This document shows, in pieces, positions 1-64,000 of a DNA stretch of 64,000 nucleotides. Location: positions 6,514-70,513 of the forward strand of contig JBEEGW010000001.1 of assembly GCA_041167045.1 (NCBI GenBank), in the 5' to 3' direction. The notes beneath the pieces are model-generated. The model saw nothing but the letters and a program-made list of their open reading frames with translations. It was not told the origin of the DNA and made no database searches. Both the position numbers and the translations under genes were made by a program. This DNA is from Verrucomicrobiota bacterium. Lineage in GTDB: Bacteria; Verrucomicrobiota; Verrucomicrobiia; Chthoniobacterales; UBA10450. Every line of letters begins with the position of its first letter. Within the stretch, counting starts at the first letter, position 1.

Positions 1-798
1 GCCGCGGCCGAGTTCCTCGCCTACACGGCGATTGCGGCTGTGCTGACTAAAACATGTCGCGATCAAATCGCCGGCGCCGCTGAGCCCATAAAATGTTTGT
101 GGTTGACCGCCCATCGCCATGCCGAGGCGCAACAGCTCGGCGAGCGCGCGTGTTACGAGAGCTGCTTTCGAATTGTCGCCGAGACCGATGCCGTCGCCGA
201 CCCCAGCAGAGATTGCGAACACGTTCTTCAATGCTCCGCCAAGTTCAATCCCGGTAATTTCTTCGCTTGTGTAAATACGAAAGCGTGGTGCGCTAAGGAA
301 TTCTTGCAGTTGAATCGCGCACTCGGGATCGCGACAACCCAAGACGGTGGCCGTGGGAAGATCGCGCGAAACTTCGACGGCGAGATTGGGTCCGGAAAGA
401 ACGGCAATGCGTTGAGACGGAAATATTTCTTCGAGAATTTCGCTCATGCGCTTTCCCGTGCGGTGTTCGATTCCTTTCGTGCAACTGAGTAACACTGCGC
501 GTGAATGAGGGGCCGCGTCCCGAAATCGCATCGCGATTTCGCGCAACGCCGTGGAAGGAGTGACGAATACTACAAGGTCCGCGTCTGCGCACTCAGACAA
601 ATCGGCGGTGACGTTGACCGAGACGGGGACCTTGATTCCGGCCAGGTGTTCCGAATTTTCACGCTGCCTCTGCAACCGCGCGACGCGCTCCGGATTATTT
701 CCCCAAAGAATGATTTGGTTGCCTCGCTTCGACCACAAAACTGCTAATGCGGTGCCCCAACCTCCCGCACCGATGACGGCAGTCCGATTGATCTTCAC
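1..798 (-). CDS. gpsA: NAD(P)H-dependent glycerol-3-phosphate dehydrogenase GpsA. N-terminal ~266 aa; the C-terminus runs off the window start.
   Basis: Hand translation of the minus strand from GTG at 798 gives VKINRTAVIGAGGWGTALAVLWSKRGNQIILWGNNPERVARLQRQRENSEHLAGIKGPRPVNVTADLSECADADLVVFVTPSTALR, the classic GpsA Rossmann N-terminus. The start overlaps the plsY stop as GTGA. It is absent from the ORF track, presumably because there is no in-window stop. Confidence 0.75.
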   Translation of the reverse strand, partial: MKINRTAVIGAGGWGTALAVLWSKRGNQIILWGNNPERVARLQRQRENSEHLAGIKVPVSVNVTADLSECADADLVVFVTPSTALREIAMRFRDAAPHSRAVLLSCTKGIEHRTGKRMSEILEEIFPSQRIAVLSGPNLAVEVSRDLPTATVLGCRDPECAIQLQEFLSAPRFRIYTSEEITGIELGGALKNVFAISAGVGDGIGLGDNSKAALVTRALAELLRLGMAMGGQPQTFYGLSGAGDLIATCFSQHSRNRRVGEELGRG

Positions 799-1427
799 TT
801 GCGAGTGAAACGTGGTTCCGTTCCATTCATCAGGCGAGAAAAATTCGAGCGGTGTCGCCAGACAATGATCGCCGCGATCGCAATCGAAAAATAAAAGAGT
901 GCCGCGCCGTGCATGATGATGCCCGCCCAGGAAAAAATTGCGACCGTGACTGGCAACGTTGTCGCGGCCGCTACGGAGGCCACGGAAACATACCGTGTCG
1001 TTTCGAATGCGATCACCCAAACAATCAGACCAACAGCAGCAACGAGCGGCATCAACGCGATGACGACGCCGCTCGAGGTGGCGGCGCCCTTACCTCCTTT
1101 GAATCGTAACCAGATCGGAAAGGAATGGCCGACCACGCAAGAGATCGCTGCAATAATGGCGCAGATCTCAAGTGGTTCGCCTCGGTATCCCATTCTCTCA
1201 CCGACAAAAATCGCGGCCCGAACCGCAAGAATGCCTTTCAGTGCGTCGACGAGAAACACGGCGTAGCCAAATCGTTTTCCTAAAAGGCGTACCACATTTG
1301 TCGCCCCGATATTGCCGCTTCCCGCGGCCCTAACATCGACATGAGCAAATCGGCCGACGAGAAATCCCGTTGGAAACGATCCTAACAGATATCCCATCGT
1401 CGCGACTATAAATACGCTGGAAATCAT
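795..1427 (-). CDS. plsY: glycerol-3-phosphate acyltransferase PlsY
   Basis: 210-aa multi-TM protein with typical PlsY motifs (GSGNIGATNV, HSFPIWLRFKGGKG). The gpsA-plsY adjacency is conserved. Confidence 0.85.
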   Translation of the reverse strand: MISSVFIVATMGYLLGSFPTGFLVGRFAHVDVRAAGSGNIGATNVVRLLGKRFGYAVFLVDALKGILAVRAAIFVGERMGYRGEPLEICAIIAAISCVVGHSFPIWLRFKGGKGAATSSGVVIALMPLVAAVGLIVWVIAFETTRYVSVASVAAATTLPVTVAIFSWAGIIMHGAALFYFSIAIAAIIVWRHRSNFSRLMNGTEPRFTRK

Positions 1428-3274
1428 AAATGAGCATGGTTTGTGTTACGTAAATGATTCTTGCTAAGCCAGATAGATATAATAGACACATCGGCCGGCG
1501 TTATGCCGGCAATTCTACGAGCTTGACCGACTGAGGTGGGTTGGGCAGTTCGCAGTTTTTCGCGAGTCTCGTTTCGCAGACCGGGGATAGTCGAATAATC
1601 GAAATCAACCGGCAAGGCCTGCAAATCCTGTCGCGCACCGTGAGAGACTTGATGCTGTTGTCGCTTGATGTACCCCTCATACTTGATGTCGGATTCGACC
1701 AGCTCCCAGATTTCCGCAACGCCCAAACAGGAAGTTTGCTTGAGTAGATCGTGAGCGTGAAAGCTAGGTTTTCGTAGCAGGCTTTCCACTGACTCACCCT
1801 GGACTCTGGTTTCACGTGCTGCTTGACGGGCACGTTCTAGCGAACCCATTTTAGCTTCAAAACTTCGCCAACGCTGGGCACCGACGAGGCCAGCTTGGAA
1901 CCCAATCTTAGTGAGCCGTTGATCCGCGTTATCTTGACGTAGCGCGAGTCGTTGCTCGGCCCTACTCGTAAACATGCGATATGGTTCATCGGTACCTTTG
2001 TTGACGAGATCGTCGATCATGACCCCTATGTAAGAAATCTCCCTCGACAGAATCAACGGCGGTTGTCCTTTCGCTTGAAGGGCGGCGTTTGCACCGGCGA
2101 TCAATCCCTGGGCTGCGGCCTCTTCATAACCCGACGTGCCGTTGACCTGGCCGGCGAAAAAAAGGCCGCGCAAAACTTTTGTTTCCAAGGTGGGATGGAG
2201 TTGCGTCGGAGGAAAAAAATCATATTCCACCGCGTAGCCAGGGCGCATAATTTCTGCTGTTTCTAACCCAGGGATGGAGCGAAGGAACTCGAGCTGCACA
2301 TCGTACGGCAGGCTGGTAGAAGTTCCGTTGACATAAAACTCGTCGGTTTGTAAGCCCTCAGGTTCTAGAAAAAGTTGGTGCGCGGACTTGGCGTTAAACC
2401 TAACGACCTTGTCTTCGATGGATGGACAATAGCGGGGTCCGGTTCCCTTGATGCGACCCGCGTAAAGGGGAGACCGGTGCAAATTGCGTCGGATTATTTC
2501 ATGAGTTTTCTCGGTCGTGTGCGTAATCCAGCAGGGAATTTGTTCCATGTGGAACTTGGAGCTTTCCTTGCTCGAGCCCCCGTTCATAAAGCTGAACTTG
2601 CGCGGAGGATCGTCCCCTTTCTGCACCTCGCACTTGGAAAAATCGATCGAATGCCGATTTATCCGGCAAGGTGTCCCTGTTTTGAAACGAGCCGAAACCA
2701 GCTTTAGCTGCCGAAGGTCATCGCTCAAATTGGATGCCGAATCGGCCATTCTACCCCCAGCCTTGGAAGTTTCCCCCACGTGGAGAAGCCCCCGCAGAAA
2801 TGTGCCTGCGGTCACAACAACCGTTTTTCCCCGGAATGCCACGCCGATGTCCGTTTCTACCCCTGCTACTTCCTCAGAACTCCTTAAGATACGCAGAACA
2901 GTCGCTTGCTTAACGTCTAGGCCGCTCGTCCTTTCGAGTAACGCCTTCACCCAGAATTGATACGCCTTCTTGTCGCATTGCACTCTCAGGGCCTGAACGC
3001 TTGGCCCCTTTCGCCGATTCAACACCCGAAACTGGATTCCAGTGGTGTCCGCCGCAATACCCATTATGCCATCCAACGCGTCGATTTCCGAAACGAGATG
3101 ACTCTTGCCGAGGCCACCAACCGCGGGATTGCACGACATTTGCGCGATCGTATCGAGATTTTGGGTCAGCATTAGAGTCGCACACCCGGCCCGTGTAGCC
3201 GCCAATGCTGCTTCCACGCCAGCATGGCCGCTCCCAACGACAATTACGTCGTATTCTTTTTGCACCGTGAACAT
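1424..3274 (-). CDS. mnmG: tRNA uridine-5-carboxymethylaminomethyl modification enzyme MnmG (GidA)
   Basis: 616 aa. N-terminal FAD-binding YDVIVVGSGHAGVEAALAATRAG and the full-length GidA architecture. Confidence 0.95.
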   Translation of the reverse strand: MFTVQKEYDVIVVGSGHAGVEAALAATRAGCATLMLTQNLDTIAQMSCNPAVGGLGKSHLVSEIDALDGIMGIAADTTGIQFRVLNRRKGPSVQALRVQCDKKAYQFWVKALLERTSGLDVKQATVLRILRSSEEVAGVETDIGVAFRGKTVVVTAGTFLRGLLHVGETSKAGGRMADSASNLSDDLRQLKLVSARFKTGTPCRINRHSIDFSKCEVQKGDDPPRKFSFMNGGSSKESSKFHMEQIPCWITHTTEKTHEIIRRNLHRSPLYAGRIKGTGPRYCPSIEDKVVRFNAKSAHQLFLEPEGLQTDEFYVNGTSTSLPYDVQLEFLRSIPGLETAEIMRPGYAVEYDFFPPTQLHPTLETKVLRGLFFAGQVNGTSGYEEAAAQGLIAGANAALQAKGQPPLILSREISYIGVMIDDLVNKGTDEPYRMFTSRAEQRLALRQDNADQRLTKIGFQAGLVGAQRWRSFEAKMGSLERARQAARETRVQGESVESLLRKPSFHAHDLLKQTSCLGVAEIWELVESDIKYEGYIKRQQHQVSHGARQDLQALPVDFDYSTIPGLRNETREKLRTAQPTSVGQARRIAGITPADVSIISIWLSKNHLRNTNHAHL

Positions 3275-3277
3275 CGC

Positions 3278-3664
3278 TTACAAGATTCCTTGTTTCGGCT
3301 TCGGCAACAGTTCGTCGAGGCGAAACTCGGCCGCAACACCCGAGAGCGTTGTGCTCACGATTTTCAGTGATGGACTGAACTCCGCCAGGACTTGACGACA
3401 TGCCCCACATGGGACGACCGGAATCTCCGAATCGGCGACGATCGCAATCATTTCGAAATCTTTTTCCCCCGCTGCGACCGCTGAACCGACGCATACTCTC
3501 TCGGCGCAAATTGTCAGGCCGAGCGAGATATTCTCGATATTTGCCCCGGCATAGATCTGTCCAGAAGGGGTTCGAAGCGCAGCACCCACCTGGAATTTCG
3601 AATATGGGGCATATGCTTTTTCGCGAACGTCCGAGGCAATCCTAATAAGCTTGTCGATTTCCAT
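3278..3664 (-). CDS. cdd: cytidine deaminase
   Basis: 128 aa with zinc-binding motifs CAERVCV and PCGACRQVL. Confidence 0.85.
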   Translation of the reverse strand: MEIDKLIRIASDVREKAYAPYSKFQVGAALRTPSGQIYAGANIENISLGLTICAERVCVGSAVAAGEKDFEMIAIVADSEIPVVPCGACRQVLAEFSPSLKIVSTTLSGVAAEFRLDELLPKPKQGIL

Positions 3665-3685
3665 AATCTGTTTATTCCCAGTGAA

Positions 3686-4438
3686 TTACGTCGCAACTTG
3701 GTGCTTGTTTGCCGCGTGAGCTCGTGCCGGAGCCGGAGCATCTTCAGCTTCGCTGATAACTCGCGCGGCGATTTGCCCTAGCAAAATCACCACAACGATC
3801 GCCGTCACCAACCCACCGCCCCACCAGACATATTCTATCATCCGCGGGTGGGATCGCCCACGTAGCAACTTGATACCGAGTTGGCCCAAGGTTCCTAAAT
3901 ACGTGTACAGGAACAAGCCCGGAGCTTGCCCGATCGCAACCCAAAGCATGCACGTTCTGAATCGAATTTGCGTCAATCCATAAAGATAATTCAAAAGACT
4001 TGTCGGAAAAAGCGGATGAAGTTGGCTCAGCAAAATCAGCTTCCAGCCTTCGCGATCCACGGCCGGAGCGAAAGCCGCCATCGCCGGATTGCGAAAAAGT
4101 TTTCCCGCTAACCAGTGCTGGCCAATCCAACGACTGATAAAAAAAGAAATGGCAGCGCCAGTCACGTTACCGACAAGAACAATTAAGAATCCCCACCATA
4201 AACCAAAGAAAAAACCGCCCCCTAAGCTCAGAACTCCACCAGGAAGAAGCAGCACATTGCAGAACGCGTAAAGGATCGGATAACAAATCGCGCTCCATAC
4301 ACCCCATTGCATGACGCGTTGCTGCGCCGCACCCAGAAACTCCGCTACCGGAAAAAAGCGCGATAAAAACCAAAAGCAGATCGCGCCAACAATCAGCCCA
4401 CCGATCTGAATAAACAACGCGCGCCGGATCTCGAACAT
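3686..4438 (-). CDS. DedA / TVP38-TMEM64 family membrane protein
   Basis: 250 aa polytopic membrane protein. The pattern resembles the SNARE-associated Golgi / DedA family. Confidence 0.5.
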   Translation of the reverse strand: MFEIRRALFIQIGGLIVGAICFWFLSRFFPVAEFLGAAQQRVMQWGVWSAICYPILYAFCNVLLLPGGVLSLGGGFFFGLWWGFLIVLVGNVTGAAISFFISRWIGQHWLAGKLFRNPAMAAFAPAVDREGWKLILLSQLHPLFPTSLLNYLYGLTQIRFRTCMLWVAIGQAPGLFLYTYLGTLGQLGIKLLRGRSHPRMIEYVWWGGGLVTAIVVVILLGQIAARVISEAEDAPAPARAHAANKHQVAT

Positions 4439-4456
4439 CCGTGGACATTCGTTACT

Positions 4457-6280
4457 TCAAACACTTCGCGCAAATTCCGCCAGCTCACTCGTTGTCTCGT
4501 ACCGCAGGAAGGGTGTGATGAGATAGACGCCCGGAAAATGGGCGAGCGCTTCTCGCGTAATTTCCTGCGCGAGTTTCATCCCGTACTCGCAAGCCTCCGC
4601 TGATCCCAGCGCCGACAATGCGGCACGCACTTTCTCCGGCACGATGATGCCGGGCACTTCGTTGTGCAAAAATTCTGCCTGCCGCCCACTTAGCAGCGGC
4701 CACACTCCCGTGAAAATCGGCACGCCCAGGTGCTCGGTGCGCCGATGCATTTGCTCGACAAGATCGACATCAAAAACCGGCTGTGTCATGACAAACCGCG
4801 CGCCCGCCGCCACTTTGCGCTCGAGCCGTTCAACCTGCGCGTCGAGATTTTTCGAGTTTGGATTAAACGTGCACCCGATCACAAAATCCGTCGCTGTGCG
4901 GATTGATTTCCCGGAATTGCTGAAGCCTTCGTTCATGCGCTTAATGATGGCGATCAGCTCAATCGAGTTGACGTCGTAAACCGAAGCCGCGCCCGGCTGA
5001 TCGCCCACGCGCGCCGGATCGCCGGTCAAAGGCAACACATGTCGCATGCCCAGTGCGGCCATTCCGAGCAGCTCACTTTGCAGGCCGAGCAAGTTGCGAT
5101 CGCGACAACTCAAATGGAGCAGCGGCGTAATTCCAAATCGTTCTTTTAACATCGCGCCGACCGCGAGATTGCTCACCCGCAAAATGGCCAGCGAATTGTC
5201 AGCCAGGGTGATTGCATCGCAACCTGCTTTCACGAGGCTTTGTGCGCCGGCGAAGAATTTTTCCAAAACCAATGTCTTCGGCGGATCCAGCTCGCAAATG
5301 ACTACGCGTTTTCCATTGTCGATCTTGTCGAGCAGGCTTTCTTCCGTTGCCCTTTGTTTTGGCGCCGGAATCGCACGCGGCGGTTCGGCAGTCACGCGTA
5401 CCGATTTTGTTTTTATCGGTTCAAGATCAGCGATCGCCCCCGCAATCGCGGCGATATGTTTCGGATTCGTTCCGCAACAGCCGCCGATCAGGCGCGCGCC
5501 TTCCGCTACCATCTCGCGCGCCGATTTTGCAAAATAATCCGGCGCGGTGTGATAAATAAACCGGCCCTCATGATATTTCGGGTAACCTGCGTTCGCATAC
5601 GCCGCGATCAGATATTTTGCCGGCACATGTTCCAGTAATTGCACCGTGCCGTGCGGACCGTTCATGCAATTCACTCCCAGGATTTTTGCATCGCGCTCGT
5701 GCAATCGCGCAAATGCGTCGACCAACAATTCGCCGCTTGCTAAGCGGCCTTCCGGCGCGCAAGCGAACGAGCAAATCGCGAGAGGATCTCCCAGCTCGCG
5801 CGCGGCTTGAAAGGCGAGCGCCAGTTCTTCGAAATCCATGAACGTTTCGAAAAAGACAAGATCGACATCTTCCTCCAGCAGCGCTGCAATTTGTTCCCGA
5901 AAACATTCCGCCCGATCAATGCCGCGAGCTTTCGCTTCGTCGGCCGTGATGCCAAGCGGTCCCACGCTGCCTGCCACGTAAACATTTTTATTCTTTGCCG
6001 CTCCTCGCGCTACGCGAACCGCCGCTCGGTTAATTTCGCTCACCCGGCTTTCCAATCCGAATCGCTCCAGTCGAACAGCGTTCGCACCGAACGTGTTTGT
6101 TTCGATCACGCGCGCGCCGGCCGCGATATATTCCTGGTGGATCGTCCGGATGCGATCCGGCTCGCTCACACAAAGCTCTTCAAAGCTCCGTTCCAGAGGA
6201 ACGCCCGCTTCGAGCAGCAGCGTGCCAATCGCGCCGTCGCCACAGAGCAAGCGGCTTTGCAATTCATCTACCAGATCCAT
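4457..6280 (-). CDS. bifunctional homocysteine S-methyltransferase domain / 5,10-methylenetetrahydrofolate reductase
   Basis: 607 aa. N-terminal Hcy-binding domain (GGCCGTNPKHI zinc motif) fused to a MetF-like MTHFR domain. Confidence 0.8.
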   Translation of the reverse strand: MDLVDELQSRLLCGDGAIGTLLLEAGVPLERSFEELCVSEPDRIRTIHQEYIAAGARVIETNTFGANAVRLERFGLESRVSEINRAAVRVARGAAKNKNVYVAGSVGPLGITADEAKARGIDRAECFREQIAALLEEDVDLVFFETFMDFEELALAFQAARELGDPLAICSFACAPEGRLASGELLVDAFARLHERDAKILGVNCMNGPHGTVQLLEHVPAKYLIAAYANAGYPKYHEGRFIYHTAPDYFAKSAREMVAEGARLIGGCCGTNPKHIAAIAGAIADLEPIKTKSVRVTAEPPRAIPAPKQRATEESLLDKIDNGKRVVICELDPPKTLVLEKFFAGAQSLVKAGCDAITLADNSLAILRVSNLAVGAMLKERFGITPLLHLSCRDRNLLGLQSELLGMAALGMRHVLPLTGDPARVGDQPGAASVYDVNSIELIAIIKRMNEGFSNSGKSIRTATDFVIGCTFNPNSKNLDAQVERLERKVAAGARFVMTQPVFDVDLVEQMHRRTEHLGVPIFTGVWPLLSGRQAEFLHNEVPGIIVPEKVRAALSALGSAEACEYGMKLAQEITREALAHFPGVYLITPFLRYETTSELAEFARSV

Positions 6281-6297
6281 CGAGATGCGATGATCCG

Positions 6298-7125
6298 CTA
6301 ATTTGGCAAGATCGCAAAAACGCGCGCCGGAAATCCAGAACCACCCTTTGGCTTTGGGAAGGTCACAACCACGAGCGCGCCGGCCTCCGGAATTTGATCG
6401 AGATTGGTGAGCAGCTCAATTTGGTAGTGGTTCGTGCTCAAGATGTAAGTCTCCAGCGAATAATCATCTTTCGTCGTCGCGATTCCCGGATCCGTGTCTG
6501 TCGTCTCGTGGCCAGACGCTGTGATCTTCCTTTCTTCATAAAGATATTTTAGCGCTGGCAAACTCCAGCCTGGATAATGCGCTACGCCTTTCGCGTCTTT
6601 GTTCTCCATTTTGGCCGCGTCCGGCCAGCGCTTCGACCAATCGGTCCGCATCGCCACAAATGCGCCGGCTGGTATGGGTCCATGTTCAGCTTCCCATTTC
6701 TTCAAGCGCTCGATTGACAGCGTGTAGTCCGGATTTTTCGCGGCTTCGTCGTGTACATCGACAACCGCCAGCGGCAGGATCATTTCTTTGACATCAATTT
6801 GGTCGACGGTCCGCAAACCTTTAACAAAATGCGCGGGCGGATCGACATGTGTTCCCCATTGCCCGACATGCGTAAAGGTTTCCGCAAAAAAGCCGCTGCC
6901 CATTTTGCCGCGGCCTTTTTCGTACCAATAAATCGTCTCGCGTTTTTCGTTTGGGAATCCTGGCCAATGCGGAATGCCAGCTTCAAACGAATGCGTTAAA
7001 TCCACCCAATTTTTGCTGGCGAGGATTTGTTGGATCTGCGTCAGCGTCGGCTCATCAGAAAAAGCGCAGTTTGCTAGACTCGCGCTACAAACCGCGGCCA
7101 AAACGAACAACGAAACTGTACGCAC
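6298..7125 (-). CDS. cyclase family protein (kynurenine formamidase-like), secreted
   Basis: Signal peptide plus the HVGQWGTHVDPPAHF motif (H.GTH.D.P.H) of the pfam04199 cyclase family. Confidence 0.65.
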   Translation of the reverse strand: MRTVSLFVLAAVCSASLANCAFSDEPTLTQIQQILASKNWVDLTHSFEAGIPHWPGFPNEKRETIYWYEKGRGKMGSGFFAETFTHVGQWGTHVDPPAHFVKGLRTVDQIDVKEMILPLAVVDVHDEAAKNPDYTLSIERLKKWEAEHGPIPAGAFVAMRTDWSKRWPDAAKMENKDAKGVAHYPGWSLPALKYLYEERKITASGHETTDTDPGIATTKDDYSLETYILSTNHYQIELLTNLDQIPEAGALVVVTFPKPKGGSGFPARVFAILPN

Positions 7126-7416
7126 GATTCGTTGTTAGATCATCCATCAACAAGAAGCCAACAAGTTCGAATAACGGCTAACAGTTTCCGTCTGCCTTAC
7201 GCTCCCGTCATCAATGATTGCTACGATTCTTCCTTATCACCAAAGCCTAAGCACTTCTTTTGCCCAGCCATGTTCTCTCGATTCGCGAGTTGTTCGCATC
7301 ATTATGATGAAGATTAGTTTAAATTTATATACTCTTCTTAAGAGAGGATTGTGAAAAACCCGCTCGCGGAACGTCCCGATCTCGGCCAAATTGGGCGCAA
7401 TTTCGACTCGTGAAAA

Positions 7417-8145
7417 ATGGAACAACTGGCAAAAATAGAAGCTGAACCTTTGCGAGAAAGCGTGATCGTTTCATTGGCCGAAACCGCAACCGGCCGAGAG
7501 CACAACGAAAGTCTATTCGATCATTTCGCGTGGTTTTACATTTTCTGCCGTGAAAAACTTTTTCGTGATGACACGAAGCGGATGATCGCTGCCCTCTGGC
7601 CGGGTCGATCGACAGTGACGGGCGAGCAAATCATCGAGTTAGGTTGTGGCCCGGGATTCTATTCGTGCCGCCTTGCTTCGCGCCTTCCACAAACTTTAGT
7701 CTTGGGAGTCGATCAGTCTGACCGACAACTCGAGTATGCGAAAGAAAAAGCGCGCTCCCTGAATCTGGGAAATTGCGACTTTGCCAGCGATAACGTGCTC
7801 GATCTTTCACATGAAGCCGACAGCTTCGATGTCTTGATTGCTTCCCGTCTTTTCACCGTGCTTGCCGAGCAAAGACGCGCCGTCAGTGAAATGTACCGCG
7901 TTCTTCGCAGTGGCGGGCGCTGTTTCATAGCCGAACCGCGTTACGCTTTTTGGGCGTCGATTCCACTTTTTGCCCTCTGGTTGCTCGCCAAAATTACGCG
8001 GTTTAGAAACGGTTATCGCGAGCCAACCCGTGCCACCGTCCTAGCCGCAGAAGAGTTTTATGATCTTTTCAAGACCCAGCCTTGGAAACATGTGAAAACC
8101 TGGCGTGAAGGGCGTTATCAATACGCCCTTTGTGAAAAGGGCTGA
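7417..8145 (+). CDS. class I SAM-dependent methyltransferase
   Basis: Motif I ELGCGPGF and post-I LGVDQS. 242 aa. Confidence 0.75.
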   Translation: MEQLAKIEAEPLRESVIVSLAETATGREHNESLFDHFAWFYIFCREKLFRDDTKRMIAALWPGRSTVTGEQIIELGCGPGFYSCRLASRLPQTLVLGVDQSDRQLEYAKEKARSLNLGNCDFASDNVLDLSHEADSFDVLIASRLFTVLAEQRRAVSEMYRVLRSGGRCFIAEPRYAFWASIPLFALWLLAKITRFRNGYREPTRATVLAAEEFYDLFKTQPWKHVKTWREGRYQYALCEKG

Positions 8146-8181
8146 GCGCGTCGCTCTCGCACAAACGGAGAGCACGGCGAA

Positions 8182-8952
8182 ATGAACGCGCGCGTTCTCG
8201 ATCCAGCGAAAGATTCGAAACAATTCCCGCCCGGACTTTGCGCACTCGGCATTATGACAAAAGCGCCGCGCGCCGGAAAAGTGAAGACGCGTTTGACACC
8301 GCCACTTACGCCGCAGGAGGCCGCGGACTTAAACGTTTGTTTTTTGCGCGACATCGCTTCCGCGATTATGGCCGCGACGCGAAACAGCGCTGCCCGCGGA
8401 ATCGGAATTTATACTCCGCCCGGAAAAGAAAAATCTTTCGATGAAATTTTGCCGGATGAATTTCGACTGGTGGTGCAGCGCGGCGAAGGTTTCGGCGATC
8501 GACTAATTTTCGCGGCGGAAGACTTGTTAACTGTCGGCTTCCAATCAGTTTGCCTGATTAATTCGGATAGCCCGACCGTACCCTCAGAAACCTTTGCCGA
8601 AGCGGCAACCGAGTTGGCAAAACCTGGCGAAGGAATCGTGCTCGGTCCCTCAGATGACGGCGGCTATTTTTTGATCGGCCTCAAGAAATTAGATCGACAT
8701 CTTTTCGCGGACATCGATTGGAGCACGGAAAAAGTTTTTGCGCAGACGAAACAGCGCGCGGCTGAAATCGGCGTGCCGGTCCACGAACTGCCGCGCGGCT
8801 TCGACGTCGATGATCGCGCCACATTGCACCGTCTTTGCGACGAACTCCTGGGCCCGGAAACAAGATCGACAATCGACCTCGCGCCGCACACGCGAAAATT
8901 TTTGCGCGAAATTGTCGCGCGCGAAGGCCGCGCTAGAATTTGGCCGGCATGA
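8182..8952 (+). CDS. DUF2064 (TIGR04282-type) nucleotidyltransferase-fold protein
   Basis: N-terminal GIMTKAPRAGKVKTRL signature of the DUF2064 family. This family usually pairs with a GT2. Confidence 0.55.
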   Translation: MNARVLDPAKDSKQFPPGLCALGIMTKAPRAGKVKTRLTPPLTPQEAADLNVCFLRDIASAIMAATRNSAARGIGIYTPPGKEKSFDEILPDEFRLVVQRGEGFGDRLIFAAEDLLTVGFQSVCLINSDSPTVPSETFAEAATELAKPGEGIVLGPSDDGGYFLIGLKKLDRHLFADIDWSTEKVFAQTKQRAAEIGVPVHELPRGFDVDDRATLHRLCDELLGPETRSTIDLAPHTRKFLREIVAREGRARIWPA

Positions 8953-10082
8953 GCAAGAACGGAAAACGCGCACTCGTTACCGGCGGCGCCGGGTTGATCG
9001 GTTCGCACGTTGTCGATCTTCTCGTGCGCGAAGGTTGGCAAGTACGCGTGCTAGATAATCTAGAGCCGAACACGCATAAGTGCGGCAAACCTTCCTGGAT
9101 CAACCCCGCCGCGGAATTTGTCGAAGGCGACATGCGCGATCCAGAAACCGTCGCCGCCGCCCTCGACAAGATCGACATAGTTTTTCACCAGGCCGCCTAT
9201 GGCGGCTACATGCCCGAGATCGCGAAATACGTTCACGTCAATTCGCTCGGCACCGCGCAAATGCTCGAGATCATTCGCGAAAAAAACTTGCCGATCCAAA
9301 AAATCATCGTCGCCAGCTCGCAGGCAGTTTACAGCGAAGGCGCCGGCGAATGTCCGAAGCACAGGCTTGTTTTTCCGCCGGTGCGCCCCGTCGAACAATT
9401 GCAGCGGGGCGATTGGTCGGTGCGTTGTCCGCTCTGCGACGCGATTACGAAAAGCGTTCCGACTCTGGAAAACGCGCCCGTCGGCGGCGAAACAGTTTAC
9501 GGTCTGACGAAAGTCGATCAGGAAAAGCTCGTGCTGCTGTGGGGAAAACAAACCGGCATTCCCACGGTCGCGTTGCGCTACTCATGCACGTACGGGCCGC
9601 GCCAATCGATTTTCAATCCGTACACCGGCGTGATCGCGATTTTTTGCACGCGCCTGCTCAACAATTTGCCGCCCGTGCTTTACGAAGATGGCGACCAAAC
9701 GCGCGATTTTTCGTTCGTCGAAGATATCGCGCGCGCCAACTTGCTCGCGGCCGAAACAGACACGCTCGACGGCTTGGCGGTCAACGTCGGCAGTGGCCGC
9801 GGCGTTTCCATTCGCGAAATCGCCCAGCAAATTTCCGCCGCGCTCAAGATCGACATAAAACCGGAAGCGAAAGGCGAATTTCGTCCCGGCGAGATGCGTC
9901 ATCTCACCAGCGACACCACACGCATTCGCGCCGCCGGTTACAAACCGAATGTCGATCTTGCCGAAGGAATTTCGCGCTATCTCGATTGGATCCGAGCGCA
10001 ATCTGATGTGCGCGATTATTTCAGCGAAGCGGAAAACATTTTGCGCAGCAAAGGCATCGTTCATCGCGTCGCGAAAAGGTGA
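8949..10082 (+). CDS. NAD-dependent epimerase/dehydratase (SDR family)
   Basis: ALVTGGAGLIGSH Rossmann motif and catalytic YxxxK region. The ATG at 8949 overlaps the upstream stop as ATGA (translational coupling). Confidence 0.85.
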   Translation: MSKNGKRALVTGGAGLIGSHVVDLLVREGWQVRVLDNLEPNTHKCGKPSWINPAAEFVEGDMRDPETVAAALDKIDIVFHQAAYGGYMPEIAKYVHVNSLGTAQMLEIIREKNLPIQKIIVASSQAVYSEGAGECPKHRLVFPPVRPVEQLQRGDWSVRCPLCDAITKSVPTLENAPVGGETVYGLTKVDQEKLVLLWGKQTGIPTVALRYSCTYGPRQSIFNPYTGVIAIFCTRLLNNLPPVLYEDGDQTRDFSFVEDIARANLLAAETDTLDGLAVNVGSGRGVSIREIAQQISAALKIDIKPEAKGEFRPGEMRHLTSDTTRIRAAGYKPNVDLAEGISRYLDWIRAQSDVRDYFSEAENILRSKGIVHRVAKR

Positions 10083-10771
10083 ACGTCTCCGTCATCATTC
10101 CGGCGCTGAACGAAGAAGAGCCGATCGCCGATGTTGTGCGCGAATGTTTCGCGACGAAAATTCCGAGCGAAATCATCGTCGTCGATAACGGCAGTGACGA
10201 TTGCACTGCCGAACAGGCGCGCGAAGCTGGCGCGAAAGTTGTAAACGAGCCAGTTCGTGGTTACGGCCGCGCATGCCTCGCTGGAATTCGCGCGCTTTCG
10301 CCCAATTGCGGCATCGTCGTGTTCCTCGATGGCGATGGCAGCGATGTGCCCGCGTTCATGAACAAACTTGTCGATCCAATTGCGCGCGGCACACAAGATT
10401 TCGTGATCGGCTCGCGCGCGCGCGGACGACGCGAGCGCGGCAGCATGAACGCGCAACAAATTTTCGCTGGCCGTCTCGCCGGTTGGTTATTGTCGATCTT
10501 GTACGGCGTGCGCTACACCGACATGTGTCCGTTTCGCGCGATTCGCCGCGATGCGCTCGACAAGATCGACATGCGCGAAAAAACTTACGGCTGGAATTTG
10601 GAGATGCAGATGCGCGCCGCGCGCGAACGATTGCGCATTCTCGAAGTGCCGGTCGATCATCGGCGGCGCGCCGGCGGCGAATCGAAAGTTTCCGGCACAT
10701 TGCGCGGCACGTTTGTGGCCGGCACGCGAATTCTTGCGACGCTGCTGCGCATCGCGCTCGAAAGGAAGTAA
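10079..10771 (+). CDS. glycosyltransferase family 2
   Basis: VIIPALNEE...VVDNGSDDCT...DGDG motifs of GT-A fold GT2. The GTG start overlaps the epimerase stop as GTGA. Confidence 0.8.
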   Translation: MNVSVIIPALNEEEPIADVVRECFATKIPSEIIVVDNGSDDCTAEQAREAGAKVVNEPVRGYGRACLAGIRALSPNCGIVVFLDGDGSDVPAFMNKLVDPIARGTQDFVIGSRARGRRERGSMNAQQIFAGRLAGWLLSILYGVRYTDMCPFRAIRRDALDKIDMREKTYGWNLEMQMRAARERLRILEVPVDHRRRAGGESKVSGTLRGTFVAGTRILATLLRIALERK

Positions 10772-10812
10772 GTCTTTTTCCGAGCGCCGCTGCGAAATAT
10801 AGTCGCAACACC

Positions 10813-12375
10813 ATGAACGACACGCTCATGACGCGCGGCAAAGCGATCGTCGCCGGAATTATCGCCGGCGTTTTCGCCGCGATTGTCATGACCGTTGTCA
10901 TGTTGATCCTCGCGCTGTTCGGCATCGCCACGCCATTGTCGATCCTGGGCGATCGCATTTCGGTTTTTTTTAAACCGGAGCCGTTTCTCGCGTTGATGGG
11001 TCGCGTCGGCGGTTACAATCATCTCAAACAGCTCGGCGTAGGATCGACAATCGCCGGCCAACTTTTTGTCGGCGCGTTCGGCGGCGCGATTTATGGAATG
11101 CTGCGCGGACCGCGCGGACGGCGCAACGTGCTCGTCACCTTCGCAATTCTCGTTTTGCTTCCGCTCTTTGTCGCGATGATCGCGCTCGCGCCCGTGCTCG
11201 GCACAAGTTACCGCGGGTTTCCGATTGCGATGGCGAGCGCGCTGACAATCGGCGGCTTGTTTGTTTCGTTCATCGCTTTTGAGCGCGCACTTGTTTTCGG
11301 ATTTCGATTTTTCACGCGGCCGCGCACACTGATCAACGATCAGGAATTTACGCCGCCAATCGGTCGCCGCGCCTTGTTGCTCGGCGGAATAGGTCTCGTT
11401 ATCGCCGGCGGTGGGGCCGCGATCATGCGCGCGCTCTATCGCGCCGCCACTTTTAGTTACGACGGTACGCAATACAAAGGCCGCATCGTACAACCGATCA
11501 CGCCGAACGAGCTCTTTTATTGCGTCACGAAAAATATTGTCGATCCAACCGTGGACGCGTCGCTCTGGCGTTTGGAAATTTCCGGGCTCGTCAAAAATCC
11601 GAGAAATCTTCGTTACCAAGAATTAAAAACGCTGCCCGCCATCGAACAGGAAACGACACTCATGTGCATCAGCAACGGATTGGACGCCGGCCTGATCAGC
11701 AACGCGCTTTGGAAAGGCACGCCGATGCGCGGTTTGCTCGAAGCCGCGCAGCCGCTCGTCAGCCCGGCGAAAGTGAAACTGCACGGCGTCGATAATTACA
11801 CCGACACATTTCCGCTCGAAAAAGCGATGGAGGAAACCACGCTCGTCGCTTACGAAATGAACGGCGCGTTCCTGCCGTATCGCCACGGATTTCCGGCGCG
11901 CGTCATCGTGCCCGGATATTTCGGCGAGAAACATGTGAAATGGCTCACGCGCATCGAAGTGGTCGAGGCCGACGCAAAAGGTTTTTACGAAACGCAAGGC
12001 TGGGGTCCGGACTTCATCACGCCGACAAGATCGAGAATCGACGTGCCGTATCACGAGGAAACTTTTCCGCTCGCGGTCGCGGCCAACGGAATTCCGGTGA
12101 AAGGCGTCGCGTTCGGTGGCGATCGCGGAATCTCGCGCGTCGAAATCAGTTTCGACGACGGCAACGAATGGGACGACGCGAAGATCGATTATCCCGGAAC
12201 GAAATTAACCTGGGCGCTTTGGAGTTACGATTGGCGCCCAGACGACGCCGACAATTACACCCTCGTCGTACGCGCCACCGACGGCGACGGCGAAATTCAG
12301 CAATACGATCCGAACCGCCCCTTCAAATCCGGCGCAACCGGCTTTCATAAAATCGTCGTCCACATTACGGCGTAA
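10813..12375 (+). CDS. membrane-anchored molybdopterin-dependent oxidoreductase (sulfite-oxidase family)
   Basis: N-terminal TM helices followed by the sulfite-oxidase / YedY-like Moco domain (LMCISNG...GFPARVIVPGYFGEKHVKWL). The ORF-track N-terminal extension from 10201 is Arg-rich and overlaps the GT2, so the start is called at the ATG at 10813. Confidence 0.7.
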   Translation: MNDTLMTRGKAIVAGIIAGVFAAIVMTVVMLILALFGIATPLSILGDRISVFFKPEPFLALMGRVGGYNHLKQLGVGSTIAGQLFVGAFGGAIYGMLRGPRGRRNVLVTFAILVLLPLFVAMIALAPVLGTSYRGFPIAMASALTIGGLFVSFIAFERALVFGFRFFTRPRTLINDQEFTPPIGRRALLLGGIGLVIAGGGAAIMRALYRAATFSYDGTQYKGRIVQPITPNELFYCVTKNIVDPTVDASLWRLEISGLVKNPRNLRYQELKTLPAIEQETTLMCISNGLDAGLISNALWKGTPMRGLLEAAQPLVSPAKVKLHGVDNYTDTFPLEKAMEETTLVAYEMNGAFLPYRHGFPARVIVPGYFGEKHVKWLTRIEVVEADAKGFYETQGWGPDFITPTRSRIDVPYHEETFPLAVAANGIPVKGVAFGGDRGISRVEISFDDGNEWDDAKIDYPGTKLTWALWSYDWRPDDADNYTLVVRATDGDGEIQQYDPNRPFKSGATGFHKIVVHITA

Positions 12376-12383
12376 GATCGACA
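12374..12383 (+). repeat. motif copy whose 5' flank supplies the TAA stop of the molybdopterin oxidoreductase gene (TAAGATCGACA)
   Basis: AAGATCGACA at 12374..12383. The stop TAA is at 12373..12375. The same geometry occurs at 58482..58492 and, as a variant, at 16109..16118. Confidence 0.85.
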
Positions 12384-12386
12384 ATC

Positions 12387-13181
12387 TTATTTCTGGCAGC
12401 GCGGGCACCACGCGGTCGTGCGGCCACCGATGGTGGCGCGCTGGAGTGGGCTGCGATGGAGCGGACAAATGCCGCTGCATTTCCAGCGTTGATGAATGAG
12501 CCAATTCTTCGGCGGATCAGAATAATTTTTGCCGAGCGTTTCGAGAGATTTTCGTGCGATGGATTTTGTGGCGCGGAAAAACGCGGTGCGTTCGTCGCGA
12601 TCTAATTTTCCAGCAGGCCGCGACGGGAAAATCTTGGCGCGCCAGAGAATTTCGTCGGCCATCCAATTGCCGATTCCGGAAAAACCATTTTGCAAAAGCA
12701 GGACGGCTTTGATCGGCGCCTTTTTATGTCGATCTAAGAAGCGATCGACGAATTCTCGATCAAACTTCGCCGAAACAATTTCGGGAATGTTCCTTTTCCA
12801 CCAATCGGGCTCGTCGCGGCCGTGATGAAATCGGACGCGACCAAACTGACGCGAATCGCGAAAGACGAGCGCGCGTTTTTCTTGAAACAAAACAAGATGA
12901 TCGTGTTTGCCGGCGCGGAAGTTTTCCGATTCGACGCGCAACGTTCCGGTCATGCCAAGATGAATGCCAAGCCAATTCTCTCCCGAAAACTTAAAGAGCA
13001 TTCGCTTACCGCGCGCTTCGGAGTCGAGAAACTTTTCGCGGATCAATCGTTGCCGCAGTTTGCGCGTGTTCGTTCCGCGAAAAATTCTTTTCCGCGCGTG
13101 CAAGCTAAGATCGACAATTTTTTCGGCGCGACCCGCGTTCCATTGTTTGCGATACCACTCAACCTCGGCCAGCTCCGGCAT
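12387..13181 (-). CDS. mutM: formamidopyrimidine-DNA glycosylase
   Basis: MPELAEVE N-terminus and a C-terminal zinc finger CPRCQ. Confidence 0.9.
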   Translation of the reverse strand: MPELAEVEWYRKQWNAGRAEKIVDLSLHARKRIFRGTNTRKLRQRLIREKFLDSEARGKRMLFKFSGENWLGIHLGMTGTLRVESENFRAGKHDHLVLFQEKRALVFRDSRQFGRVRFHHGRDEPDWWKRNIPEIVSAKFDREFVDRFLDRHKKAPIKAVLLLQNGFSGIGNWMADEILWRAKIFPSRPAGKLDRDERTAFFRATKSIARKSLETLGKNYSDPPKNWLIHQRWKCSGICPLHRSPLQRATIGGRTTAWCPRCQK

Positions 13182-13216
13182 CGTCTAAATTAACTGCGGA
13201 GATAGATGCGTTCCAC

Positions 13217-14164
13217 TTGCACGCTGTGCTAGATTCATCTGTGGAGAAAGTAGTCATCGTGGGAAGCGGTTGCGCTGGTTTGACGGCCGCGATTTATGCA
13301 GCGCGCGCCAATTTAAATCCGCTCGTTCTCGAAGGCCGGCAACCGGGCGGACAACTTTCAACCACCACGCTCGTAGAAAATTTCCCCGGATTTCCTGACG
13401 GGATCGATGGGCCAAAACTGATCATGGACATGCACAAGCAGGCGGAAAAATTCGGCGCGCGATTTTCTTACGCGGAAGTGACCGACTTCGAGCCGCACAA
13501 CGAACATGTGCGCATCAAAGCGGATGACGAATGGATTGACACGCAAGCGTTGATCGTAGCGAGCGGCGCGTCGGCACGTTACTTGAAACTTGAGAACGAA
13601 GAAAAACTCATTGGTCACGGCCTAACGAGTTGCGCGACGTGCGACGGCGCGTTTTACAAAAACGTTCCGGTGTGCGTAATCGGCGGCGGCGATTCCGCGG
13701 CGGAAGAAGCGATCTTCCTCACGCGTTTCGCTTCGAAAGTTTATTTGATTCATCGACGCGACAAAATGCGCGCATCGAAAATCATGGTAGACCGCGTGCT
13801 CGCCAACAAAAAGATCGAGCCAATCTGGAACACGATCGTGACCAAATACATTCCGGATGAGCGCGGCGAAATGCACGCGGTGCGGCTGCGCAATGTGGAA
13901 ACCAAAGAAGAACGCGAGCTGCCGGTGGCGTGCGTGTTTGTCGCGATCGGTCACGATCCGAACACGAAAGCGTTCGCTGGAAAACTTGAGACCGATCCGG
14001 ATGGCTATTTGATCGCGCGCCATCTAGCCGAGAGCAAACATCCTGCCGTCTTCATCGCCGGCGACGTAGCCGATCGCGTCTACAAACAAGCGGTCACCGC
14101 GGCTGGCTCCGGCTGCGCCGCGGCCCTGGAAGCCGAGAAGTATCTCAGCGGGCTGGGGAAATAA
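13217..14164 (+). CDS. trxB: thioredoxin-disulfide reductase
   Basis: FAD motif GSGCAG, redox-active CATCDG and NADPH motif GGGDSA. Confidence 0.9.
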   Translation: MHAVLDSSVEKVVIVGSGCAGLTAAIYAARANLNPLVLEGRQPGGQLSTTTLVENFPGFPDGIDGPKLIMDMHKQAEKFGARFSYAEVTDFEPHNEHVRIKADDEWIDTQALIVASGASARYLKLENEEKLIGHGLTSCATCDGAFYKNVPVCVIGGGDSAAEEAIFLTRFASKVYLIHRRDKMRASKIMVDRVLANKKIEPIWNTIVTKYIPDERGEMHAVRLRNVETKEERELPVACVFVAIGHDPNTKAFAGKLETDPDGYLIARHLAESKHPAVFIAGDVADRVYKQAVTAAGSGCAAALEAEKYLSGLGK

Positions 14165-14197
14165 TCTCTGATTATTCCGGCCTTCGGTCGCTCAACT

Positions 14198-14244
14198 GAA
14201 ATAGTCAGAGATGCTTCGCCTTCGCTCAGCATGACAAAAAAGTG
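14198..14244 (+). promoter_or_regulatory. conserved upstream leader element, copy A, with mini-uORF ATG-ACA-AAA-AAG-TGA overlapping the GTG start of the GT4 gene
   Basis: About 40 nt (AATAGTCAGAGATGCTTCGCCTTCGCTCAGCATGACAAAA) is 35/40 identical to a sequence upstream of the S9 peptidase gene at 39154. It is preceded by an imperfect inverted repeat TCTCTGATTATT (14166..14177) / AATAGTCAGAGA (14200..14211). Confidence 0.5.
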
Positions 14245-15417
14245 AAGATTTGCGATCTGACGCAGTTTTATTCGCCGCTCAGCGGCGGCGTGAAACGTTA
14301 CGTTCACGAAAAGATTGCGTATATCCAAAATCATTCGCCGGAAGACGAGCACGTTCTCATTATTCCGGGACCGAAAACGGACAAGATCGACAACGACCGG
14401 TCGCGCATTTACGAAATTCATTCGCCGCTTATCTCACGCAGTTCGCGTTATCGCGCGCTCTTGAATCTGCGCGCGGTCGAAGAAATTCTGGAGCGCGAGC
14501 GGCCGGACATCATCGAATCCAGTGATCCGTATCAGATCGCGTGGAAAGCGATCGCTTCAGGACGAGCTCTGCAAATTCCGGTCGTCGCTTTTTATCATTC
14601 GCATTTTGCGGAAGCGTATTTGCGTAGCACGGAAAAATTTCTGGGGCGACGCGCGACTGAACTCGTCATGAAAGCCGCGCGAAGTTATGTCCGCAAACTT
14701 TACAATCAATTTGAAGCGACGCTGGTTCCGTCGCTGCGATTGGCGCGCGTTCTCGAAGATTGGGGCGTGAAAAATATTCACGCGGTTAATCTCGGCGTGA
14801 ACACGGAAATTTTTCGGCCGACGCCAAACGACGCAGCGGTGACGCGGCAGTCGTTAGGCGTACAAGATCGACATAAACTTTTGCTCTACGTGGGCCGACT
14901 CGCGCCGGAAAAAAATACGTCGATCTTATTTCAGGCTTTCGAACTGCTCGCCGCGCGGCGGCCGAATGATTTTCATCTGCTCGTCATCGGCGACGGCCCG
15001 CAGCGCGAACAATTGGAACAACTGAAATCGCGCACAAATGCTGTGACATGGATTCGCTATTGCGCGGAATCGGTTGAACTATCTCGATTTTATCGCGCGG
15101 CCGATCTTTTCGTTCATCCCGGAATCCAGGAAACGTTCGGATTTGTTGCGCTGGAAAGTCAGGCTTGTGGGACGCCGGTGGTCGGAATTCGCGGCAGTTA
15201 CATGGACCGCATCATTTTTCACGAACAGGAATCGTGGGCGCGCGAAAATTCGGTGGAAGCGCTGGCTGATGCGATCGAAGCGTCGAGCGAAAAAAAATTG
15301 TCGATCCTGGGAGCAGAGGCTGCGCGCCTGGCCGAGGAGCGTTACGCATGGCCGCGCGTCTTCGAACGCTTCTTTTGCATTTATCGCGAAGTTTGCGCAA
15401 ACTACCGCCGTGCCTGA
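14242..15417 (+). CDS. glycosyltransferase family 4 (group 1)
   Basis: 391 aa GT-B protein with the E-x7-E region (FGFVALESQACGTPVV). GTG start. Confidence 0.85.
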   Translation: MKICDLTQFYSPLSGGVKRYVHEKIAYIQNHSPEDEHVLIIPGPKTDKIDNDRSRIYEIHSPLISRSSRYRALLNLRAVEEILERERPDIIESSDPYQIAWKAIASGRALQIPVVAFYHSHFAEAYLRSTEKFLGRRATELVMKAARSYVRKLYNQFEATLVPSLRLARVLEDWGVKNIHAVNLGVNTEIFRPTPNDAAVTRQSLGVQDRHKLLLYVGRLAPEKNTSILFQAFELLAARRPNDFHLLVIGDGPQREQLEQLKSRTNAVTWIRYCAESVELSRFYRAADLFVHPGIQETFGFVALESQACGTPVVGIRGSYMDRIIFHEQESWARENSVEALADAIEASSEKKLSILGAEAARLAEERYAWPRVFERFFCIYREVCANYRRA

Positions 15418-16111
15418 CAACTTGAAGAACGAGAGGTCCTTCACCATTCGCAGCTATCGTCCCGAAGATCGCGCGGGCGTGCGACGCCTCTGTTGCCAGA
15501 CTGGATTTCTCGGCGAACCGATCGATCCAGTTTACGAAGATCGACAATTGTTCGCCGATTTTCTCACGACCTATTACACCGATCACGAACCGGAATCATC
15601 GTTCGTTTTGGAGATCGACGGTGAGATTCGCGGTTATCTGCTCGGCTCACGCAAACCGTTGCGCAACCAGCTTTACTCATTTTGGCAAAACATTTCGTTG
15701 TTCCTGAAAGCGCTCACGCGTTACCCGCGCTACCACGAACGGTCGCGTCGTTTCATTCGCTGGACGCTCGCGCACGGCTGGCGCGAAGTTCCCGCGGCGC
15801 CACGGCGCGTCCCGCATTTTCACATCAATCTTTTGCCGGAGGCGCGCAAGATGTCGACCACGCGTGCCCTGATGAGCGCGTATCTCAGCTATCTCTATCG
15901 TTGCGGCGAGAAAAGTGTATACGGACAGATCGTCACGTTTGAAAGCCGGCGTGGCGAAAAACTCTTCGAGCGTTACGGCTTCCGCGTGATGAATCGCGCC
16001 GAGATCACGAAATACAAAGCGTTTTATCCGGAATCGGTTTATCTGAGCACAGTGGTGAAGAACCTTGAAACGGCCGAGCCACTCACGGTCACATCGCGGC
16101 CGCGATCGTAA
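15410..16111 (+). CDS. putative GNAT-fold acetyltransferase-like protein
   Basis: ORF in a different frame from the GT4. The start is uncertain (GTG 15410 or TTG 15422). Weak GNAT-like features (YLLG...FERYGF). Confidence 0.4.
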   Translation: MPDNLKNERSFTIRSYRPEDRAGVRRLCCQTGFLGEPIDPVYEDRQLFADFLTTYYTDHEPESSFVLEIDGEIRGYLLGSRKPLRNQLYSFWQNISLFLKALTRYPRYHERSRRFIRWTLAHGWREVPAAPRRVPHFHINLLPEARKMSTTRALMSAYLSYLYRCGEKSVYGQIVTFESRRGEKLFERYGFRVMNRAEITKYKAFYPESVYLSTVVKNLETAEPLTVTSRPRS

Positions 16112-16195
16112 GATCGATCCGCCTTCGCTGAGGCTACGGCGGGACAAGCACCTTGTTTGCGGCTTTTGCGTGAGTTACACTCGCGCGTTCTTTTT

Positions 16196-16268
16196 GCCGG
16201 CATAGCTCAGTTGGTAGAGCAGCTGATTTGTAATCAGCAGGTCGTCGGTTCGAATCCGTCTGCCGGCT
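16196..16268 (+). tRNA. tRNA-Thr (anticodon TGT)
   Basis: 73-nt cloverleaf folded by hand. Acceptor GCCGGCA/TGCCGGC, D-arm GCTC-AGTTGGTA-GAGC, anticodon stem GCTGA/TCAGC with loop TTTGTAA, T-arm GTCGG-TTCGAAT-CCGTC. Confidence 0.85.
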
Positions 16269-16306
16269 CTCTTCATTAAACAAAACGACGATACGCAAAA
16301 CTCGCG

Positions 16307-17059
16307 ATGCTGAATGGCCAGAAGATCGTTGTGGTGATGCCGGCTTATAATGCCGCGCGCACTTTGCGGCGGACTTACGACGAAGTGATGGCGCAAGGAA
16401 TTGTCGATCTTGTCATCGTGGTCGATGACGCGAGCCAGGACGAAACAGTTGCAATCGCGCGCACGCTCGATCGCGTGCATGTGGAAGTACATCCGATGAA
16501 CCGCGGTTACGGCGGGAATCAGAAGACCTGTTATCGGTTAGCGCTGGCAGAAGGCGCGGACATCGTCGTGATGATCCATCCCGATTATCAGTACACGCCA
16601 CAACTTTTGCCCGCGATGGCGTCACTCGTGGCGAGCGGTCTTTATCCGTGCGTGCTGGCGTCGCGCATTTTGGGAGGCGGCGCGTTGCGCGGCGGAATGC
16701 CGCTTTGGAAATATATTGCGAATCGCGCGCTGACGCTTTTCGAGAATGTGCTCATCGGCGCGAAACTTTCCGAATATCACACCGGCTATCGGGCCTTTGC
16801 GCGCACGCTGCTCGAGCGCTTGCCGCTCGATGCGAATTCCGACGATTTCGTTTTCGATAATCAGATGCTCGCGCAAATTTTGTGGCTCGGTTGCGACATC
16901 GGAGAAGTGACTTGTCCGGCGAAATATTTGCCGGAAGCGTCCTCGATTAATTTTCGGCGCAGCGTGCGTTACGGAGTCGGTTGCGTGGGCACGGCCCTCG
17001 AATATCGATGGGCGAAAATCAGCGGCAGCGGCGGAATCTTTCCAAAGCGCGCGGCCTAA
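16307..17059 (+). CDS. glycosyltransferase family 2 (dolichyl/polyprenyl-phosphate sugar synthase-like, DPM1/ArnC-type)
   Basis: VVMPAYNA...VVDDASQDET...HPDYQY motifs. Confidence 0.85.
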   Translation: MLNGQKIVVVMPAYNAARTLRRTYDEVMAQGIVDLVIVVDDASQDETVAIARTLDRVHVEVHPMNRGYGGNQKTCYRLALAEGADIVVMIHPDYQYTPQLLPAMASLVASGLYPCVLASRILGGGALRGGMPLWKYIANRALTLFENVLIGAKLSEYHTGYRAFARTLLERLPLDANSDDFVFDNQMLAQILWLGCDIGEVTCPAKYLPEASSINFRRSVRYGVGCVGTALEYRWAKISGSGGIFPKRAA

Positions 17060-17073
17060 CGAGTGGTGCTCGA

Positions 17074-18675
17074 TTGAAATCGCCCGGCGACAAGATCGAC
17101 GATTCGCTGCGCGTCGCATGGTGGGTGCTGGGCGCGTTCGCGATCGGCGTTTGTATTTTTATTCGCATTCGACTCCTCGATTTTCCACTCGAGCGCGACG
17201 AAGGCGAATACGCGTACGGCGGTCAGCTGATCCTGCACGGCATAGCGCCACATCAGTTCGCTTACAGCATGAAATTTCCGGGGACGGCCGCGGCCTATGC
17301 TTTGATTATGTCGATCTTCGGACAGAGCGTCGCCGGAATTCACATCGGGTTGTTGCTCGTGAATATCGGCACGAGCGCGCTTTTGTTTTTTTTGGGGCGC
17401 CGGTTGGTGAATTCGATTTGCGGAATCGCGGCCGCCGCCAGTTATGCAGTCATGTCGGTGAGCCCGTCGCTTCTCGGCTGGTCGGCCCACGCGACGCATC
17501 TGCTCATGCTTCCGGTAATGGCTGGCGTTCTGTTACTGCTGCGCGGGTTAGATCGACAATCGGATCGGCAGATTTATTTCAGCGGCCTCCTTTTCGGGCT
17601 GGCCATGTTGATGAAACAACCGGCCGCGGTTTTCATTTTGTTCGGCGTCGCATATCTCATTTTCTGGGACTGGCGCGCGGACCTTTCCGCCAGGCGAATT
17701 TGGTCTCGCGCGTTTATTTTCAGCGCGATGGCAGCGCTGCCGCTGCTCATGACGTGCGTTCTCATCTGGCGGGCCGGTGTGTTCGATAAGTTTTGGTTTT
17801 GGACGATTAGTTACGCCCGCGAATACGCCACGCTCTCTTCGCCCTCGAATGCAACGGCCTATTTGCGCGCGACATTCGAGGAAATTATCGGCGCGCGATG
17901 GTTGTTATTAACGCTGGCAGTTATCGGATTGATTGTCGGTGTTTGGAAAACGAGGCATCGGGTCTTTCTCAGCGCTTTTTTTATCGCTTCCGTTCTCGCG
18001 CTCAGCGTCGGGTTTTATTTTCGACCGCATTATTTCTTTCTAGCGCTTCCGGCGGTCGCGCTGCTCGTCGGCATGTCCGTTACGCAGACGCCCGACTTTT
18101 TTGCGGAACGGCGCGCGGTCGCAAACGTGATTTTATTTATTGTGTTCGGCGCGGCACTCGTTTTGCCGATTTTCCGGGAGCGAAATTTATTGTTCCGGCT
18201 TACGCCAGTGGCGGCTTGTCGATTTATTTACGGCGAATGTCCGTTTCCCGAATCGAAACGAATCGGCCAATTCATTCGTGAACATACGGCGTCGACGGAT
18301 TCCATCGCAGTGCTCGGTTCGGAACCGCAGATTTATTTTTATGCGCACCGGCGTTCCGCCACCGGTTATCTTTACACCTACAGCCTGATGGAGCCGCAAA
18401 AATACGCACACCGCATGCAGCTGGAAATGATTCAGGAAATCGAGACGGCGCGCCCGACATTTCTGGTGCTCATCGTGATCAACGATTCGTGGTGGCCGCG
18501 CCCCGCTTCCGAGCGTCTGATTTTTAACTGGGCGGACAAATATTGCGCGGAAAATTATTCTGCTGTCGGCCTGGTCAACATCGTCGACTTCGATCGCACC
18601 GATTATTTTTTCGAAAATGTTCCCGCGGCGCTCGCGTCACTCAAAGACTACGTTTTGATTTACCAGCGCAAATAG
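17074..18675 (+). CDS. ArnT/PMT-like (GT83/GT39) polyprenyl-phosphate-sugar dependent membrane glycosyltransferase
   Basis: Polytopic membrane protein with a DE..YA motif in the first loop (ERDEGEYAYGG). The start is uncertain (TTG 17074 or downstream GTG). The ORF-track start at 16981 overlaps the GT2. Confidence 0.65.
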   Translation: MKSPGDKIDDSLRVAWWVLGAFAIGVCIFIRIRLLDFPLERDEGEYAYGGQLILHGIAPHQFAYSMKFPGTAAAYALIMSIFGQSVAGIHIGLLLVNIGTSALLFFLGRRLVNSICGIAAAASYAVMSVSPSLLGWSAHATHLLMLPVMAGVLLLLRGLDRQSDRQIYFSGLLFGLAMLMKQPAAVFILFGVAYLIFWDWRADLSARRIWSRAFIFSAMAALPLLMTCVLIWRAGVFDKFWFWTISYAREYATLSSPSNATAYLRATFEEIIGARWLLLTLAVIGLIVGVWKTRHRVFLSAFFIASVLALSVGFYFRPHYFFLALPAVALLVGMSVTQTPDFFAERRAVANVILFIVFGAALVLPIFRERNLLFRLTPVAACRFIYGECPFPESKRIGQFIREHTASTDSIAVLGSEPQIYFYAHRRSATGYLYTYSLMEPQKYAHRMQLEMIQEIETARPTFLVLIVINDSWWPRPASERLIFNWADKYCAENYSAVGLVNIVDFDRTDYFFENVPAALASLKDYVLIYQRK

Positions 18676-18697
18676 CGCAGGCATTCTCGCAAAACAC

Positions 18698-20017
18698 CTA
18701 GAACTGTGACCGGAATGGAATCATGAGCCACTCGGTGGCGCGTTCCCAGGGCGAGCGCTTTTGAAATTCCTCTAGCGTGTATTCGCGTGCCTGAGCCAAG
18801 TCTTTTTCGAAGATCGATTCCATTTCACGCGAGAAGTTTTGATCGTAGACCACGACGTCGAGCTCTTCGTTAATTTCTGAGGAACGCGCGTCGAAATTCG
18901 ACGAACCAAACATTGAGAAGAGGCCGTCGATCACCATCGACTTCTCGTGGATCATGGTCGGCTGGTATTCGAAAATCTTCACGCCACCTTGCAGCATTTT
19001 CCCGTAAGCGGAGCGACCGGCTGATTTCGTGAGAGGCTGATCGTCGTTCGGACCGGGCAACAACAGCCGAACATCGACATGTCGATTTACCGCTTTCACG
19101 AGTTGCTCAACCTGGTCGCTCGTCGGAGTGCAATACGCATTCGTGATCCAGATTCTTTTGGTCGCAGCGGTGAAGGCGACAGCTTGGAGAAGTGGGATTG
19201 GCGCCATGGAAAATGAGCGCGACGTAACCACTTGCGCTTTGAATTCTCCGACTGGACTCAGCGCGGGAAATTGGTCCGCGCCACTGAGCGCTTCGTCGAA
19301 TGTTTTCACCCAATGTTCCTGAAATGCCGCCTGTAATTTTCCGACGAGCGGCCCTTCGATACGCGCGTGCGCATCGCGCCAATGATTCTTGTCCTGCGCA
19401 TGGCCCGACCATTTCTCGGAAAATCCAGCGGAGCCGGCAAAGCCAATCTTTCCATCGATCACCAGAATGCGACGATGCGAACGCCGATTTGTGCGGTCGG
19501 CTCTCCATGAGTGCGTCGGATGATAATAGGAAAATTTGCAGCCGGCCTCCTGCATCATGCGCACGTCCGAATTTTTCAGGCTCCATCCCGACCCAATGCC
19601 ATCGAGAAGCACGCGCACTTGCACGCCGCTGCGCGCGCGTTCGCAAAATGCATCACGAAACTGCTCGCCGATTGCATCGGAATAAAAGATGAACGCTTCG
19701 AAATTGATCGTCTTTCGGGCCGCGCCGATCGCCTTGAGCATTTCCGGGAAATAAGCGTCGCCGTTCTGGAAGATGTCGATCTTGTTCCCCGGGATCAGAA
19801 CCGGATCGCCGAGCGCCAGCGCTGAACCGATGAACTCCGGATCGCTCACGGCAAAAGTGTGCTCGAAATGATACGGCAACGAATGCCGGCGTATGAGAAA
19901 GAGACAGAAAATTAGAACGACACCGAGAAAGGAGAGCGTCACCGCGATCCAATCGCCAATCGTTAACCGCCACCAACGGTTGTTCAGCCAATGGGCAGAG
20001 CGCGCGCGTTTTGCCAT
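18698..20017 (-). CDS. cls: cardiolipin synthase (phospholipase D family)
   Basis: N-terminal TM helices and two HKD motifs (HRRILVIDGKIGFAGSAG and HEKSMVIDG...GSSNFD). Confidence 0.9.
   Translation of the reverse strand: MAKRARSAHWLNNRWWRLTIGDWIAVTLSFLGVVLIFCLFLIRRHSLPYHFEHTFAVSDPEFIGSALALGDPVLIPGNKIDIFQNGDAYFPEMLKAIGAARKTINFEAFIFYSDAIGEQFRDAFCERARSGVQVRVLLDGIGSGWSLKNSDVRMMQEAGCKFSYYHPTHSWRADRTNRRSHRRILVIDGKIGFAGSAGFSEKWSGHAQDKNHWRDAHARIEGPLVGKLQAAFQEHWVKTFDEALSGADQFPALSPVGEFKAQVVTSRSFSMAPIPLLQAVAFTAATKRIWITNAYCTPTSDQVEQLVKAVNRHVDVRLLLPGPNDDQPLTKSAGRSAYGKMLQGGVKIFEYQPTMIHEKSMVIDGLFSMFGSSNFDARSSEINEELDVVVYDQNFSREMESIFEKDLAQAREYTLEEFQKRSPWERATEWLMIPFRSQF
19073..19086. repeat. head-to-head half-motif palindrome ATCGACATGTCGAT inside cls
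   Basis: Perfect 14-bp palindrome made of two motif cores sharing the central CATG. Confidence 0.8.
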
Positions 20018-20036
20018 ATGATGACGCTTTTCTGCG

Positions 20037-20834
20037 TTACGCCGCCGTCTCGCCGACGCGCAGACTCATCCCCATCACTCCGAAAATCTCATCGCGTTTC
20101 TCCAGGTAGCCGGACGAATCGAGATCGCGCGGGCGCGCCAGATCGACATGAACAATTTTTTGAATGCTGGCCGGCCGATTGCTCAAAACCAAAATACGAT
20201 CGGCTAGCTGCACCGCCTCTTCGATGTCGTGCGTGACGAAGAGGATCGTCTTCTTTTCGCTTTGCCAGATGCGCATTAGGTCGGCGCGCATTTTTAAACG
20301 AGTGATGAAATCGAGCGCGCCGAACGGTTCGTCCATGTAAATGATGTCGGGACTGGCGGCGAGCGCGCGCGCGATTTCGACGCGTTGCTTCATACCGCCG
20401 GAAAGTTCGCGCGGATACGCATTTTCGAAACCGTTCAGTCCGACCATGTCGATGTAATGCGTTAAAATGCGATCGCGTTCCGCGCGGCCCTGCTGTCGCA
20501 AACCGAAACAAATGTTGTCGCGCACATTGAGCCACGGAAACACGCCATTCTCCTGAAAAACAAAAATGCGACGCGGATCCGGCCCGCGCACCAGTTCTCC
20601 TTCCACCAAAACTTCGCCGGAAGTCGGTTCGAGAAAACCAGCCACGATATTCAGCAATGTCGATTTTCCGCAACCACTCGGGCCGACCAGACAAACGAAC
20701 TCGCCCTCCGCAACTTCGGCGCTGATGTTCGCGAGCACAGAAGTCTCTTCGCCGGCGCGTTTGCCCGGAAATGACATCGACAAATTGCGAATGGAAATGG
20801 CGGCTGAGCTCATTGTCGATTGGCGTAACCCCAA
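20037..20834 (-). CDS. ABC transporter ATP-binding protein (NitT/TauT family)
   Basis: Walker A GPSGCGKST, signature LSGGMKQR and Walker B IIYMDEP. Confidence 0.9.
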   Translation of the reverse strand: MGLRQSTMSSAAISIRNLSMSFPGKRAGEETSVLANISAEVAEGEFVCLVGPSGCGKSTLLNIVAGFLEPTSGEVLVEGELVRGPDPRRIFVFQENGVFPWLNVRDNICFGLRQQGRAERDRILTHYIDMVGLNGFENAYPRELSGGMKQRVEIARALAASPDIIYMDEPFGALDFITRLKMRADLMRIWQSEKKTILFVTHDIEEAVQLADRILVLSNRPASIQKIVHVDLARPRDLDSSGYLEKRDEIFGVMGMSLRVGETAA

Positions 20835-21658
20835 CGCACTTCATCGAATTTTTCCAGTCGCCGAACGAGGAGATCGAGAATAAGGCCGATCAAACCGATC
20901 ATGACCATACCAGCGACGACGAGATCGTAGCGCTTGCCGGCGTTGCGCGCGTCGATGATCAAATAGCCGAGGCCGCTGTTGACCGCGATCATTTCCGCGG
21001 CGACGACCACGAGCCAGGCGACGCCGAGCGCGATCCGAATGCCGGTGATGATTTGCGGCAAGCTCGCGCGAAAAATTACCTGCCGAAAAAGTTCGCCGCG
21101 GCTGAGTCCAAAATTTTGCGCGGCGCGCAAATAAACCGGCTGCATGTTTTGCACGGCGGCGATCGCGGAAACGGTGATTGGGAAAACGCTGGCCAGGAAA
21201 ATCAAAAAGATCGGCGCGGCGTCGCTCACGCCGAACCAAAGGATCGCGACCGGAATCCAGGCGATGGGCGAGATCGGCCGCAGGATTTGAATGATCGGGT
21301 TGAAAGCTTGAAAGGCGCGACTGTACCAACCGAGGAGCAAACCGCTCGGCACGCCGACAACGACCGCGAGCGTAAATCCCCACGACACACGAAAGAGCGA
21401 CGCGACGATATACTTTAGAAGCAGGCCCTTTTGCACGAGCTCCACAATTCCGGCAGCCACGCCCACTGGCGTGGGGAACAAATCGCTGTGCGACAGTCGC
21501 ACTGCCACGCCCCACAACGTAAAAAAGATCGCGAGCGTTCCCACAGGGCGCACGATTTGAAAAAAAGAGGAGTCCGGATTTCTGAACCACTCGAAGCGTC
21601 GTCGCGCGCGCGTCGTCGGGGCGCGGTCGATTGCGATTTCCGCCTGGCTGCCGTTCAT
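20810..21658 (-). CDS. ABC transporter permease (NitT/TauT family)
   Basis: Six-TM BPD-transporter permease. Overlaps the ATPase gene. Confidence 0.85.
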   Translation of the reverse strand: MNGSQAEIAIDRAPTTRARRRFEWFRNPDSSFFQIVRPVGTLAIFFTLWGVAVRLSHSDLFPTPVGVAAGIVELVQKGLLLKYIVASLFRVSWGFTLAVVVGVPSGLLLGWYSRAFQAFNPIIQILRPISPIAWIPVAILWFGVSDAAPIFLIFLASVFPITVSAIAAVQNMQPVYLRAAQNFGLSRGELFRQVIFRASLPQIITGIRIALGVAWLVVVAAEMIAVNSGLGYLIIDARNAGKRYDLVVAGMVMIGLIGLILDLLVRRLEKFDEVRWGYANRQ

Positions 21659-22710
21659 CTTCGTGTCGGCGGCTCCCAGGCGTGCGCTTGAAGATTAGAG
21701 GCCGCGTTCGCGAACGTCGGATCGGCGTAGTCTTCGAAATGCGCGCTGCCATTTAAAATGCCGGATTCGCGACCGAGCGCCTCGATTTCCTCAAAATCCT
21801 TTTTCAGCGGAAGGAGATTTGTGTATTTCACGCGGTCGGGCGGCTTGCTCAGCACAAATGTGAGAAGCCGCGGATCCTGGTGATAATAATATTTGCTCAC
21901 GAACTGCGCCGCTTCCATGCGGTGGTCCATTTTTTGATCGAGCCACTTGCCGCTTTTGGCGATGCCGTCCACGAGCTGCTGCACCTCCGCGCGCCGTTTG
22001 TGAATGGCGTTCTCATTCACGGCCAGCACACACGAAATGAAATTCGGCCAGACGTCTTTCGTCAGGTAAAGAATGCGACCATAACCATCGAGCTCAGTCT
22101 GGCCCATGAATGGTTCGCCCGAAGTAATCGCGTCGACCGATCGCGAATAAAGCGCAGCCGGCATGTCCGGTGGCGGCATTTCGACGATATGAATGTCGTC
22201 GATGCTCATGCCGCGATCGCGCAGCGCTTTGTAGAGAAGCAATTTCTGGTTCGCGAAACGGCTCGGCACCGCCACGGTCTTGCCTTTCAGATCTTCAATG
22301 CGGAAAATTTTTGAATCTTTGTGCACCATCATCGCCGTGCCGTCGCGGTGACCGAGATACACGATCTTGATCGGCACGCCCTGTTCGCGTAACGCCATCG
22401 CCATCGGCGCGAGAATAAATGTCGCCGGCATCAGTTCCGGTTTTCCCAGAAACGTTTCTTTCAACTCCGGAAATCCATTGAAGCGCATCGGTTGAAAGAA
22501 GCTTCCGCCTTCCATGCTTTGATTAATGAAGTCGGTCACCGGACAGGTGAGATGACACGTCACCGGAATGAAGCCGACGCCAAACTTCGCCGGGCCGCCA
22601 CGCGCGGTCCTCTCCGGGCGGAATGAATTCAAATTGAGCGCGCCATGCAACAGCGTGATAGCGATCAACCAGGTTGCGCCGAGTGTGATTAAGGTTTTCC
22701 GGAACGACAC
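21655..22710 (-). CDS. ABC transporter substrate-binding protein (NMT1/SsuA-like)
   Basis: Signal peptide plus a periplasmic binding fold. Overlaps the permease gene. Confidence 0.8.
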   Translation of the reverse strand: MSFRKTLITLGATWLIAITLLHGALNLNSFRPERTARGGPAKFGVGFIPVTCHLTCPVTDFINQSMEGGSFFQPMRFNGFPELKETFLGKPELMPATFILAPMAMALREQGVPIKIVYLGHRDGTAMMVHKDSKIFRIEDLKGKTVAVPSRFANQKLLLYKALRDRGMSIDDIHIVEMPPPDMPAALYSRSVDAITSGEPFMGQTELDGYGRILYLTKDVWPNFISCVLAVNENAIHKRRAEVQQLVDGIAKSGKWLDQKMDHRMEAAQFVSKYYYHQDPRLLTFVLSKPPDRVKYTNLLPLKKDFEEIEALGRESGILNGSAHFEDYADPTFANAASNLQAHAWEPPTRR

Positions 22711-22763
22711 AGGGTCAGAAGCGTCCCTGATTCGGCGACCGCGCGCAAGCTTAGCGCTGCTCT

Positions 22764-25010
22764 TCAGAGTAGTTGATAAGGATCGACATCGATCGCTAAC
22801 GCTACTTCTTCCGGCAATGGAAGTTTATCGAGCGTTTCGCGAATGATCCTGCTCAACCGCATGATGGCCGCGCCGCGTATTAGAATGTGAAAACGAAACT
22901 GGCCTTGCAGTTTTTCCAGCGGCGCGGGCGTTGGCGCGCTCAAGATGAATTCATCGGGCAACGCTTCTTTCAAGCGGCGCGCGATCGTTTCGGCAGAAAA
23001 TTTCGCATGCGTTTCATGTTCTGAGCGCACGGTTAGAAGCACCGCATGCTTGAATGGCGGAAAGTCACAGCGTTCACGAAACTCAAGCTCCTGTTGAAAA
23101 TAGCCGGCGAAATCGTGATGACGCGCGAATTGGATGGAGGGACTAAAAGGAGTGTAAGTTTGCACGAATACTTCGCCGGGTGTTTCGCCGCGGCCGGCGC
23201 GACCGGCCACTTGCGTGAGCAACTGAAAAGTCCGTTCGCCCGCGCGAAAGTCCGGCATATGCAGCGCGAGATCGGCGTTGATGATTCCGACCAGCGTCAC
23301 GTTCGGAAAATGCAGACCTTTCGCGATCATCTGCGTGCCCACGAGTATGTCGATCTTGCCGGCGCGAAAGTTCCGCAGCGTTTCGCGATAGGAATCTTTG
23401 CGCGTCATGGAATCAGCATCCATTCGCTTTACAACCGCTTTCGGAAAAATCTGCGAAACATTCGCTTCCACTTTTTCCGTGCCGAATCCGGAGTAAATCA
23501 GCGCGTCCTGGCCGCAAGCCGGACATTTTTTTGGAACGGCCGCAGTGTGACCGCAAAGGTGACAGCTCAATCGTGCCGCGTTGCGATGAAATGTGAGCGC
23601 GACACTGCAGTTCGGGCAATTGCGCGCTTCGCCGCAATTGCTGCAAAGCAGTGAAGTCGAAAATCCGCGCCGATTCAGAAACAGAATTGTTTGCTCGCGC
23701 TTTTCCAGGCGAGCAGCGATCGCGGTCCGCAATTTTTCTCCGAGAATGGTGAACGCTTTCTCTTTTCGACGCTCCTGCCGAAGATCGACAATGCGCATGA
23801 GCGGCATCTGATTTTCGTCGACACGTTGCGTGAGATTCGCGAGGCGGTACTTGCCGCGCGTCGCGTTGAAGTAACTTTCGAGCGACGGCGTGGCGCTGCC
23901 GAGCACGACGATGCAATTCTCGATCTTCCCGCGCACAACCGCGACATCGCGCGCGTGATAACGCGGCGCTTCTTCCTGTTTGTAAGTCGTCTCGTGTTCT
24001 TCATCCACCACGATCAGTCCGAGATTTTCGAGCGGCGCGAAGATTGCGCTGCGCGCGCCGATGACGATGCGCGCACGGCCCGATTGGATCTTGTGCCATT
24101 CATCGTGCCGTTCGCCTTCCGATAAATGACTGTGTAAGACAGCAACCATGTCCGGCGTTTCGGTGAAGCGGCTCTTAAGGCGCTCCACCGTTTGCGGGGT
24201 GAGCGAAATTTCCGGCACTAGCACGATCGCGGTTTTTCCGCGCGCGAGCGTCGCTTGCATGGCCTGTAAATAAATTTCGGTCTTGCCGCTGCCGGTCACA
24301 CCGTGCAGCAAAATCGGCTGCGCCTTTTCCGGAACGGCCAGCGCTTCGTCGATCAAACGCAGCGCGACGGTTTGCTCCTCGTTGAGAACGAGATTGGTCG
24401 TGGCGATGAATTGCTCGTCGCCATGCGGATCGCGCGCAACGGATTCTTCGCGAAGCTCGATGAGTCCGCGTTTTTGCAGCGCGCGCAACGTTTGATTATC
24501 GAGCGAAGTTTGCCGGAGCAGATCGGCGGCGGCGATCGGCGCCGTCAGTTTCACGATCGCATCGAGCAGCTCCGCCTGACGCGGCGCGCGTTTTCGCAGC
24601 TTCTCGAGTTCGTTTATGTCGATCTTGTCCGCCGGCTGCACGAACAATTGTTTCTTCCAACCGATCTCAGCGCGCCGTATGACTTGCGGCAGCAAACTGC
24701 GGATGACCGCTTCGATCGCGCAGCAATAATAAGCGCTCATCCACTTTGCTAGCTCGAGCATTTTCGGGTTGAGCGCCGGTTTTTCGCCAACGAGCGCCTC
24801 GATTGGCCGGATTCCTTCCGCGTCGCTTTGATCGAGGAGAGCGACGACGGTGCCGAGCGCGTTGCGTTCGCGAAATGGAACGCGCACGCGCGAACCCACG
24901 CCCACTCGCCCCGCGAAGGTGGGCGGCAACGCGTAGTCAAGCGCGCGATGAATCGCGCGATCGAGCATGACCCGCACATAGGCCGCGCTTTCGTTTTCGG
25001 TTGCGCTCAT
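22764..25010 (-). CDS. priA: primosomal protein N' (replication restart helicase PriA)
   Basis: 748 aa with Walker A GVTGSGKTE, a DEEH box and a Cys-rich zinc-binding region (CSNCGEARNCPNCSVALTFH...CHLCG). Confidence 0.9.
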   Translation of the reverse strand: MSATENESAAYVRVMLDRAIHRALDYALPPTFAGRVGVGSRVRVPFRERNALGTVVALLDQSDAEGIRPIEALVGEKPALNPKMLELAKWMSAYYCCAIEAVIRSLLPQVIRRAEIGWKKQLFVQPADKIDINELEKLRKRAPRQAELLDAIVKLTAPIAAADLLRQTSLDNQTLRALQKRGLIELREESVARDPHGDEQFIATTNLVLNEEQTVALRLIDEALAVPEKAQPILLHGVTGSGKTEIYLQAMQATLARGKTAIVLVPEISLTPQTVERLKSRFTETPDMVAVLHSHLSEGERHDEWHKIQSGRARIVIGARSAIFAPLENLGLIVVDEEHETTYKQEEAPRYHARDVAVVRGKIENCIVVLGSATPSLESYFNATRGKYRLANLTQRVDENQMPLMRIVDLRQERRKEKAFTILGEKLRTAIAARLEKREQTILFLNRRGFSTSLLCSNCGEARNCPNCSVALTFHRNAARLSCHLCGHTAAVPKKCPACGQDALIYSGFGTEKVEANVSQIFPKAVVKRMDADSMTRKDSYRETLRNFRAGKIDILVGTQMIAKGLHFPNVTLVGIINADLALHMPDFRAGERTFQLLTQVAGRAGRGETPGEVFVQTYTPFSPSIQFARHHDFAGYFQQELEFRERCDFPPFKHAVLLTVRSEHETHAKFSAETIARRLKEALPDEFILSAPTPAPLEKLQGQFRFHILIRGAAIMRLSRIIRETLDKLPLPEEVALAIDVDPYQLL

Positions 25011-25119
25011 TTCATTTTATTGCTCGCGAGAAAATTGCGTAAATTGGGGATGAGATGAGTTTGCCCGCCTCCGCGCAGTTATCCAGTTTTTCGCGGAGCG
25101 GCGATTCACTTTATCGAGC

Positions 25120-25722
25120 ATGATCCGATTTTTTTTAAAGCTGATCATTTGTCTGTTTCTGGCCGGCGCGGCCGGGGTCGGATTACTCTCGCTGCGTTCG
25201 GGCGATCCGTTTTATTCGATCCAGGAATGGATCAGTCCGGCGCGTTTTCAACAATACGATCCGCTCATTCGGACAATCGCGGCCGAGCATCATCTCGATC
25301 CGATGTTGCTCAAGGCGATCGTGTGGCGCGAAAGTCGTTTCGACCCAAACAAATTCGGAAGCGCGGGCGAGCGCGGCCTCATGCAAGTGAGCGAGAAAGC
25401 GGCCAACGAATGGGCGCGCGAGAACAAGATCGACAATTTTCAAGCGGACGAATTGTTCGACGCGAAAACGAATTTGGAAGCGGGCAGCTGGTACTTGCAT
25501 CGCGCCATGCAACACTGGGAAATGCAGCGAAACCCGTTGCCATTCGCGCTCGCCGAATACAATGCGGGCGCAAGCCGGGCGCAGCGCTGGGCTGGCGCAG
25601 GCGATACGGCCGCGATGTCGAGCGACACTTTTCGCGGCAACATTGATTTCCCCGGAACGCGCGGGTATGTCGATTCAATCATCGCGCGCTACCAATTTTA
25701 CAAACATCGCGGCCGGATGTGA
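25120..25722 (+). CDS. lytic transglycosylase (SLT domain), secreted
   Basis: ESRF...GLMQV...AEYNAG motifs with an N-terminal signal/TM. Confidence 0.8.
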   Translation: MIRFFLKLIICLFLAGAAGVGLLSLRSGDPFYSIQEWISPARFQQYDPLIRTIAAEHHLDPMLLKAIVWRESRFDPNKFGSAGERGLMQVSEKAANEWARENKIDNFQADELFDAKTNLEAGSWYLHRAMQHWEMQRNPLPFALAEYNAGASRAQRWAGAGDTAAMSSDTFRGNIDFPGTRGYVDSIIARYQFYKHRGRM

Positions 25723-25726
25723 GAAA

Positions 25727-27484
25727 ATGGACAAAGCCGCGATCGCTGACGTCTTGGAAAATATCGCCACGCTCCTCGAACTAAAGGGCGAGAATCCGTT
25801 CAAGATCCGCGCTTACATTAACGCGGCGCGTTCGCTCGAGACGTGGGGCGGAAATTTTTCCGACCTGTCGAATGAAGAAACGCTCGAGAAAATTCCGGGC
25901 ATCGGCAAAGCGATCGCCGCGAAAATCAGAGAACTGGTCGAGACCGACGCGCTCAAATTTTACGAAGAACTGCGCGCCGAATTTCCCGCCGACATCCTGG
26001 AATTATTTTCGATTCCCGGGCTCGGCGCGAAAAAAATCAAAGCGCTTTATGAAAAGCTGAAAGTGAGCTCGATCGCGGAATTGCAAAAAGCCTGCGAATC
26101 CAATCTCGTCGCGGAACTGCCCGGGTTCGGCAAGACTACGCAGGAGAAGCTTTGTGAAGCGATTGCCAAACGCGCCAAACACGCGGGCTCATTTCAACTT
26201 GGCCAGATCACGGCGGAGGCCGAGACGCTGCAAAACGATCTGCGCGCACATCCGGACGCGCAGCATGTTTGCATCGCCGGGAGTTATCGCCGGAGCAAGG
26301 AGATCGTGCGCGATCTCGATTTTATCGTCGCAACGAAAAAGCCGGCCGCGATTTCAAAAATCTTCATCGAAGACGCGCTCGTGGAATCGGTTATCGCGCA
26401 AGGCCCCACCAAATCGAGCGTCCGACTGCGCTCCGGGATTCAATGCGATCTTCGCGTGGTGACTGACGCGGAGTATCCGTTCGCGCTAAATTATTTTACC
26501 GGCAGCAAGGAGCACAACATCGAGATGCGCAGCCGCGCACTGAAACGCGGCTGGACTTTGAACGAATATCGCATCGCACCGCTTCCGCCGGATCCGGAAG
26601 CGAAAAAGACAAGATCGACATATAAAATTCCGCGCGTGCGTGATGAGGCGGAATTGTATCGCGCTCTCGATCTCGATTTTATTCCGCCGGAGCTGCGTGA
26701 GGACTGCGGGGAATTTGCGGCGGCGGCGAATCATTCGTTGCCAACGCTGATCGAGAAAGAAGATCTGCGCGGAACATTTCATTGCCACACCACTGCGAGT
26801 GATGGGCACAATTCGCTCGAAGAGATGGCGGCCGCGGCGCAGGCGCTCGGTTTGCAATATCTCGGCATCGCCGATCACAGCCGCAGTTCGGTGCAAGCGC
26901 ACGGTCTCGACCGAACACGATTGCACGCGCAGGTGAAAGCGATCCGCCAGCTGAATGAAAGTTCCAAAAAGTTTCGGATCTTCGCCGGCGTGGAGTGCGA
27001 CATCTTGCGCGACGGCTCGCTCGACTTCGACGACGAAACGCTGGCGGAAATGGATTACGTGGTCGCATCCGTGCATTCGAGTCACGGCATGCCGGAAGCG
27101 GAAATGACGGCGCGAGTCATTCGCGCGATCGGGAATCCGTTCGTCACGATCCTGGCGCATCCGACCGGGCGACTGCTGCTCAAGCGCGATGGTTACAAGA
27201 TCGACATACCCGCGGTCATCGATGCCGCGGCGGCGACTGGAACCTGGATTGAAATTAACGCCGCGCCCAAGCGACTCGATCTTGATTGGCGCTGGTGGCC
27301 GCGCGCGAAAGAAAAAGGAGTGAAGTGCGTGATCAATCCCGACGCGCATCGCGTGGAGCGATTGCGAGATTTGTGGTTCGGCGTGGGCGTGGCGCGCAAA
27401 GGTTGGTTGACGAAAGATGACGTAATGAATTGTTTGCCGATCGACAAGATCGACATGGCGTTGCGGGCAAAGCGCGAGCGATAA
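25727..27484 (+). CDS. polX: DNA polymerase X family protein with C-terminal PHP phosphoesterase domain
   Basis: Pol beta-like HhH/palm N-terminus (GIGKAIAAKI, GSYRRSKEIVRDLDFIV) plus a PHP domain (HCHTTASDG). The start is called at the ATG at 25727, after the SLT stop; the ORF-track start at 25562 overlaps the SLT gene. Confidence 0.85.
   Translation: MDKAAIADVLENIATLLELKGENPFKIRAYINAARSLETWGGNFSDLSNEETLEKIPGIGKAIAAKIRELVETDALKFYEELRAEFPADILELFSIPGLGAKKIKALYEKLKVSSIAELQKACESNLVAELPGFGKTTQEKLCEAIAKRAKHAGSFQLGQITAEAETLQNDLRAHPDAQHVCIAGSYRRSKEIVRDLDFIVATKKPAAISKIFIEDALVESVIAQGPTKSSVRLRSGIQCDLRVVTDAEYPFALNYFTGSKEHNIEMRSRALKRGWTLNEYRIAPLPPDPEAKKTRSTYKIPRVRDEAELYRALDLDFIPPELREDCGEFAAAANHSLPTLIEKEDLRGTFHCHTTASDGHNSLEEMAAAAQALGLQYLGIADHSRSSVQAHGLDRTRLHAQVKAIRQLNESSKKFRIFAGVECDILRDGSLDFDDETLAEMDYVVASVHSSHGMPEAEMTARVIRAIGNPFVTILAHPTGRLLLKRDGYKIDIPAVIDAAAATGTWIEINAAPKRLDLDWRWWPRAKEKGVKCVINPDAHRVERLRDLWFGVGVARKGWLTKDDVMNCLPIDKIDMALRAKRER
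27439..27455 (+). repeat. tandem overlapping copies of the hyper-abundant motif (GATCGACAAGATCGACA), encoding IDKIDM in the PolX C-terminus
   Basis: Read directly from the sequence. Exact 10-mer AAGATCGACA at 27446..27455, preceded by GATCGACA at 27439..27446. Confidence 0.9.
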
Positions 27485-27487
27485 CAG

Positions 27488-28312
27488 CTACACGCTCTCG
27501 CGTTGCGGCATAAACATGGTCAAACATTTGCAAGCGCCGCCCGCTTTTAGAAATTCACTCATCGGCAGCGCGTGACATTTGTAACCGCGCTCGCGCAGTG
27601 TCGCGACCAAAGTCGGCGCGCCTTCTGGCAAAACGATGTCGCGCTCGAGCACCACGGCGTTACAGGAAAAATGCGCCGCTTCTTCCGGCAACACATCAAT
27701 TAATTTTCCGACGTGGTCGCGGATCACGCGCTGGCCGTAATCATCAAACGCGGCCGGAAACCAAACCGCTCCGCCATCCGGCAACGGACAAAAACAAGTA
27801 TCGAGATGATAAAAACGTGGATCGACAAGTTCGACGGAGATAACGAGACAGCCGAGCATGTCCGCAACGGCGCGATGCGATTGAATGTCCGAGCGAAATT
27901 TGTAACCGCAAAAAAGTGCATCGCCGCCGAAGAGCGCATCGCCTTCGCCTTCGAAATACAAATCCTTGGGAAGCCATGAGATTTCGTAGCCATGCGATTC
28001 CATCCAGCGTGCGAAATGCGGCGCTTCGCCGGCGCGTTCCTGGTGGCGGAAATTGCTCGGAATAAAACGGCGACCGACCGTCAATCCGGCGTTCGCAGTG
28101 AAAACCATGTCCGGAAGTTTCGGCTGTGGCGGAATCAATTCGATCTGGCAATCCAACTTCGACAATGTTTCGAAGAGACCCTTCCATTGCTTTTGCGCGA
28201 CGGGGATCTCGGCGCCCCGAGCGCGGCTCATCCACGGATTGATTTCATACTCGATCCCGTAATGATCGGGCGCGCAGAGCAGCAATTCGGTCCGAACCGG
28301 ACTGGCATTCAT
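27488..28312 (-). CDS. amidinotransferase-superfamily protein (DDAH / arginine deiminase-like)
   Basis: 274 aa with a C-terminal catalytic Cys context (GGACKCLTM), typical of the pentein / amidinotransferase fold. Confidence 0.6.
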   Translation of the reverse strand: MNASPVRTELLLCAPDHYGIEYEINPWMSRARGAEIPVAQKQWKGLFETLSKLDCQIELIPPQPKLPDMVFTANAGLTVGRRFIPSNFRHQERAGEAPHFARWMESHGYEISWLPKDLYFEGEGDALFGGDALFCGYKFRSDIQSHRAVADMLGCLVISVELVDPRFYHLDTCFCPLPDGGAVWFPAAFDDYGQRVIRDHVGKLIDVLPEEAAHFSCNAVVLERDIVLPEGAPTLVATLRERGYKCHALPMSEFLKAGGACKCLTMFMPQRESV

Positions 28313-28346
28313 AAGATCGACAATCTACTCGCGAAACATTTCGGAG

Positions 28347-28589
28347 TTAATTTTGCGCGCGAATAACTTCGGCGCCCTGGTCGCGCAAACGCCCGATCAA
28401 TTCGTCGAGTTGTTCGCGCGTTTGCACAGTTACTTCAATGCGCGCTGAACTCGGATCGACGCGTTTCTGCCCGATTTTGAACTCGACGATGTTGAAAGTC
28501 GCGCCGCGGATCAGTATTTGATCGAGAACCTTTGGCAAAGTGAGCGAATCGATGATGTGACCGCGCAGTTCGATCGTCTCCGAAACCAT
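28347..28589 (-). CDS. small NIL-domain-like protein (hypothetical)
   Basis: 80 aa. Resembles the MetN C-terminal NIL/ACT-like domain (NIVEFKIG...ARIEVTV...LIGRLRDQGAEV). Not ThiS; it lacks a C-terminal GG. Confidence 0.3.
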   Translation of the reverse strand: MVSETIELRGHIIDSLTLPKVLDQILIRGATFNIVEFKIGQKRVDPSSARIEVTVQTREQLDELIGRLRDQGAEVIRAQN

Positions 28590-28637
28590 TCGCCGAATTT
28601 AGCCACGCCGCGCAGCTGCGCCAGTCGCGTTGGGCGT

Positions 28638-29450
28638 TTAAGATTTGTCGCTCGAGAAAAATCCGGTGAGCGGACTCGTCGGGCTCGCGCTTGTCGATCT
28701 TTCCGCCAAACCAATTTCGCGCGCTTCGCGGCCTGCTTCGATAGCGCCCTTGAATGCTTTTGCCATGCGAACGGGATCAGACGCAATCGCTATCGCGGTG
28801 TTGACGAGAACGGCGTCCGCGCCCATCTCCATCGCTTCGGCTGCCTGGCTCGGCGCGCCCAAACCCGCATCGACCACCACCGGCACGGTCGCCTGTTCGA
28901 TGATGATCTCAATCTGCGCACGCGTTTCAATTCCGCGATTGCTCCCGATCGGCGAACCGAGCGGCATCACCGTAGCCGTTCCGACATCCTGCAAACGTTT
29001 CGCCAAAACCGGATCGGCGTTGATGTACGGCAGCACCGTGAAACCTTCCTTCACCAAAATCTGCGCTGCCGCCAAAGTTTCAATCGGATCAGGAAGTAAA
29101 TAACGGGGATCGGGATGAATTTCGAGCTTCACCCACGTCGGCAGTCCCGCAGCAGCAGCGAGGCGCGCCAGGCGCACCGCTTCCTCGGCCGTGCGCGCGC
29201 CGCTCGTGTTCGGCAAAAGCAGAAAACGTTTTGGATCGACATAATCCAAGATGTTCGCGAACGGGTCGCCTTTGCCGGAAATATCGGCGCGGCGCAGCGC
29301 CACCGTCACGATCTCCGTGCCGCTCGCGATCAGCGCGTCGCGCATCAATTCGTTTGAGGCGAACTTGCCCGTGCCCAAAAGCAAGCGCGACGAGAACTCG
29401 CGATCGGCGATTTTTAATTTGGAAGGCTTGTCCGCCATCGGCCGAAGCAT
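28638..29450 (-). CDS. thiG: thiazole synthase
   Basis: LLLGTGKF motif and the ThiG TIM-barrel pattern. The true start is probably at MADKPSKL. Confidence 0.9.
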
Positions 29451-29497
29451 AAACGAATTCGCTGTACGAATCGAATTCCTTCCGCCAGTTTCTTGGC

Positions 29498-30280
29498 GTG
29501 ACGAAATTCGATCTGCATTTGCAAGATTGCGTCGCGGGAATGGCGAATTTGCCGCGAGAACATGTCGATCTTGTCGTCACGTCGCCGCCTTATAACCTCG
29601 GCATTCGCTACGGAAAATTCTCCGACCGGCAAGATCGACAGTCGTATTTGGCCTGGTGCGGCGAATGGGCCGCGCAAATTCGCCGCGTCTTAAAACCGAG
29701 CGGCTCCTTTTTTCTCAACATCGGCGCGGCGCCGTCGAATCCGATGCTGCCGCACGAGATTGTTTTTGCGCTGCGCGATCTCTTTGTTTTGCAAAACACG
29801 ATTCACTGGATCAAATCGATTGCGATCGAAGATCGCACACACGGCCATTTCAAACCAATCAGCTCTCCGCGCTTCTTGAACGATTGCCACGAATACATTT
29901 TTCATTTCGCCATCGACGGCAAGATCGACATAGACCGACTCGCGCTCGGCGTTCCATATTCGGACAAAAGCAACATCGCGCGCTGGAAACATACCGCGGG
30001 CGCTGATCTTCGTTGTCGTGGCAACACTTGGTTCGTTCCGTACGAAACCATTCAGCGCCGCGCGAAAGAGCGGCCGCATCCGGCGACGTTTCCTGTCGAT
30101 CTTGTCGTCAATTGCATCAAACTGCACGGCGCCGCCAAAGTGAAAACGATGCTCGATCCATTTCTCGGCATCGGGAATTCGGCCGTGGCCGCGCAAAAAT
30201 GCGGTGTGAGAAAATTTATCGGGTTCGAGATCGACGAGAATTATTTCGCGGAAGCGAAACGCCGCTTGGAATTACAGTAA
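29498..30280 (+). CDS. orphan beta-class DNA methyltransferase (N6-adenine or N4-cytosine)
   Basis: Motif [12 protein letters not shown] precedes motif [14 protein letters not shown] (beta-class permutation). 260 aa. No restriction endonuclease gene is adjacent. Confidence 0.8.
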
Positions 30281-31333
30281 CTCGCCGTCTTTTTTCGCGC
30301 TTTTTTCCGACTGCGCAAACTTATCGAGCGATTTCACCAGATTTCCCGGCAGCGGCCGGACGCGGTCGATGATTCGATCGGCCAATAATTTTCCGGTGAG
30401 ATAACCGGCCGAAAACATTTCCAGGCGCGCATCGAGATTGTCGATGTAATGCAGGGCCATCGCTTCGGGCGTTTTCGGGAAGACAGGCGAGCCAAACTGC
30501 ATTTCGCCATGATGCGAACCGACAAGATGTAGCAAATGCATGCGCACATCTTCGGAAGCGGGCACAAGATTTTTCCACGCTTCCGCATTCTCCGCGCTCA
30601 ATTTGCGCCAAAGCGAATTTACCAGTTCCAAACCGATCGAGATGTGTCCGATGAGTTCGCCGCGCTCGTCGTAGCCCATGGTGAAACCGGATTCGGGCAA
30701 ATGATTTTCCCAAAGCTTGCCCGAATCGTGAAACAGAATTCCGGCGATTAAAAGATCGGCATTAAGTTCGGGATAAAGCGGCGCGATCGCACTGGCCACG
30801 CGCATCATTTGCGCAGTGTGCTCGACCAGTCCGCCGCGGCGCGCGTGATGATAATTGCGCGCCGCCGCTGTGCGCCGAAAGCGATCGCCCCATTCTTTCA
30901 GGAACGCTTCGCACAAAATGCGGAGCCGCGGATCGATGATCGCCTTTATGCTTTGAAGAATGAATTCCCAATCGGCGGATTGTTTCGCGCGCAGATCGGC
31001 CGGGCCTTGTAGCAATTCGTTTTTTTCCTGCTCGGTGAGCGGACGGACATTCCATTTCTGCGCCTCAAGCCCAAATTGCGAATGGGTATGAAATTCCGCG
31101 GTCAGCTCGATGAAACTTTCGATCGGAAGTGCGCTGCACGTTTTGTAGGAGGGATGATCGCTCCAAACGCGGAGCGACATGCGGTCACAGGCGTCGGCCA
31201 GACTCAGCTCGCAATACGGCTTTTGCTCCCGCGTCAGCCGCGGTGTCGCGCTCTCCACTTGCACGTGGACGCGCGCCGTCGCCGGGCCGCTTTGCGCAGC
31301 CCGGCGGATCTCACTCAATGTTTTCAGGTCCAT
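30272..31333 (-). CDS. YhaM-like 3'-5' exoribonuclease / HD-domain phosphohydrolase with N-terminal OB fold
   Basis: HD-domain motifs (HHARRGGLVEHT, HDSGK). The N-terminal region of ~150 aa is consistent with an OB fold. Confidence 0.6.
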   Translation of the reverse strand: MDLKTLSEIRRAAQSGPATARVHVQVESATPRLTREQKPYCELSLADACDRMSLRVWSDHPSYKTCSALPIESFIELTAEFHTHSQFGLEAQKWNVRPLTEQEKNELLQGPADLRAKQSADWEFILQSIKAIIDPRLRILCEAFLKEWGDRFRRTAAARNYHHARRGGLVEHTAQMMRVASAIAPLYPELNADLLIAGILFHDSGKLWENHLPESGFTMGYDERGELIGHISIGLELVNSLWRKLSAENAEAWKNLVPASEDVRMHLLHLVGSHHGEMQFGSPVFPKTPEAMALHYIDNLDARLEMFSAGYLTGKLLADRIIDRVRPLPGNLVKSLDKFAQSEKSAKKDGELL

Positions 31334-31342
31334 GTCGATCTT
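31333..31342 (-). repeat. motif copy abutting the start codon of the YhaM-like gene (AAGATCGACATGGAC)
   Basis: TGTCGATCTT at 31333..31342. The start codon is the complement of 31331..31333. Confidence 0.85.
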
Positions 31343-31357
31343 ATCTCCGCGTTCAAT

Positions 31358-32698
31358 TTAATGCGGAACAGTCGGCAATTGCAGCATTAGATTCGGATTG
31401 GTCGTTCCCGTTTGCAGCAGGTACGCGGGGTATTGCCCATTCCAATGCTCAACCCGAGCGCGCTCCACTTCGAGCGAACGCAGTTGGTAAAGCAACGGAT
31501 TCTGCTGCGCTTCGGCGAGCGCCTTGTTCACTTCGCGAATCGATTGCGCTTCCGCTTGCGCGGCGATCTTCTTCGCATCGGCCTCGCCCGACGCGATACG
31601 ACGCGCGCGTTCCGCGACCGCGTTTGCCTCGAGCGTGACGCGATCGTTGTCGCGTTGCTGCGCGGCAAACTTCGCTTCGTTTACCACTTTCAACTGTTGC
31701 GCGATGACGGTGTTGTCGATCGCTTTTTGGATTTCGCCATTCTCGTAGGTCATTCCCCCAAACATTCCGACCGTTGTGATGACGATGCCGCGTTGCGCGA
31801 AGAAATTCGTGATGTCGATCTTCACCGCATCCGAAATTTCCTGTTTCCGCGCGCGCAAGGCATCGAGCGGATATCGCGCCGCGATCTCGGCGCTCATTTG
31901 TTGAATGCGACCGCGCACTTCGGTGTCCATCACGTTTGCGAGCGAACCGGTCGGATACCAATAGAGGAACTTGGCCGCTTGCTCTTCCGGAATGAACGAT
32001 GTGCAGGTGAATCCCATGCTGAACCCGACACTGTCCGAGCTCTCGATCCAGATGGCCTGATTTTTCGCCGCCGTCCCGGTGGACGCTTCTGCTGTCCACT
32101 CGCGTGTCACAGGCGAACGATTCACTTTGATCAAACGCACCGTCGGAATCCAGCGGCCGCTGTTTGGCAGCCGGCCTTCCTGCGACCAACGATGCGTGAT
32201 CTGCACGCGCTTGGCTGCGACCTTCAGTTCGCGCAGATATTCTTCCGATTGAAACTTCGCCTGGCTTCCGCTGTTGCCCTCGAGCGGAATCAGGAAACCT
32301 GTTTCCGACGTATCGATCTCGGAATATTCCGGCGTGTCGTACGGACGCACGCAGCCGTTCAACGCAAAGATCGACATGGTGGCGACGATCGTTAGCGTCG
32401 GCCACCGTCGTGTCGCATCACGACGCGTTTTGCTCACCAACAGCCAAGCAGTCACGATGGCGATCACGATAATCGCTGCGTCGCCCGCCTCTTTGTAAGT
32501 TTCAAACAAACGCAATTGCCGAAAATCAGCATCGTTTCCATTCAATTGATGGATGGCGAGCTGGGTTGAGATGTTCGGTTGAATCGCGTTCAACCAAAAA
32601 CGCTCCATCGCAATCGCGCACACTACCACTGCAACAAACACCATTAATCTTTTAACAGTGCTCATTTTTTCCGTCCTTCTAAACTCGCCGGTTTTCAC
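31358..32698 (-). CDS. SPFH (band 7/prohibitin-like) domain protein with lipoprotein-like signal. The N-terminal extent is uncertain.
   Basis: A C-terminal coiled-coil Ala/Gln-rich region and an SPFH core. An internal RRWPTLTIVATMSIFALNGC resembles a lipobox signal peptide. The first ~110 aa (two TM segments) may be an extension or a separate small ORF. Confidence 0.55.
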   Translation of the reverse strand: MKTGEFRRTEKMSTVKRLMVFVAVVVCAIAMERFWLNAIQPNISTQLAIHQLNGNDADFRQLRLFETYKEAGDAAIIVIAIVTAWLLVSKTRRDATRRWPTLTIVATMSIFALNGCVRPYDTPEYSEIDTSETGFLIPLEGNSGSQAKFQSEEYLRELKVAAKRVQITHRWSQEGRLPNSGRWIPTVRLIKVNRSPVTREWTAEASTGTAAKNQAIWIESSDSVGFSMGFTCTSFIPEEQAAKFLYWYPTGSLANVMDTEVRGRIQQMSAEIAARYPLDALRARKQEISDAVKIDITNFFAQRGIVITTVGMFGGMTYENGEIQKAIDNTVIAQQLKVVNEAKFAAQQRDNDRVTLEANAVAERARRIASGEADAKKIAAQAEAQSIREVNKALAEAQQNPLLYQLRSLEVERARVEHWNGQYPAYLLQTGTTNPNLMLQLPTVPH

Positions 32699-32997
32699 CA
32701 GCGTTTTGCGTCCGCGCTTCTGCGGGAAGTTCAGACCTTCTGTGAGATTGGGGAAGGTTTTTTAGACACTCCTTGCTCTCGGTGTTTCGCTTACGAGGTT
32801 AGCTGTCGGGCTAGAACCACCAAGTGTTCCTGACGCCGCAGCGTCATGCGCCCCGATCTCTTTCGAGAATTTTGGATCCCCCGCTGGCCAGCACACGCCG
32901 GCCACTCAGCACTAACAAAGAACTACCTAATTAGACAGGAAGGCCCGGCTCGGCGTTCAGCGTGTCGCAACATGTCGATCTTGAGCCAATTGCGTGG

Positions 32998-33882
32998 CTA
33001 ATCGAGCAAGCGTTTTTCGAGTCCGGCGTAGGCATCAACACGACGATCGCGCAGAAACGGCCAGTGCGTGCGATGTTCGTTCACGCGGTTCCACTCCACG
33101 TCGGCCGTCACGATTTCTTCTCGATCCACTGAGCCTTGCGCAATGATTTCGCCGCTCGGCGCGACGATGAAACTTTGGCCCCAGAATTCAATGCCGTCGC
33201 CACCGGCCGGCGTTTCGTGACCGACGCGGTTCGGCACGGCGACGTAGCAACCGTTCGCAATCGCATGACTGCGTTGAATAGTTTCCCAGGCGGAATATTG
33301 CGCCGCACCGAATTCCTTTTTCTCTTTCGGGTGCCAGCCGATCGCAGTCGGATAAAACAAAATTTCAGCACCACGTAGCGCGGTCAGCCGCGCCGCTTCC
33401 GGATACCATTGATCCCAGCAAATGCAGACGCCGATATTTCCGCGCTGCGTTTTCCACGCCTGAAATCCGAGATCGCCCGGCGTGAAATAAAATTTCTCGT
33501 GATAGAGCGGATCATCGGGAATATGCATCTTGCGATACTTGCCGAGCAATTTGCCGTCGGCGTCGATGATCGCGGCCGTGTTGTGATAAAGACCGGCGCT
33601 GCGTTTCTCAAAAAGCGATGCGACAATTACGATCTGCAATTCGCGAGCAATTTCGCAGAGAGTAGATGTCGATCTTCCCGGAATTTCCTCGGCCAGCTCG
33701 AAGTTTTTGTGCTCTTCGGTCTGGCAAAAATATTGGGAGCGAAAAAGTTCCGGCAGACAAACGATCTGCGCGCCGTCCTTCGCGGCATCGCGGATGAACT
33801 CAACCGCGCGTCCGAAATTCTTTTCCGGTTCCGGCCCGCATCGCACCTGCACGAGCGCGATGCGAGTTTTGCGATCCGACAT
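32998..33882 (-). CDS. carbon-nitrogen hydrolase (N-carbamoylputrescine amidase-like)
   Basis: Catalytic E-K-C triad context (RIALVQ...CLPELF, KMHIPD, GVCICWDQWYPE). The start is called at MSDRKTRIALVQ (ATG at 33882) rather than the ORF-track start at 33978. Confidence 0.8.
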   Translation of the reverse strand: MSDRKTRIALVQVRCGPEPEKNFGRAVEFIRDAAKDGAQIVCLPELFRSQYFCQTEEHKNFELAEEIPGRSTSTLCEIARELQIVIVASLFEKRSAGLYHNTAAIIDADGKLLGKYRKMHIPDDPLYHEKFYFTPGDLGFQAWKTQRGNIGVCICWDQWYPEAARLTALRGAEILFYPTAIGWHPKEKKEFGAAQYSAWETIQRSHAIANGCYVAVPNRVGHETPAGGDGIEFWGQSFIVAPSGEIIAQGSVDREEIVTADVEWNRVNEHRTHWPFLRDRRVDAYAGLEKRLLD

Positions 33883-33886
33883 CAGA

Positions 33887-34495
33887 TTATTTGATCGAAA
33901 CGGCTGGAACGATCTTGATGCTTTCGACGTTGATTCGTTTAAGCGGACGATCGCTCGCGCCGGTCTTGGTGGTCGCAATTTTTTCCAACACGTCGTCGCC
34001 TTTGATCAGTTTGCCGAACGCGGTGTATTGGTGGTCGAGGAATGTCGGCTCGCCATGGCAAATGAAGAACTGGCTGCCCGCAGAATTCGGATCGCTTGAG
34101 CGCGCCATCGAGAGCACGCCGCGCGTGTGCGATTTGTCGTTAAACTCAGCGTCGATCTTGTAACCGGGATCGCCCGTGCCCCAGCGCGCCTGATTGCCGT
34201 CGTCCTTAGTGAGCGGATCGCCGCCCTGAATCATAAAGCCTTTGATGACGCGATGGAAAGCGGTGCCATCGTAAAAACCTTGTCGCGCCAGCTTTTTGAA
34301 ATTTTCGACCGTCTTTGGCGCTACATCTGGCCAAAATTCGGCGACCATTTCGCCTTCGCTTGTCTTGATTACCGCTACTTCGTTTGAATTGCTCATAGTT
34401 TCATTTTTTTCATCTGCGCAAATTTGCGTTGCGCCAATCCCGGCAGCGATCAACGCGGTCGCTAAGATCGACATTTTCATTCTGATCTGTGGCAC
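33887..34495 (-). CDS. ppiB: peptidyl-prolyl cis-trans isomerase, cyclophilin type, secreted
   Basis: Signal peptide plus cyclophilin motifs (FHRVIKGFMIQGGDP, SMARSSDPNSAGSQFFI). Confidence 0.85.
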   Translation of the reverse strand: MPQIRMKMSILATALIAAGIGATQICADEKNETMSNSNEVAVIKTSEGEMVAEFWPDVAPKTVENFKKLARQGFYDGTAFHRVIKGFMIQGGDPLTKDDGNQARWGTGDPGYKIDAEFNDKSHTRGVLSMARSSDPNSAGSQFFICHGEPTFLDHQYTAFGKLIKGDDVLEKIATTKTGASDRPLKRINVESIKIVPAVSIK

Positions 34496-34510
34496 GAACG
34501 TTTCTCGATG

Positions 34511-37500
34511 TCACGCGCTCTTCGCGTGATATTCCTGCAAACTGCGCACGTGAAACTTTCGCTTTTGCAATGAGCGAATGCCGTTCGCACTCGCTTGCGC
34601 CGCGCGCAGCGTCGTCATGATCGGAATTTTTTGGGCGAGCGCGGCGTTGCGAATTCGCACTTCGTCTTCGCGCGGAATTTTTCCGCTCGGCGTGTTGATG
34701 ATAAAATTGATGTCGCCATTCTTTACGCGGTCGAGCACATTCGGCCGGCCTTCGCGCAGTTTGAAAACTTTGGCCACTGGAATGCGCGCCTTGGCCAAAG
34801 TTTTCGCGGTTCCCTCCGTCGCGATAATTCCAAAACCAAGACTAACAAACTCACGCGCTATCGGCAGCACGCCTTTCTTGTCGTTGTCTTTCACGCTGAT
34901 GAAAACATTGCCCGCGGTCGGCAATTGCGGGGGCGCGGCCATCTGCGATTTCGCGTAAGCAAGGCCAAGATCGACATCGATCCCCATCACTTCGCCGGTC
35001 GACTTCATCTCCGGTCCCAGCGCGATGTCGATTCCTTGATAACGCAAGAACGGAAAGACCGCTTCCTTCACGGAATAATGTTTCGGCACGATTTCTTTTG
35101 TGAAATCGAGTTCGCGCAAAGTTTTTCCGGTCATCACTTTCGCCGCGAGCTTAGCCAGCGGCACGCCGATCGCCTTGCTCACGAACGGGACCGTGCGCGA
35201 CGCGCGCGGATTTACTTCCAGCACATAAACTTCTTCGCCTTTTACAGCGAACTGCACGTTCATCAGACCGCGCACCTTCAGTTCTCCGGCCATCGCTTTG
35301 GTCGCGGTGGAAATTTCTTCGAGAACTTTCTTCGACAACGAAAACGTCGGGATCACGCACGCGCTGTCGCCGCTGTGAATGCCGGCCTCCTCGATGTGTT
35401 CCATGATCGCGCCGATCACAGTCGTCTCGCCGTCGGCGATGCAATCGACATCCACTTCGATCGCATCCTCTAAAAAACGATCGACCAAGACCGGCCGATC
35501 GGGCGTCACTTCGATCGCGCTCGCCATGTACCGCCGCAAATCTTCTTCCTGATAAACAAGCTCCATGGCGCGACCGCCGAGAACAAACGACGGTCTAACG
35601 AGCACCGGATAACCGATCTTCTTTGCGATCGCGACCGCGTCATCGGTGTTCACGGCCGAACCGCTCGGCGTTTGACGCAGCCCAAGTTTGTCCAGCATCG
35701 CGGCGAATAATTGTCGATCTTCCGCCGTCTCGATGCTCTCGGGTTGTGTGCCGATGATCGGAACGCCCGCTTCTTTTAGTCCATCGGCCAGATTGAGCGG
35801 AGTTTGCCCGCCGAACTGCACGATCACGCCTTCCGGTTTTTCCTGGTCGTAAATATTGAGCACGTCTTCGAGCGTGAGCGGTTCGAAATAAAGTTTGTCG
35901 CTCGTGTCGTAATCGGTCGAAACGGTTTCCGGATTTGAATTCACCATGATCGTTTCGAAGCCGAGCTCGCGCAGAGCGAAGGCGGCGTGCACGCAGCAGT
36001 AATCGAATTCAATTCCCTGCCCAATGCGGTTCGGCCCGCCGCCCAGGATCATGATCTTGCGCTTGCCGCTTTCGCGTCGCTCGTTCTCGTCACCGTAGGT
36101 CGAATAATAATAAGGCGTGAACGCTTCGAACTCCGCCGCGCAAGTATCGACCAGACGATACGTCGGAATGATATTGTCGATCTTGCGTTGCTGACGGATC
36201 TCCGAATCGGATTTTGTTCGCGCAATCGCGATCTGCCGATCGGAAAAGCCGAATTTTTTTGCGCGAACAATCGCGCCATTGCCGGCTGCAAGTTTCTTAC
36301 TTTCCTCGACGATCTGGCGAACATTCTGCAAGAACCACTTGTCGATCTTGGTCAGGTCGAAAACTTCGTCGATCGACATTCCATCCTGAAAAGCTTGCGC
36401 GAGATAGAAAATCCGTTCTGCATTTGGAACGGAGAGTTTCAGGCGCAACGTTTCTGGATCGACATGTTTTTCGGCGCCGTCGGCGCACAAGCCGAAGCGT
36501 TTGATCTCGAGGGAACGCAAGGCTTTCTGCAGCGCTTCCTTAAATGTGCGACCGATCGCCATCGCTTCGCCCACGCTTTTCATTTGCGTTGTCAGCGTCG
36601 CATCTGCTTGCGGAAATTTTTCGAAAGTGAAGCGCGGCACCTTTACGACGCAGTAATCGATGGTCGGCTCGAAGCTCGCTGGTGTTTCGCGTGTGATGTC
36701 GTTTTTGATTTCGTCGAGCGTGTAGCCGACCGCGAGTTTGGCCGCGATTTTGGCGATCGGAAATCCGGTCGCTTTCGAAGCGAGCGCGCTCGAGCGCGAC
36801 ACGCGCGGATTCATCTCGATCACAACCATGCGCCCATTGTTTGGATCGACTGCAAACTGAATGTTCGAGCCGCCCGTTTCGACGCCGATCTCGCGAATGA
36901 CGTCGAACGATGCGTCGCGCATCATTTGATATTCCTTGTCGGTCAGCGTTTGCACCGGTGCGACCGTGATCGAATCGCCGGTGTGCACTCCCATCGGATC
37001 GAAGTTCTCGATCGAACAAACAACCACGCAGTTGTCCGCGCGATCGCGCATCACTTCCATCTCGAATTCCTTCCAACCGACGAGCGATTCTTCGATGAGC
37101 ACTTCGTTGACCGGCGAAAGATCGAGACCGCGGCTCGCAATTTCTTCCAGCTCATCGCGATTGTAAGCGATGCCACCGCCGCTGCCCCCGAGCGTGAAGG
37201 CCGGCCGAATGATGAGCGGGAACGTTCCGATCTCGCCGGCGACGCGATCTGCGTCCGCCAGCGAGCGGGCGATGCCGGAGCGCGGCACGTCGAGACCGAT
37301 GCGCAACATCGCTTCCTTGAACAATTGTCGATCTTCGCCCTTCGCGATGGCTTGCGCGTTTGCGCCGATCAATTTCACGCCGTGTCGTGCGAGCGCGCCG
37401 TTGCGATTTAACGCCATGGCGACATTAAGCGCGGTCTGTCCGCCCATCGTGGGCAGAAGCGCATCCGGTTTTTCGTGCTCGATGATCGCTTCCACCACTT

Positions 37501-37714
37501 CCGGCGTGATCGGCTCTATATAAGTACGATCGGCGAACTCCGGATCGGTCATGATCGTGGCCGGATTGGAATTCACGAGCACCACTTGATAACCTTCCTC
37601 GCGCAACGCCTTGCACGCTTGCACGCCGGAATAATCAAATTCGCAGCCCTGCCCGATCACGATTGGACCCGAGCCGATGAGCAAAATTTTCTTCAGTTGA
37701 TCGTTCCGCGGCAT
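34511..37714 (-). CDS. carB: carbamoyl-phosphate synthase large subunit
   Basis: 1067 aa with duplicated ATP-grasp halves and a C-terminal MGS-like domain. Canonical CarB sequence throughout. Confidence 0.97.
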
Positions 37715-37762
37715 CTGCGCGCGGGATGATAGAGCAAATCAGCCGAAGATCACGCGCGAATC

Positions 37763-38218
37763 TTATGCGACCGCCTGAGCGCGCTGACGATCGAGATAAA
37801 CTTTGCAGATGCCTTTGATGCGAGTGAGCACGTAATAAATTGTCTGGCTGCGTACGCGCACCAGCTCGCTGCCGACGATGCGCGTCACGAAGTCGCTCGG
37901 AAGATCGAGAATCTCCTGCGGCGTGCGGCCTTCGAGGCCTTTACAAAGAATCGCCGTCATGGCGCGGGTGAGCGTTTGCACTTCCGGACCGAGCGTCATG
38001 CGAATGTGCGCCTTGCCCTCAAGATCGACATGAAGATAAACGCCGACCGTGTCCGCGCATTCCTCGTCCTTGCGCACGTCTTCGAGATCGAACTTCTCGC
38101 CTTCACGCGGTTCCTGTTTCTTCGCGTTGTCCGCGTAAGCCACGAGCGTTTCTCGCCGCTCATCTTCGGGCAGCGATTCGAAAAGATTGATGATCTTGTT
38201 CAGCTTCTCCGGGTACAT
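37763..38218 (-). CDS. SufE-like sulfur acceptor protein
   Basis: 151 aa. The pattern aligns to SufE/CsdE (conserved Cys in EECADTVGVYL, C-terminal RSQTIYYVLTRIK). Sits next to a sulfurtransferase gene. Confidence 0.5.
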   Translation of the reverse strand: MYPEKLNKIINLFESLPEDERRETLVAYADNAKKQEPREGEKFDLEDVRKDEECADTVGVYLHVDLEGKAHIRMTLGPEVQTLTRAMTAILCKGLEGRTPQEILDLPSDFVTRIVGSELVRVRSQTIYYVLTRIKGICKVYLDRQRAQAVA

Positions 38219-38224
38219 CGACGA

Positions 38225-39091
<867 letters not shown>

Positions 39092-39153
39092 AGCCCTAAA
39101 GTTTCCGTCCGCTCGCCAGCGCGAGCAAGCAGTTTTACCCTGGCCCCCGAATC

Positions 39154-39210
39154 AATAGTCAGAGATTCCTCGACTTCGCTCGGAATGACAAAATACAAAT
39201 AGGACGCATG
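39154..39210 (+). promoter_or_regulatory. conserved upstream leader element, copy B, with mini-uORF MTKYK (39185..39202) ending 5 nt before the peptidase ATG
   Basis: AATAGTCAGAGATTCCTCGACTTCGCTCGGAATGACAAAA followed by TACAAATAG GACGC ATGAAGATT. Both downstream genes begin M-K-I. Confidence 0.5.
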
Positions 39211-41424
39211 AAGATTCTCGTCATCGCAGTCAGTCTTGCCATTGCCGGTTCAGTTTTCGCACAGACGCCGTCGCCAAATGCGGCCGTGAATGGAAAACAT
39301 CCGTTCACATTCGAAGACATGATGGCGCTGAAGCGCGTCGGTGCGCCGCAGCCGTCGCCCGATGGGAAATGGGTCGTGTTGGACTGCGTCGATGTCGATC
39401 TTGCCGCGAACACGAAGATTTCGCATTTGTGGATCGTGCCAGCGAGCGGCGGTGAATCGAAGCGCTTGAATGAAACGCCGAATCATGAAGAGCGGCCGCG
39501 ATTTTCGCCCGATAGCAAACGCTTGATCTGGACGTCGAAAGCGACCGATCTGACGCAAATCTGGATGTGCGATTTCGATTCGAACGCAGGTTCGTTAGTC
39601 GGCAAACCGCATCAGCTTACAAACATTTCGACCGGCGCCGACGGCGCGATCTGGTCGCCAGATGGAAAGAACATTGTGTTCGTGTCGGCGGTGTATCCCG
39701 ATTGCAAAGACGACGCGTGCAACAAGCAGCGCGACGAAGAGCTGAAGGACAGCAAAGTGAAAGCGAAAATCTTCACGCGGCTGCTTTATCGACATTGGAA
39801 CGCGTTCACCGAATTCAAGCGCAGCCATTTGTTCGTCCTTAATGCAGACTCTTCTGTGGAGGCAGGCGTCTCGCCTGCGACATCTTCACAAACGCAGCCG
39901 GGGACGGCTGCCACCACAGCAGCACGCGATCTTACCCCCGGCGATCACGATGTGCCGCCGTTCAATCTCGGCGGTCAGGACATGTATGCGATTTCGCCGG
40001 ACGGCCAGGAGCTCGCTTACACGAGCAACATCGATGAAGTCGAAGCGACCAGCACGAACAACGAAATTTTCACTGTGCCGATGGCGGGCGGTGCGCCCAA
40101 GAAAATCTCTACCAGTCCCGGTGCCGATTCGACGCCACTCTATTCGCCGGATGGAAAATACATCGCCTGGCGATCGCAAGCCCACGCCGGCTTCGAAGCC
40201 GATAAATGGCGGCTCTTCGTAAAAGATCGTGAAAGCGGGCAAGTCCAAGACACAACTGCAACTCTCGATCGTTCTGTCGGCAGTTTCTGTTGGTGGGCCC
40301 GATTCGCACTGCTCTTTGCGACTGAATGGAGAGGCGAAACAGAATTCTATAACGTCATTCCCGGCATGGGCTCACACAAACCGTATGTTTCACCGCCGAC
40401 GAGATTCTCTGGGCACGCGGACGACCTCGCATGGTCGCAGAAAGTGCTTTTCTGCTCCGGCGCCACGGCAGCTGCGCCTAACGAGATCCTAAAGAACGAC
40501 GTCGACTATCCTGGTGACGGCATAATCTATGAAGCAGCGCACCCAGGAATGGTTCCGCTCACCCACATGAACGACGCGCTGTTGTCGAAGATCGACATGC
40601 CGCGGTTGGAGTCGTTCACGTTCAAAGGCGCGAACGACGAGGAGGTGCAGGGATTCATGATCAAGCCGCCGGGATTTGATCCGAGCAAAAGATATCCGCT
40701 GAAGCTTTTGATCCACGGCGGACCGCAAGGCTCGTTTGGAAATTCGTGGACGTATCGCTGGAACGCGGAGTTGATGGCCGTCGGCAACTCCGAAAGCTTT
40801 CGCGAGGGGGGCGGCTACGTGGTGGTGATGATCAACTTCCACGGCTCGACCGGTTACGGGCAGAAGTTTACCGATTCGATCAGCGGCGATTGGGGCGGCA
40901 AACCGTATGTCGATCTTATGCGCGGGCTCGATTACGTGGAGAAGACGTATCCGTTCATCGACAAGAACCGCGAGGCCGCGCTCGGCGCGAGCTACGGCGG
41001 TTACATGGCGAACTGGTTGCTCGGTCACACCGATCGCTTCAAATGTATCGTGTCGCACGACGGCGTGTTCAACAGCGAGTCGGCTTACGGCACGACCGAA
41101 GAACTTTGGTTCAACAATTGGGAATTCAAAGGTCCGCCGTGGAATAATCGCGAGCTTTACCGGAAATGGTCGCCGCACGAGTACGCGAAGAATTTCAAAA
41201 CGCCGACGCTGGTTGTGCACGGCCAGCTCGATTATCGGCTCGATGTTTCACAAGGCTTCGATCTTTTTACGACGCTGCAAACGCTGAAGGTGCCATCGAA
41301 GATGTTGTATTTCCCGGACGAAGGTCACTGGGTGCTCAAGCCGCAGAATTCGCGGCTTTGGTACAAAACGGTGAACGATTGGGTGGATCAGTGGTGCAGC
41401 GCAGCAGCGAATGCGAAAAACTGA
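39208..41424 (+). CDS. S9 family serine peptidase (N-terminal beta-propeller, C-terminal alpha/beta hydrolase)
   Basis: Signal peptide. TolB-like repeat region. Nucleophile elbow GASYGGYMANW plus Asp/His downstream. Confidence 0.85.
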   Translation: MKILVIAVSLAIAGSVFAQTPSPNAAVNGKHPFTFEDMMALKRVGAPQPSPDGKWVVLDCVDVDLAANTKISHLWIVPASGGESKRLNETPNHEERPRFSPDSKRLIWTSKATDLTQIWMCDFDSNAGSLVGKPHQLTNISTGADGAIWSPDGKNIVFVSAVYPDCKDDACNKQRDEELKDSKVKAKIFTRLLYRHWNAFTEFKRSHLFVLNADSSVEAGVSPATSSQTQPGTAATTAARDLTPGDHDVPPFNLGGQDMYAISPDGQELAYTSNIDEVEATSTNNEIFTVPMAGGAPKKISTSPGADSTPLYSPDGKYIAWRSQAHAGFEADKWRLFVKDRESGQVQDTTATLDRSVGSFCWWARFALLFATEWRGETEFYNVIPGMGSHKPYVSPPTRFSGHADDLAWSQKVLFCSGATAAAPNEILKNDVDYPGDGIIYEAAHPGMVPLTHMNDALLSKIDMPRLESFTFKGANDEEVQGFMIKPPGFDPSKRYPLKLLIHGGPQGSFGNSWTYRWNAELMAVGNSESFREGGGYVVVMINFHGSTGYGQKFTDSISGDWGGKPYVDLMRGLDYVEKTYPFIDKNREAALGASYGGYMANWLLGHTDRFKCIVSHDGVFNSESAYGTTEELWFNNWEFKGPPWNNRELYRKWSPHEYAKNFKTPTLVVHGQLDYRLDVSQGFDLFTTLQTLKVPSKMLYFPDEGHWVLKPQNSRLWYKTVNDWVDQWCSAAANAKN

Positions 41425-41433
41425 TTGTCGATC

Positions 41434-42651
41434 TTAGCGTCGACGTCTACCGAAAGAATAACCGCGATGCGTGCGGCCGCCGCCGATGGCGCGCTTGCCG
41501 CCGGACGCTGATTCCGGCTCGAAGAGCACGGTGTACTTGTAGGGAAAGCTTTCCAGTTTTAGTCGTGGAATCTTGCGACCGATGAAGCGCTCGATCGCCT
41601 GGAGCGCAGCCACTTCTTCGCCGTTCATGAGCGTAAAGGCGTCGCCCACATTTTGTGCGCGCCCGGTTCGCCCGATGCGATGCACATAATCTTCCGGATG
41701 CTCCGGCACATCGTAATTGATGACGTGACTGACGCCGGCGATGTCGAGCCCGCGCGCGGCGATATCGGTCGCGACCATCACTTCGTATTTACCGCTCTTA
41801 AAACCGTCGAGCGCTTCGATGCGTTCGCGTTGGGTGCGGTTGGAATGAAGCACGGCCACAGAATGCTGGCCTGCTTTCAGTTTATGCGCGATGCGATCGG
41901 CGCCGTGTTTGGTCCGCGAAAAAATCAGCGCGCTGTCGTAATTGGTGCGATCGAGCAATGCCATGAGCAGATCGAATTTCTGTTCGGCTGCGACCGGATA
42001 GACCGCGTGCGTGACCGTTTCGGCCGGCGAACGGCGCACACCGATTTCGACGAGCTCCGGATCGCGCAACACCCACGCAGCGAGCCGCTCGATTTCCGGC
42101 GGCAACGTCGCAGAGAACAAAAGTGTTTGTCGATCTTTCGAAATTTTGTCCACGATGCGCCGGACGTCGGGAAGAAATCCCATGTCGAGCATGCGATCGA
42201 CTTCATCGAGCACGAGAATGCTGACGTCGCGAAAATGGAGCGTGCCTTGTTCGAGATGATCGAGCAGGCGGCCGGGCGTCGCGGCGACGACGTCCATGCC
42301 GCGTTTCAAATCTTCGCGCTGTTTTCCATAACCGACTCCGCCGTGCACAACCGTCGCGCGAATGTCGGTGAAGCGTCCGTAATCGCGAAACGCGGTCTCG
42401 ACTTGCGCCGACAGCTCTCGCGTCGGCTCGAGCACGAGGCAACGAAATTTTCCGTGCTGCCCGAGCAGCGTCAAAATCGGCAGCGCGAAGGCGGCCGTCT
42501 TGCCCGTGCCCGTCTGGGCGGTGCCGATCAAATCTTTTCCAGCGAGAACGATCGGAAAGGCGCGGAGCTGGATCGGCGTCGGCTCGGTGAACCCCATGGC
42601 TTGGGTGCCGCGCACGACCTCGGCCGACAGTCCGAAATTATTAAATGACAC
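41434..42651 (-). CDS. DEAD-box ATP-dependent RNA helicase (RhlE-like)
   Basis: Q-motif, AQTGTGKTAAF, DEVDRM, SAT and HRIGRTGRAG motifs. Confidence 0.9.
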   Translation of the reverse strand: MSFNNFGLSAEVVRGTQAMGFTEPTPIQLRAFPIVLAGKDLIGTAQTGTGKTAAFALPILTLLGQHGKFRCLVLEPTRELSAQVETAFRDYGRFTDIRATVVHGGVGYGKQREDLKRGMDVVAATPGRLLDHLEQGTLHFRDVSILVLDEVDRMLDMGFLPDVRRIVDKISKDRQTLLFSATLPPEIERLAAWVLRDPELVEIGVRRSPAETVTHAVYPVAAEQKFDLLMALLDRTNYDSALIFSRTKHGADRIAHKLKAGQHSVAVLHSNRTQRERIEALDGFKSGKYEVMVATDIAARGLDIAGVSHVINYDVPEHPEDYVHRIGRTGRAQNVGDAFTLMNGEEVAALQAIERFIGRKIPRLKLESFPYKYTVLFEPESASGGKRAIGGGRTHRGYSFGRRRR

Positions 42652-42692
42652 GAGGCGACATTACGGGCCACGCGAAACGAATCAATGCGCAG

Positions 42693-43148
42693 ATGAAAAA
42701 TGACGCGATCCGCATTCTGGTGATGGCGGACACGCACGATCGCTTGCCCGGTAATATGTCGATCTTAGCCGAGGGCGCGGACGAGATCTGGCATTTGGGC
42801 GACGTCTGTTCGCCGCACATTCTGGAGGCGATCGAGAAACTCGGGTCGCCCGTCACGGTTGTGCGCGGAAATTGCGACAGCAATCGCAACTGGCCGCTGA
42901 TTGTCGATCTTGTGCGCGACGGTTTGAGATTTCGCCTACAACATATTCCGCCCGATCGTGCGCCCGCGAATGTCGATGTTGTTTTGCACGGCCACACCCA
43001 TGTGCCGCGCAACGAAAAACGAAGCGGCATTTTATTTCTCAATCCCGGCTGCGTGACGCGCCCGAACCGCGGCGCTGCGCCGAGTGTCGCGTGGCTTGTA
43101 ATTTCCAAGGAAGGAAAGCTAAATTGGAAATTGCAAACGTTGCGCTGA
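42693..43148 (+). CDS. metallophosphoesterase (YfcE / MJ0936 family)
   Basis: ILVMADTHD, HLGDV, GNCD and LHGHTH motifs. The start is called at the internal ATG (MKNDAIRIL) to avoid overlap with the helicase start. Confidence 0.75.
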   Translation: MKNDAIRILVMADTHDRLPGNMSILAEGADEIWHLGDVCSPHILEAIEKLGSPVTVVRGNCDSNRNWPLIVDLVRDGLRFRLQHIPPDRAPANVDVVLHGHTHVPRNEKRSGILFLNPGCVTRPNRGAAPSVAWLVISKEGKLNWKLQTLR

Positions 43149-43154
43149 GTGCAA

Positions 43155-45575
43155 TCACTCGCTGCGCAATGCGATGATCGGATCGATGCGGCCGGCGCGG
43201 CGCGCCGGAATCCAGCACGCGAGAGACGTCGCGGCGAAGAGAAGCAAGCCGACCGCAAAATAAATGGTCGGTCCCGCGCCCTTCACTTCGAAGAGGACGC
43301 TTTGCAGCGCGCGCGAGAGAATCAAGGAGCTGACGAGACCGATGCCCGAGCCAATGAGGAGCAATTTCATTCCATGCGAAAGAATCAACGCGCGAATCTG
43401 CGCTGGTCGCGCGCCGAGAGCGAGGCGAACGCCAATTTCACGAACGCGCTTCAACATGGTGTAAGCGAGTAGCCCGTACAGTCCGATCGTGGCCAGTAGC
43501 AATGCCAGGCCGGCGAAAACGGCGAAGAGAAAACTGAGCAGCCGTTGCGTGCCCCACGTTTCGCGCACGCGATCGCCCATCGGCCGCACGTCGAAGACTG
43601 GCTGCGCCGGATCGATCGCGGTGACGCTGTCGCGAATTGGTTTTTCGAGGGAATTGAGCCCGGCGCCGGCGCGGACGAAAAGATCGAGAGTGGTGCGTTG
43701 CGCTTGTGCCATCGAACAATAAATCACCGGCAGCGGCGCCATTTCATCGATCGCGTGAAAACGCATGCGCCCGACCACTCCGACGATCTCGGCCATGGCG
43801 TATCCTTCCTCGTCGTTGCCAACATCGACAGAAACGCGTTTCCCGATCGGATCTTCGTGTGGGAAAAACTGTTCGACCAAAGCTTGATCGACAATGATCA
43901 CGCGCGGTGACGTCGCCGTGTCGCGTTCGTTAAACGTGCGGCCGCGAAGGAGTGGCGTCTTGAGCGCAGCAAAATAATCACCGGTAATAATTTCCAAGTC
44001 TGCGCTTGGCATTTGACCAGGCGGAGGCTGCGCCGCGCCTTCACGCAGGAAACCGGTCTGCCAGCCGCCCATCAGCGGCGAGTTCGAGCCGATGCCGGCG
44101 CTCTGCACGCCGGGAAGTGCGCGCACTCGCTCGAGCAATGCCCTCGTGAACGTGACGACTTTCTCGCGACTCGAATATGAGCGCCACGCCAGCTCGAGGC
44201 GTGCCGTGAGTAAACCGCGCGGTTCGTATCCGAGCTGGAGCGATTGGATGCGCGAAAAGCTTGTCAGCACCAGCGCGGCCGCGATCAGTAGCGTCAGCGT
44301 GAGCGCGATCTCGCTGATGACGAGCCAGTCGCGCGTCCGTTTCGCTGACGGCGCATCGCCACTGCCGAGCGAGCCTGTTTTTAATGCGAGCTGGACATCA
44401 GCGCGCGAGGTTTGCCATGCCGGCCACAATCCGAACAGCACTGTCGTGAGCGATGCGATGGCAAAGGCAAAACCGAGCACCGGCAAGTCGAAGGAAATTT
44501 CCTGAAAGCGCGAGACGCCTTGCGGCGCCAACGTCATGAGCGCTTCGCGCACCCAAAGAGCGATGAAAAATCCAAGCGCTCCGCCCAGCAGCGCGATCAG
44601 AAAACTTTCGACCAAAAGTTGGCGAATGATTTGCCGGCGGCTCGCGCCAACCGCAGCGCGGATGGCAAACTCTCTCGCGCGCGCCGCGCCGCGGGCCGCA
44701 AATAAATTCGCGAGATTCGCGCACGCGATCAGCAACACCAATCCGACTGCGCCGAGAAGCAGGCCGAGATTCGTTCGATATTTTCCGACAAGATTTTCGA
44801 GCAGTGGCGTGACGACAACGCTCACTTGTGTGTTGGTCGCGGGATACGCTTTTTCCAAGCGCGCGGCGATCCCTTTCATCTCCGTGCGCGCAAGATCGAC
44901 AGTTACCCCGGGCTTGAGCCGGCCCCACACGAACATCATGGGATGATGCGAACGATCGAGCCACGCCGGATTGTTGCTGCGCCGGCCGAGCGAAAACCAC
45001 GCGTCCGTGTCCTGCGGCGAAGTCATTTCCGAGGGCATCACGCCGACGATCGTGAAATTCTGATCGTGTAAATTGATCGAGCGGCCAACTGCATTCGGGT
45101 CGCGAGTAAAAGCGCGCTGCCAGAGGCGATCGCTGATCACGACAACGGGCGGGCCGCCGACCTTGTCTTCGTCCTCGCTAAAAGTGCGCCCGATTTTCGG
45201 AGCCAGGCCGATAACATTGAAGAAATTTCGCGTCACTGAAGCGCAGGAAATTCGTTCGGCTTCGCGGCCAGGAATGCCGCTGAGGTTGCGCGATTCTTTG
45301 TGCGTGCAGGCGAGATGCTCGAAGACGGTGTTGTCGCGTTGCCAGTCGAAATAATCCGGCAGCGCGACGGAAAAATCCTGGCCGGGCCCGGAAGATTCGC
45401 TCAGCACCATGATGCGATCGGCATTCGGATACGGAAGCGGCCGCAACAAAACGGCGTTGACCACGCTGAAGATTGCGGTGTTCGCGCCCATGCCGAGCGC
45501 GAGCGTCAAAATGGCAATCGCGCTGAAGCCTGGCTGTTTCCACAGCGTGCGGACAGCGTAGCGCAGATCGTGCAT
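43155..45575 (-). CDS. ABC transporter permease, MacB/FtsX-like with two FtsX domains
   Basis: 806 aa. An N-terminal TM, a MacB-type periplasmic domain and duplicated FtsX 4-TM modules. Confidence 0.85.
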   Translation of the reverse strand: MHDLRYAVRTLWKQPGFSAIAILTLALGMGANTAIFSVVNAVLLRPLPYPNADRIMVLSESSGPGQDFSVALPDYFDWQRDNTVFEHLACTHKESRNLSGIPGREAERISCASVTRNFFNVIGLAPKIGRTFSEDEDKVGGPPVVVISDRLWQRAFTRDPNAVGRSINLHDQNFTIVGVMPSEMTSPQDTDAWFSLGRRSNNPAWLDRSHHPMMFVWGRLKPGVTVDLARTEMKGIAARLEKAYPATNTQVSVVVTPLLENLVGKYRTNLGLLLGAVGLVLLIACANLANLFAARGAARAREFAIRAAVGASRRQIIRQLLVESFLIALLGGALGFFIALWVREALMTLAPQGVSRFQEISFDLPVLGFAFAIASLTTVLFGLWPAWQTSRADVQLALKTGSLGSGDAPSAKRTRDWLVISEIALTLTLLIAAALVLTSFSRIQSLQLGYEPRGLLTARLELAWRSYSSREKVVTFTRALLERVRALPGVQSAGIGSNSPLMGGWQTGFLREGAAQPPPGQMPSADLEIITGDYFAALKTPLLRGRTFNERDTATSPRVIIVDQALVEQFFPHEDPIGKRVSVDVGNDEEGYAMAEIVGVVGRMRFHAIDEMAPLPVIYCSMAQAQRTTLDLFVRAGAGLNSLEKPIRDSVTAIDPAQPVFDVRPMGDRVRETWGTQRLLSFLFAVFAGLALLLATIGLYGLLAYTMLKRVREIGVRLALGARPAQIRALILSHGMKLLLIGSGIGLVSSLILSRALQSVLFEVKGAGPTIYFAVGLLLFAATSLACWIPARRAGRIDPIIALRSE

Positions 45576-45612
45576 AAACTTTTCTTCGCCGCCTAGAGCG
45601 CAGGAATAAAAT

Positions 45613-45828
45613 TTAGCTTTGTGCGCGTGTCTGTTTTGCCTGCTGGCTGCACGCTACATCCGTGCACTGCAACCCGGCCGCGGGCACGCGCACTGGGTGT
45701 TGTGCGAACTGCGAAATCGAAAACACGGCGCTCAAAATCAAAATCAAATAAGCGACTGCTTCGAAAAATCCCCGGCTTTTTTCTTCCGAGCGAATGAGCA
45801 ATGCATAAGTGGATTCTTGTTTATTCAT
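45613..45828 (-). CDS. hypothetical small membrane protein
   Basis: 71-aa ORF with one hydrophobic helix. No recognisable family. Confidence 0.2.
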   Translation of the reverse strand: MNKQESTYALLIRSEEKSRGFFEAVAYLILILSAVFSISQFAQHPVRVPAAGLQCTDVACSQQAKQTRAQS

Positions 45829-46016
45829 AAGGGTTGGTTGGTTGACGCCAACTCCTTATGCACGCCTCGTGCCAGCGGACGAGATGCCAATGAAAGCAGC
45901 TCGCCCGGAACGCTTTAACAATTTCGAGTGGCGCGTGCAACACCACGCCGTGTTCCGCGCGTGGGAACATTTCGTTCCGTTTTCGGGACACGGACGCGCT
46001 GTGTCGATTTTGCCCT

Positions 46017-46048
46017 TCGCGCGCGAAATGCGCGCGAATTATTTCTTC
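46017..46048. terminator. GC-rich hairpin (8-bp stem TCGCGCGC / GCGCGCGA, loop GAAAT) immediately downstream of the rplQ stop, with a T-run on the plus strand
   Basis: Seen in sequence. The U-tract is on the wrong strand for an rplQ terminator, so its function is uncertain; it may be bidirectional or an attenuator. Confidence 0.2.
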
Positions 46049-46518
46049 GCCGCTTCGCTCTTTTTCGATTTGCCGGCGGCTTTTTCGGCCGGCTCGGCGG
46101 ACGATTTCGCCGTCTTTCCCTTTTTGCCTTTTTCTTCCGGCGCGGTTTCTTCGACAACTTGCGGCGCATCCACCCATTCGATGAATGCCATCAGCGCCGA
46201 ATCACTTTTGCGCGCGCCGAGTTTCACGATGCGGGTGTAACCGCCGTTACGACTTGTCGATCTTGGCGCGAGGTCGTCGAACAATTTTTTTACGGCGACG
46301 CCCTGCCGCAAAACGGAAAGCGCGGTCCGCCGCGCATGGAGCGTTCCTTTTTTGCCGAGCGTCACCATTTTTTCCGCGAGCGGACGAACGGCCTTCGCTT
46401 TGGCGAGAGTGGTTTTGATGCGCTGGTGCTCGATCAAACTGCAGACCTGATTTGCGAGCATCGCTTTGCGATGCTCGGCGGTGCGGCCGAGCTTGATCGT
46501 TTTCTTGCGGTGTCTCAT
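46039..46518 (-). CDS. rplQ: 50S ribosomal protein L17
   Basis: Canonical L17 N-terminus [24 protein letters not shown] plus a Lys/Ala-rich C-terminal tail. Confidence 0.95.
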
Positions 46519-46527
46519 GTCGATCTT
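46518..46527 (-). repeat. motif copy abutting the rplQ start codon (mRNA sense ...CAAGATCGACATGAGA)
   Basis: TGTCGATCTT at 46518..46527. The rplQ ATG is the complement of 46516..46518. The rpoA-rplQ spacer is only 18 nt and has no Shine-Dalgarno sequence. Confidence 0.85.
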
Positions 46528-46536
46528 GCGCCGGGG

Positions 46537-47589
46537 TTATGCTCTTTCGGGAGCGGCGGCCGCAGCACCATTCGAATTCGCGCCATCTACGCTCGCCACC
46601 GGCATGTCCACCAGGCCAGTGTCAAATTTCATCCCAAGCCCGAGCCCGAGCTGCTGAAGTTTGTCTTTGATTTCGTTGAGCGATTTCTTGCCGAAGTTTC
46701 GATACTTCAACATTTCGGCTTCCGATTTTTGCGCGAGCTGACCGACAGTCGTGATGTTTGCGTTGTTCAAACAATTGGCCGCGCGCACGCTCAGTTCGAT
46801 TTCATTCACGCTCATGTTGAGCAGCTTCTTGAGCTTCATGTTTTCCTCGCTCACGCCGGCTGGCGTTTCGTCGAACTCGATCACCTCTTCATTGAAGTTA
46901 ACGAAGACATCGAGATGGTGGCGCAGGATGGCCGACGCCTGCAAAAGTGCATCGTCCGGCGTCAGGCGTCCGTCCGTCCAAACTTCCAGAAGAAGCTTGT
47001 CGTAATCGGTGCGCTGACCGACACGGGTGTTTTCTACCGCGTATTTCACGCGCGTGACGGGTGAAAAAATGGAATCGATCGGAATGAGCCCGATCGGTTG
47101 ATCGGCGCGTTTGTTTTCTTCGCCGGTGGCGAAACCGCGGCCGACGCGCACCTCGAGCTCGGCATCAAATTTATGTTTCTTATCGAGCGTGCAGATGACC
47201 TGCTTCGGATTGAGAACTTCGTAACCTTGCGCGAGCTGAATGTCGCTGGCGGTGACTTCGCCGTCTTTGTTTACGGTGAGCGAAAGCTTGCGCGGCTCAT
47301 GATCGACCGCTTGGAATTTTACGCGCTTCAGATTGAGCACGATGTCAGTCACGTCTTCGACCACGCCTGGCAAAGTCGCAAACTCATGCTGCGCGCCGGT
47401 GATTTTCACGGCGGTGATCGCTGCGCCTTCGAGGGACGAAAGCAGCACGCGGCGGAGTGAATTTCCGACGGTGTGGCCGTATCCAGCTTCAAAAGGTTCC
47501 GCGATAAATTTCGCGTAGGTATCTGTGGCTGTCTCCTCGTCCTTGACGAGGGTTTTTGGCATTTCAAAACGACCGTAACGAACTGGCAT
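46537..47589 (-). CDS. rpoA: DNA-directed RNA polymerase subunit alpha
   Basis: Complete NTD and CTD (VNEIELSVRAANCLNNANITTVGQL). The start is called at MPVRYGRFEMPKTL; the ORF-track N-terminal extension to 47667 lacks homology. Confidence 0.9.
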   Translation of the reverse strand: MPVRYGRFEMPKTLVKDEETATDTYAKFIAEPFEAGYGHTVGNSLRRVLLSSLEGAAITAVKITGAQHEFATLPGVVEDVTDIVLNLKRVKFQAVDHEPRKLSLTVNKDGEVTASDIQLAQGYEVLNPKQVICTLDKKHKFDAELEVRVGRGFATGEENKRADQPIGLIPIDSIFSPVTRVKYAVENTRVGQRTDYDKLLLEVWTDGRLTPDDALLQASAILRHHLDVFVNFNEEVIEFDETPAGVSEENMKLKKLLNMSVNEIELSVRAANCLNNANITTVGQLAQKSEAEMLKYRNFGKKSLNEIKDKLQQLGLGLGMKFDTGLVDMPVASVDGANSNGAAAAAPERA

Positions 47590-47755
47590 GGGATTTAGAC
47601 TTTCGGATCGCCGGGTTACCCCTGACGAGTGCGGCTTCGCGTCAACTGACGGAAACCCAGGGACCAACGGCGCAACTTCAAAACTCGCTGCGAACGTGGA
47701 ATCAACACCAAACTACGCAGAAATCAAGCGCGGATTTTTATGTCGATCTTGGGTC

Positions 47756-48193
47756 TTAACCCTCGAGAATCTCGTCCGGCAATTCGTTGTCGCCAGTCGC
47801 TTTCTTGGGGAAATGTTGCGCGAGAAGTTTTCCTGTTTCTTCAATAGCCTCGATGATTGCCTGGTTGAACTTCTCATTCTGGAAATGCATGCGCATCGAA
47901 TCCACCAATCGCTGCCAGAATTCATCGCCGCATTTTTCATGGACACCGCTGTCTCCGATGACGGCAAACTTGCGCGCTCGCGGCGCGACGAAAATCAGAA
48001 CGGCATTGCGTTCCTGCGTTTTGTCCATGCCGAGCTTTTGAAATTTCGTCTGCGCGAGCGGCAGCGCGTCGCTTTCAAATTGCCCGCGCTGAATAAAAAC
48101 GCGGATTTGTCCTGAAGTCTTCGCTTCCGCTTCCTTGATCGCACTTACGATGCGGTCGTGATCGAGATGACTTAAAAAACGGTGCGTACGCAT
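47756..48193 (-). CDS. TPM-domain-like protein (hypothetical)
   Basis: 145 aa. Weak TPM / repair-of-PSII-like pattern (NAVLIFVAPRARKFAVIGDSG). Confidence 0.45.
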   Translation of the reverse strand: MRTHRFLSHLDHDRIVSAIKEAEAKTSGQIRVFIQRGQFESDALPLAQTKFQKLGMDKTQERNAVLIFVAPRARKFAVIGDSGVHEKCGDEFWQRLVDSMRMHFQNEKFNQAIIEAIEETGKLLAQHFPKKATGDNELPDEILEG

Positions 48194-48196
48194 TTG

Positions 48197-48988
48197 TCAC
48201 CAACTGCCGCTTGAGCCGCCGCCACCGAAACTTCCGCCGCCCCCGCTAAAGCCCGAGAAGCCACCGCCCGACGTACCAGAAGACCAGCCGCTGCCGCTGG
48301 ACCATCCTCCGACATACGGACCGCCGAATCCGGAATACGCAAACCCGCCGCGCCGTCGCCCGATGCGGATGAACATTAAGAGAACGATCATGAAAATCAG
48401 GAAGCCGAGAAGGCCTGCTCCGCCAGCAGCGTTGCCCCGTTTTTCCCTATCAGTTTTCCCGAGGCCGGTGTATTCGCCACGAATGGCCTTGCAGACCAGG
48501 TCAATTCCTTCCGCGAGCCCGCCTTCATAATCTCCATTCCGAAAATGAGGCTGAATGTGCCGGGTGCGAATATCGAAGGCAGTCACATCGGGCAGCGCGC
48601 CCTCGAGCCCATAACCGACTTGTATCGACATCTTGTGATCCTGCACGAAAACCAGGACGACCACGCCATTGCGCCGATCTTTTTGCCCGACCTGCCACGC
48701 TTGCGCGATGCGCTGCGCATAATCGTCGAGCGAAGATTCGCTCTCCATTTTTGGAAACAGAGCGACGACAACCTGATCCGAAGTTTCGCGCTCAAATTGC
48801 GCGAGCTGTTCGTTAAAACGAACCGCCGCGCTTTTTGAAACGACGCCGGCGTAATCGTTGAAGTAGCCCGCTGGTTTCGGCGGAATGATTTCCGCGGCGT
48901 GCGCGCAGACCGCGCTCACAATTAGCGCGAGGGCCGCAAACGACGGGATCCTTCGGCCTCGCTTCGCTGCGTTCAGGATGACGTGCAA
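48197..48988 (-). CDS. TPM domain protein (YgcG-like) with Gly/Ser-rich C-terminal tail
   Basis: Signal peptide, a TPM core (NGVVVLVFVQDHKMSIQVGYGLEG), a C-terminal TM and a GGS-rich tail. Confidence 0.6.
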   Translation of the reverse strand: MHVILNAAKRGRRIPSFAALALIVSAVCAHAAEIIPPKPAGYFNDYAGVVSKSAAVRFNEQLAQFERETSDQVVVALFPKMESESSLDDYAQRIAQAWQVGQKDRRNGVVVLVFVQDHKMSIQVGYGLEGALPDVTAFDIRTRHIQPHFRNGDYEGGLAEGIDLVCKAIRGEYTGLGKTDREKRGNAAGGAGLLGFLIFMIVLLMFIRIGRRRGGFAYSGFGGPYVGGWSSGSGWSSGTSGGGFSGFSGGGGSFGGGGSSGSW

Positions 48989-48991
48989 AGA

Positions 48992-49627
48992 TTATGGGCT
49001 CGCTGCTGGCGATGGCGCCGGCGAATTTCCGAAATTGAAATTCACGCTCGGCGCTTTTTCCGCGCCAGACTGCGATTGGAAGAAGGCGCGCGGTTTGAAT
49101 CCGAACATCTTGTTCAACATGTTCGTTGGAAAAGTTTCCAGCGCCGTATTCAAATCCTGCACTGCGGTGTTGTAATTGTTTCGTTCCACCGAAATCCGGT
49201 TTTCCGTTCCCTCCAATTGCGCCTGCAAATTCTGGAACGCTTCGGTTGCGCGCAGCTGCGGGTAATTTTCGCTGACCACCAAGAGGCGCGATAAAGCGCT
49301 GCTCAATTGTCCCTGCGCCGCTTGGAATTGTTGAAGCTGCGCCGCGTCCGTCGGCGCCTTGTTCGGATCGAGTTGCACGCGTCCCACGCTGGCGCGCGCA
49401 TTCGTCACTTCGGTCAAAGTCGACTTCTCAAAATTCGCCGCGCCTGATACCGTGTTTACGAGATTCGGAATCAAATCCGCGCGTCGCTGGTAGACGGATT
49501 GCACATCCGCCCATTTCTTGTTCGCATTTTGTTCCAGCGTCACCAGCCGGTTGTAACTGCCGCAGCCAGTGAATCCGAAGATGATTGCTAACCCCGCCAC
49601 GACGCTTCCAAGAGAAAACCTATTCAT
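48992..49627 (-). CDS. lemA: LemA family lipoprotein
   Basis: Lipobox GFTGCGS plus a LemA core. The start is called at the MNRFSLG ATG at 49627. Confidence 0.8.
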   Translation of the reverse strand: MNRFSLGSVVAGLAIIFGFTGCGSYNRLVTLEQNANKKWADVQSVYQRRADLIPNLVNTVSGAANFEKSTLTEVTNARASVGRVQLDPNKAPTDAAQLQQFQAAQGQLSSALSRLLVVSENYPQLRATEAFQNLQAQLEGTENRISVERNNYNTAVQDLNTALETFPTNMLNKMFGFKPRAFFQSQSGAEKAPSVNFNFGNSPAPSPAASP

Positions 49628-49678
49628 AAGCAAGATCGACAAGTAACGCGCGCATCGTTTCCGAATCAAACGGGCAAG

Positions 49679-50305
49679 TCAACTCGCGACCGGTGTGGAG
49701 TGGGACGTTTCGGCCGCGGTTGGCGCCGGGCGCGCGGTTGGCAGATAGCGCCTTCGTAATTCATCCGCGTTTGGCAGCTCATCGAGATTGCGCAAGCCGA
49801 AGTGCTCCAGGAAAAATTGCGTGGTCTCGTAAAGCAGCGGACGGCCCGGCACTTCGGCGCGGCCGGTGATTTTGACGAGACCGCGCTCGAGCAAAGTTTG
49901 CAGGACGCCGTCGATGGCCACGCCGCGCACGGCTTCAATGTCGGCGCGCGTGATGGGCTGGCGATAGGCGATGATGGCGAGCGTTTCGAGCGCGGGCGGC
50001 GTGAGGCGTGGCGGTTTCGGCAACGGAAATAACTGCCGGACCCATTGTGCGTACTGCGGATCGGTGCCGAGCTGCCAGCCTTCGGCTTTTTCTACGATTT
50101 GGAAAGCGCGGCCTTGTTCGACATTCTCGATCTTGAGCTGCTCGAGCGCAGCGGCAACTTCCGGCTCGCGCACTTTTGCGAACTCGTTAGGCGAAAATGA
50201 ATCTTCCGCGCCGGCGCCGCGCAAAAGATCGACAATTTCTTTCGTGGCGAGCGGTTTTTGCGCGCTGAAAAGAAGCGCTTCGATCACGCGGGCGAGTGTT
50301 TTCAA
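49679..50305 (-). CDS. scpB: segregation and condensation protein B
   Basis: Tandem winged-helix ScpB pattern (VIEALLFSAQKPL...). Confidence 0.85.
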   Translation of the reverse strand: MKTLARVIEALLFSAQKPLATKEIVDLLRGAGAEDSFSPNEFAKVREPEVAAALEQLKIENVEQGRAFQIVEKAEGWQLGTDPQYAQWVRQLFPLPKPPRLTPPALETLAIIAYRQPITRADIEAVRGVAIDGVLQTLLERGLVKITGRAEVPGRPLLYETTQFFLEHFGLRNLDELPNADELRRRYLPTARPAPTAAETSHSTPVAS

Positions 50306-51702
50306 TTTGCTCCGATCGCGGTTTGGATCGCGTCGGCGATCCGATTTGCCTGTATGTCGATCTTGTCCCGCTCGCGGCCTTCAATCAACAGACGAATCTT
50401 CGGTTCGGTGCCGGAATAGCGCAAAAGCACGCGGCCTTTGCCGGCGAGTTCGCGCTCCACTTCGTCGCGCAATTTCACGACTTCGCGCAAGTCTTCGATT
50501 GGCGGTTTCGATTTCACTTTTAGGTTGCGTTGGGCTTGCGGATATTTTTTCAGGCAACCTTTCAATTCGCTGAGCGGCTGGCCTGTCGATTTCATGATCC
50601 GCAAAATTTGCAGCGCGCTGATGATGCCGTCGCCCGTGGTAGTGAAATCGCGAAAGATCATATGGCCGCTTTGTTCGCCGCCAAGATTGAGATTTCGCCC
50701 GACCATTTCTTCGATCACATAACGATCGCCCACTTTTGTGCGAATGACTTTGCCGCCGGCGCTCGCGAGCGTTTCATCCAAACCAAAATTGCTCATGACC
50801 GTCGCGACGAGCGTGTTTTCGCGCAGCCGTTCCGCGCGCAAAAGATCGACAGCCGCGATGGCGAGGATTTCGTCACCATCAACAATCTCGCCTTTTTCAT
50901 CGCAAAGCAGAACACGATCGGCATCGCCGTCGTGAGTGATGCCGATCTGCGCCTTGTTCTCTTTCACCAGCCGCTGGATTTCCGCCGGAAACATGCTGCC
51001 GCATTCCGCGTTGATGTTCGTTCCGTTCGGCGTGTTGTGCGCGACGAAGACGTCGGCGCCGAGTTCGCGCAAAATACACGGCGTCGATTTGTAAGCCGCA
51101 CCGTTCGCGACATCGACCGCGACGCGCATTTTTTCCAGCGACATCGAGCGCGGGAAACTGGTTTTGGCAAACTCGACATAACGGCCGAGCGCATCATCGA
51201 TGCGCCGGGCGCGCCCGATTTTTCCGGCGGTGGGACGAATGGAATCAATCTCGCCGGTGAAAACGAGCTGCTCGATCTCCTGTTCGATCTGGTCGTCGAG
51301 TTTGTAACCGTCGTGCCGAAAAAATTTGATGCCGTTATCCTCATAAGGATTATGCGACGCGGAGAGGACGATGCCGGCATCAGCGCGCAGCGATCGCGTG
51401 ATGTAAGCGACGCCCGGCGTGGGCAACGGACCAATGAGCAGAACATCGACGCCGAGCGAAGTGATGCCGGCGACGAGCGCGTTTTCGAGCATGTAACCGG
51501 AAAGCCGCGTGTCTTTGCCGAGAACAATTTTCGGACGCGCTCCAGCCGGAAGTGTGCGCGGATTGCGTTTCGTAAAAATGTGCGCGGCGGCTCGGCCGAG
51601 CTTGAGCGCGGTCTCAGCGGTGACGGGCTCGACATTGGCGATTCCGCGCACGCCGTCGGTGCCGAAGATTTTTTTCTCGGGCGATGTCGATCTTGTGGTC
51701 AT
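50302..51702 (-). CDS. glmM: phosphoglucosamine mutase
   Basis: FGTDGVRG, the active-site SASHNPYEDNG and C-terminal domains. The start is called at the ATG at 51702 (MTTRSTSPEKKIFGTDGVRG); the ORF-track extension to 51780 is not supported. Confidence 0.9.
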   Translation of the reverse strand: MTTRSTSPEKKIFGTDGVRGIANVEPVTAETALKLGRAAAHIFTKRNPRTLPAGARPKIVLGKDTRLSGYMLENALVAGITSLGVDVLLIGPLPTPGVAYITRSLRADAGIVLSASHNPYEDNGIKFFRHDGYKLDDQIEQEIEQLVFTGEIDSIRPTAGKIGRARRIDDALGRYVEFAKTSFPRSMSLEKMRVAVDVANGAAYKSTPCILRELGADVFVAHNTPNGTNINAECGSMFPAEIQRLVKENKAQIGITHDGDADRVLLCDEKGEIVDGDEILAIAAVDLLRAERLRENTLVATVMSNFGLDETLASAGGKVIRTKVGDRYVIEEMVGRNLNLGGEQSGHMIFRDFTTTGDGIISALQILRIMKSTGQPLSELKGCLKKYPQAQRNLKVKSKPPIEDLREVVKLRDEVERELAGKGRVLLRYSGTEPKIRLLIEGRERDKIDIQANRIADAIQTAIGAN

Positions 51703-51711
51703 GTCGATCTT
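51685..51711 (-). repeat. two direct copies of TGTCGATCTT, 17 nt apart, at the glmM start
   Basis: Exact 10-mers at 51685..51694 and 51702..51711. The glmM ATG (complement of 51700..51702) is formed by the motif's 3' flank (AAGATCGACATG). Confidence 0.9.
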
Positions 51712-51715
51712 AGTT

Positions 51716-53461
51716 TCACGGCGCACTTTCCTTAGGCGCAGACTTCGTCCGATCGTAATCAGCGAAAAATATGCATTCATTTTGCAGACCGAGCAGCGTC
51801 GCCCATTTCAGCGAAAACTTTTGTAAATCAGCGCGCAAAATCACGGCTGCCCAATCTTTATATTCGCCTTTCAGAATGTCGTTCAATTTATTCTCACTGC
51901 CGCTGATCGGCGTGAGGTAAAGCCCGTTCACCGGCGCGCCGAATGTGCCGTAGTCGTTGAAATCAGTAAAGGCGCGCTGCGTTTCCGGAAGCCAAATGCT
52001 GCGGCGGTCGGCATACCAGGCGACGGCCCATGGCATGTCCGAGGCGATGATTTCTTCGGGCTTCATCCAATCGTTGATGACTGAAATGTAAGGCGGCACG
52101 TAAGGCGGCCAGCGAATGCTCGGCTTGAAAGCGGCGAGCGCGGGGAAGGAAAGAATCATGGGCAAAGCGCAAAGGAGAAAGAGCGACGTTTGAAAACCGA
52201 TGCGCGCGATGCGCATGGTAATCTCGAGCCGATTCCAAAGCACGAGCAGGAATGCCAGGCCGTAGCAAGTCATGAGTGGAATAAAAATGAGATGCAATTG
52301 GTTCGCGGCCACGCCTTGTTCCTCGTTAATTCCGTAAGTGGCCATTCCAAAAAACGCGCCCACCCACATCGCCAGAATCATCCAGCGAATCGCGCCGGTA
52401 TCGGGACGCTTGAAAGCGTGCAGAAGACTCGCGAAAAAAAACGGCGCGACCACGCTCCATCCCAAATACTGGAAGAACCGATTCATCTGTCCGATTAGAT
52501 TTGCAATGATTTTATTTTTAAATGCGGCCGGGTCCGCGCCAGCAAGATCGAGATTGGCGTGACGCATCCAGGCGCCTTCGGTTTGATGAACGCCGTCGAG
52601 CACGGAATAAATCGCGGCTCCCCCTGGATGGCCGCAGACCAGATAATTTCGTGCGAGCCACGGCGCATAAACAATTGCGAATGCAGCGAGGACGATCAGC
52701 GCGCTCCATCCGCGCGGCCGGAAAAAGAGAACGCACAAGAGCAGCGCACCGGCGAACATCCAGATGGTGAGCGCGTGTGTAAGCGCGAGCAATCCAAAGC
52801 CGATTCCGATCGCTGCGAGCCAGAAGCGCGATTGCGTGCCGGCGATCTGCGTCTGCGCTGCGCGCACCGTGCAGTAAATTGTTGCGTTGAAAATCAGCAG
52901 CAAAAGCATCTGCGGCAAACCGGAGAGCGAGTATTGCCACATGGTGTCGCACAGCAGAATGAGCCCGCAGGCCAGCAGCGCGATGCGTTCATCAAAAAGC
53001 CGGCGCGCCGTAAAAAAAAGCACGACGTTTGAGAGCAGGAACAACAAGATCGACATAGCAGCGATCGCTTTGTCGCCCACATAAACCGAATCACGCACCG
53101 TCATCTTCCAATGCGCCTTGAATGGACGCAGCGCGATCGCGTCCACCAATGGCGGCAATGGCGCGTTGTAAGTGTCGATCCAAATTTTTTGAGGCACATT
53201 TTTTCCGTGGCTCTGCAATTGCGCGACGGCGCGCGGCCGAATGAAATTCGTGCGCCAACCGTGGCCGCGCGCGATTTCTCGGCCGATTTGCGCCTGGTCC
53301 ATCGCTTGCGACGTAGCCAGCCCGCGGAATTCGTGCATCAAATAAAAGAGCGCGAGTCCGGCGATCGCGACCACGACGAGCGCGCGCTTTACCCAAATGG
53401 CGAGGCCGCCGGCTTCGAGCGCATGCACGGCGCGCTGAACGAACTCAGCGCTACCGGGCAT
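51716..53461 (-). CDS. hypothetical polytopic membrane protein
   Basis: 581 aa with more than 10 predicted TM helices and a periplasmic C-terminal domain. Overlaps the 3' end of the downstream regulator gene by 11 nt. Confidence 0.4.
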   Translation of the reverse strand: MPGSAEFVQRAVHALEAGGLAIWVKRALVVVAIAGLALFYLMHEFRGLATSQAMDQAQIGREIARGHGWRTNFIRPRAVAQLQSHGKNVPQKIWIDTYNAPLPPLVDAIALRPFKAHWKMTVRDSVYVGDKAIAAMSILLFLLSNVVLFFTARRLFDERIALLACGLILLCDTMWQYSLSGLPQMLLLLIFNATIYCTVRAAQTQIAGTQSRFWLAAIGIGFGLLALTHALTIWMFAGALLLCVLFFRPRGWSALIVLAAFAIVYAPWLARNYLVCGHPGGAAIYSVLDGVHQTEGAWMRHANLDLAGADPAAFKNKIIANLIGQMNRFFQYLGWSVVAPFFFASLLHAFKRPDTGAIRWMILAMWVGAFFGMATYGINEEQGVAANQLHLIFIPLMTCYGLAFLLVLWNRLEITMRIARIGFQTSLFLLCALPMILSFPALAAFKPSIRWPPYVPPYISVINDWMKPEEIIASDMPWAVAWYADRRSIWLPETQRAFTDFNDYGTFGAPVNGLYLTPISGSENKLNDILKGEYKDWAAVILRADLQKFSLKWATLLGLQNECIFFADYDRTKSAPKESAP

Positions 53462-54884
53462 TTTTCGAATCCGCGGGCGACTTGTCGATCTTGTCGGAAT
53501 TGGTCGCGTTCATTTCATTAATTTTGCGGTGCAAAGTCCGCCGGCTGATGCCGAGTTTCTTTGCCGCTGCCGTAATGTTTCCACTCGTCGTCGCGAGCGC
53601 CTGCATAATCAACTTTCTCTCCGTCGCGTGCAGATCGAGCGGACTCGTTTTTTCGGCAAATGCTTTCGCCGGTGTGATACCGGCGGGCAAAGAGACAGCC
53701 GTCGCTTCTCGTAAAGTCATGGGCAAATCACGCAGGGTAATTTTCGCGCCGGTCGCCATGACGACTCCATGCTCGATCGCGGTGCGCAGCTCGCGCACGT
53801 TCCCGGGCCAATTGTAAGTGAGCAGGATATTCATCGCGTCCGCGTCCAACTCACGCACCGGCTTTTCGTTCGTCTTGGCGAAATGACGCAGAAATTCGCG
53901 TACCAGCAGCGGAATGTCTTCCTTGCGATCGCGCAGCGGCGGCATCGTGATATGCACGACGTTCAAGCGAAAATAAAGATCGTCGCGAAACTTTTCTTCC
54001 TTCACCAACTTCTCGAGATCCTTGTTCGTCGCGGCAATCAAACGCACGTCGGCGCGCAGGGTTTGATTGCCGCCCACGCGTTCGAATGCGCGTTCTTCGC
54101 TGATCACGCGGAGTAATTTAATCTGTGTGCTCGGATCGATCTCGCCGATCTCATCGAGAAAAATGGTGCCGCCGTTTGCTTGCTCGAAGCGGCCGACGCG
54201 CCGTTCGTGCGCGCCGGTGAAGGCGCCGCGCTCGTGCCCGAACAATTCGCTCTCGAGCAACGTCGGCGAAAGCGCCGCGCAATGCACCGTCACAAACTTC
54301 GCTTTGTTGCGCCGGCTTAAATTATGAATGGCATGCGCGGCCAGTTCCTTGCCCGTGCCAGTTTCGCCTTCGATCAAAACGTTGGCGGAGGACGGAGCGA
54401 CTTGCCGGATCGTGTCGAGCACTTCGTGCAGGGCGGGCGATGCGCCGATGATATTTTCGAGGCCGTAACGCTCGTCCACTTGCTGGCGCAGCGTGCGGTT
54501 CTCCTGTTCCACGCGGCGAGTTTGCAGCGCACGCGCGATCAACATCTCGACCTTGTCGAGATTGAGCGGCTTGGTTACAAAATCGTACGCGCCGCGCTTC
54601 ATCGCTTCGACCGCGGTGTCGACCGAGCCGTACGCCGTCATCATGATGACAATCGGCGGATGCGGAATGTTCAGTGTGCGCTCGATCAATGTCATTCCGT
54701 CGTCGCCGGCCAGTCGCAGATCGGTCAGCACAAGGTCGATTGGCTCGCGCTCGAGTACGTCCATTGCGCCGCGAATGTCTTCGGCCACATAGGTATCGTA
54801 ATCATTCTCGAGTAAACGCCGCAGCCCGTCGCGCGTGTGCTTTTCGTCATCGACGATGAGGATGGTAGGCTGGAGCGAGTCCAT
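53451..54884 (-). CDS. sigma-54-dependent Fis-family response regulator (REC + AAA+ + HTH)
   Basis: Receiver domain (LIVDDE...D), GESGTGKEL, the GAFTGA motif and a C-terminal Fis-type HTH. Confidence 0.9.
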   Translation of the reverse strand: MDSLQPTILIVDDEKHTRDGLRRLLENDYDTYVAEDIRGAMDVLEREPIDLVLTDLRLAGDDGMTLIERTLNIPHPPIVIMMTAYGSVDTAVEAMKRGAYDFVTKPLNLDKVEMLIARALQTRRVEQENRTLRQQVDERYGLENIIGASPALHEVLDTIRQVAPSSANVLIEGETGTGKELAAHAIHNLSRRNKAKFVTVHCAALSPTLLESELFGHERGAFTGAHERRVGRFEQANGGTIFLDEIGEIDPSTQIKLLRVISEERAFERVGGNQTLRADVRLIAATNKDLEKLVKEEKFRDDLYFRLNVVHITMPPLRDRKEDIPLLVREFLRHFAKTNEKPVRELDADAMNILLTYNWPGNVRELRTAIEHGVVMATGAKITLRDLPMTLREATAVSLPAGITPAKAFAEKTSPLDLHATERKLIMQALATTSGNITAAAKKLGISRRTLHRKINEMNATNSDKIDKSPADSKNAR

Positions 54885-54957
54885 GTGGATTACTGAGCAA
54901 CTTTGACTCTATTGCCCAATCTCTCAAATCGCGAACTCGCCGCAGGCCCGCGAAAGT

Positions 54958-55437
54958 TTATGTCGATCTAAAAGCGGCGCGCGCCGCATCCAGACGTTTC
55001 GCTTCAACCCGTTCTACTTGCTCGATCGCGCGCTCTTCCAGTTTGCCCAAATCGATGTTTTGTAATCGCGAGGAAGTTTCGGAGGCTGCGCCCAGAGCGC
55101 GCCAGAGAAGTTGTTTCCCAGTGATGCCCAGCACGAGCGCTTCGAGCGCCTGCATCAATCCGATTTCGCCGATCTTTTCGCCGGCCACTTCAATTTTTGT
55201 GCGGCCCAATTTCTCGGCAATCCACGCGCCTGCTTTTCGCACCAGACTTTCTTTTACTTCAAATGTGCGCAGCACTTCGCGCAACACCTTTTGATCCGCC
55301 TCGATGTCGTCACGCAATTCCTTGAAAAAACTTGCGAGCGGCTTGCCCTGGTGAGTTTTGATTAAATGATCCAGCAGCTCCAGCGCCGCGACTGCGCCGG
55401 CCAGGTGATCGTTTAAATAGGAAGGCAGATTTTCCAT
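54958..55437 (-). CDS. hypothetical protein
   Basis: 159-aa helical ORF with no recognisable family. The stop codon is part of a motif copy. Confidence 0.3.
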   Translation of the reverse strand: MENLPSYLNDHLAGAVAALELLDHLIKTHQGKPLASFFKELRDDIEADQKVLREVLRTFEVKESLVRKAGAWIAEKLGRTKIEVAGEKIGEIGLMQALEALVLGITGKQLLWRALGAASETSSRLQNIDLGKLEERAIEQVERVEAKRLDAARAAFRST

Positions 55438-55539
55438 GCGGAAGAATATCGCTCACTCTCGTGCGGTGCCAAACTGAACGGCGCTTTTCATTTTTAACGG
55501 CGCCAGTTACAAACAGCGAAGCGTTAAGGTTTATTAGCT

Positions 55540-57591
55540 ATGAAAACTGCCGCTCCGCCAGTACTCAGCATTTATTTGTTCGTCGTTTCCGTAGCGCTCG
55601 CGGCAACTCCTTCTCCCACGCCGACGAAGCAACGAACTTTGAAGCCGGAAGATTTCACGGCATTACGCGACGTGGATGAGCCGAACATTTCGCCAGACGG
55701 GAACTTCGTCGCCTACATCGTGAAGACGCCGGACATGGAGAAAGACAAAATTCCCGGCAACCTCTGGCTGGCAAAATTCGATGGCTCGGAAAATCGAGCG
55801 CTCACTTTCGGCAACAAAGGGCAGTCGCACCCGCGCTGGAGCCCCGATGGGAAATGGATCGCGTTTCTTTCCGGTCGCGAAGATGAAAACGAAATCGATC
55901 AGCTCTGGATCATGTCGAGCAGCGGCGGCGAAGCGGAAAAGTTTACCGATCTGAAGGGAAACGTGGACGACCTCGCGTGGGCGCCCGATTCGAAACGCAT
56001 CGTGCTCGTCGTGCACGATCCCGATCCGCGTGAGCCGGAGAAGAAAGAAAAGGAAAAGAAAACAGTGCCCCCGCTTGTGATCGATCGCTTCTTTTTCAAA
56101 AAAGATATCGACGGCTATCTGACCGATCGCTGGTCGCACCTGCAATTACTCGATCTCGCCACGCGCAAGATCGATATACTGACTTCGGGCAGGCACGACG
56201 AATTTTTGCCGGCATGGTCGCCGGACGGAAACGAGATCGCGTTTGTCACGAAGCGTGGCGACGAAGCTGATCGCACCGAAAATTGGGACGTTTGGGTGAT
56301 CGGTGCGCAAGCGGGCGCGAAAGAACGCCAGCTCACCACTTCGCCGGAAGCCGATGCGCATCCCGATTTGGAAAGCGCGCCGGCGTGGAGTCCCGATGGA
56401 AAATGGATCGCGTACATTCACGGCGGCGATCCGAAAAAGATCGAGTACGCCTTGCACGCGCTCGCCATCCTTCCAGCGGCGGGCGGCGAAGCCAAAGTGC
56501 TCACGCAAAATCTCGATCGCAACGTCGTGCAGCCACATTGGGCGCCCGATGGGAAATCGGTCTTCGCTGTTCTGGAAGATGACGGCGCGGAAAACCTTGT
56601 GCGCATCCCGCTCACGAACGGCGCACCGGAAACGGTTGTTGGGGGTCGTCGCGACGTCACCGCGTACGATGTGAGCAAGAATGGAAAGGTGATTGTGCGA
56701 TCAAGCACGCCGGATCGGCCGTTTGAAATTTTTGCGGCGGAAAAGAATGATCTCCGCTGTTTGTCGAAACAAAACGACGCGTTTTTTAGTCAGATCAAGC
56801 TCGGTCGCGTCGAAGAAACGAAATTCAAAAGCAAAGACGGCACCGAAGTTCACGGCTTCGTTATTCGACCTGTCGATCTTGTCGCCGGAGCGAAACCTTC
56901 GGCGCTGCTGCGTCCGCATGGCGGGCCGCAATCGCAATACGGCAACGCATTTGATTTCGAGAAGCAACTTTTCGCGGCGAACGGTTACGCCGTCATCATG
57001 CCGAACCCGCGCGGCTCGACCGGGCGCGGCGAAAAATTCGCGATGGGGATTTACGCGGACTGGGGACATGTCGATGTTGAAGACGACCTCGCCGCGGTCG
57101 ACGACGCGGTCGCGCGCGGCTTGGCCGATCCCGATCGGCTCGGAGTCGGCGGTTGGAGTTACGGCGGCATTTCCACGAATTACATCATCGCCAGCACCAC
57201 GCGCTTCAAAGCGGCTACGAGCGGCGCGTCGATTTCAAATGTCCTCGCCGGTTACGGGACCGATGAATATGTGCGCGATTACGAAGCCGAGCTTGGTTTG
57301 CCGTGGAAAAATGCCGAGGGGTGGATGCGGATCTCGTATCCATTTTTGCACGCCGACCGAATCAAGACGCCAACGCTTTTCCTTTGCGGCCAAAATGATT
57401 TCAACGTGCCGTTGCTCAACACCGAGCAAATGTATCAGGCATTGCGCAGTCTCGGCGTGCCGACCGAGCTGGTCATTTACCCCGGCCAATTTCACCGCTT
57501 AAAAAAGCCGAGCTACATCATCGACCGGTTCAAACGTTATCTCGATTGGTACGCGAAATGGATTTCTTCCACGAAAGACAATCCAAAATAG
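55540..57591 (+). CDS. S9 family serine peptidase (dipeptidyl aminopeptidase / acylaminoacyl peptidase type)
   Basis: Signal peptide, a beta-propeller, the nucleophile GGWSYGG and C-terminal Asp/His. Confidence 0.85.
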   Translation: MKTAAPPVLSIYLFVVSVALAATPSPTPTKQRTLKPEDFTALRDVDEPNISPDGNFVAYIVKTPDMEKDKIPGNLWLAKFDGSENRALTFGNKGQSHPRWSPDGKWIAFLSGREDENEIDQLWIMSSSGGEAEKFTDLKGNVDDLAWAPDSKRIVLVVHDPDPREPEKKEKEKKTVPPLVIDRFFFKKDIDGYLTDRWSHLQLLDLATRKIDILTSGRHDEFLPAWSPDGNEIAFVTKRGDEADRTENWDVWVIGAQAGAKERQLTTSPEADAHPDLESAPAWSPDGKWIAYIHGGDPKKIEYALHALAILPAAGGEAKVLTQNLDRNVVQPHWAPDGKSVFAVLEDDGAENLVRIPLTNGAPETVVGGRRDVTAYDVSKNGKVIVRSSTPDRPFEIFAAEKNDLRCLSKQNDAFFSQIKLGRVEETKFKSKDGTEVHGFVIRPVDLVAGAKPSALLRPHGGPQSQYGNAFDFEKQLFAANGYAVIMPNPRGSTGRGEKFAMGIYADWGHVDVEDDLAAVDDAVARGLADPDRLGVGGWSYGGISTNYIIASTTRFKAATSGASISNVLAGYGTDEYVRDYEAELGLPWKNAEGWMRISYPFLHADRIKTPTLFLCGQNDFNVPLLNTEQMYQALRSLGVPTELVIYPGQFHRLKKPSYIIDRFKRYLDWYAKWISSTKDNPK

Positions 57592-57658
57592 CCAGACCGA
57601 CTGTATTTTTTCGTAGGTTAAAGCAAGGCCGCGGGAGCTTCGGCGTTCGAACCACTTA

Positions 57659-58484
57659 TGTGGTTAAAGGGATAGCATGGCTGATTGTGGCGGCGCTTTT
57701 CAGCGCGGCGATTGCACACGCGGACGAACAGGTCCGCGAGGTGCAGGAACAACTGCGCAAGCGCCACCTCTTCTATCATGACATCGATGGCCGCTACACG
57801 GCTGATCTGGCCAATGCGCTCAAGCGTTATCAAGAGCACAAGGGTTTCGCCGCCACCGGCATCACGGATGATGAAACATTGAAGTCCCTCGGAATCGCCG
57901 GACCCGCGCCGCCCGCCGAGCTGCCGGACGAGCCTGTCTTGAAAAGCGACCTCGGGCTTCCCGGACCCACTCCAGTTTTCAACCTACCGATGATTCCGGT
58001 ATCTTTTACTTCGCCGCCGAAAAGCGCGGCTCCCACGCGGCAGCAAGTGGCTGATTTTGTTCGTCACTATTTTGATGCTTGCCAGGCCCCGAACTTCGAC
58101 GAGCTCGGATTTTATGCCGAGCGTGTCGATTATTTCGATCACGGTCCGGTCGATAAAAATTATATTAAGAACGAGCTCGCGGCCTATTACCAACATTGGC
58201 CGCAGCGAAAATATTTGCTCGGTAGTCGCATGCGGGTGGAAAAGCGCGGCGAAAAAATCGTGGCCCGCTTTCGCGTGGGATACAACGTGCTAAACCCGGC
58301 GCGCAATCGCAAAGCTGCCGGCAAAACGGACGACACGCTGGTGATGTCGCGTGGGCCCGATTCCGATTGGAAAATAGTGTCGATCCAGGAAGCGCGCATT
58401 CGCACCGGGCACCGTTATCGTTCAAACCCATTCACGGTCGCGGCGCATCGCGTGCACGGATTCGTGCGCAATCTTCTGCCGTAA
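57659..58484 (+). CDS. secreted protein with putative peptidoglycan-binding-like domain
   Basis: Signal peptide (GTG start inferred). A PG_binding_1-like segment (DIDGRYTADLANALKRYQEHKGFAATGITDDETL). The C-terminal domain is unknown. Confidence 0.45.
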
Positions 58485-58562
58485 GATCGACATCTTCTTT
58501 CGCCTGATCACCGCGCGAAAATGATTGCAAGGCGCACCACGACGCCGATCCTTGTCACTCCC

Positions 58563-60707
58563 ATGAAAATATTTAGTTGGTTCCTTTTCCTTTGTGCGAT
58601 GGCCGGCTCGTGTGTGATCGATTTGAGCGCAGCCGAACCGGCGGGTTCGACGCCGAAAAAGGCGGTCACCGATGAATATCAGGGCGTAAAAGTTCAGGAC
58701 GAGTATCAATGGCTGGAGAAAGACGACGATCAGGAAGTCAAAGCCTGGTCGGACCGCCAAAACCAGAAGACGCGCGCGTACATCGACAAGCTGCCGGACC
58801 GCGCGCCGCTCGAGAAGCAATTGACGGAGTGGTACGCGAAAACTTCGCCGAGCTATTCCGCGATCCTCTCGCGCCCGGGAATTTTGTTCGCGCTGAAATT
58901 TCAGCCGCCCAAACAGCAGCAGATGCTGGTAACGCTGGCCTCGGCGGACGATTTGAAATCGGAGAAGATGGTGCTCGATCCCAACGCGCTCGATGCGAAG
59001 GGCACGACCGCGATCGATTGGTTTGCGCCATCGCGCGACGGGAGATACGTGGCGATCTCGATTTCGCAAGGCGGCAGCGAAGATGGCACGCTCCATATTT
59101 ACGAAACAGCAACGGGAAAAGCGCTCCCCGATACGATTGCGCATGTGCAATACCCGACGGCGGGCGGCAGCGCGGCCTGGAACGCGGACGGCAGTGGAAT
59201 TTATTACACGCGCTTCCCGCGCAAAGGCGAGCGGCCCGATGTCGATCTAAATTTTTATCAGCAGATTTATTTTCATAAAATAGGCACCGCTGACACCGAG
59301 GATACCTATTCGTTAGGCAAAGAGTTTCCGCGGATCGCAGAGGTGAAGCTCGAAGCGTCGCGCGACGGCAAATATATTCTCGCGACTGTGGCCAACGGCG
59401 ACGGCGGAGAGTTTGCCCATTATCTGCTCGGCCCGGACGGCAGCTGGAAGCAGGTCACGCAATTTGCCGATCAAGTGAAAGCGGCCCGGGTCGGCCGGGA
59501 CAACGCGCTTTATCTTCTTTCACGCGCCGATGCGCCGCGCGGAAAAATTTTGCGATTGCCGCTCGACACGCCGGAGCTGGCCAAAGCCACAGTGATCGTC
59601 CCGGCGAGTGACGCCGTGATTGAATTTGTGGAGCCAACGGCCGACGCGCTGTATGTCGGCGACTTGTTAGGCGGGCCGTCGCAAATCCGGCGCTTCGGAT
59701 TGGATGGCAAAGGCGAAGCCATTATTCCGATACCGCAAATTTCCGCGGTCTCGGAGATGGAATCGCTGGAAGATAACTCGCTGCTTTTTCGCGATGTGAG
59801 CTTCACCGAACCAGCGGCCTGGTTTCATTACGCCGATGGAAAAGGTGCCGCCGTGAAGACCGCGCTGGTGAGCACGTCGCCGGTTTCGTTTGCCGATATC
59901 GAAGTAACGCGCGAATTCGCGACCTCGAAAGATGGCGCGAAAATTCCGCTCAACATCATTCGCAAGAAAGGAACGAAGCTCGACGGCAACAACCCGACGC
60001 TTCTTTACGGCTACGGCGGTTACGGGATCAGCATGTCGCCGAGTTTTGATTTCACGCGCCGGCTTTGGTTCGATCGCGGCGGCGTTTATGTCGTGGCCAA
60101 TATTCGTGGCGGCGGCGAGTTCGGTGAGGAATGGCACAAGGCCGGCAATCTCACCAAAAAACAAAACGTGTTCGATGACTTCGCCGCCGCAGCTGAATAC
60201 CTCGTGCAACAAAAATGGACGCGCCCGGAAAAGCTTGCGGTCATGGGTGGCAGCAACGGCGGCCTGCTTATGGGCGCGATGATGACGCAGCATCCTGATC
60301 TAATGCGCGCGGTCGTTTCGGCAGTCGGGATTTACGACATGTTGCGTGTCGAGCTCGCGCCCAACGGCGCTTTTAATGTGACCGAATTTGGCACGGTGAA
60401 AGATCCCGAGCAGTTCAAAGCACTTTACGCCTACTCGCCTTATCATCATGTCGCTGATGGAACGAAGTATCCGTCGATCTTGATGATGACCGGGGCGAAC
60501 GACGGTCGCGTCGCGCCGTTTCATTCGCGCAAAATGGTTGCGCGTCTCGATGAAGCGAATAAATCCGCGAATCCAATTCTGCTTCGCACCAGCTCGAGCG
60601 CCGGTCACGGGATCGGCACCGCGTTGAGCGAGCGGATCAAACAAAGCGCTGATATCTATTCGTTTTTGTTCGCCCAGCTCGGCATGGCGGCGGGCACGAA
60701 AAAATAG
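58563..60707 (+). CDS. prolyl oligopeptidase family serine peptidase (S9A)
   Basis: Signal peptide, a POP N-terminal propeller, the catalytic elbow GGSNGGLL and C-terminal Asp/His. Confidence 0.85.
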   Translation: MKIFSWFLFLCAMAGSCVIDLSAAEPAGSTPKKAVTDEYQGVKVQDEYQWLEKDDDQEVKAWSDRQNQKTRAYIDKLPDRAPLEKQLTEWYAKTSPSYSAILSRPGILFALKFQPPKQQQMLVTLASADDLKSEKMVLDPNALDAKGTTAIDWFAPSRDGRYVAISISQGGSEDGTLHIYETATGKALPDTIAHVQYPTAGGSAAWNADGSGIYYTRFPRKGERPDVDLNFYQQIYFHKIGTADTEDTYSLGKEFPRIAEVKLEASRDGKYILATVANGDGGEFAHYLLGPDGSWKQVTQFADQVKAARVGRDNALYLLSRADAPRGKILRLPLDTPELAKATVIVPASDAVIEFVEPTADALYVGDLLGGPSQIRRFGLDGKGEAIIPIPQISAVSEMESLEDNSLLFRDVSFTEPAAWFHYADGKGAAVKTALVSTSPVSFADIEVTREFATSKDGAKIPLNIIRKKGTKLDGNNPTLLYGYGGYGISMSPSFDFTRRLWFDRGGVYVVANIRGGGEFGEEWHKAGNLTKKQNVFDDFAAAAEYLVQQKWTRPEKLAVMGGSNGGLLMGAMMTQHPDLMRAVVSAVGIYDMLRVELAPNGAFNVTEFGTVKDPEQFKALYAYSPYHHVADGTKYPSILMMTGANDGRVAPFHSRKMVARLDEANKSANPILLRTSSSAGHGIGTALSERIKQSADIYSFLFAQLGMAAGTKK

Positions 60708-60720
60708 TAGCGAGCAAAAA

Positions 60721-62001
60721 TTAATCGGCACTAGCGCGCGTTCCCGCTTCGAGCATGCGCACGCGCCGGTCGATATAGGGCAGGCGAATGGTGAGCGTGA
60801 GCCCCTTGCCTTCCGTGCTTTCGATCGACATTTCTCCGCCGTGTTCGCGCACAATCCGGCGCACGATCAAAAGACCCAGACCTGAGCCGGAAGTTTTCGT
60901 CGTAAAATAGGGTTCGAATACGCGTCCCAGATTTTCCGCGGAGATTCCGCCACCGGTGTCATTGAAACTAATGAGCACGTGCGTGTCGTCGCGATCGGTG
61001 CGAATCCGCAGAATCCCGCGGCGCTTCATCGCTTCGAAACTATTTTTGATCACGTTATAAAAAGCCTGCTTCATCTGATCGCGATCCAGCTCGAGCATCG
61101 GCAGATCGGAGCGCAATTCCTGTTCGACCACGATATCTCGATCTTCGATTTCAGGCGCAAAGAAGCGCACCGCTTCTTCGATGATTGAGTTGATATTCTC
61201 TCGATGCAGCTCCGGTTTTGACGGACGAATCGCGCGCAGAAATTGCGTAACGATTGAATCAAGCCGGGTGATTTCAGCGCGGGCAATGTCGATCGAGCCC
61301 TGAAGCTCTTCGCGCGCCGGGCCTTCAAGTTTGCGAACATTGCGCTCCATCAATTGCAAATGGATGTGCAGTGAGTTGAGCGGGTTTCCGATTTCGTGCG
61401 CGACGCCGGCGGCGAGCAAAGTGAGCGCGTTGAATCGCTCCGACTCGATGGTTTGCTGTGCCGAGCGCCGGCTTTCGGTGATATCGCGCAGAATCATGGC
61501 GTGACCGACTGCTTCGGGGGACATGTCGATCTTGTTATTGTCGATCTTATCCCCGGCGCTTCGGCGCTCGATGATGAGCGGAACGATGTAGAAGTTGATG
61601 AACTTGTTTGCCGGATAAAAAATTTCCATGTCACGGCTGACCGCGCTGCTCGATTTGGAAAGCGATTCCCAATCGAGGCCGCGCACCCGTTCATCGAGCC
61701 GTTTTCCGACGGCGCTCTCCATGTCGAACCCAAAAAGCTCACAGGCCGCGTTGTTCACATAAGTGATGCGACCATTCGAATCGGTGACGATGATCCCTTC
61801 CTGAATCGAATTGAAAATCGTCTCGAGAAATCCTTTTTCCTGCGCGAGTCGCAGCAAATAATTCTGCACGTCCTCCGGTCCGATGCGGCCGAGACGCTCG
61901 ATCAGTTTCTCGAGAAAGCCGGATTTCATGATCGTGGAGCGGCGATCTGGGACCGCCGCTGATTCCGAACACGATAATGCGGCGCTTCTACTGCGCCGCA
62001 A
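60721..62001 (-). CDS. PAS-domain sensor histidine kinase (NtrB-like)
   Basis: PAS domain, the H-box HEIGNPLNSL and HATPase N/G boxes. Confidence 0.85.
   Translation of the reverse strand: MRRSRSAALSCSESAAVPDRRSTIMKSGFLEKLIERLGRIGPEDVQNYLLRLAQEKGFLETIFNSIQEGIIVTDSNGRITYVNNAACELFGFDMESAVGKRLDERVRGLDWESLSKSSSAVSRDMEIFYPANKFINFYIVPLIIERRSAGDKIDNNKIDMSPEAVGHAMILRDITESRRSAQQTIESERFNALTLLAAGVAHEIGNPLNSLHIHLQLMERNVRKLEGPAREELQGSIDIARAEITRLDSIVTQFLRAIRPSKPELHRENINSIIEEAVRFFAPEIEDRDIVVEQELRSDLPMLELDRDQMKQAFYNVIKNSFEAMKRRGILRIRTDRDDTHVLISFNDTGGGISAENLGRVFEPYFTTKTSGSGLGLLIVRRIVREHGGEMSIESTEGKGLTLTIRLPYIDRRVRMLEAGTRASAD
61524..61548 (-). repeat. two direct copies of TGTCGATCTT, 15 nt apart, inside the histidine-kinase coding region (encodes DKIDNNKIDM)
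   Basis: Exact 10-mers at 61524..61533 and 61539..61548. Confidence 0.9.
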
Positions 62002-62007
62002 AAAATT

Positions 62008-64000
62008 CTAGCGAACTGGTTGTTCGACCGGCGCTGCCTGTCCTGCCTCTTTTTCGGCGCGCTCTTTCAGCGCGGCTTTGCGCGAAAGTTTCACGCGGCC
62101 CTTGTCGTCGATGCCGATGCATTTCACCCAAATCATGTCGCCCATTTTTGCCACGTCTTCGGTGCGGTTGACTCGGAAATCGGCCAGCTCGGAAATGTGC
62201 ACAAGGCCGTCTCTTCCGGGAAATACTTCGACGAACGCGCCAAATTCTTTCACAGAAACAACGCGACCGTGATAAGTCTGCCCAATCTCGATCTCGCGCG
62301 CCATGCCGCCGATGATCTCCTTCGCGCGCGCCATGCTTTCGGGGCTGGTCGCGTAAATGTGGACGGAGCCGTCGTCCTCGATGTTAATTTCGGCACCCGT
62401 CTCTGCGACAATGCCCTTGATGGTTTTGCCGCCCGGTCCGATGAGCGCGCCGATCTTCTCGGGATTGATTTTGATCGTCTCAATGCGCGGCGCGTACTTC
62501 GAGAGTTCGGCGCGCGGTTTGTCGATGGCGCCGGCCATGATCGACAAAATCTTGGTGCGCGCTTCTTTCGCACGACTGACCGCTTCGGCCATGATTTTGT
62601 GACTGACGCCCGGAAGTTTTAGATCGAGCTGAAATCCAGTGACGCCGTTTGCCGTTCCGCAAAGTTTGAAATCCATGTCGCCGAAATGATCTTCGGAACC
62701 GATGATGTCGGTGAGCAGTTCGTAGCGTTTTAATTGTCGATCTTCGCCGTATTCGGTAACGAGGCCGACAGAAATTCCTGCGACCGTTCCTTTGACGGGA
62801 ACACCGGCATCCATGAGCGCGAGCATTCCGCCACAAACACTGGCCATCGAGGTCGAGCCGTTTGATTCCATCACTTCACTCGAAATGCGGATCGCGTAAC
62901 GGAAATCATTTTCGTTCGGAATAATCGGCTCGAGCGAGCGCTCGGCCAAGGCGCCGTGGCCGATCTCGCGACGGCTCGCGCCGCCGGTGCGTCCGGTTTC
63001 GCCTACGCTGAACGGCGGGAAATTGTAATGCAGAATGAAGCGCTTCGACGTCACACCGCCGCCGTAAGCATCGATGTTTTGCGATTCTTCGATGGGAGCG
63101 AGCGTGACGAGAGCGAGCGCCTGGGTTTCGCCGCGCTGAAAAATGGCGGTGCCATGAGCGCGCGGTAGCACGCCCACTTCGGCAGTGATCTGGCGAAGAT
63201 CGTCATAACCCCGACCATCCATGCGTTTCTTTTTTTCGAGCACGCTGATGCGAAATGCTTTTTTCTGCACGTAATCGAACGCTTGCGAGATCGAGAATTT
63301 GTCAGTCTCAGGATGCTTGGCGAGCACCGCGGTTTTCACTTCTTCGCGCAAATCTGCGACTGCTTTGCTGCGCGCGACTTTGCCTTCGGTGTAAAGGGCG
63401 CCTTCGATGCGATTGCCGGCAATTTGGTCCGCGATTTCCAGAACGTCGGGCTTCACGTTCAGCAGCGGCATTTCGCGTTTAGGTTTTGCCACTTTCGACG
63501 CGAGCTCTTTTTGAATGCGAATCATTTCACGCGCATGTCCGTGCGCAAACTCGAGCGCTTTCACGAACTCGGCTTCCGGTAATTCATTGGCGGCGCCTTC
63601 GATCATGATGACGTCGTTCTCGGTGCCGACGTAGACAAGATCGAGATCGCTCTGCTCGCGCTCAGCATGAGTCGGGTTAGCGATGAATTGTCCATTCACG
63701 CGACCGACGCGAACTGCTCCAATCGGACCGGCAAACGGAATGTCGGAAACGCTCAGCGCGGCGGATGCGCCGTTGATCGCGAGAATGTCCGGATCGTTCT
63801 CGCCATCGGCGCTGAGCAAGATCGAGATAATTTGCGTGTCGTAAAAATAACCAGCCGGAAAGAGCGGTCGCAGCGGCCGATCGGTCATGCGCGAAGTGAG
63901 CGTTTCTTTTTCGGAAGGACGACCTTCGCGTTTGAAATAGCCGCCCGGAAACTTTCCGACGGCCGCGGCTTTTTCGCGATAGTCGACAGTGAGCGGAAAA
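62008..64000 (-). CDS. pnp: polynucleotide phosphorylase (polyribonucleotide nucleotidyltransferase). The N-terminus lies beyond the window end.
   Basis: RNase PH domains, KH and S1 domains ([20 protein letters not shown]). The reading frame continues open to position 64000. Confidence 0.9.

Follow-up and report, generated by a model that had tools for sequence, protein, structure and literature searches.

The word analysed here is set beside the DNA uptake sequences of Neisseria (DUS) and Pasteurellaceae (USS), and beside HIP1. Terminators contain about half of the DUS and USS copies, which often form inverted pairs there (10.1101/2025.10.24.684340). The HIPs, of which HIP1 (GCGATCGC) is one, are 8-base palindromes that match methyltransferase sites. 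The sites of HIP1 are conserved above background (PMC5861425). Here we describe AAGATCGACAW. In an abundant, uncultured soil bacterium and in its relatives, the chromosome carries a copy roughly every kilobase, and the word has altered protein sequences too. To our knowledge, such a pattern has no other example than the DNA-uptake tags of Neisseria and Haemophilus.

Form and frequency of the word

The window (the whole 64-kb stretch of DNA that was analysed) is housekeeping chromosome, part of a 1.85-Mb soil-metagenome contig from a Chthoniobacterales-like Verrucomicrobiota clade, with a measured GC content of 56.0% (59% had been claimed). The window's two strands together contain 67 exact copies of the 10-mer AAGATCGACA (30 plus, 37 minus), or approximately one per 0.96 kb, which bears out the hyper-abundance of the original prediction (65-75 copies, split 32:39). 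Dinucleotide shuffles gave an expectation of 0.30 copies (maximum 2) and an order-3 Markov model gave 0.69, a value that the motif itself inflates. With 67 copies against 0.3-0.7 expected, the enrichment is therefore approximately 100-220 fold, and the predicted excess over a Markov expectation holds in the window. AAGATCGACA is by far its most over-represented 8-12-mer, and no second word with comparable behaviour was found among the 8-12-mers of the window.

Information in the flanks is limited to positions -3 to -1 and +1. The base at -1 is cytosine in 41/67 copies and that at +1 is A/T in 62/67, matching the consensus first proposed; the real unit is the 11-mer AAGATCGACAW. The longer form CGACAAGATCGACA, put earlier at about 15 copies, was counted nine times, and GACAAGATCGACA 15 times. 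One-mismatch variants were enriched at positions 1-3, 9 and 10 only, those in the core ATCGA (positions 4-8) being at about background. Mismatches at the outer positions are tolerated in a graded fashion.

Elhai reported the same outer-position pattern for HIP1 (PMC4390886). It suits an alternative, named in the original prediction too, in which an intracellular, sequence-specific bias makes AAGATCGACAW from near-cognates and restores copies that have mutated, without DNA uptake. Gene conversion or repair (very-short-patch or mismatch) could supply such a bias, perhaps linked to methylation of the GATC, TCGA or ATCGA core inside the word by an orphan-looking methyltransferase conserved in the clade. 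GATCG is common to the word and HIP1, but the word is asymmetric, unlike the palindromic HIPs, and at 11 bases it exceeds the site of any known Vsr-type repair nuclease. We regard this alternative as unlikely, though one to be weighed.

Word copies in genes and proteins

Copies were found in all six frames and in intergenic DNA, as had been claimed: 32 are sense, 27 antisense and 8 intergenic or at ORF edges, with 85% within ORFs. The peptides at these copies are KID[IMNK], [EQK]DR[QH], xRST, xVDL, [ML]SI[LF] and CRSW. Sites were compared with five relatives (L203, L204, L205, L206 and L245). Most coordinates of the original prediction stood to within 0-12 bases; a few were off by up to 20 (among them 16422 for 16402, 17321 for 17309, 50853 for 50842, 62747 for 62735), and the copies at 8862, 9950, 13107, 15537, 19774, 28692, 31813, 32367, 33667, 34967, 36175, 37326 and 42128 had been missed.

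At the left of the window, ORF 4457-6280(-) carries antisense DVDL at 4760..4769(+) and 5858..5867(+) and sense KIDN at 5317..5326(-). ORF 8182-8952(+) reads 8862..8871(+) in sense as TRST, and ORF 8940-10082(+) combines sense KIDI at 9168..9177(+) and 9846..9855(+) with antisense VVDL at 9011..9020(-) and NVDL at 9950..9959(-). ORF 10201-12375(+) has antisense IVDL at 10491..10500(-) and sense QDRH at 10562..10571(+), and its TAA stop overlaps 12374..12383(+), the word's first two bases being the AA of that stop. The Fpg ORF 12387-13181(-) holds antisense IVDL at 13107..13116(+), and ORF 14242-15417(+) sense KIDN at 14383..14392(+) and QDRH at 14864..14873(+), the latter changed in L245; the intergenic copy 15537..15546(+) is exact there. 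Antisense copies follow at 16402..16411(-) (IVDL, ORF 16307-17059(+)) and 17309..17318(-) (MSIF, ORF 16981-18675(+)), and a sense KIDI at 19774..19783(-) (ORF 18698-20017(-)).

The PriA ORF 22764-25010(-) contains sense KIDI at 23348..23357(-) and 24617..24626(-) and antisense IVDL at 23781..23790(+), all exact in L245 and 24617..24626(-) also in L203. QDRQ at 25426..25435(+) in ORF 25149-25646(+) is exact in L245 and changed in L203. Within the PolX ORF 25562-27484(+), sense TRST at 26611..26620(+) is exact in L204 and L245 and changed in L203 and L206; sense KIDM at 27446..27455(+) is exact in L203 and L204 and changed in L206 and L245; and sense KIDI at 27197..27206(+) marks an orthologous site where different lineages carry opposite orientations of the word (ATGTCGATC(TT) in L204 and L245). 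The copy 28313..28322(+), exact in L245 and changed in L203 and L204, abuts a start, coming right after the CAT that is the ATG of ORF 27488-28312(-). Sense ERST at 28692..28701(-) in the ThiG ORF 28638-29450(-) is exact in L204 and L205 and changed in L203, L206 and L245.

A methyltransferase ORF, 29498-30280(+), contains antisense HVDL at 29563..29572(-), exact in 5/5 relatives; sense QDRQ at 29631..29640(+), exact in L203, L204 and L205 and changed in L206 and L245; sense KIDI at 29921..29930(+), exact in L204, L205 and L245 and changed in L203 and L206; and a window-specific antisense PVDL at 30094..30103(-), changed in 5/5. The word at 31333..31342(-), exact in L205 and L245, ends in the A with which the ATG start of ORF 30272-31333(-) begins. 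ORF 31358-32698(-) has sense KIDI at 31813..31822(-) and antisense MSIF at 32367..32376(+); an intergenic copy, 32973..32982(-), lies just 5′ of a c-di-AMP riboswitch (32773-32921(-)), and sense GRST at 33667..33676(-) in the CN-hydrolase ORF 32998-33978(-) is exact in 5/5. In the CarB/PPIase interval, 34464..34473(+) offers a possible ATG start (aTGTCGATCTT, MSIL; exact in L204 and L205, changed in L203 and L206).

In CarB, clade-specific amino-acid replacements create copies. Antisense DVDL at 34967..34976(+) (outgroups D[D/A/K/E]DL) and sense EDRQ at 37326..37335(-) (outgroups EDR[L/E/N]) are exact in 5/5 relatives; sense EDRQ at 35712..35721(-) (several outgroups EDRK) is exact in L204, L205 and L206, and sense KIDK at 36340..36349(-) (most outgroups KIDP) in these and L245. 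The copy 36175..36184(-) is a window-specific gain, RKIDNI against RKAAGV, RKFEDV or RIQEKV in relatives.

Further on, antisense HVDL at 38021..38030(+) in the SufE ORF 37763-38218(-) is changed in L203, L204 and L205. ORF 39208-41424(+) holds antisense DVDL at 39393..39402(-) and sense KIDM at 40588..40597(+), both exact in L203 and L205, and antisense YVDL at 40908..40917(-), changed in both. The DEAD helicase ORF 41434-42651(-) has its TAA stop overlapped by 41426..41435(-) (exact in L204, changed in L203) and sense KDRQ at 42128..42137(-) (exact in L203, L204 and L205); ORF 42645-43148(+) carries antisense MSIL at 42757..42766(-) (exact in L203 and L204) and IVDL at 42902..42911(-) (exact in L203, L204 and L205). 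Antisense TVDL at 44892..44901(+) in the MacB-like ORF 43155-45575(-) and antisense CRSW at 46255..46264(-) in ORF 45928-47064(+) are changed in L203. The copy 46518..46527(-) is antisense in the latter ORF or lies at the ATG of the alternative ORF 46039-46518(-), and 47741..47750(-) is antisense CRSW in ORF 47588-48115(+).

Towards the right end, antisense copies encode LSIL at 49632..49641(+) in the LemA ORF 48992-49669(-), IVDL at 50225..50234(+) in the ScpB ORF 49679-50305(-) and AVDL at 50842..50851(+) in the PGM ORF 50302-51780(-), which also has sense KIDI at 50355..50364(-). Two copies, 51685..51694(-) and 51702..51711(-), form a direct pair 17 bp apart; after 51702..51711(-) comes tg, which may complete an ATG start of PGM. 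Antisense MSIL at 53046..53055(+) (ORF 51716-53461(-)), sense KIDK at 53483..53492(-) (sigma-54 activator ORF 53451-54884(-)) and antisense PVDL at 56871..56880(-) (ORF 55540-57591(+)) precede 58483..58492(+), which overlaps the TAA stop of ORF 57546-58484(+); a direct pair 15 bp apart (61524..61533(-) and 61539..61548(-), spacer ATAAC) and sense EDRQ at 62735..62744(-) in ORF 62008-63888(-) complete the set.

The effect on codon choice was pronounced. K-I-D-(A..) peptides were encoded by AAGATCGAC in 19/20 cases compared to 9% expected, and V-D-L peptides by GTCGATCTT in 20/23 compared to 2.8%; the word takes 91-95% of KID-(A..) and 73-87% of VDL codon strings. KID is the most over-represented tripeptide (observed/expected 5.7), with MSI at 4.3 and VDL at 3.6. 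Taken together, these results show that the word has reshaped codon choice and the proteome; the force that creates it and keeps it at approximately one per kb on both strands acts on DNA, not on RNA or protein. A deterministic conversion process, as in the HIP1-like alternative, fits this near-saturation of compatible peptides.

Spread, conservation and orientation

The word is carried by dozens of independent contigs of the clade, its density varying about ten-fold (0.2-2 per kb) between close lineages. Sixty non-redundant loci, drawn from numerous separate soil metagenomes, had 0.58 further copies per kb and five loci syntenic with the window 0.65-1.7 per kb, and none were found in outgroup Verrucomicrobia (~70% CarB identity). 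Confinement to the window is ruled out by this presence across the genome and the whole clade; AAGATCGACAW is a genomic word specific to this lineage, a clade of Chthoniobacterales-like soil Verrucomicrobiota.

Sites were exact in 63/107 site-by-relative comparisons versus ~17 expected if they were conserved like random 10-mers (12-19%), and their flanks were 74-82% identical, equal to background divergence. In L203 the copies are decaying: 12/13 of its own are in common with the window, and 17/29 window copies have been lost there. The copies are numerous, and a RayT/REP-transposase domain is annotated beside or fused to carB in some relatives, which would suit a family of dispersed repeats, mobile or structured (REP/BIME, MITE or CRISPR-like). 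However, similarity between copies ends by ~14 bp, hairpin potential is nil, most copies sit inside ORFs in all frames, Rfam has no match at them, and independent JGI, ENA, NCBI and Logan assemblies contain the word. Because the flanks are unique, the copies are not a repeat element, and we reject this explanation, like that of an assembly artefact, as scarcely credible.

Pooled across 41 loci, the locally G-rich strand carried 209 copies and the C-rich one 186; relative to genes, 175 were sense and 198 antisense. The word is without strand, gene-strand or GC-skew polarity. Copies in the window are spaced nearly as a Poisson process would space them (CV 0.90; 4-kb bins give a variance/mean of 1.12) and lack positional polarity, as described earlier, and no strand or replichore skew was seen. 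In a chromosome where genome-maintenance genes abound (PriA, PolX, Fpg, ScpB), an over-represented short word that is not a palindrome might have been a Chi-, KOPS- or AIMS-type signal guiding RecBCD/AddAB or FtsK. Polar signals show 75-90% co-orientation, whereas the orientations here are near balance in the window and against GC skew, and a coding-embedded 11-mer enriched at least 100-fold is far beyond any known Chi or KOPS; a signal of this type is very improbable and was rejected for its lack of polarity.

Direct pairs exactly 15 bp apart were in excess (47 of ~130 pairs), and the excess was marked for spacings of 15-17 bp, such pairs lying mostly at gene boundaries. Inverted pairs closer than 68 bp were absent from 165 kb (window plus syntenic loci), and no hairpin association was found. 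Intergenic copies were denser in 3′ spacers (1.65-1.7 per kb) than in divergent promoter spacers (0.63 per kb). The direct pairs suggest cooperative binding, or a pair of neighbouring protein footprints, as if an abundant DNA-binding protein recognised the word and selection kept every site. Such an array could serve nucleoid or chromosome organisation, or be a 'self' mark read without polarity by a recombination or defence system; the orientation-independent sites, conserved while their flanks diverged, and a spacing that can be counted as even agree with it, and a function in chromosome structure has been argued for HIP1 (PMC5861425). However, one site among thousands should bring too little benefit to force replacements in CarB, the conversion of KID-(A..) and VDL strings is explained more easily by drive, and the ten-fold density differences would be odd for an essential architectural role. 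We consider selection of this kind unlikely.

Possible DNA uptake and the comparison with known systems

Our preferred reading, to which we give a probability of about 0.45, is that the word is a DNA-uptake or self-recognition signal maintained by molecular drive, like DUS and USS; we infer that the drive would be biased uptake plus recombination. A natural-transformation receptor, on the surface or in the periplasm, would bind word-bearing double-stranded DNA in either orientation, and fragments carrying the word would be preferentially taken up and recombined into the chromosome. Mutations that create or improve the word would therefore spread through the population and those that destroy it would be reverted. 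Copies would build up in coding sequence that can tolerate the peptide specified (KID, VDL, DRQ, RST, MSI, CRS), as well as at start and stop codons and in intergenic DNA on the 3′ side.

Signatures of type IV pilin, PilB/T, DprA, ComEA and ComEC were absent from ~600 kb of clade DNA and the window's 52 ORFs in a regex-level search, a weak test, and no report of natural transformation in this lineage turned up in the searched literature. The methyltransferase gene (29498..30280, +; PF01555, SPPY motif) is an orphan-looking beta-class N6/N4 DNA methyltransferase gene, syntenic across the clade (HD - MTase - ThiG) and 74-99% identical, and contains four word copies; a link between it and the word is possible. 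The HIP1 model accounts for this clade-conserved gene and for the outer-position mismatch pattern equally as well as uptake does, and conservation of sites above background is likewise compatible with it. Against it, the methyltransferase is also present in L203 despite the decaying copies, and the window has no Vsr-like gene.

The uptake reading draws on what the word shares with Neisseria DUS and Pasteurellaceae USS, namely hyper-abundance, a non-palindromic form, absence of polarity, conserved sites and tolerance of all frames. The original assignment to this class is borne out in part: its testable sequence-level predictions stand, and the inverted close pairs and terminator hairpins typical of DUS and USS were not found for this word. 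The 15-bp direct pairs are, conversely, a feature of this word and no known property of DUS or USS. In USS and DUS genomes the specified tripeptides are approximately doubled, a weaker effect of the same class (PMC2817400); the distortion here (3.6-5.7 fold) is greater than in any known uptake-sequence genome.

Abundance and form of the word

The exact 10-mer AAGATCGACA occurs 67 times in the window, with 30 copies on the (+) strand and 37 on the (-) strand. Dinucleotide-preserving shuffles of the same DNA gave a mean of 0.30 copies and a maximum of 2, while an order-3 Markov model of the window predicted 0.69, a value inflated by the motif itself; the enrichment is approximately 100-220-fold. 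The excess over the Markov expectation that the original prediction had anticipated is therefore present, and its counts, orientations and most of its coordinates were correct to within a few bases. Its GC content of 59% was measured as 56% in the window, and nine copies of the longer CGACAAGATCGACA were counted there rather than about 15.

Among all 6- to 12-mers of the window this was the sole word to behave in such a way, the other top-ranking words being sub-words or one-base extensions of it. When the copies were aligned their flanks proved unique, and a repeat search around them extended the similarity at chance-level identity only, which identifies a word and not a repeat element. REP/BIME elements, MITEs, another dispersed repeat and an artefact were all rejected on the basis of the unique flanks, the coding location (85% of copies within ORFs) and the recurrence in independent assemblies. 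One 21-mer, CGAAAAAGACAAGATCGACAT, is identical in two unrelated genes (window positions 5848-5868 and 26601-26621), which is probably a coincidence of EKDKID-type peptides.

The limits of the word were drawn from a pooled clade sample of 598 kb of DNA holding 550 exact copies. Position 11 was A or T in 92% of them, so the unit is AAGATCGACAW. The flanking signal was weak (C at -1 in 53%, G at -2 and -3 in 43-44%), and no information was detected beyond -3 and +1. One-mismatch variants in the pooled DNA were in several-fold to 30-fold excess at positions 1, 2, 3, 9 and 10 (for T1, 31 observed versus 1.0 expected; for G9, 33 versus 5.2), and variants at positions 4-8 (ATCGA) were at background. 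The word is asymmetric, its only palindromic parts being the internal GATC and TCGA. Copies showed no hairpin potential, with motif-centred windows folding less stably than random ones, and stem partners near the 550 copies were barely more frequent than at random positions (8.4% versus 5.2%). No Rfam match was found at the copies. An RNA element was rejected because both an Rfam match and structure were absent, and a terminator role was rejected as well.

Distribution across a soil clade and turnover of sites

The window encodes ordinary chromosomal functions, among them MnmG, a homocysteine methyltransferase/MTHFR fusion, Fpg, thioredoxin reductase, PriA, PolX, ThiG, CarB, ScpB and phosphoglucomutase, together with a single tRNA gene (tRNA-Thr). 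The gene for this MnmG protein lies on a 1.85-Mb contig of JGI metagenome 3300044827. For CarB (ORF 34511-37714), the databases list over 120 clusters that are 85-94% identical, labelled 'Verrucomicrobiota bacterium' or 'Chthoniobacterales bacterium'. In a species-representative genome set, where the best 80 of at least 600 CarB matches served as an outgroup control, the nearest proteins came from Verrucomicrobia MAGs at 70-72% identity. These relationships place the organism within a very abundant, diverse and uncultured soil clade, whose range across soil metagenomes is very wide (matches to thousands of protein clusters, hits from many independent samples). The organism may, speculatively, be Udaeobacter-like. 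Several CarB relatives are about 1300-1360 aa long (P0060, P0064, P0077, P0083, P0085, P0094, P0107 and P0109). Most of these long entries have a Y1 transposase domain (PF01797), an annotation as a carbamoyl-phosphate synthase-RayT (REP-mobilising) transposase fusion, or both, implying a RayT gene adjoining or fused to carB.

When metagenomes were scanned for direct copy pairs separated by 1-31 nt, at least 120 loci were retrieved. Approximately 60 non-redundant loci, with a GC content of 0.52-0.60 and drawn from many different soil metagenomes, held 0.58 further copies per kb once the retrieving pair was discounted, and some reached 1.5-2.1 per kb; the other matches were chance KID-repeat coding sequences of unrelated GC classes. 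Five further loci, syntenic with positions 14-47 kb of the window and with CarB identities of 85-93%, carried 0.65, 1.68, 1.21, 0.90 and 1.31 copies per kb. The word is thus common to related lineages, and its density differs ten-fold among close ones. None of the 80 CarB loci examined from other taxa, which were the top 80 among at least 600 matches, showed enrichment; Verrucomicrobia at 70-72% identity were among them.

The original prediction had raised the presence of the word in relatives, its possible confinement to the 64-kb window and a strand skew along the chromosome. The 60 independent and five syntenic clade loci carry the word, which is accordingly not restricted to the window, and no strand polarity was found, either in the window (30:37) or relative to the G-rich strand across 41 loci (209:186; Spearman rho 0.08). 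A polar signal of the Chi, KOPS or AIMS type was rejected because this polarity is absent. Sense and antisense copies numbered 175 and 198, respectively, their position along genes was uniform and their spacing was near Poisson.

Two outgroup loci, L002 (a Chthoniobacterales MAG, 5.6 kb) and L015 (a Verrucomicrobia MAG, 23 kb), are without AAGATCGACA. The former has a 9-mer of its own, CGGTCAAAG, four times with unique flanks; the latter has CACCGGAGA six times and CCGAGGAAA five times, also with unique flanks. Such 9-mers may represent other 'dialects' or may have arisen by chance. No viral contig at clade-like density was found when IMG/VR, a collection that may lack the phages of this clade, was scanned for close copy pairs. 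Two viral contigs with a GC content of 0.67 (L211 and L219) hold several copies inside the longer repeat TTCAAGATCGACAC(C/T)TGACCAAGATCAA, with C at position 11; this is a different, longer element that happens to include the 10-mer.

Individual sites are conserved well beyond their surroundings. The window aligns to its five syntenic relatives at 77-82% nucleotide identity, and random 10-mers are perfectly conserved in 12-19% of cases. Window copies were exact at 12 of 29 sites in L203, 16 of 21 in L204, 15 of 20 in L205, 6 of 15 in L206 and 14 of 22 in L245, which amounts to 63 of 107 site-by-relative comparisons versus about 17 expected, with the flanks of conserved copies at 74-82%, no better than background. 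A smaller test on non-ascertained copies at orthologous metagenome loci found 7 of 13 conserved (2.1 expected). The window also contains private gains of the word. L203, on a 1.43-Mb contig of JGI metagenome 3300048793, is the closest of these relatives by CarB (93%) and has the lowest density (0.65 per kb); 12 of its own 13 aligned copies are common with the window, while it differs from the window at 17 of 29 window copies, often by a single base where L204 and L205 keep the site. The L203 lineage seems to be losing the word. At one site in PolX (27197-27206, (+) strand) the word lies on the opposite strand in L204 (about position 22310) and in L245 (about 6137), with the palindromic TCGA staying in register.

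Effects on coding sequence and candidate explanations

Copies in the window use all six reading frames, with 32 in sense and 27 in antisense, the other 8 being intergenic or located at the edges of ORFs. Copies outside ORFs make up 15%, versus at most 9% of the sequence. Codon choice around the word is close to saturated. K-I-D followed by an A-initial codon is spelled AAGATCGAC in 19 of 20 window cases (9% expected from codon usage) and V-D-L is spelled GTCGATCTT in 20 of 23 (2.8% expected), with corresponding values of 118/129 and 166/227 in the pooled clade set. Of all tripeptides in the clade sample, KID shows the strongest over-representation (observed/expected 5.7), followed by MSI (4.3), IDN (4.1), HVD (4.0), CRS (3.8), VDL (3.6) and DRQ (3.2), all of them encoded by the word. 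For known uptake sequences, the tripeptides they encode are raised about two-fold (PMC2817400). Five copies in CarB depend on replacements that are specific to the clade and fall where the protein is otherwise conserved: EDR[L/E] to EDRQ, KIDP to KIDK, EDRK to EDRQ, D[D/A]DL to DVDL and, in the window only, RKAAGV to RKIDNI. Selection at the peptide level was rejected because copies occupy six frames and intergenic DNA. The force is on DNA, overriding proteins.

The word seems to settle preferentially at gene boundaries. In three genes the TAA stop is formed by the t and AA of tAAGATCGACA (12374, 41426 and 58483), and an ATG start abuts or overlaps a copy (ACAtg or aTGTCGATCTT) at 31333, 28313 and 34464. 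Convergent and tandem spacers hold 1.65-1.7 copies per kb and divergent spacers 0.63 per kb, an enrichment in 3' spacers. A copy at 32973 lies just 5' of a c-di-AMP riboswitch (ydaO/yuaA, RF00379, 59.5 bits; 32773-32921, (-) strand), itself upstream of an ORF of 446 aa (31358-32698, (-) strand) without Pfam or NCBIfam match.

Taken together, the observations call for a strong DNA-level process, blind to orientation and private to the clade, that favours both the creation and the retention of an 11-bp word. The best explanation, to which we assign a probability of roughly 45%, is that AAGATCGACAW is a putative DNA-uptake word kept by molecular drive, as are DUS and USS. Biased DNA uptake followed by homologous recombination would constitute such a drive, and this model is preferred because it is the sole experimentally understood process with such an outcome. 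Several observations weigh against it. Far more copies lie in coding sequence than is the case for known uptake sequences, and the inverted-pair/terminator arrangement is absent: no inverted pairs closer than 68 bp occur among the 175 copies of the window and syntenic loci (165 kb). The window ORFs include no type IV pilus/secretin component, ComEA, ComEC or DprA, and an insensitive search with crude regular expressions, covering about 600 kb of clade DNA and hence a fraction of a genome, gave no pilin, PilB/T, DprA, ComEA, ComEC or secretin signature.

An excess of direct pairs exactly 15 bp apart likewise counts against uptake, and it fits none of the explanations so far. Start-to-start distances in the pair scan (loci L083-L202) were 15 bp for 47 of about 130 pairs, 16 bp for 12 and 17 bp for 5; in unascertained DNA, two 15-bp pairs were present among 175 copies versus 0.09 expected. 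Direct pairs lie at 61524-61548 and 51685-51711 in the window, both on the (-) strand, and at 8516-8540 in L204. They have unrelated spacers and are mostly intergenic or at ORF ends and gene boundaries. Recent tandem duplication is unsupported, since spacers and adjacent flanks are unlike. The pairs hint at adjacent footprints, as might be expected if the word were a selected array of putative protein-binding sites. We regard such an array as quite improbable, because selection acting on single sites would hardly compel amino-acid changes and near-saturated codon strings, and because density varies ten-fold between close lineages.

A methyltransferase gene in the window (29498-30280, (+) strand) bears on a further alternative. 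It encodes a 260-aa beta-class N6/N4 DNA methyltransferase (PF01555) with an SPPY motif (TSPPYN), which suggests m4C modification, and it contains four copies of the word in 783 bp. No restriction partner is evident nearby. Among the homologues compared, all within the clade, it is 74-99% identical and syntenic (HD - methyltransferase - ThiG), and is thus a syntenic core gene; the solved proteins nearest to it score no better than E ~1e-23, too weak a match for a specificity to be read from them. Biased repair of the HIP1 kind, with a possible link to methylation, could draw on this core enzyme, and both the outer-position mismatch pattern and the conservation of sites match HIP1. The asymmetry and 11-bp length of the word speak against it, as do the unassigned specificity of the methyltransferase and its persistence in the lineage that is losing copies, and we consider this mechanism unlikely. 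More broadly, the word might be no uptake tag but the footprint of an intracellular system that writes and maintains an asymmetric 11-mer clade-wide, which we view as doubtful. Such a system could possibly be a sequence-specific biased repair or gene conversion coupled to the conserved orphan methyltransferase, or else a 'self' mark with a reader protein binding adjacent 15-bp units.

Significance and comparison with known systems

A literature search with the word and its complement returned primers and constructs only, with no mention of it as a genomic motif, and uptake sequences were not found reported in Verrucomicrobia or Udaeobacter. To our knowledge, HIP-type words occur solely in cyanobacteria. 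A 2025 survey places uptake-sequence-type words in two proteobacterial families only, the Neisseriaceae and Pasteurellaceae (10.1101/2025.10.24.684340). AAGATCGACAW joins the class of genome-wide hyper-abundant words (DUS, USS and HIP), with putative membership of the uptake family. It brings the same kind of word to an uncultured Verrucomicrobiota clade, with an effect on codons and proteins that exceeds any known case. Were the word an uptake signal, it would imply that a dominant soil lineage is naturally transformable with a preference for its own DNA; a new receptor would be predicted, and a handle for genetic access would be available, for example by adding the word to donor DNA. If it is instead the work of an intracellular system, it would parallel HIP1 in a non-palindromic form and could reveal how such words arise. 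Irrespective of function, the word offers a sharp marker by which the clade can be binned and tracked and foreign DNA within it flagged. The ten-fold differences in density among lineages, one of which is only losing copies, constitute a natural experiment; phylogenetic profiling across such lineages could reveal the responsible gene, which bears on the long-open HIP1 question.

The DUS of Neisseriaceae is GCCGTCTGAA, with AT-DUS and other dialects, and is read by the minor pilin ComP. It resembles AAGATCGACAW as a lineage-specific, non-palindromic word of 10-12 bp present about once per kb on both strands, with sites common to related lineages, a strictly required core with tolerant outer positions, locations inside genes and in 3' intergenic DNA, and distorted tripeptide frequencies (PMC2817400, PMC3630211). 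The sequence and the phylum are different. About 35% of DUS lie in ORFs, compared with 85% of AAGATCGACAW copies, and DUS often form terminators as inverted pairs, of which there are none here. Tripeptide distortion is 3.6-5.7-fold for AAGATCGACAW and about 2-fold for DUS, and DUS are not known to form direct pairs with a 15-bp spacing. A pilin resembling ComP was not seen in the clade DNA searched.

The USS of Pasteurellaceae is AAGTGCGGT or ACAAGCGGT. Its likeness lies in a core of nine bases between graded flanks, in a frequency of about 0.8 per kb with 65% of copies in ORFs, and in frame preferences set by tolerable peptides and codon usage; USS can accumulate through molecular drive alone, and it is missing from genes that have no homologues (PMC2817400, PMC7811141). 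Of the known uptake sequences, about half are located in terminators (10.1101/2025.10.24.684340). USS flanks are AT-rich and helically phased, whereas the information of AAGATCGACAW stops at -3 and +1. USS pairs also occur in terminators, and the uptake specificity of USS is an experimental result, whereas that of AAGATCGACAW is putative.

Chi, KOPS and architecture-imparting sequences are likewise short, over-represented, non-palindromic chromosomal words. They are, however, strongly co-oriented with replication and enriched few-fold, whereas AAGATCGACAW is without polarity and enriched ~100-220-fold in the window.

Cyanobacterial HIP1 is GCGATCGC, and alternate HIPs exist. It is similarly hyper-abundant (15- to 300-fold), with sites conserved within and between ORFs and deviations biased to the outer nucleotides, and its function is still an open question (PMC5861425, PMC4390886). 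HIP1 is associated with orphan methyltransferases, and the orphan-looking enzyme of the window may give AAGATCGACAW a comparable association. HIPs are palindromic GC-rich 8-mers equal to or containing methyltransferase sites, whereas AAGATCGACAW is an asymmetric 11-mer that shares with HIP1 the core GATCG.

Follow-up and report, generated by a model that had tools for sequence, protein, structure and literature searches.

Two short segments upstream of two unrelated genes in the window (the whole 64,000-nt stretch of verrucomicrobial DNA that was analysed) are copies of an interspersed repeat that occurs in hundreds of copies in related genomes. Our best explanation, to which we assign a probability of roughly 0.6, is that this repeat is a dispersed non-coding hairpin DNA element of the CGTC/TGTC-tagged class with an Ssn-type action at the DNA level, and that effects on gene expression are a by-product. 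The original prediction had treated the segments as a duplicated leader, namely an operator for a common regulator, a uORF-mediated translational control element or a small repeat element. The last of these proposals was borne out by dispersed copies and dimers, and the operator and uORF proposals remained unsupported.

The segments at 14200-14239 (copy A, AATAGTCAGAGATGCTTCGCCTTCGCTCAGCATGACAAAA) and 39154-39193 (copy B, AATAGTCAGAGATTCCTCGACTTCGCTCGGAATGACAAAA) differ at five of 40 positions; the similarity of about 88% noted previously thus corresponds to 87.5% identity. Two compensatory base-pair changes, both located in a 5-bp stem (ATGCT/AGCAT in A, ATTCC/GGAAT in B), account for four of the five differences. 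The compensatory nature of these differences was absent from the original prediction. The resemblance between the copies exceeds chance. A 13-mer searched with up to two mismatches occurred four times in the window (0.52 expected), a number reached in none of 100 shuffles. Additionally, the covariance model R1, built from copies elsewhere, recovered B and A with 62.6 and 59.7 bits, respectively (E about 1e-15), and the next-best match in the window scored 14 bits. The coordinates of all features are listed in Table 1.

Table 1. Features of the repeat copies in the window (positions are those of the whole stretch)
Feature	Position	Strand	Remarks
Copy A, intact right arm of inverted dimer	14198..14241	-	R1 59.7 bits, E 7.6e-15; tagged strand is the minus strand, TTTTGTCATGCTGAGCGAAGGCGAAGCATCTCTGACTATTTC
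Copy A, stem arms	14211-14215, 14228-14232	+ (coordinates)	ATGCT, AGCAT
Copy A, conserved centre	14216-14227	+	TCGCCTTCGCTC
Copy A, GAC	14233-14235	+
Left arm of dimer A, decayed and truncated	14138..14178	+	weak R1 minus-strand match, 10 bits
Spacer between arms of dimer A	14177..14199	none	not alignable among the window, L018 and L045; arms align
Mini-ORF A, MTKK-stop	14231-14245	+	ATG ACA AAA AAG TGA; TGA overlaps the GTG start at 14242
Copy B, solo unit	39152..39195	-	R1 62.6 bits, E 1.1e-15; tagged strand is the minus strand, TTTTGTCATTCCGAGCGAAGTCGAGGAATCTCTGACTATTGA
Copy B, stem arms	39165-39169, 39182-39186	+ (coordinates)	ATTCC, GGAAT
Copy B, centre	39170-39181
Mini-ORF B, MTKYK-stop	39185-39202	+	ATG ACA AAA TAC AAA TAG; 5 nt separate its end from the ATG at 39208
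Probable third copy, long-centre variant	48947..48982	-	CGTCAT-CCT-GAACGCAGCGAAGCGAGGCCGA-AGG-ATC-CC

Copy A is followed by the gene for a GT4 glycosyltransferase (14242-15417), and copy B by that for an S9 peptidase (39208-41424); the two are functionally unrelated and, as had been pointed out, both start with (M)KI. The mini-ORFs are likewise legible in the sequence as described, ending at or within 5 nt of the start codons, including the TGA/GTG overlap in copy A. An inverted repeat had also been noticed at copy A; its partner was located on the minus strand at 14164-14176 (AATAATCAGAGAT, one mismatch) across a spacer of 23 nt. In the left arm of this dimer, the inner tail AATAATCTCTGATTATT is the sole recognisable part. 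In a three-genome alignment, the related loci L018 and L045 have a full left arm (TGTCATGCTGAG..GAAGCATCTCT) where the window has a gap. The outer half of the arm, including its tag, is deleted relative to these two loci, so that the trxB frame (13217-14164) enters the remnant and terminates at a TAA stop inside it. Copy B is situated between a divergent rhodanese gene (38225-39091, minus strand) and the S9 peptidase gene on the plus strand. The site of the probable third copy gave a weak R1 match (48935-48988, 14.3 bits, E 0.1) and was also recovered by a generic search for tagged hairpins with complementary stems. It is located at the junction of lemA and TPM and, according to the translation and Pfam, is translated as the N-terminal region (HVILNAAKRGRRI) of a TPM-domain ORF (48197-48988). 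Duplicated-centre variants resembling it are present in related loci.

On the minus (tagged) strand, the unit reads T-GTC-AT-NNN-GAGCGAAGTCGA-N'N'N'-AT-C-TC, and the tagged-strand consensus is 5'-yyT-GTC-AT-NNN-GAGCGAAG(T/C/G)CGA-N'N'N'-AT-C-TCTGACTATT-3'. It is composed of an unpaired TGTC tag, a 5-bp stem, a 12-nt centre, a conserved C directly following the stem, and a short tail. The stem opens with A-T and then T-A, and its inner three base pairs covary freely. Among 148 aligned copies, the outermost pair was A-U in 137 and the second pair U-A in 143, each of the three inner pairs showed 38-78 double-sided changes, and the 5-bp helix was 97% paired. The covariation score was 0.418, compared with 0.176 in shuffles and at most 0.144 in slid controls. 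Pairing among all loop matches was bimodal, with 119 matches having five pairs and a background of 0-2, and all eight stem variants were complementary. G-U pairs were rare (for the three inner pairs, about 8 cells vs. 159 double-sided changes), a scarcity that fits pairing at the DNA level, with an RNA role still compatible.

The 12-nt centre (TCGACTTCGCTC on the plus strand) is invariant or nearly so and provides at most one further canonical pair; an arm of nine positions could be drawn only with G.A, A.G, G-C and C.T around a GAAG loop. The ATGAC columns were at least 90% conserved in the 148 copies in any context, including left dimer arms that face no gene. The same threshold was reached by both the GTC tag (GAC on the plus strand) and the C next to the stem. 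Furthermore, a T preceded GTCAT in 45 of 46 dimers, and the conserved tail reads C-TC-TGAC. An outer helix between GTC and GAC was considered and removed from the model: it showed no covariation, and the left GTC varied while GAC was fixed. The tag is therefore unpaired. The ATG of each mini-ORF simply corresponds to the conserved (T)GTCAT tag read on the complementary strand, and thus the mini-ORFs in copies A and B are most likely incidental.

In folding calculations, single arms folded weakly as DNA or RNA (-4 to -8.5 kcal/mol, z about -0.3 to -1). The full dimer folded strongly (z = -3.4 to -3.5), reaching -24 kcal/mol as ssDNA (z = -3.5), and the copy A region as RNA reached -25 kcal/mol (z = -2.7). 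Of the structural checks suggested in the original prediction, covariation was clear in the stem, and the single-arm RNA fold was no better than that of shuffled sequence; a stable RNA leader was rejected on the latter result.

One exact pattern with 21 specified bases matched 91 genome loci, mostly in Chthoniobacterales/Udaeobacter, with a small number belonging to at least six other phyla. The covariance model yielded 223 matches in 676 kb of these loci. About 60% of the copies were arms of inverted dimers, and pairs of neighbouring copies were predominantly in the (-,+) arrangement (64 pairs), with 3 in the (+,-) arrangement and 11 on the same strand. The inverted dimer measures 72-112 nt, with the tags outermost and the tails facing a short variable spacer, mostly 6-30 nt in the 64 dimers. 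This dimer is the basic genomic form; its derivatives include solo units, exemplified by copy B, and half-decayed dimers, exemplified by copy A. Every type of intergenic context was occupied in near-background proportions, and solo copies had no orientation bias (38 aimed at the neighbouring gene, 36 away from it). No target-site duplication beyond chance was detected in 46 dimers, and no clean empty site was obtained among the candidates from flank-to-flank BLAST. In particular, L039, considered as an empty site relative to L009, holds an internally deleted copy, and the intergenic sequence of L169/L170 is wholly different from that of L165/L166. A CRISPR-like array was also dismissed. Four copies in L002 recur with a 61-nt period, but their 'spacers' are identical, which indicates tandem duplication. 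A phage origin was rejected, with five matches in 2.9 million viral contigs. The genes between closely spaced copies in related loci resembled ordinary housekeeping genes when their translations were judged by eye, and no GIY-YIG, other nuclease or transposase gene was recognised among them in this way. Rfam returned no family at either site in a search of the whole window at the gathering threshold, and for the copy A region and the full L018 dimer, scans by E-value returned chance-level miRNA and snoRNA matches only. A literature search with the exact element sequence returned no papers.

The original prediction had named a lack of further copies and of conservation in relatives as its refutation; hundreds of copies were recovered, and the element was retained in front of the GT4 orthologue in each of the three compared genomes and in front of some S9 orthologues. 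The dimer between trxB and GT4 is common to the window, L018 and L045, the flanks of which are mostly coding and 75-86% identical. Its arms are conserved, its stems differ compensatorily (GCT/AGC, TCC/GGA, TCT/AGA), and its spacers cannot be aligned. A counterpart of copy B (50.3 bits) occupies the same position before a 76%-identical S9 orthologue in L144/L145, and in four of the six lineages of S9 orthologues this site is without the element. Since upstream synteny at S9 differs between relatives, only L144/L145 are informative about conservation there. The mini-ORF at the orthologous sites reads MTKK-stop in the window, MTKAR-stop in L018, MTV-stop in L045 and MTK-stop in L144. Conservation at the GT4 and S9 sites stems from constraint acting on the repeat arm itself rather than from a shared regulon.

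The arrangement at these two sites is nevertheless what would be expected if the element were a shared mRNA leader of GT4 and S9, acting through translational coupling or re-initiation at the mini-ORF or as an operator for a common regulator. Both window copies are sense-oriented and lie 2-12 nt before the start codon, their position is kept in the L018/L045 GT4 orthologues and the L144/L145 S9 orthologue, and the mini-ORF stop overlaps the start codon in the window and L018 (GTGA and ATGA, respectively). Moreover, the divergent intergenic region of L144 (55 nt) is nearly filled by the element, so transcription signals there must overlap it. We consider this explanation improbable, given that solo copies have no orientation preference and about 60% of all copies sit in inverted dimers, that ATGAC is equally conserved in arms facing no gene, and that the single-arm RNA fold is no better than that of shuffled sequence. 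The length and frame of the mini-ORF vary between orthologous sites, which also speaks against this explanation, as do the lack of the element in most S9 lineages, the lack of an Rfam match and the unrelated functions of the two genes. An operator or promoter role is similarly disfavoured, as neither site contains a sigma-70-like promoter or terminator pattern within the element. A role at the RNA level in a broader sense, in which the co-transcribed hairpins or dimer act as an mRNA stabiliser, processing site or insulator between neighbouring genes and the benefit to the host conserves the arms, would be compatible with a DNA-level origin; such roles of REPs and MITEs in other bacteria are stated in PMC3733652. 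The dimer does lie between the co-directional trxB and GT4 genes in three genomes, the full dimer folds strongly, and the copy A region as RNA gives z = -2.7. This role still appears unlikely in view of the near absence of G-U from the covarying stem and the lack of any strand preference relative to genes. Furthermore, the invariant 12-nt centre and conserved flanks point to recognition by a sequence-specific protein over generic structure, and no RNA binding by SsnA was observed (Chenal 2025, PMC11893778).

Two kinds of mobile element were also weighed. In lifestyle, the repeat shares much with classical REPs/REPINs mobilised and maintained by RAYT (Y1/HUH), as in Pseudomonas and E. coli (PMC3116915, PMC3337134), including short hairpins, intergenic inverted doublets of about 100 nt with a short spacer, long persistence at orthologous sites and no target-site duplication. 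However, its conserved tag is TGTC rather than GTAG, and CGTC-tagged repeats are, according to Di Nocera (2013, PMC3733652), never associated with tyrosine transposase genes. Of the 107 Pfam families matching the 49 ORFs of the window, the 25 most frequent included no transposase, and the core recurs in several phyla, unlike lineage-specific REPIN-RAYT pairs. Maintenance by a RAYT is thus quite unlikely. It is very improbable that the element is a conventional MITE whose source was a DDE-transposase insertion sequence with terminal inverted repeats starting TGTCAT. The dimer length of about 100 nt and the inverted TG...CA ends would suit it, but the 46 dimers showed no target-site duplication beyond chance, each arm carries its own covarying hairpin, a feature superfluous for a DDE terminal repeat, there are many conserved solo arms, and about 900 kb of retrieved DNA showed no related insertion sequence.

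We therefore favour a dispersed hairpin repeat that most likely acts at the DNA level. The tagged strand would fold when single-stranded, for example during replication, repair or the uptake of transforming DNA. A small Ssn-type nuclease with a single GIY-YIG domain could bind the hairpin together with the C that follows it, and the same nuclease would then nick beside the GTC tag, the predicted substrate being the tagged-strand ssDNA TTTTGTCATTCCGAGCGAAGTCGAGGAATCTCTGACTATT. As the layout of the dimer equals that of an NTS-ssn-NTS unit minus the gene, the dimer may be a gene-less, non-autonomous derivative of such a unit. Effects on the expression of GT4 or S9, if any, would be a by-product of the landing sites and would not be the cause of the resemblance between copies A and B.

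A profile search detected no canonical Ssn-type gene in the window or in L001-L096, about 740 kb around copies. The Ssn-like GIY-YIG genes of Uhrbacteria, Omnitrophota and a third organism were flanked on both sides by tagged hairpins, (C/T)GTCAT..GAAG/GAAA..ATCCAG, with the tags outward, and the published NTS-ssn-NTS architecture is thus reproduced in three unrelated contigs. The tblastn baits were reconstructed small GIY-YIG consensus sequences, which matched only L034; our conclusions rest on the real proteins retrieved. An 80-aa single-domain GIY-YIG protein (PF01541, 38.7 bits) is conserved with 73-90% identity across Chthoniobacterales/Verrucomicrobiota. The gene for this protein has tRNA genes nearby, which could by themselves attract repeats. 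Its relationship to the Ssn-like family is distant (hhalign probability 71%, E 3.7e-5). A strong element copy was located within about 200 nt of the gene in 4 of about 28 lineages, with no other strong copy in about 140 kb flanking these genes, and about 24 of the 28 lineages with a homologue had no copy nearby. The adjacency in four lineages is suggestive only, and makes the 80-aa protein a candidate cognate nuclease. In addition, an uptake-sequence-like 11-mer, CAAGATCGACA, occurs about once per 1.6 kb, mostly within genes. This abundant soil lineage of Chthoniobacterales near Udaeobacter might possess a Neisseria-like two-signal system for natural transformation, in which the uptake 11-mer would be combined with TGTC hairpins cut as ssDNA by the 80-aa GIY-YIG protein (consensus MPWVYILRGSSGRHYIGS...). 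This protein would represent a new Ssn-like subfamily with specificity for the 5-bp stem and the invariant GAGCGAAGTCGA centre. We regard this scenario as speculative and doubtful.

These findings have consequences for annotation. In these genomes, look-alike segments before unrelated genes represent repeat arms rather than signals of a regulon, and the tiny ORFs created by the element (MTK..., and on the opposite strand ..VILSEAK.. or ..SLRSE..) should not be annotated as genes. The class of CGTC-tagged REPs and Ssn motifs is extended to Verrucomicrobiota, a dominant soil phylum, by a variant with a minimal stem and an invariant centre. The published SRM string HGTCWYN(0-2)YYVSBRHN(0-5)WNVSBRGN(0-2)RNCYNB, applied as a regular expression, matched neither copy nor any other part of the window; because the string misses this variant, published motif counts are probably underestimates. 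The element and the candidate nuclease form a testable pairing in a family wanted as ssDNA tools, and the element together with the uptake-like 11-mer is a hint that this uncultured lineage may be naturally competent.

Comparison of sequence features places the element in the CGTC/TGTC-tagged REP superfamily with Neisseria NTS/dRS3 and Ssn-related motifs. According to Di Nocera (2013, PMC3733652), this superfamily comprises CGTC-1 to CGTC-4, including RPE-4/6 of Rickettsia and Wolbachia repeats, occurs in several phyla, has dRS3 of Neisseria as a member, and is characterised by a CGTC or TGTC tag, stems starting with AT, a 3-nt tail and mostly inverted dimers. Several of the published features recur in our element: an unpaired CGTC tag 'changed to TGTC in many repeats' (CCTC being a further published form), with TGTC in the present case; a stem starting with complementary A-T at positions 1 and 2; the predominance of one inverted-dimer type, direct dimers being negligible in the published families; occasional intragenic copies; the lack of an associated transposase; and the spread over several phyla. 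The published stems there are 8-9 bp long with loops of 4-5 nt and a CCA-like tail, whereas the present stem has 5 Watson-Crick base pairs; a conserved short tail is present in our element but reads C-TC-TGAC. The hosts named for the published families are Proteobacteria, Chlorobi, Bacteroidetes, Spirochaetes and Thermotogae, with only GTAG repeats given for Verrucomicrobia (Opitutus terrae). The element also resembles REPINs (Bertels and Rainey 2011, PMC3116915) in its inverted hairpin doublet of about 100 nt, in its solo units representing decayed doublets, and in its vertical inheritance and persistence at orthologous sites. It differs from them in the tag (TGTC vs. GTAG), in the enzyme class, which is a Y1/HUH transposase in REPINs, and in the recurrence of its core in several phyla, REPIN families being lineage-specific.

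The Neisseria Transformation Sequence (NTS, encompassing dRS3) and the Ssn-related motifs (SRM) are ssDNA targets of the Ssn GIY-YIG nucleases. NTS is CGTCATTCCCGCGMAVGCGGGAATCYRG, and SsnA cuts it solely as ssDNA and on the tagged strand only; the 3 nt that precede the palindrome are needed for cleavage, and the C just after it is needed for binding (Chenal 2025, PMC11893778). Verrucomicrobia are unmentioned in the main text of that study. The element departs from NTS/SRM in having 5 Watson-Crick pairs instead of about 8, in its inner GAGC..TCGA, which is invariant and without canonical pairing, in its tail (TCTGACTATT vs. CAG), and in that no cd10448-type ssn gene was found beside it. Both systems share hundreds of intergenic copies, occurrence across phyla, and the oriented hairpin frame (C/T)GTC-AT-[stem]-G(A/C)A(A/G)-[stem']-AT-C. 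The tags-outward inverted pair of the element corresponds to the NTS-ssn-NTS layout, and the positions critical for SsnA coincide with its conserved unpaired GTC and the C after the stem.

The stretches in front of the GT4 glycosyltransferase gene (copy A) and the S9 peptidase gene (copy B) were alike, as the original prediction had stated: 14200-14239 and 39154-39193 differed at 5 of 40 positions when the sequence was read, a similarity far above chance. Each copy carried an ATG-ACA-AAA mini-ORF, encoding MTKK with its TGA overlapping the GTG start at 14242 in copy A and MTKYK with its stop 5 nt before the ATG at 39208 in copy B, and both downstream proteins started with (M)KI. The inverted repeat of copy A was also recovered: its left part has an inverted partner 23 nt further upstream, at 14164-14176. 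A 13-mer of the element occurred four times in the window at ≤ 2 mismatches (0.52 expected), and a covariance model built on copies from other genomes (R1) scored ca. 60 bits at copies A and B, the next match in the window being 14 bits. Four of the five differences, missed in the first reading, were two compensatory changes within a 5-bp stem (ATGCT..AGCAT in copy A, ATTCC..GGAAT in copy B) enclosing an almost identical 12-nt centre. Copy A represents the intact right arm of an inverted dimer whose left arm lacks its outer half. A rhodanese gene and the S9 peptidase gene diverge from a 116-nt region, in which copy B stands as a solo unit. A probable third copy occurs where the lemA and TPM genes meet; its translation supplies the charged N-terminal residues HVILNAAKRGRRI of a TPM-domain protein, ahead of a hydrophobic, signal-peptide-like segment, and it may be an intragenic or exapted copy.

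Coordinates of the features located in the window
Feature	Position	Strand	Basis or remark
mnmG/gidA	1424-3274	minus	start of the window
trxB frame	13217-14164
Left-arm remnant	14138-14178
Copy A	14198-14241		before GT4 gene
c-di-AMP riboswitch (ydaO/yuaA type)	32773-32921	minus	59.5 bits; gathering score 38
ORF downstream of riboswitch	31358-32698	minus
Copy B	39152-39195		before S9 peptidase gene
Probable third copy	48947-48982 (R1 match 48935-48988)	minus	weak R1 match and tagged-hairpin search; longer, internally duplicated centre
TPM-domain ORF	48197-48988
11-mer CAAGATCGACA, examples	4759-4769, 5857-5867, 9167-9177, 26610-26620, 51685-51695

An exact-pattern scan with GTCAGAGATNNNTCGNCTTCGCTCNNNATGAC, using one genome per species, matched 91 loci. 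The majority were soil MAGs of Chthoniobacterales, Candidatus Udaeobacter and other Verrucomicrobiota, and a few came from Bacteroidales, Eubacteriales and Christensenella, Rubricoccaceae (including a complete chromosome), Victivallales, Limnocylindria, Doudnabacteria and a gammaproteobacterial bin. R1 detected 223 copies in the 676 kb of these loci. The suggested search with a nucleotide model thus yielded further copies, and the option of a small repeat element held in the form of an interspersed repeat. In copies from the exact-pattern loci, the inner three stem positions took at least eight forms (TCC/GGA, GTC/GAC, CCT/AGG, GCT/AGC, TTC/GAA, CCC/GGG, TCT/AGA and GTT/AAC), complementary in every case. 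When the conserved centre alone was searched and stem pairs were counted afterwards, the distribution was bimodal, with five pairs at 119 sites, four at 32 and a background of 0-2. In an alignment of 148 distinct copies, the 5-bp helix was 97% paired, a percentage biased by the choice of copies with at least four pairs. Covariation is free of this bias; its score was 0.418 versus 0.176 in shuffles and ≤ 0.144 with a slid partner, and the three inner pairs showed 38-78 double-sided changes each. G-U pairs were nearly absent from the stem, and covariation gave no support for an outer GTC/GAC helix in these copies. The flanks AGAG (5') and GAC-A (3'), the first two stem pairs (A-T and T-A) and the 12-nt centre TCGACTTCGCTC were ≥ 90% conserved or invariant. 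The element is genuine, structured and conserved.

Several loci carried rearranged units. In a Eubacteriales MAG (L002, 3040-3265), four units were repeated in tandem with a 61-nt period; a CRISPR array was ruled out because the inter-unit sequence was identical, which indicates tandem duplication. In a Bacteroidales MAG (L014, 3254-3340 and 4088-4170), the 3' half of the unit (CTCGAAATGACNGTTGGAAAG) was repeated in tandem behind a full copy and translated as MTVGKLEMTVGKLEMT at the start of a long ORF. A second related unit with the same centre and other flanks (TGTCATGTCGAGCCCTTCGACTTCGCTCAGGACAGGCT) was found in four further loci (L022 803-846, L044 2006-2049, L058 4045-4088 and L065 3138-3181) and could represent a composite or else a sister subfamily.

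Adjoining copies lay in minus-then-plus order in 64 cases and in the reverse order in three, with spacers mostly of 6-30 nt; this predominance indicates that ca. 60% of the copies are arms of an inverted dimer. On one strand, the dimer reads TGTCAT..ATCTCTGACTATT-spacer-AATAGTCAGAGAT..ATGACA and has a tag-to-tag length of 72-112 nt. T preceded GTCAT in 45 of 46 dimers, and flanking direct repeats were not above chance in the 46. As single-stranded DNA of either strand, the full dimer was predicted to fold at ca. -24 kcal/mol (z ca. -3.5). A single arm was predicted to fold no better than shuffled sequence, either as RNA or as DNA.

The original prediction had favoured a duplicated regulatory leader, and conservation upstream of orthologous genes was partly as such a leader would require. 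The unit was present at the trxB-GT4 junction of two related loci (L018 and L045) and, with the same A-rich continuation as copy B, directly upstream of an S9 orthologue (76% protein identity) in L144/L145, where the upstream neighbour differs from that in the window; it was absent from the S9 site in four other orthologue lineages. Dimers occurred in co-directional, divergent and convergent intergenic regions in proportions close to background, counted with crude gene calls (greedy longest ORFs), and solo copies were aimed at the adjacent gene in 38 cases and away from it in 36. This background-like context without orientation bias gives no sign of an element made for 5' leaders. Control through the mini-ORF fared no better, since its ATG is part of the ATGAC motif, which all copies conserve, even those arms with no gene in front of them. 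The peptide varied among orthologous sites (MTKK, MTKAR, MTV or MTK before the stop), and the stop overlapped the start codon in about four of nine sense-orientation copies upstream of a gene (listed examples, counted by eye), which is no excess over the one frame in three expected. The element matched no Rfam family, contained no sigma-70-like promoter or intrinsic terminator pattern, and was essentially absent from viral contigs; its exact sequence had no match in the papers searched. We therefore assign it with high confidence to a known class of dispersed DNA repeats and reject the shared regulatory leader.

The trxB-GT4 junction illustrates the history of one dimer. The complete left arm (TGTCATGCTGAG..GAAGCATCTCT) is kept in L018 and L045, where trxB ends otherwise. 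In the window, the trxB frame enters the left-arm remnant, with its last codons and TAA stop inside, indicating that a deletion joined the 3' end of the gene to repeat sequence. The flanking, mostly coding DNA was 75%-86% identical among the three. The right arms were conserved, with stems differing by compensatory changes (GCT/AGC, TCC/GGA and TCT/AGA) and a 10-nt insertion within the centre in L045, whereas the dimer spacer was unalignable. The arm is therefore constrained or repeatedly corrected at a fixed site.

Among the nearest described repeats are those of the CGTC-tagged REP superfamily defined by Di Nocera et al. (2013; PMC3733652). In that description, the terminal CGTC is 'changed to TGTC' in many repeats, complementary A-T residues almost invariably open the stems, tails are short and unpaired, inverted dimers predominate, intragenic copies are occasional, and no transposase is associated; the family is known from five phyla and includes Neisseria dRS3 and Rickettsia RPE-4/6. 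The longer form of dRS3 is the 28-nt Neisseria Transformation Sequence (NTS), CGTCATTCCCGCGMAVGCGGGAATCYRG, which the 94-aa single-domain GIY-YIG nuclease SsnA binds and cuts only as single-stranded DNA and only on the tagged strand (Chenal et al. 2025; PMC11893778). For cutting, the 3 nt preceding the palindrome matter most, and for binding the C that immediately follows it; such motifs typically lie on both sides of ssn genes across phyla, and the Neisseria system reduces integration of transforming DNA (PMC11893778). By analogy, the tagged strand of our element would fold into a hairpin as single-stranded DNA, a small GIY-YIG nuclease would recognise and nick it, and the dimer would be the gene-less form of a repeat-nuclease-repeat unit. 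This mechanism, which we consider the most likely, is proposed with moderate confidence from the match between conserved positions and the published biochemistry; for repeat class and mechanism combined, we estimate a probability of about 0.6.

A GIY-YIG consensus, used as bait for retrieval only, yielded real proteins of ca. 95 aa in many phyla. The published architecture was reproduced in three unrelated contigs (Uhrbacteria, Omnitrophota and a third organism), where TGTCATCCCGGCGAAGGCCGGGATCCAG-type hairpins lie on both sides of the gene with tags outward; the layout of our dimer is the same, except that the gene is missing. A profile search found no Ssn-like gene in the window or ca. 740 kb around copies. 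A GIY-YIG gene did lie 136 nt from a dimer in L034, flanked by a tRNA-Met gene and a tRNA-like remnant. Its 80-aa product (single PF01541 domain, 38.7 bits) was 73%-90% identical across 625 database proteins, some labelled Chthoniobacterales or Verrucomicrobiota, with GIY-YIG-type Tyr, Arg and Glu among the invariant columns, and its relationship to the Ssn-like family was no more than distant (hhalign probability 71%, E 3.7e-5). A strong copy lay within ca. 200 nt of this gene in 4 of ca. 28 lineages, upstream in L034/L097 and the P0336 group and downstream in L104 and the P0305 group; the P0322 group had faint remnants downstream, and ca. 140 kb of flanks of the gene held no further strong copies. 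These cases are suggestive of an ancestral repeat-gene-repeat unit, a post hoc reading of small numbers confounded by the tRNA neighbourhood. The tRNA-Met gene, GIY-YIG gene and tRNA-like remnant formed a small cassette in L034 (4600-5170), L097, L104 and L165-L182, its orientation varying relative to neighbours (LMF1 and MaoC-like genes).

Other features of the window were also recorded. The 11-mer CAAGATCGACA (extended consensus GA-CAAGATCGACA-T) had 41 exact copies in 64 kb, 20 on the plus and 21 on the minus strand, versus 0.02 expected from shuffles, and apparently fell mostly within coding regions (an uncounted comparison with ORF coordinates). It was much rarer in related Chthoniobacterales loci (26 in 676 kb), indicating that it is lineage-specific, and the papers searched did not mention it as a bacterial signal. 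With a copy every 1.6 kb or so, it is as dense as a DNA uptake sequence (DUS) and behaves like one or like another genome-wide signal; the combination with NTS-like repeats is reminiscent of the DUS and NTS pairing in Neisseria. A c-di-AMP riboswitch preceded a minus-strand ORF. The gene mnmG/gidA is often near the replication origin; GC skew over the window showed no clear switch.

On its minus strand, the unit reads T-GTC-AT-NNN-GAGCGAAGTCGA-N'N'N'-AT-C-TC. It shares this frame exactly with the NTS and the Ssn-related motif (SRM), and the positions important for SsnA correspond to its conserved unpaired positions. However, the element fails the published SRM search string, its tail is unlike the published one, and its stem comprises 5 Watson-Crick pairs rather than the 8-9 bp of the known family. 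The inner GAGC..TCGA is invariant without canonical pairing and might at best form G.A, A.G, G-C and C.T around a GAAG loop. For the CGTC family, Verrucomicrobia were not among the reported hosts (PMC3733652). Given the shared frame and these departures, the element is filed as a new variant of the NTS/SRM-like, TGTC/CGTC-tagged class, outside the families described so far.

Follow-up and report, generated by a model that had tools for sequence, protein, structure and literature searches.

A hyper-abundant 10-nt genomic word and its contacts with gene starts and stops in a Candidatus Udaeobacter-like clade of the Verrucomicrobiota

The genomic word AAGATCGACA, a 10-mer, is hyper-abundant in and specific to a Candidatus Udaeobacter-like clade of the Chthoniobacterales (Verrucomicrobiota). 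The word acts at the DNA level, not at the RNA or protein level, and is a new addition to the small class of hyper-abundant genomic words. Its copies repeatedly touch start and stop codons, a pattern that the initial annotation attributed either to permissive gene boundaries or to a role in translation initiation or coupling. These contacts are very probably a by-product of the word's abundance, and the word in all likelihood does not drive initiation or coupling. The explanation that fits best overall, and is on balance probable, is a DNA-level word resembling the DUS and USS of Neisseria and Haemophilus that settles at permissive sites.

The window is the whole 64,000-nt stretch of DNA presented here, and is the reverse complement of part of a 1,853,024-bp metagenome contig (3300044827 Ga0467040_0000001) whose JGI gene calls were used. 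The region analysed is a continuous 76,251 bp (window coordinates -5543 to 70707) with 69 complete genes and is 93.5% coding. Relatives of its RpoA carry the names Chthoniobacterales, Candidatus Udaeobacter or Verrucomicrobiota. L003, the one further copy of this stretch, matches it at 100%, leaving no strain polymorphism at the word sites there.

The abundance of the word is evident under each null model. The GATCGAC core occurs 114 times in the window, compared with 21.4 ± 4.9 in dinucleotide-preserving shuffles of the same sequence, and the 13-mer picked out by the earlier reader (TAAGATCGACATG) occurs 58 times with up to two mismatches, compared with 1.4 expected. Anchoring on the core yields the consensus (C/T)AAGATCGACA(T/A), dispersed on both strands across positions 1..64000. 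The window contains 67 exact 10-mers; the 76-kb region contains 75, for which a second-order Markov model predicts 0.34. This amounts to ~220 times the expectation, ~1 copy per kb and ~1% of the DNA. All one-off variants in the 76 kb together number ~40, fewer than the 75 exact copies, and none of them is altered at the central ATCG. The word as a whole is not a palindrome (its reverse complement is TGTCGATCTT), palindromic sequence being confined to the inner GATC and TCGA.

Placement of the word is irregular in spacing and largely intragenic. Distances between copies in the 76 kb are random (CV 1.03), and even spacing is rejected on that basis. Among the 75 copies, 62 (83%) lie wholly within ORFs, 35 sense and 27 antisense, and they are read in five of the six possible frames (K-I-D 21, V-D-L 19, D-R 8, S-I-L/F 8, R-S-T 6, C-R-S 0). 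Six DNA-metabolism genes (PriA, PolX, MTase, Fpg, ScpB and a helicase) hold 16 copies compared with 9.4 expected (P=0.02), a weak hint, in a post hoc grouping of small sample size, of the DUS-like preference for genome-maintenance genes. Hairpins from inverted pairs are essentially absent: within genes there are two overlapping GTCGATCGAC palindromes plus two loose inverted pairs, outside genes there are none, and the copies that lie between convergent genes are single, not paired. Rfam, tRNA and Tandem Repeats Finder scans of the window account for no copies. Searching IMG/VR for pairs of copies no more than 30 nt apart, a test of phages with low sensitivity, returned 38 contigs, each with only a local pair and no dispersed word.

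Across rpoA loci of Verrucomicrobia, ~150 in all and taken from both genomes and metagenomes, only two dispersed hyper-abundant words appear, AAGATCGACA and GCCTAACGA. The first is carried by this genome, by L006, L089, L096 and L127, and by L166-L170. The second is carried by L024, L020, L013, L022 and L023, and reaches 30 copies in 21 kb of L024, where 0.14 are expected. GCCTAACGA is unrelated to AAGATCGACA rather than a dialect 1-2 nt removed, and contains neither GATC nor any other palindrome. In a neighbour-joining tree of rpoA, the two words mark neighbouring clades, while a deeper clade has neither, and word density is graded across lineages. Some genomes hold both: L168 has 39 copies of AAGATCGACA and 10 of GCCTAACGA in 20.8 kb, and the 76-kb region described here has 75 and 7, respectively, with 0.25 copies of GCCTAACGA expected. 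Both words are present on the 1.6-Mb contig Ga0070741_10000001. The "top 10-mers" of L026, L027, L061, L075, L083 and L045 were considered as further words and rejected as tandem repeats that are not dispersed.

The word arose in place. At the orthologous sites of eight word-less relatives it is found in 0 of 77 site pairs, and the ten positions of the word are 60% identical there compared with a background of 77%, with no indels, which indicates point substitution at sites that were already similar. At rplQ, an ancestral-looking AAGGACGACATG became AAGATCGACATG; some of the word-creating substitutions changed amino acids. Once present, copies tend to be retained. In four word-bearing relatives at ~78% identity, 11 of 34 site pairs are kept exactly, ~4 times the 2.8 expected, and the flanks of word sites are 73% identical compared with 78% for the background.

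Several copies lie at or near gene starts. The copy at 46516..46528 (minus strand) falls in the 18-nt spacer after the rpoA stop and directly precedes the ATG of rplQ (46518-46516), as the initial annotation held; the 13-mer there is CAAGATCGACATG, and so lacks the TAA that had been assigned to it. At glmM, TAAGATCGACATG is indeed present (51700..51712, minus strand) and its ATG at 51702 is a plausible alternative start, although the gene caller places the start at a GTG at 51726. This copy begins 4 nt after the TGA stop of the upstream PMT_2 gene, the closest approach in the region to joint use as stop and start. A second copy lies 17 nt downstream (51683..51695, minus strand) and is read as T-R-S-T in the N-terminal extension of GlmM. 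The ATG or TAA within such a word can mislead annotators' start calls, as at glmM. The copy at 31331..31343 (minus strand, TAAGATCGACATG) supplies the ATG (31333-31331) of an HD-domain (YhaM-like) gene, which follows TAAGATCGAC, and the orthologous start in L167 has the same copy.

Other copies near starts run in the reverse orientation. One on the plus strand at 28312..28324 adjoins the ATG (28312) of a DDAH/amidinotransferase gene (27488-28312, minus strand), an arrangement also seen in L169, and another at 49631..49643 (plus strand) sits 4 nt upstream of the lemA ATG (49627). The copy at 34463..34475 (plus strand) is read antisense as M-S-I-L two codons past the called start of a PPIase gene (34480), and is kept in L089, L167 and L168. 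The copy at 32366..32378 (plus strand) is internal to a 428-aa gene (31358-32644), where it is read antisense as M-S-I-F. The copies that the initial annotation listed at these four sites and at the HD-domain gene are all present.

Stop codons are supplied by the word in three cases, each time as a T followed by the word's first AA. TAAGATCGACAAT at 12373..12385 (plus strand) provides the TAA (12373) of a Mo-oxidoreductase gene and fills the 11-nt gap to a convergent fpg-like gene, and TAAGATCGACATC at 58482..58494 (plus strand) provides the TAA (58482) of a gene with a PG-binding domain (57558-58484); both had been reported correctly. The third, absent from the earlier list, is TAAGATCGACAAT at 41424..41436 (minus strand), which provides the TAA (41436-41434) of a DEAD-box helicase gene (41434-42651) and fills the 9-nt gap to a convergent peptidase gene. 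This copy is common to L006 and L127. Non-word relatives retain only GCTAA at 41436: TAA and ATG codons already in place merely share bases with the ends of the word. The variant stop noted earlier near 16109 is the one-off TAAGATCGAT (16109..16118, plus strand), whose TAA ends gene 15410-16111. The TAG proposed as the stop of gene 54958-55437 is out of frame, the true stop being a TAA after the 3' end of the one-off variant TTAGATCGACA (54959..54971, minus strand). A further intergenic copy (47739..47751, minus strand) lies 5 nt past the stop of gene 47756-48193.

How much of this pattern exceeds chance depends on the null. With uniform placement, 11 of 74 copies fall within 5 nt of a start or stop compared with 2.8 expected (~4-fold), and no more than 6 of the 69 genes have a copy this close to their start, those copies lying in both orientations. 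Density is 0.88 per kb wholly inside ORFs compared with 3.0 per kb elsewhere (P=3e-4). When copies are placed separately inside and outside ORFs, the excess in this genome falls to 12 compared with 5.5 expected within 5 nt (P=0.002; ~2-fold) and 14 compared with 8.7 within 15 nt (P=0.03). It is not reproduced in four other word-bearing genomes (L166-L169), each analysed with its own gene calls, where 6 copies compared with 5.0 expected lie within 5 nt and 7 compared with 8.2 within 15 nt. Pooling the five genomes gives 21 copies within 15 nt compared with 16.9 expected (P=0.13). Taken together, the stratified null and the lack of replication in four genomes indicate that the boundary effect is mostly intergenic tolerance. 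The residual excess in this genome is small and unreplicated, and the data come close to showing no enrichment within 15 nt after correction for tolerance, the outcome that the initial annotation regarded as contradicting a boundary effect. Its first proposal, accumulation of the word at gene boundaries as permissive sites, is supported by the two densities, by the more divergent flanks and by the sharing of TAA and ATG codons already in place.

Of the possible identities, that of a DUS/USS-type sequence for DNA uptake or self-recognition receives the largest single share of confidence, though still a tentative one. In this model, a competence machine would have a surface receptor that prefers DNA fragments bearing the word, homologous recombination of the fragments taken up would spread and maintain it (molecular drive), and purifying selection on proteins would limit its spread. 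In the by-product reading of the boundary contacts, which is very probable, constraint in this very compact, SD-poor genome is lowest at the extreme ends of ORFs and in the few nucleotides that flank them, and the word ends (T)AA... and ...ACA(TG) can overlap a TAA or ATG already present, which lets copies settle flush against it. A direct precedent for edge-of-gene accumulation was reported by van Passel, namely a bias of USS to gene termini and dozens of ORFs in Neisseria whose annotated start is the ATG of a DUS (PMC2346458). The start and stop geometry is on its own ordinary, reproducing the accumulation at gene edges seen for uptake sequences.

Still more tentatively, AAGATCGACA and the GCCTAACGA of the neighbouring clade might together serve Candidatus Udaeobacter-like Verrucomicrobia as sequences for DNA uptake or self-recognition, which would make them the first of the DUS/USS type outside Proteobacteria. 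In the literature found, sequence-specific uptake signals are described only in Neisseriaceae and Pasteurellaceae (bioRxiv 10.1101/2025.10.24.684340). The literature search returned no description of AAGATCGACA or of uptake-like words in Verrucomicrobia and no documentation of natural transformation in Verrucomicrobia or Udaeobacter, and no relevant k-mer survey of new uptake sequences; a paper on ComEC evolution makes no mention of Verrucomicrobia. No competence genes are among those called within the 76 kb of the 1.85-Mb contig.

The main rival to the uptake reading is a role like that of HIP1, in which the word would serve the chromosome (nucleoid organisation, methylation-linked marking or stimulation of recombination) without sequence-specific uptake. 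Such a role is unlikely, though it draws on several of the same observations. The ~220-fold over-representation falls in the 15- to 300-fold range of HIP1, and the sites are conserved as HIP1 sites are (PMC5861425). The word contains GATC (and TCGA), and its conservation and hyper-abundance fit a HIP1-like function other than uptake equally well. The word might be read or marked by a conserved orphan adenine methyltransferase. A thiG-adjacent orphan beta-class N6-adenine methyltransferase gene (29540-30280) is denser in the word than any other gene here. The enzyme is encoded in six of six word-bearing contigs, this one and five further contigs in which it is 75-87% conserved, in a set of hits picked by similarity that comprised word-bearing genomes only. 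Against this role, the word lacks palindromic symmetry, beta-class N6-adenine methyltransferases do not typically act on an asymmetric 10-bp site, and the sister word GCCTAACGA has neither GATC nor another palindrome. The two readings partly merge, since HIP1 is itself reported to enhance natural transformation (bioRxiv 10.1101/2024.09.10.611283).

Neutral replenishment, in which a context-specific repair or mutation bias (very-short-patch-like or templated) converts near-matches into a functionless word, is improbable. Such a bias would be compatible with the graded density across lineages and with the origin of the word by point substitution at pre-similar sites, as in the change from AAGGACGACATG to AAGATCGACATG at rplQ. 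Known repair biases produce modest enrichment of 4- to 6-mers, not a ~220-fold excess of a 10-mer. Exact copies also far outnumber one-off variants, and sites are kept ~4 times over expectation between genomes at 78% identity. For HIP1, Xu et al. took such site conservation as evidence of selection over replenishment (PMC5861425).

The word might also be a polar guide or recombination hotspot of the Chi or KOPS kind, a set of sites for an abundant DNA-binding protein, or a self-marker for defence, a group of readings with a very low probability. Chi and KOPS/AIMS are likewise short, lineage-specific, over-represented oligomers, and Chi and KOPS both differ between lineages. Such words show strong strand polarity relative to replication, whereas AAGATCGACA is split 35 plus to 40 minus in the 76 kb, with both strands mixed in every 10-kb bin. 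This distribution excludes Chi- and KOPS-type words; a polarity of 75% is incompatible with it (P=4e-5), and GC skew is near zero along the region. A density of 1 per kb is far greater than that of regulator sites, and no literature or family match was found for the word.

A translation signal, in which the word before an ATG replaces an SD sequence or mediates termination-reinitiation coupling (TAA-GATCGAC-ATG) and the boundary copies are functional, is more doubtful still. Its appeal lies in the three to four starts directly after the word, the three TAA stops that form part of it and the copies at the HD-domain start, the DDAH start and the PPIase N-terminus that are kept in word-bearing relatives, together with the residual 2-fold boundary excess in this genome (P=0.002). 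A few copies at -1 to -10 before an ATG or overlapping a TAA do resemble SD or coupling signals. The bulk of the copies argue otherwise, as 83% lie deep within ORFs, on either strand and spread over five frames, and the boundary copies occur in both orientations. The TAA and ATG of one copy never act as stop and start at once in the gene calls, the boundary excess is not repeated in four other genomes, and the conservation of boundary copies (~1 in 3) is no higher than that of internal ones.

The absence of SD sequences does not rescue a role in translation. The initial annotation correctly observed that none is present where the word abuts a start. This is nothing special in an organism that barely uses them: an SD-like 4-mer at -18 to -4 occurs in only 7 of the 69 genes, leaving ~90% without one. 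The word itself has no anti-SD complementarity and no GGAGG-like core. At rplQ, the start copy is absent from all relatives, including the word-bearing L006, L089, L096 and L127, and AGGA or GGAG occupies the spot in four of six relatives (e.g. CGCGAGGACGACATG and CGCAGGAGCGTCATG). The rplQ spacer here is two substitutions away from the SD-like spacer of the relatives, which indicates that the word overwrote such a spacer rather than acting as one.

Finally, the many identical short copies could be taken for the remains or termini of a miniature mobile element, or for an assembly or adapter artefact, but this is scarcely credible and is effectively refuted by the orthologue alignments, in which copies stand in frame in conserved genes with no indels; there is also no extended conserved flank beyond ~12 nt, Tandem Repeats Finder finds nothing in the window, and the presence of the word in independent JGI, ENA, NCBI and Logan assemblies shows that it is not an artefact.

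Should the uptake reading be true, natural transformation biased towards self DNA would follow for an uncultured soil lineage that ranks among the most abundant, together with a turnover of words among closely related clades, in which they can also coexist. Two unrelated words in sister clades, with some genomes holding both, offer a natural system in which to follow the origin, competition and replacement of such words. The word also provides a handle on whether these dominant soil bacteria exchange DNA by transformation, through the 10-mer as a probe and the profiling of candidate receptors in genomes that hold either word or neither.

Among known systems, the Ssn/NTS hairpin-repeat system was considered and rejected, as its repeats are intergenic hairpins (PMC11893778). 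HIP1 (GCGATCGC), described only in cyanobacteria in the literature found, is over-represented to the same order within and between ORFs. Its sites are kept between genomes, and GATC in the word is accompanied by orphan methyltransferases in the same genomes (PMC5861425, PMC4390886). HIP1 is an 8-nt palindrome found phylum-wide, whereas AAGATCGACA is 10 nt, non-palindromic and confined to a narrow clade, and the companion word GCCTAACGA has no GATC. A periodicity of 10-90 kb along the chromosome is a further mark of HIP1-type words; over the 76 kb covered here, local spacing is random (CV 1.03). The SD and coupling signals differ in their anti-SD complementarity, and in that the word occurs in both orientations, is mostly intragenic and is unconserved at rplQ.

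The DUS of Neisseriaceae (GCCGTCTGAA and its dialects) and the USS of Pasteurellaceae (AAGTGCGGT / ACAAGCGGT) differ from the word in host, here an uncultured member of the Verrucomicrobiota, and their sequences are unrelated to it. Roughly half of DUS and USS lie in terminators, often as inverted pairs (bioRxiv 10.1101/2025.10.24.684340), whereas inverted-repeat or terminator copies are essentially absent here and only ~17% of copies fall outside ORFs. Two unrelated words coexist in one genome, which a single receptor does not obviously predict, and any link of AAGATCGACA to uptake is inferred. The likenesses are nonetheless extensive. Like the DUS and USS, AAGATCGACA belongs to the 9- to 12-nt non-palindromic words that occur ~1 per kb without strand bias. 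It is likewise intragenic with a strong frame preference and enriched at non-coding or permissive positions, in keeping with the description of DUS and USS as conserved words in permissive regions (Treangen et al., PMC2397512). The word is kept while its flanks are more divergent, it is biased to gene termini, and its ATG-containing copies coincide with annotated starts. As with the DUS and USS, it is specific to its clade, and related clades carry other words.

Initiation of translation in this lineage appears to be largely independent of Shine-Dalgarno sequences, a reading suggested by the scarcity of SD-like 4-mers at -18 to -4, which precede only 7 of the 69 complete genes of the whole 76,251-bp region (window coordinates -5543 to 70707). 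Gene overlaps of 4 nt are common in the region. The start of glmM (51700-51726, minus strand) is ambiguous between GTG at 51726 and ATG at 51702. The called GTG start produces an 11-nt overlap with the upstream gene. Reading from the ATG yields MTTRSTSPEKKIFGTDGVRG. Two copies of the dispersed word, separated by 17 nt, lie at this start. A tRNA-Thr (TGT) gene (16196-16269, plus strand) occupies the spacer after the gene that stops at the variant word TAAGATCGAT.

Word density among the region's genes is highest in an orphan beta-class N6-adenine DNA methyltransferase (29540-30280, plus strand; 4 copies in 741 nt), which is encoded between thiG and the YhaM-like HD gene without a restriction partner. 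The methyltransferase is kept at 75-87% in five other contigs, and all five contain the abundant 10-mer AAGATCGACA. The 428-aa gene at 31358-32644, labelled SPFH in the initial annotation, matches no family in Pfam or NCBIfam. The 353-nt spacer upstream of this gene harbors a c-di-AMP (ydaO-type) riboswitch (32773-32921, minus strand; 59.5 bits).

The 8-mer GATCGACA is absent from a 4.6-kb block (-203 to 4438; 1-4438 within the window) where about 6 copies are expected. This block comprises five genes (gpsA, plsY, mnmG, cdd, and a VTT-domain gene) with a lowered GC3 (0.55-0.60, compared with ~0.65) and may reflect stronger constraint or recent import.

An independent sequencing run yielded a 10-kb contig (L003; Logan SRR24887411_37371) with 100% identity to our contig, which shows that this population was also recovered from a second sample. 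Other repeats occur among the sequences compared. In contig L005, nine GTAGGTGT / ACACCTAC repeats fall mostly inside a 203-aa gene (20632-21243, or ~69152-69763 in window numbering, beyond the window; GC3 0.87), suggesting a repetitive Thr/Pro-type protein. Short tandem-repeat arrays with periods of ~8-41 nt lie close to the rpoA region in several verrucomicrobial relatives (L027, 125-355; L026, 2584-2946; L061, 17365-17652; L075, 44-200; L083, 16816-16860) and bear no relation to the dispersed words.

A second dispersed word, GCCTAACGA, is unrelated to AAGATCGACA. The 76-kb region contains 7 copies of it where only 0.25 would be expected, with window copies at 13620, 17054, and 40476 (plus strand) and 14851, 50184, and 59310 (minus strand). 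GCCTAACGA is also found in contigs L024, L020, L013, L022, L023, and L168, reaching 30 copies per 21 kb in L024. Neighboring clades are marked by GCCTAACGA and AAGATCGACA, respectively, yet the two can coexist in one genome; the 20.8-kb L168 holds both (GCCTAACGA, n = 10; AAGATCGACA, n = 39).
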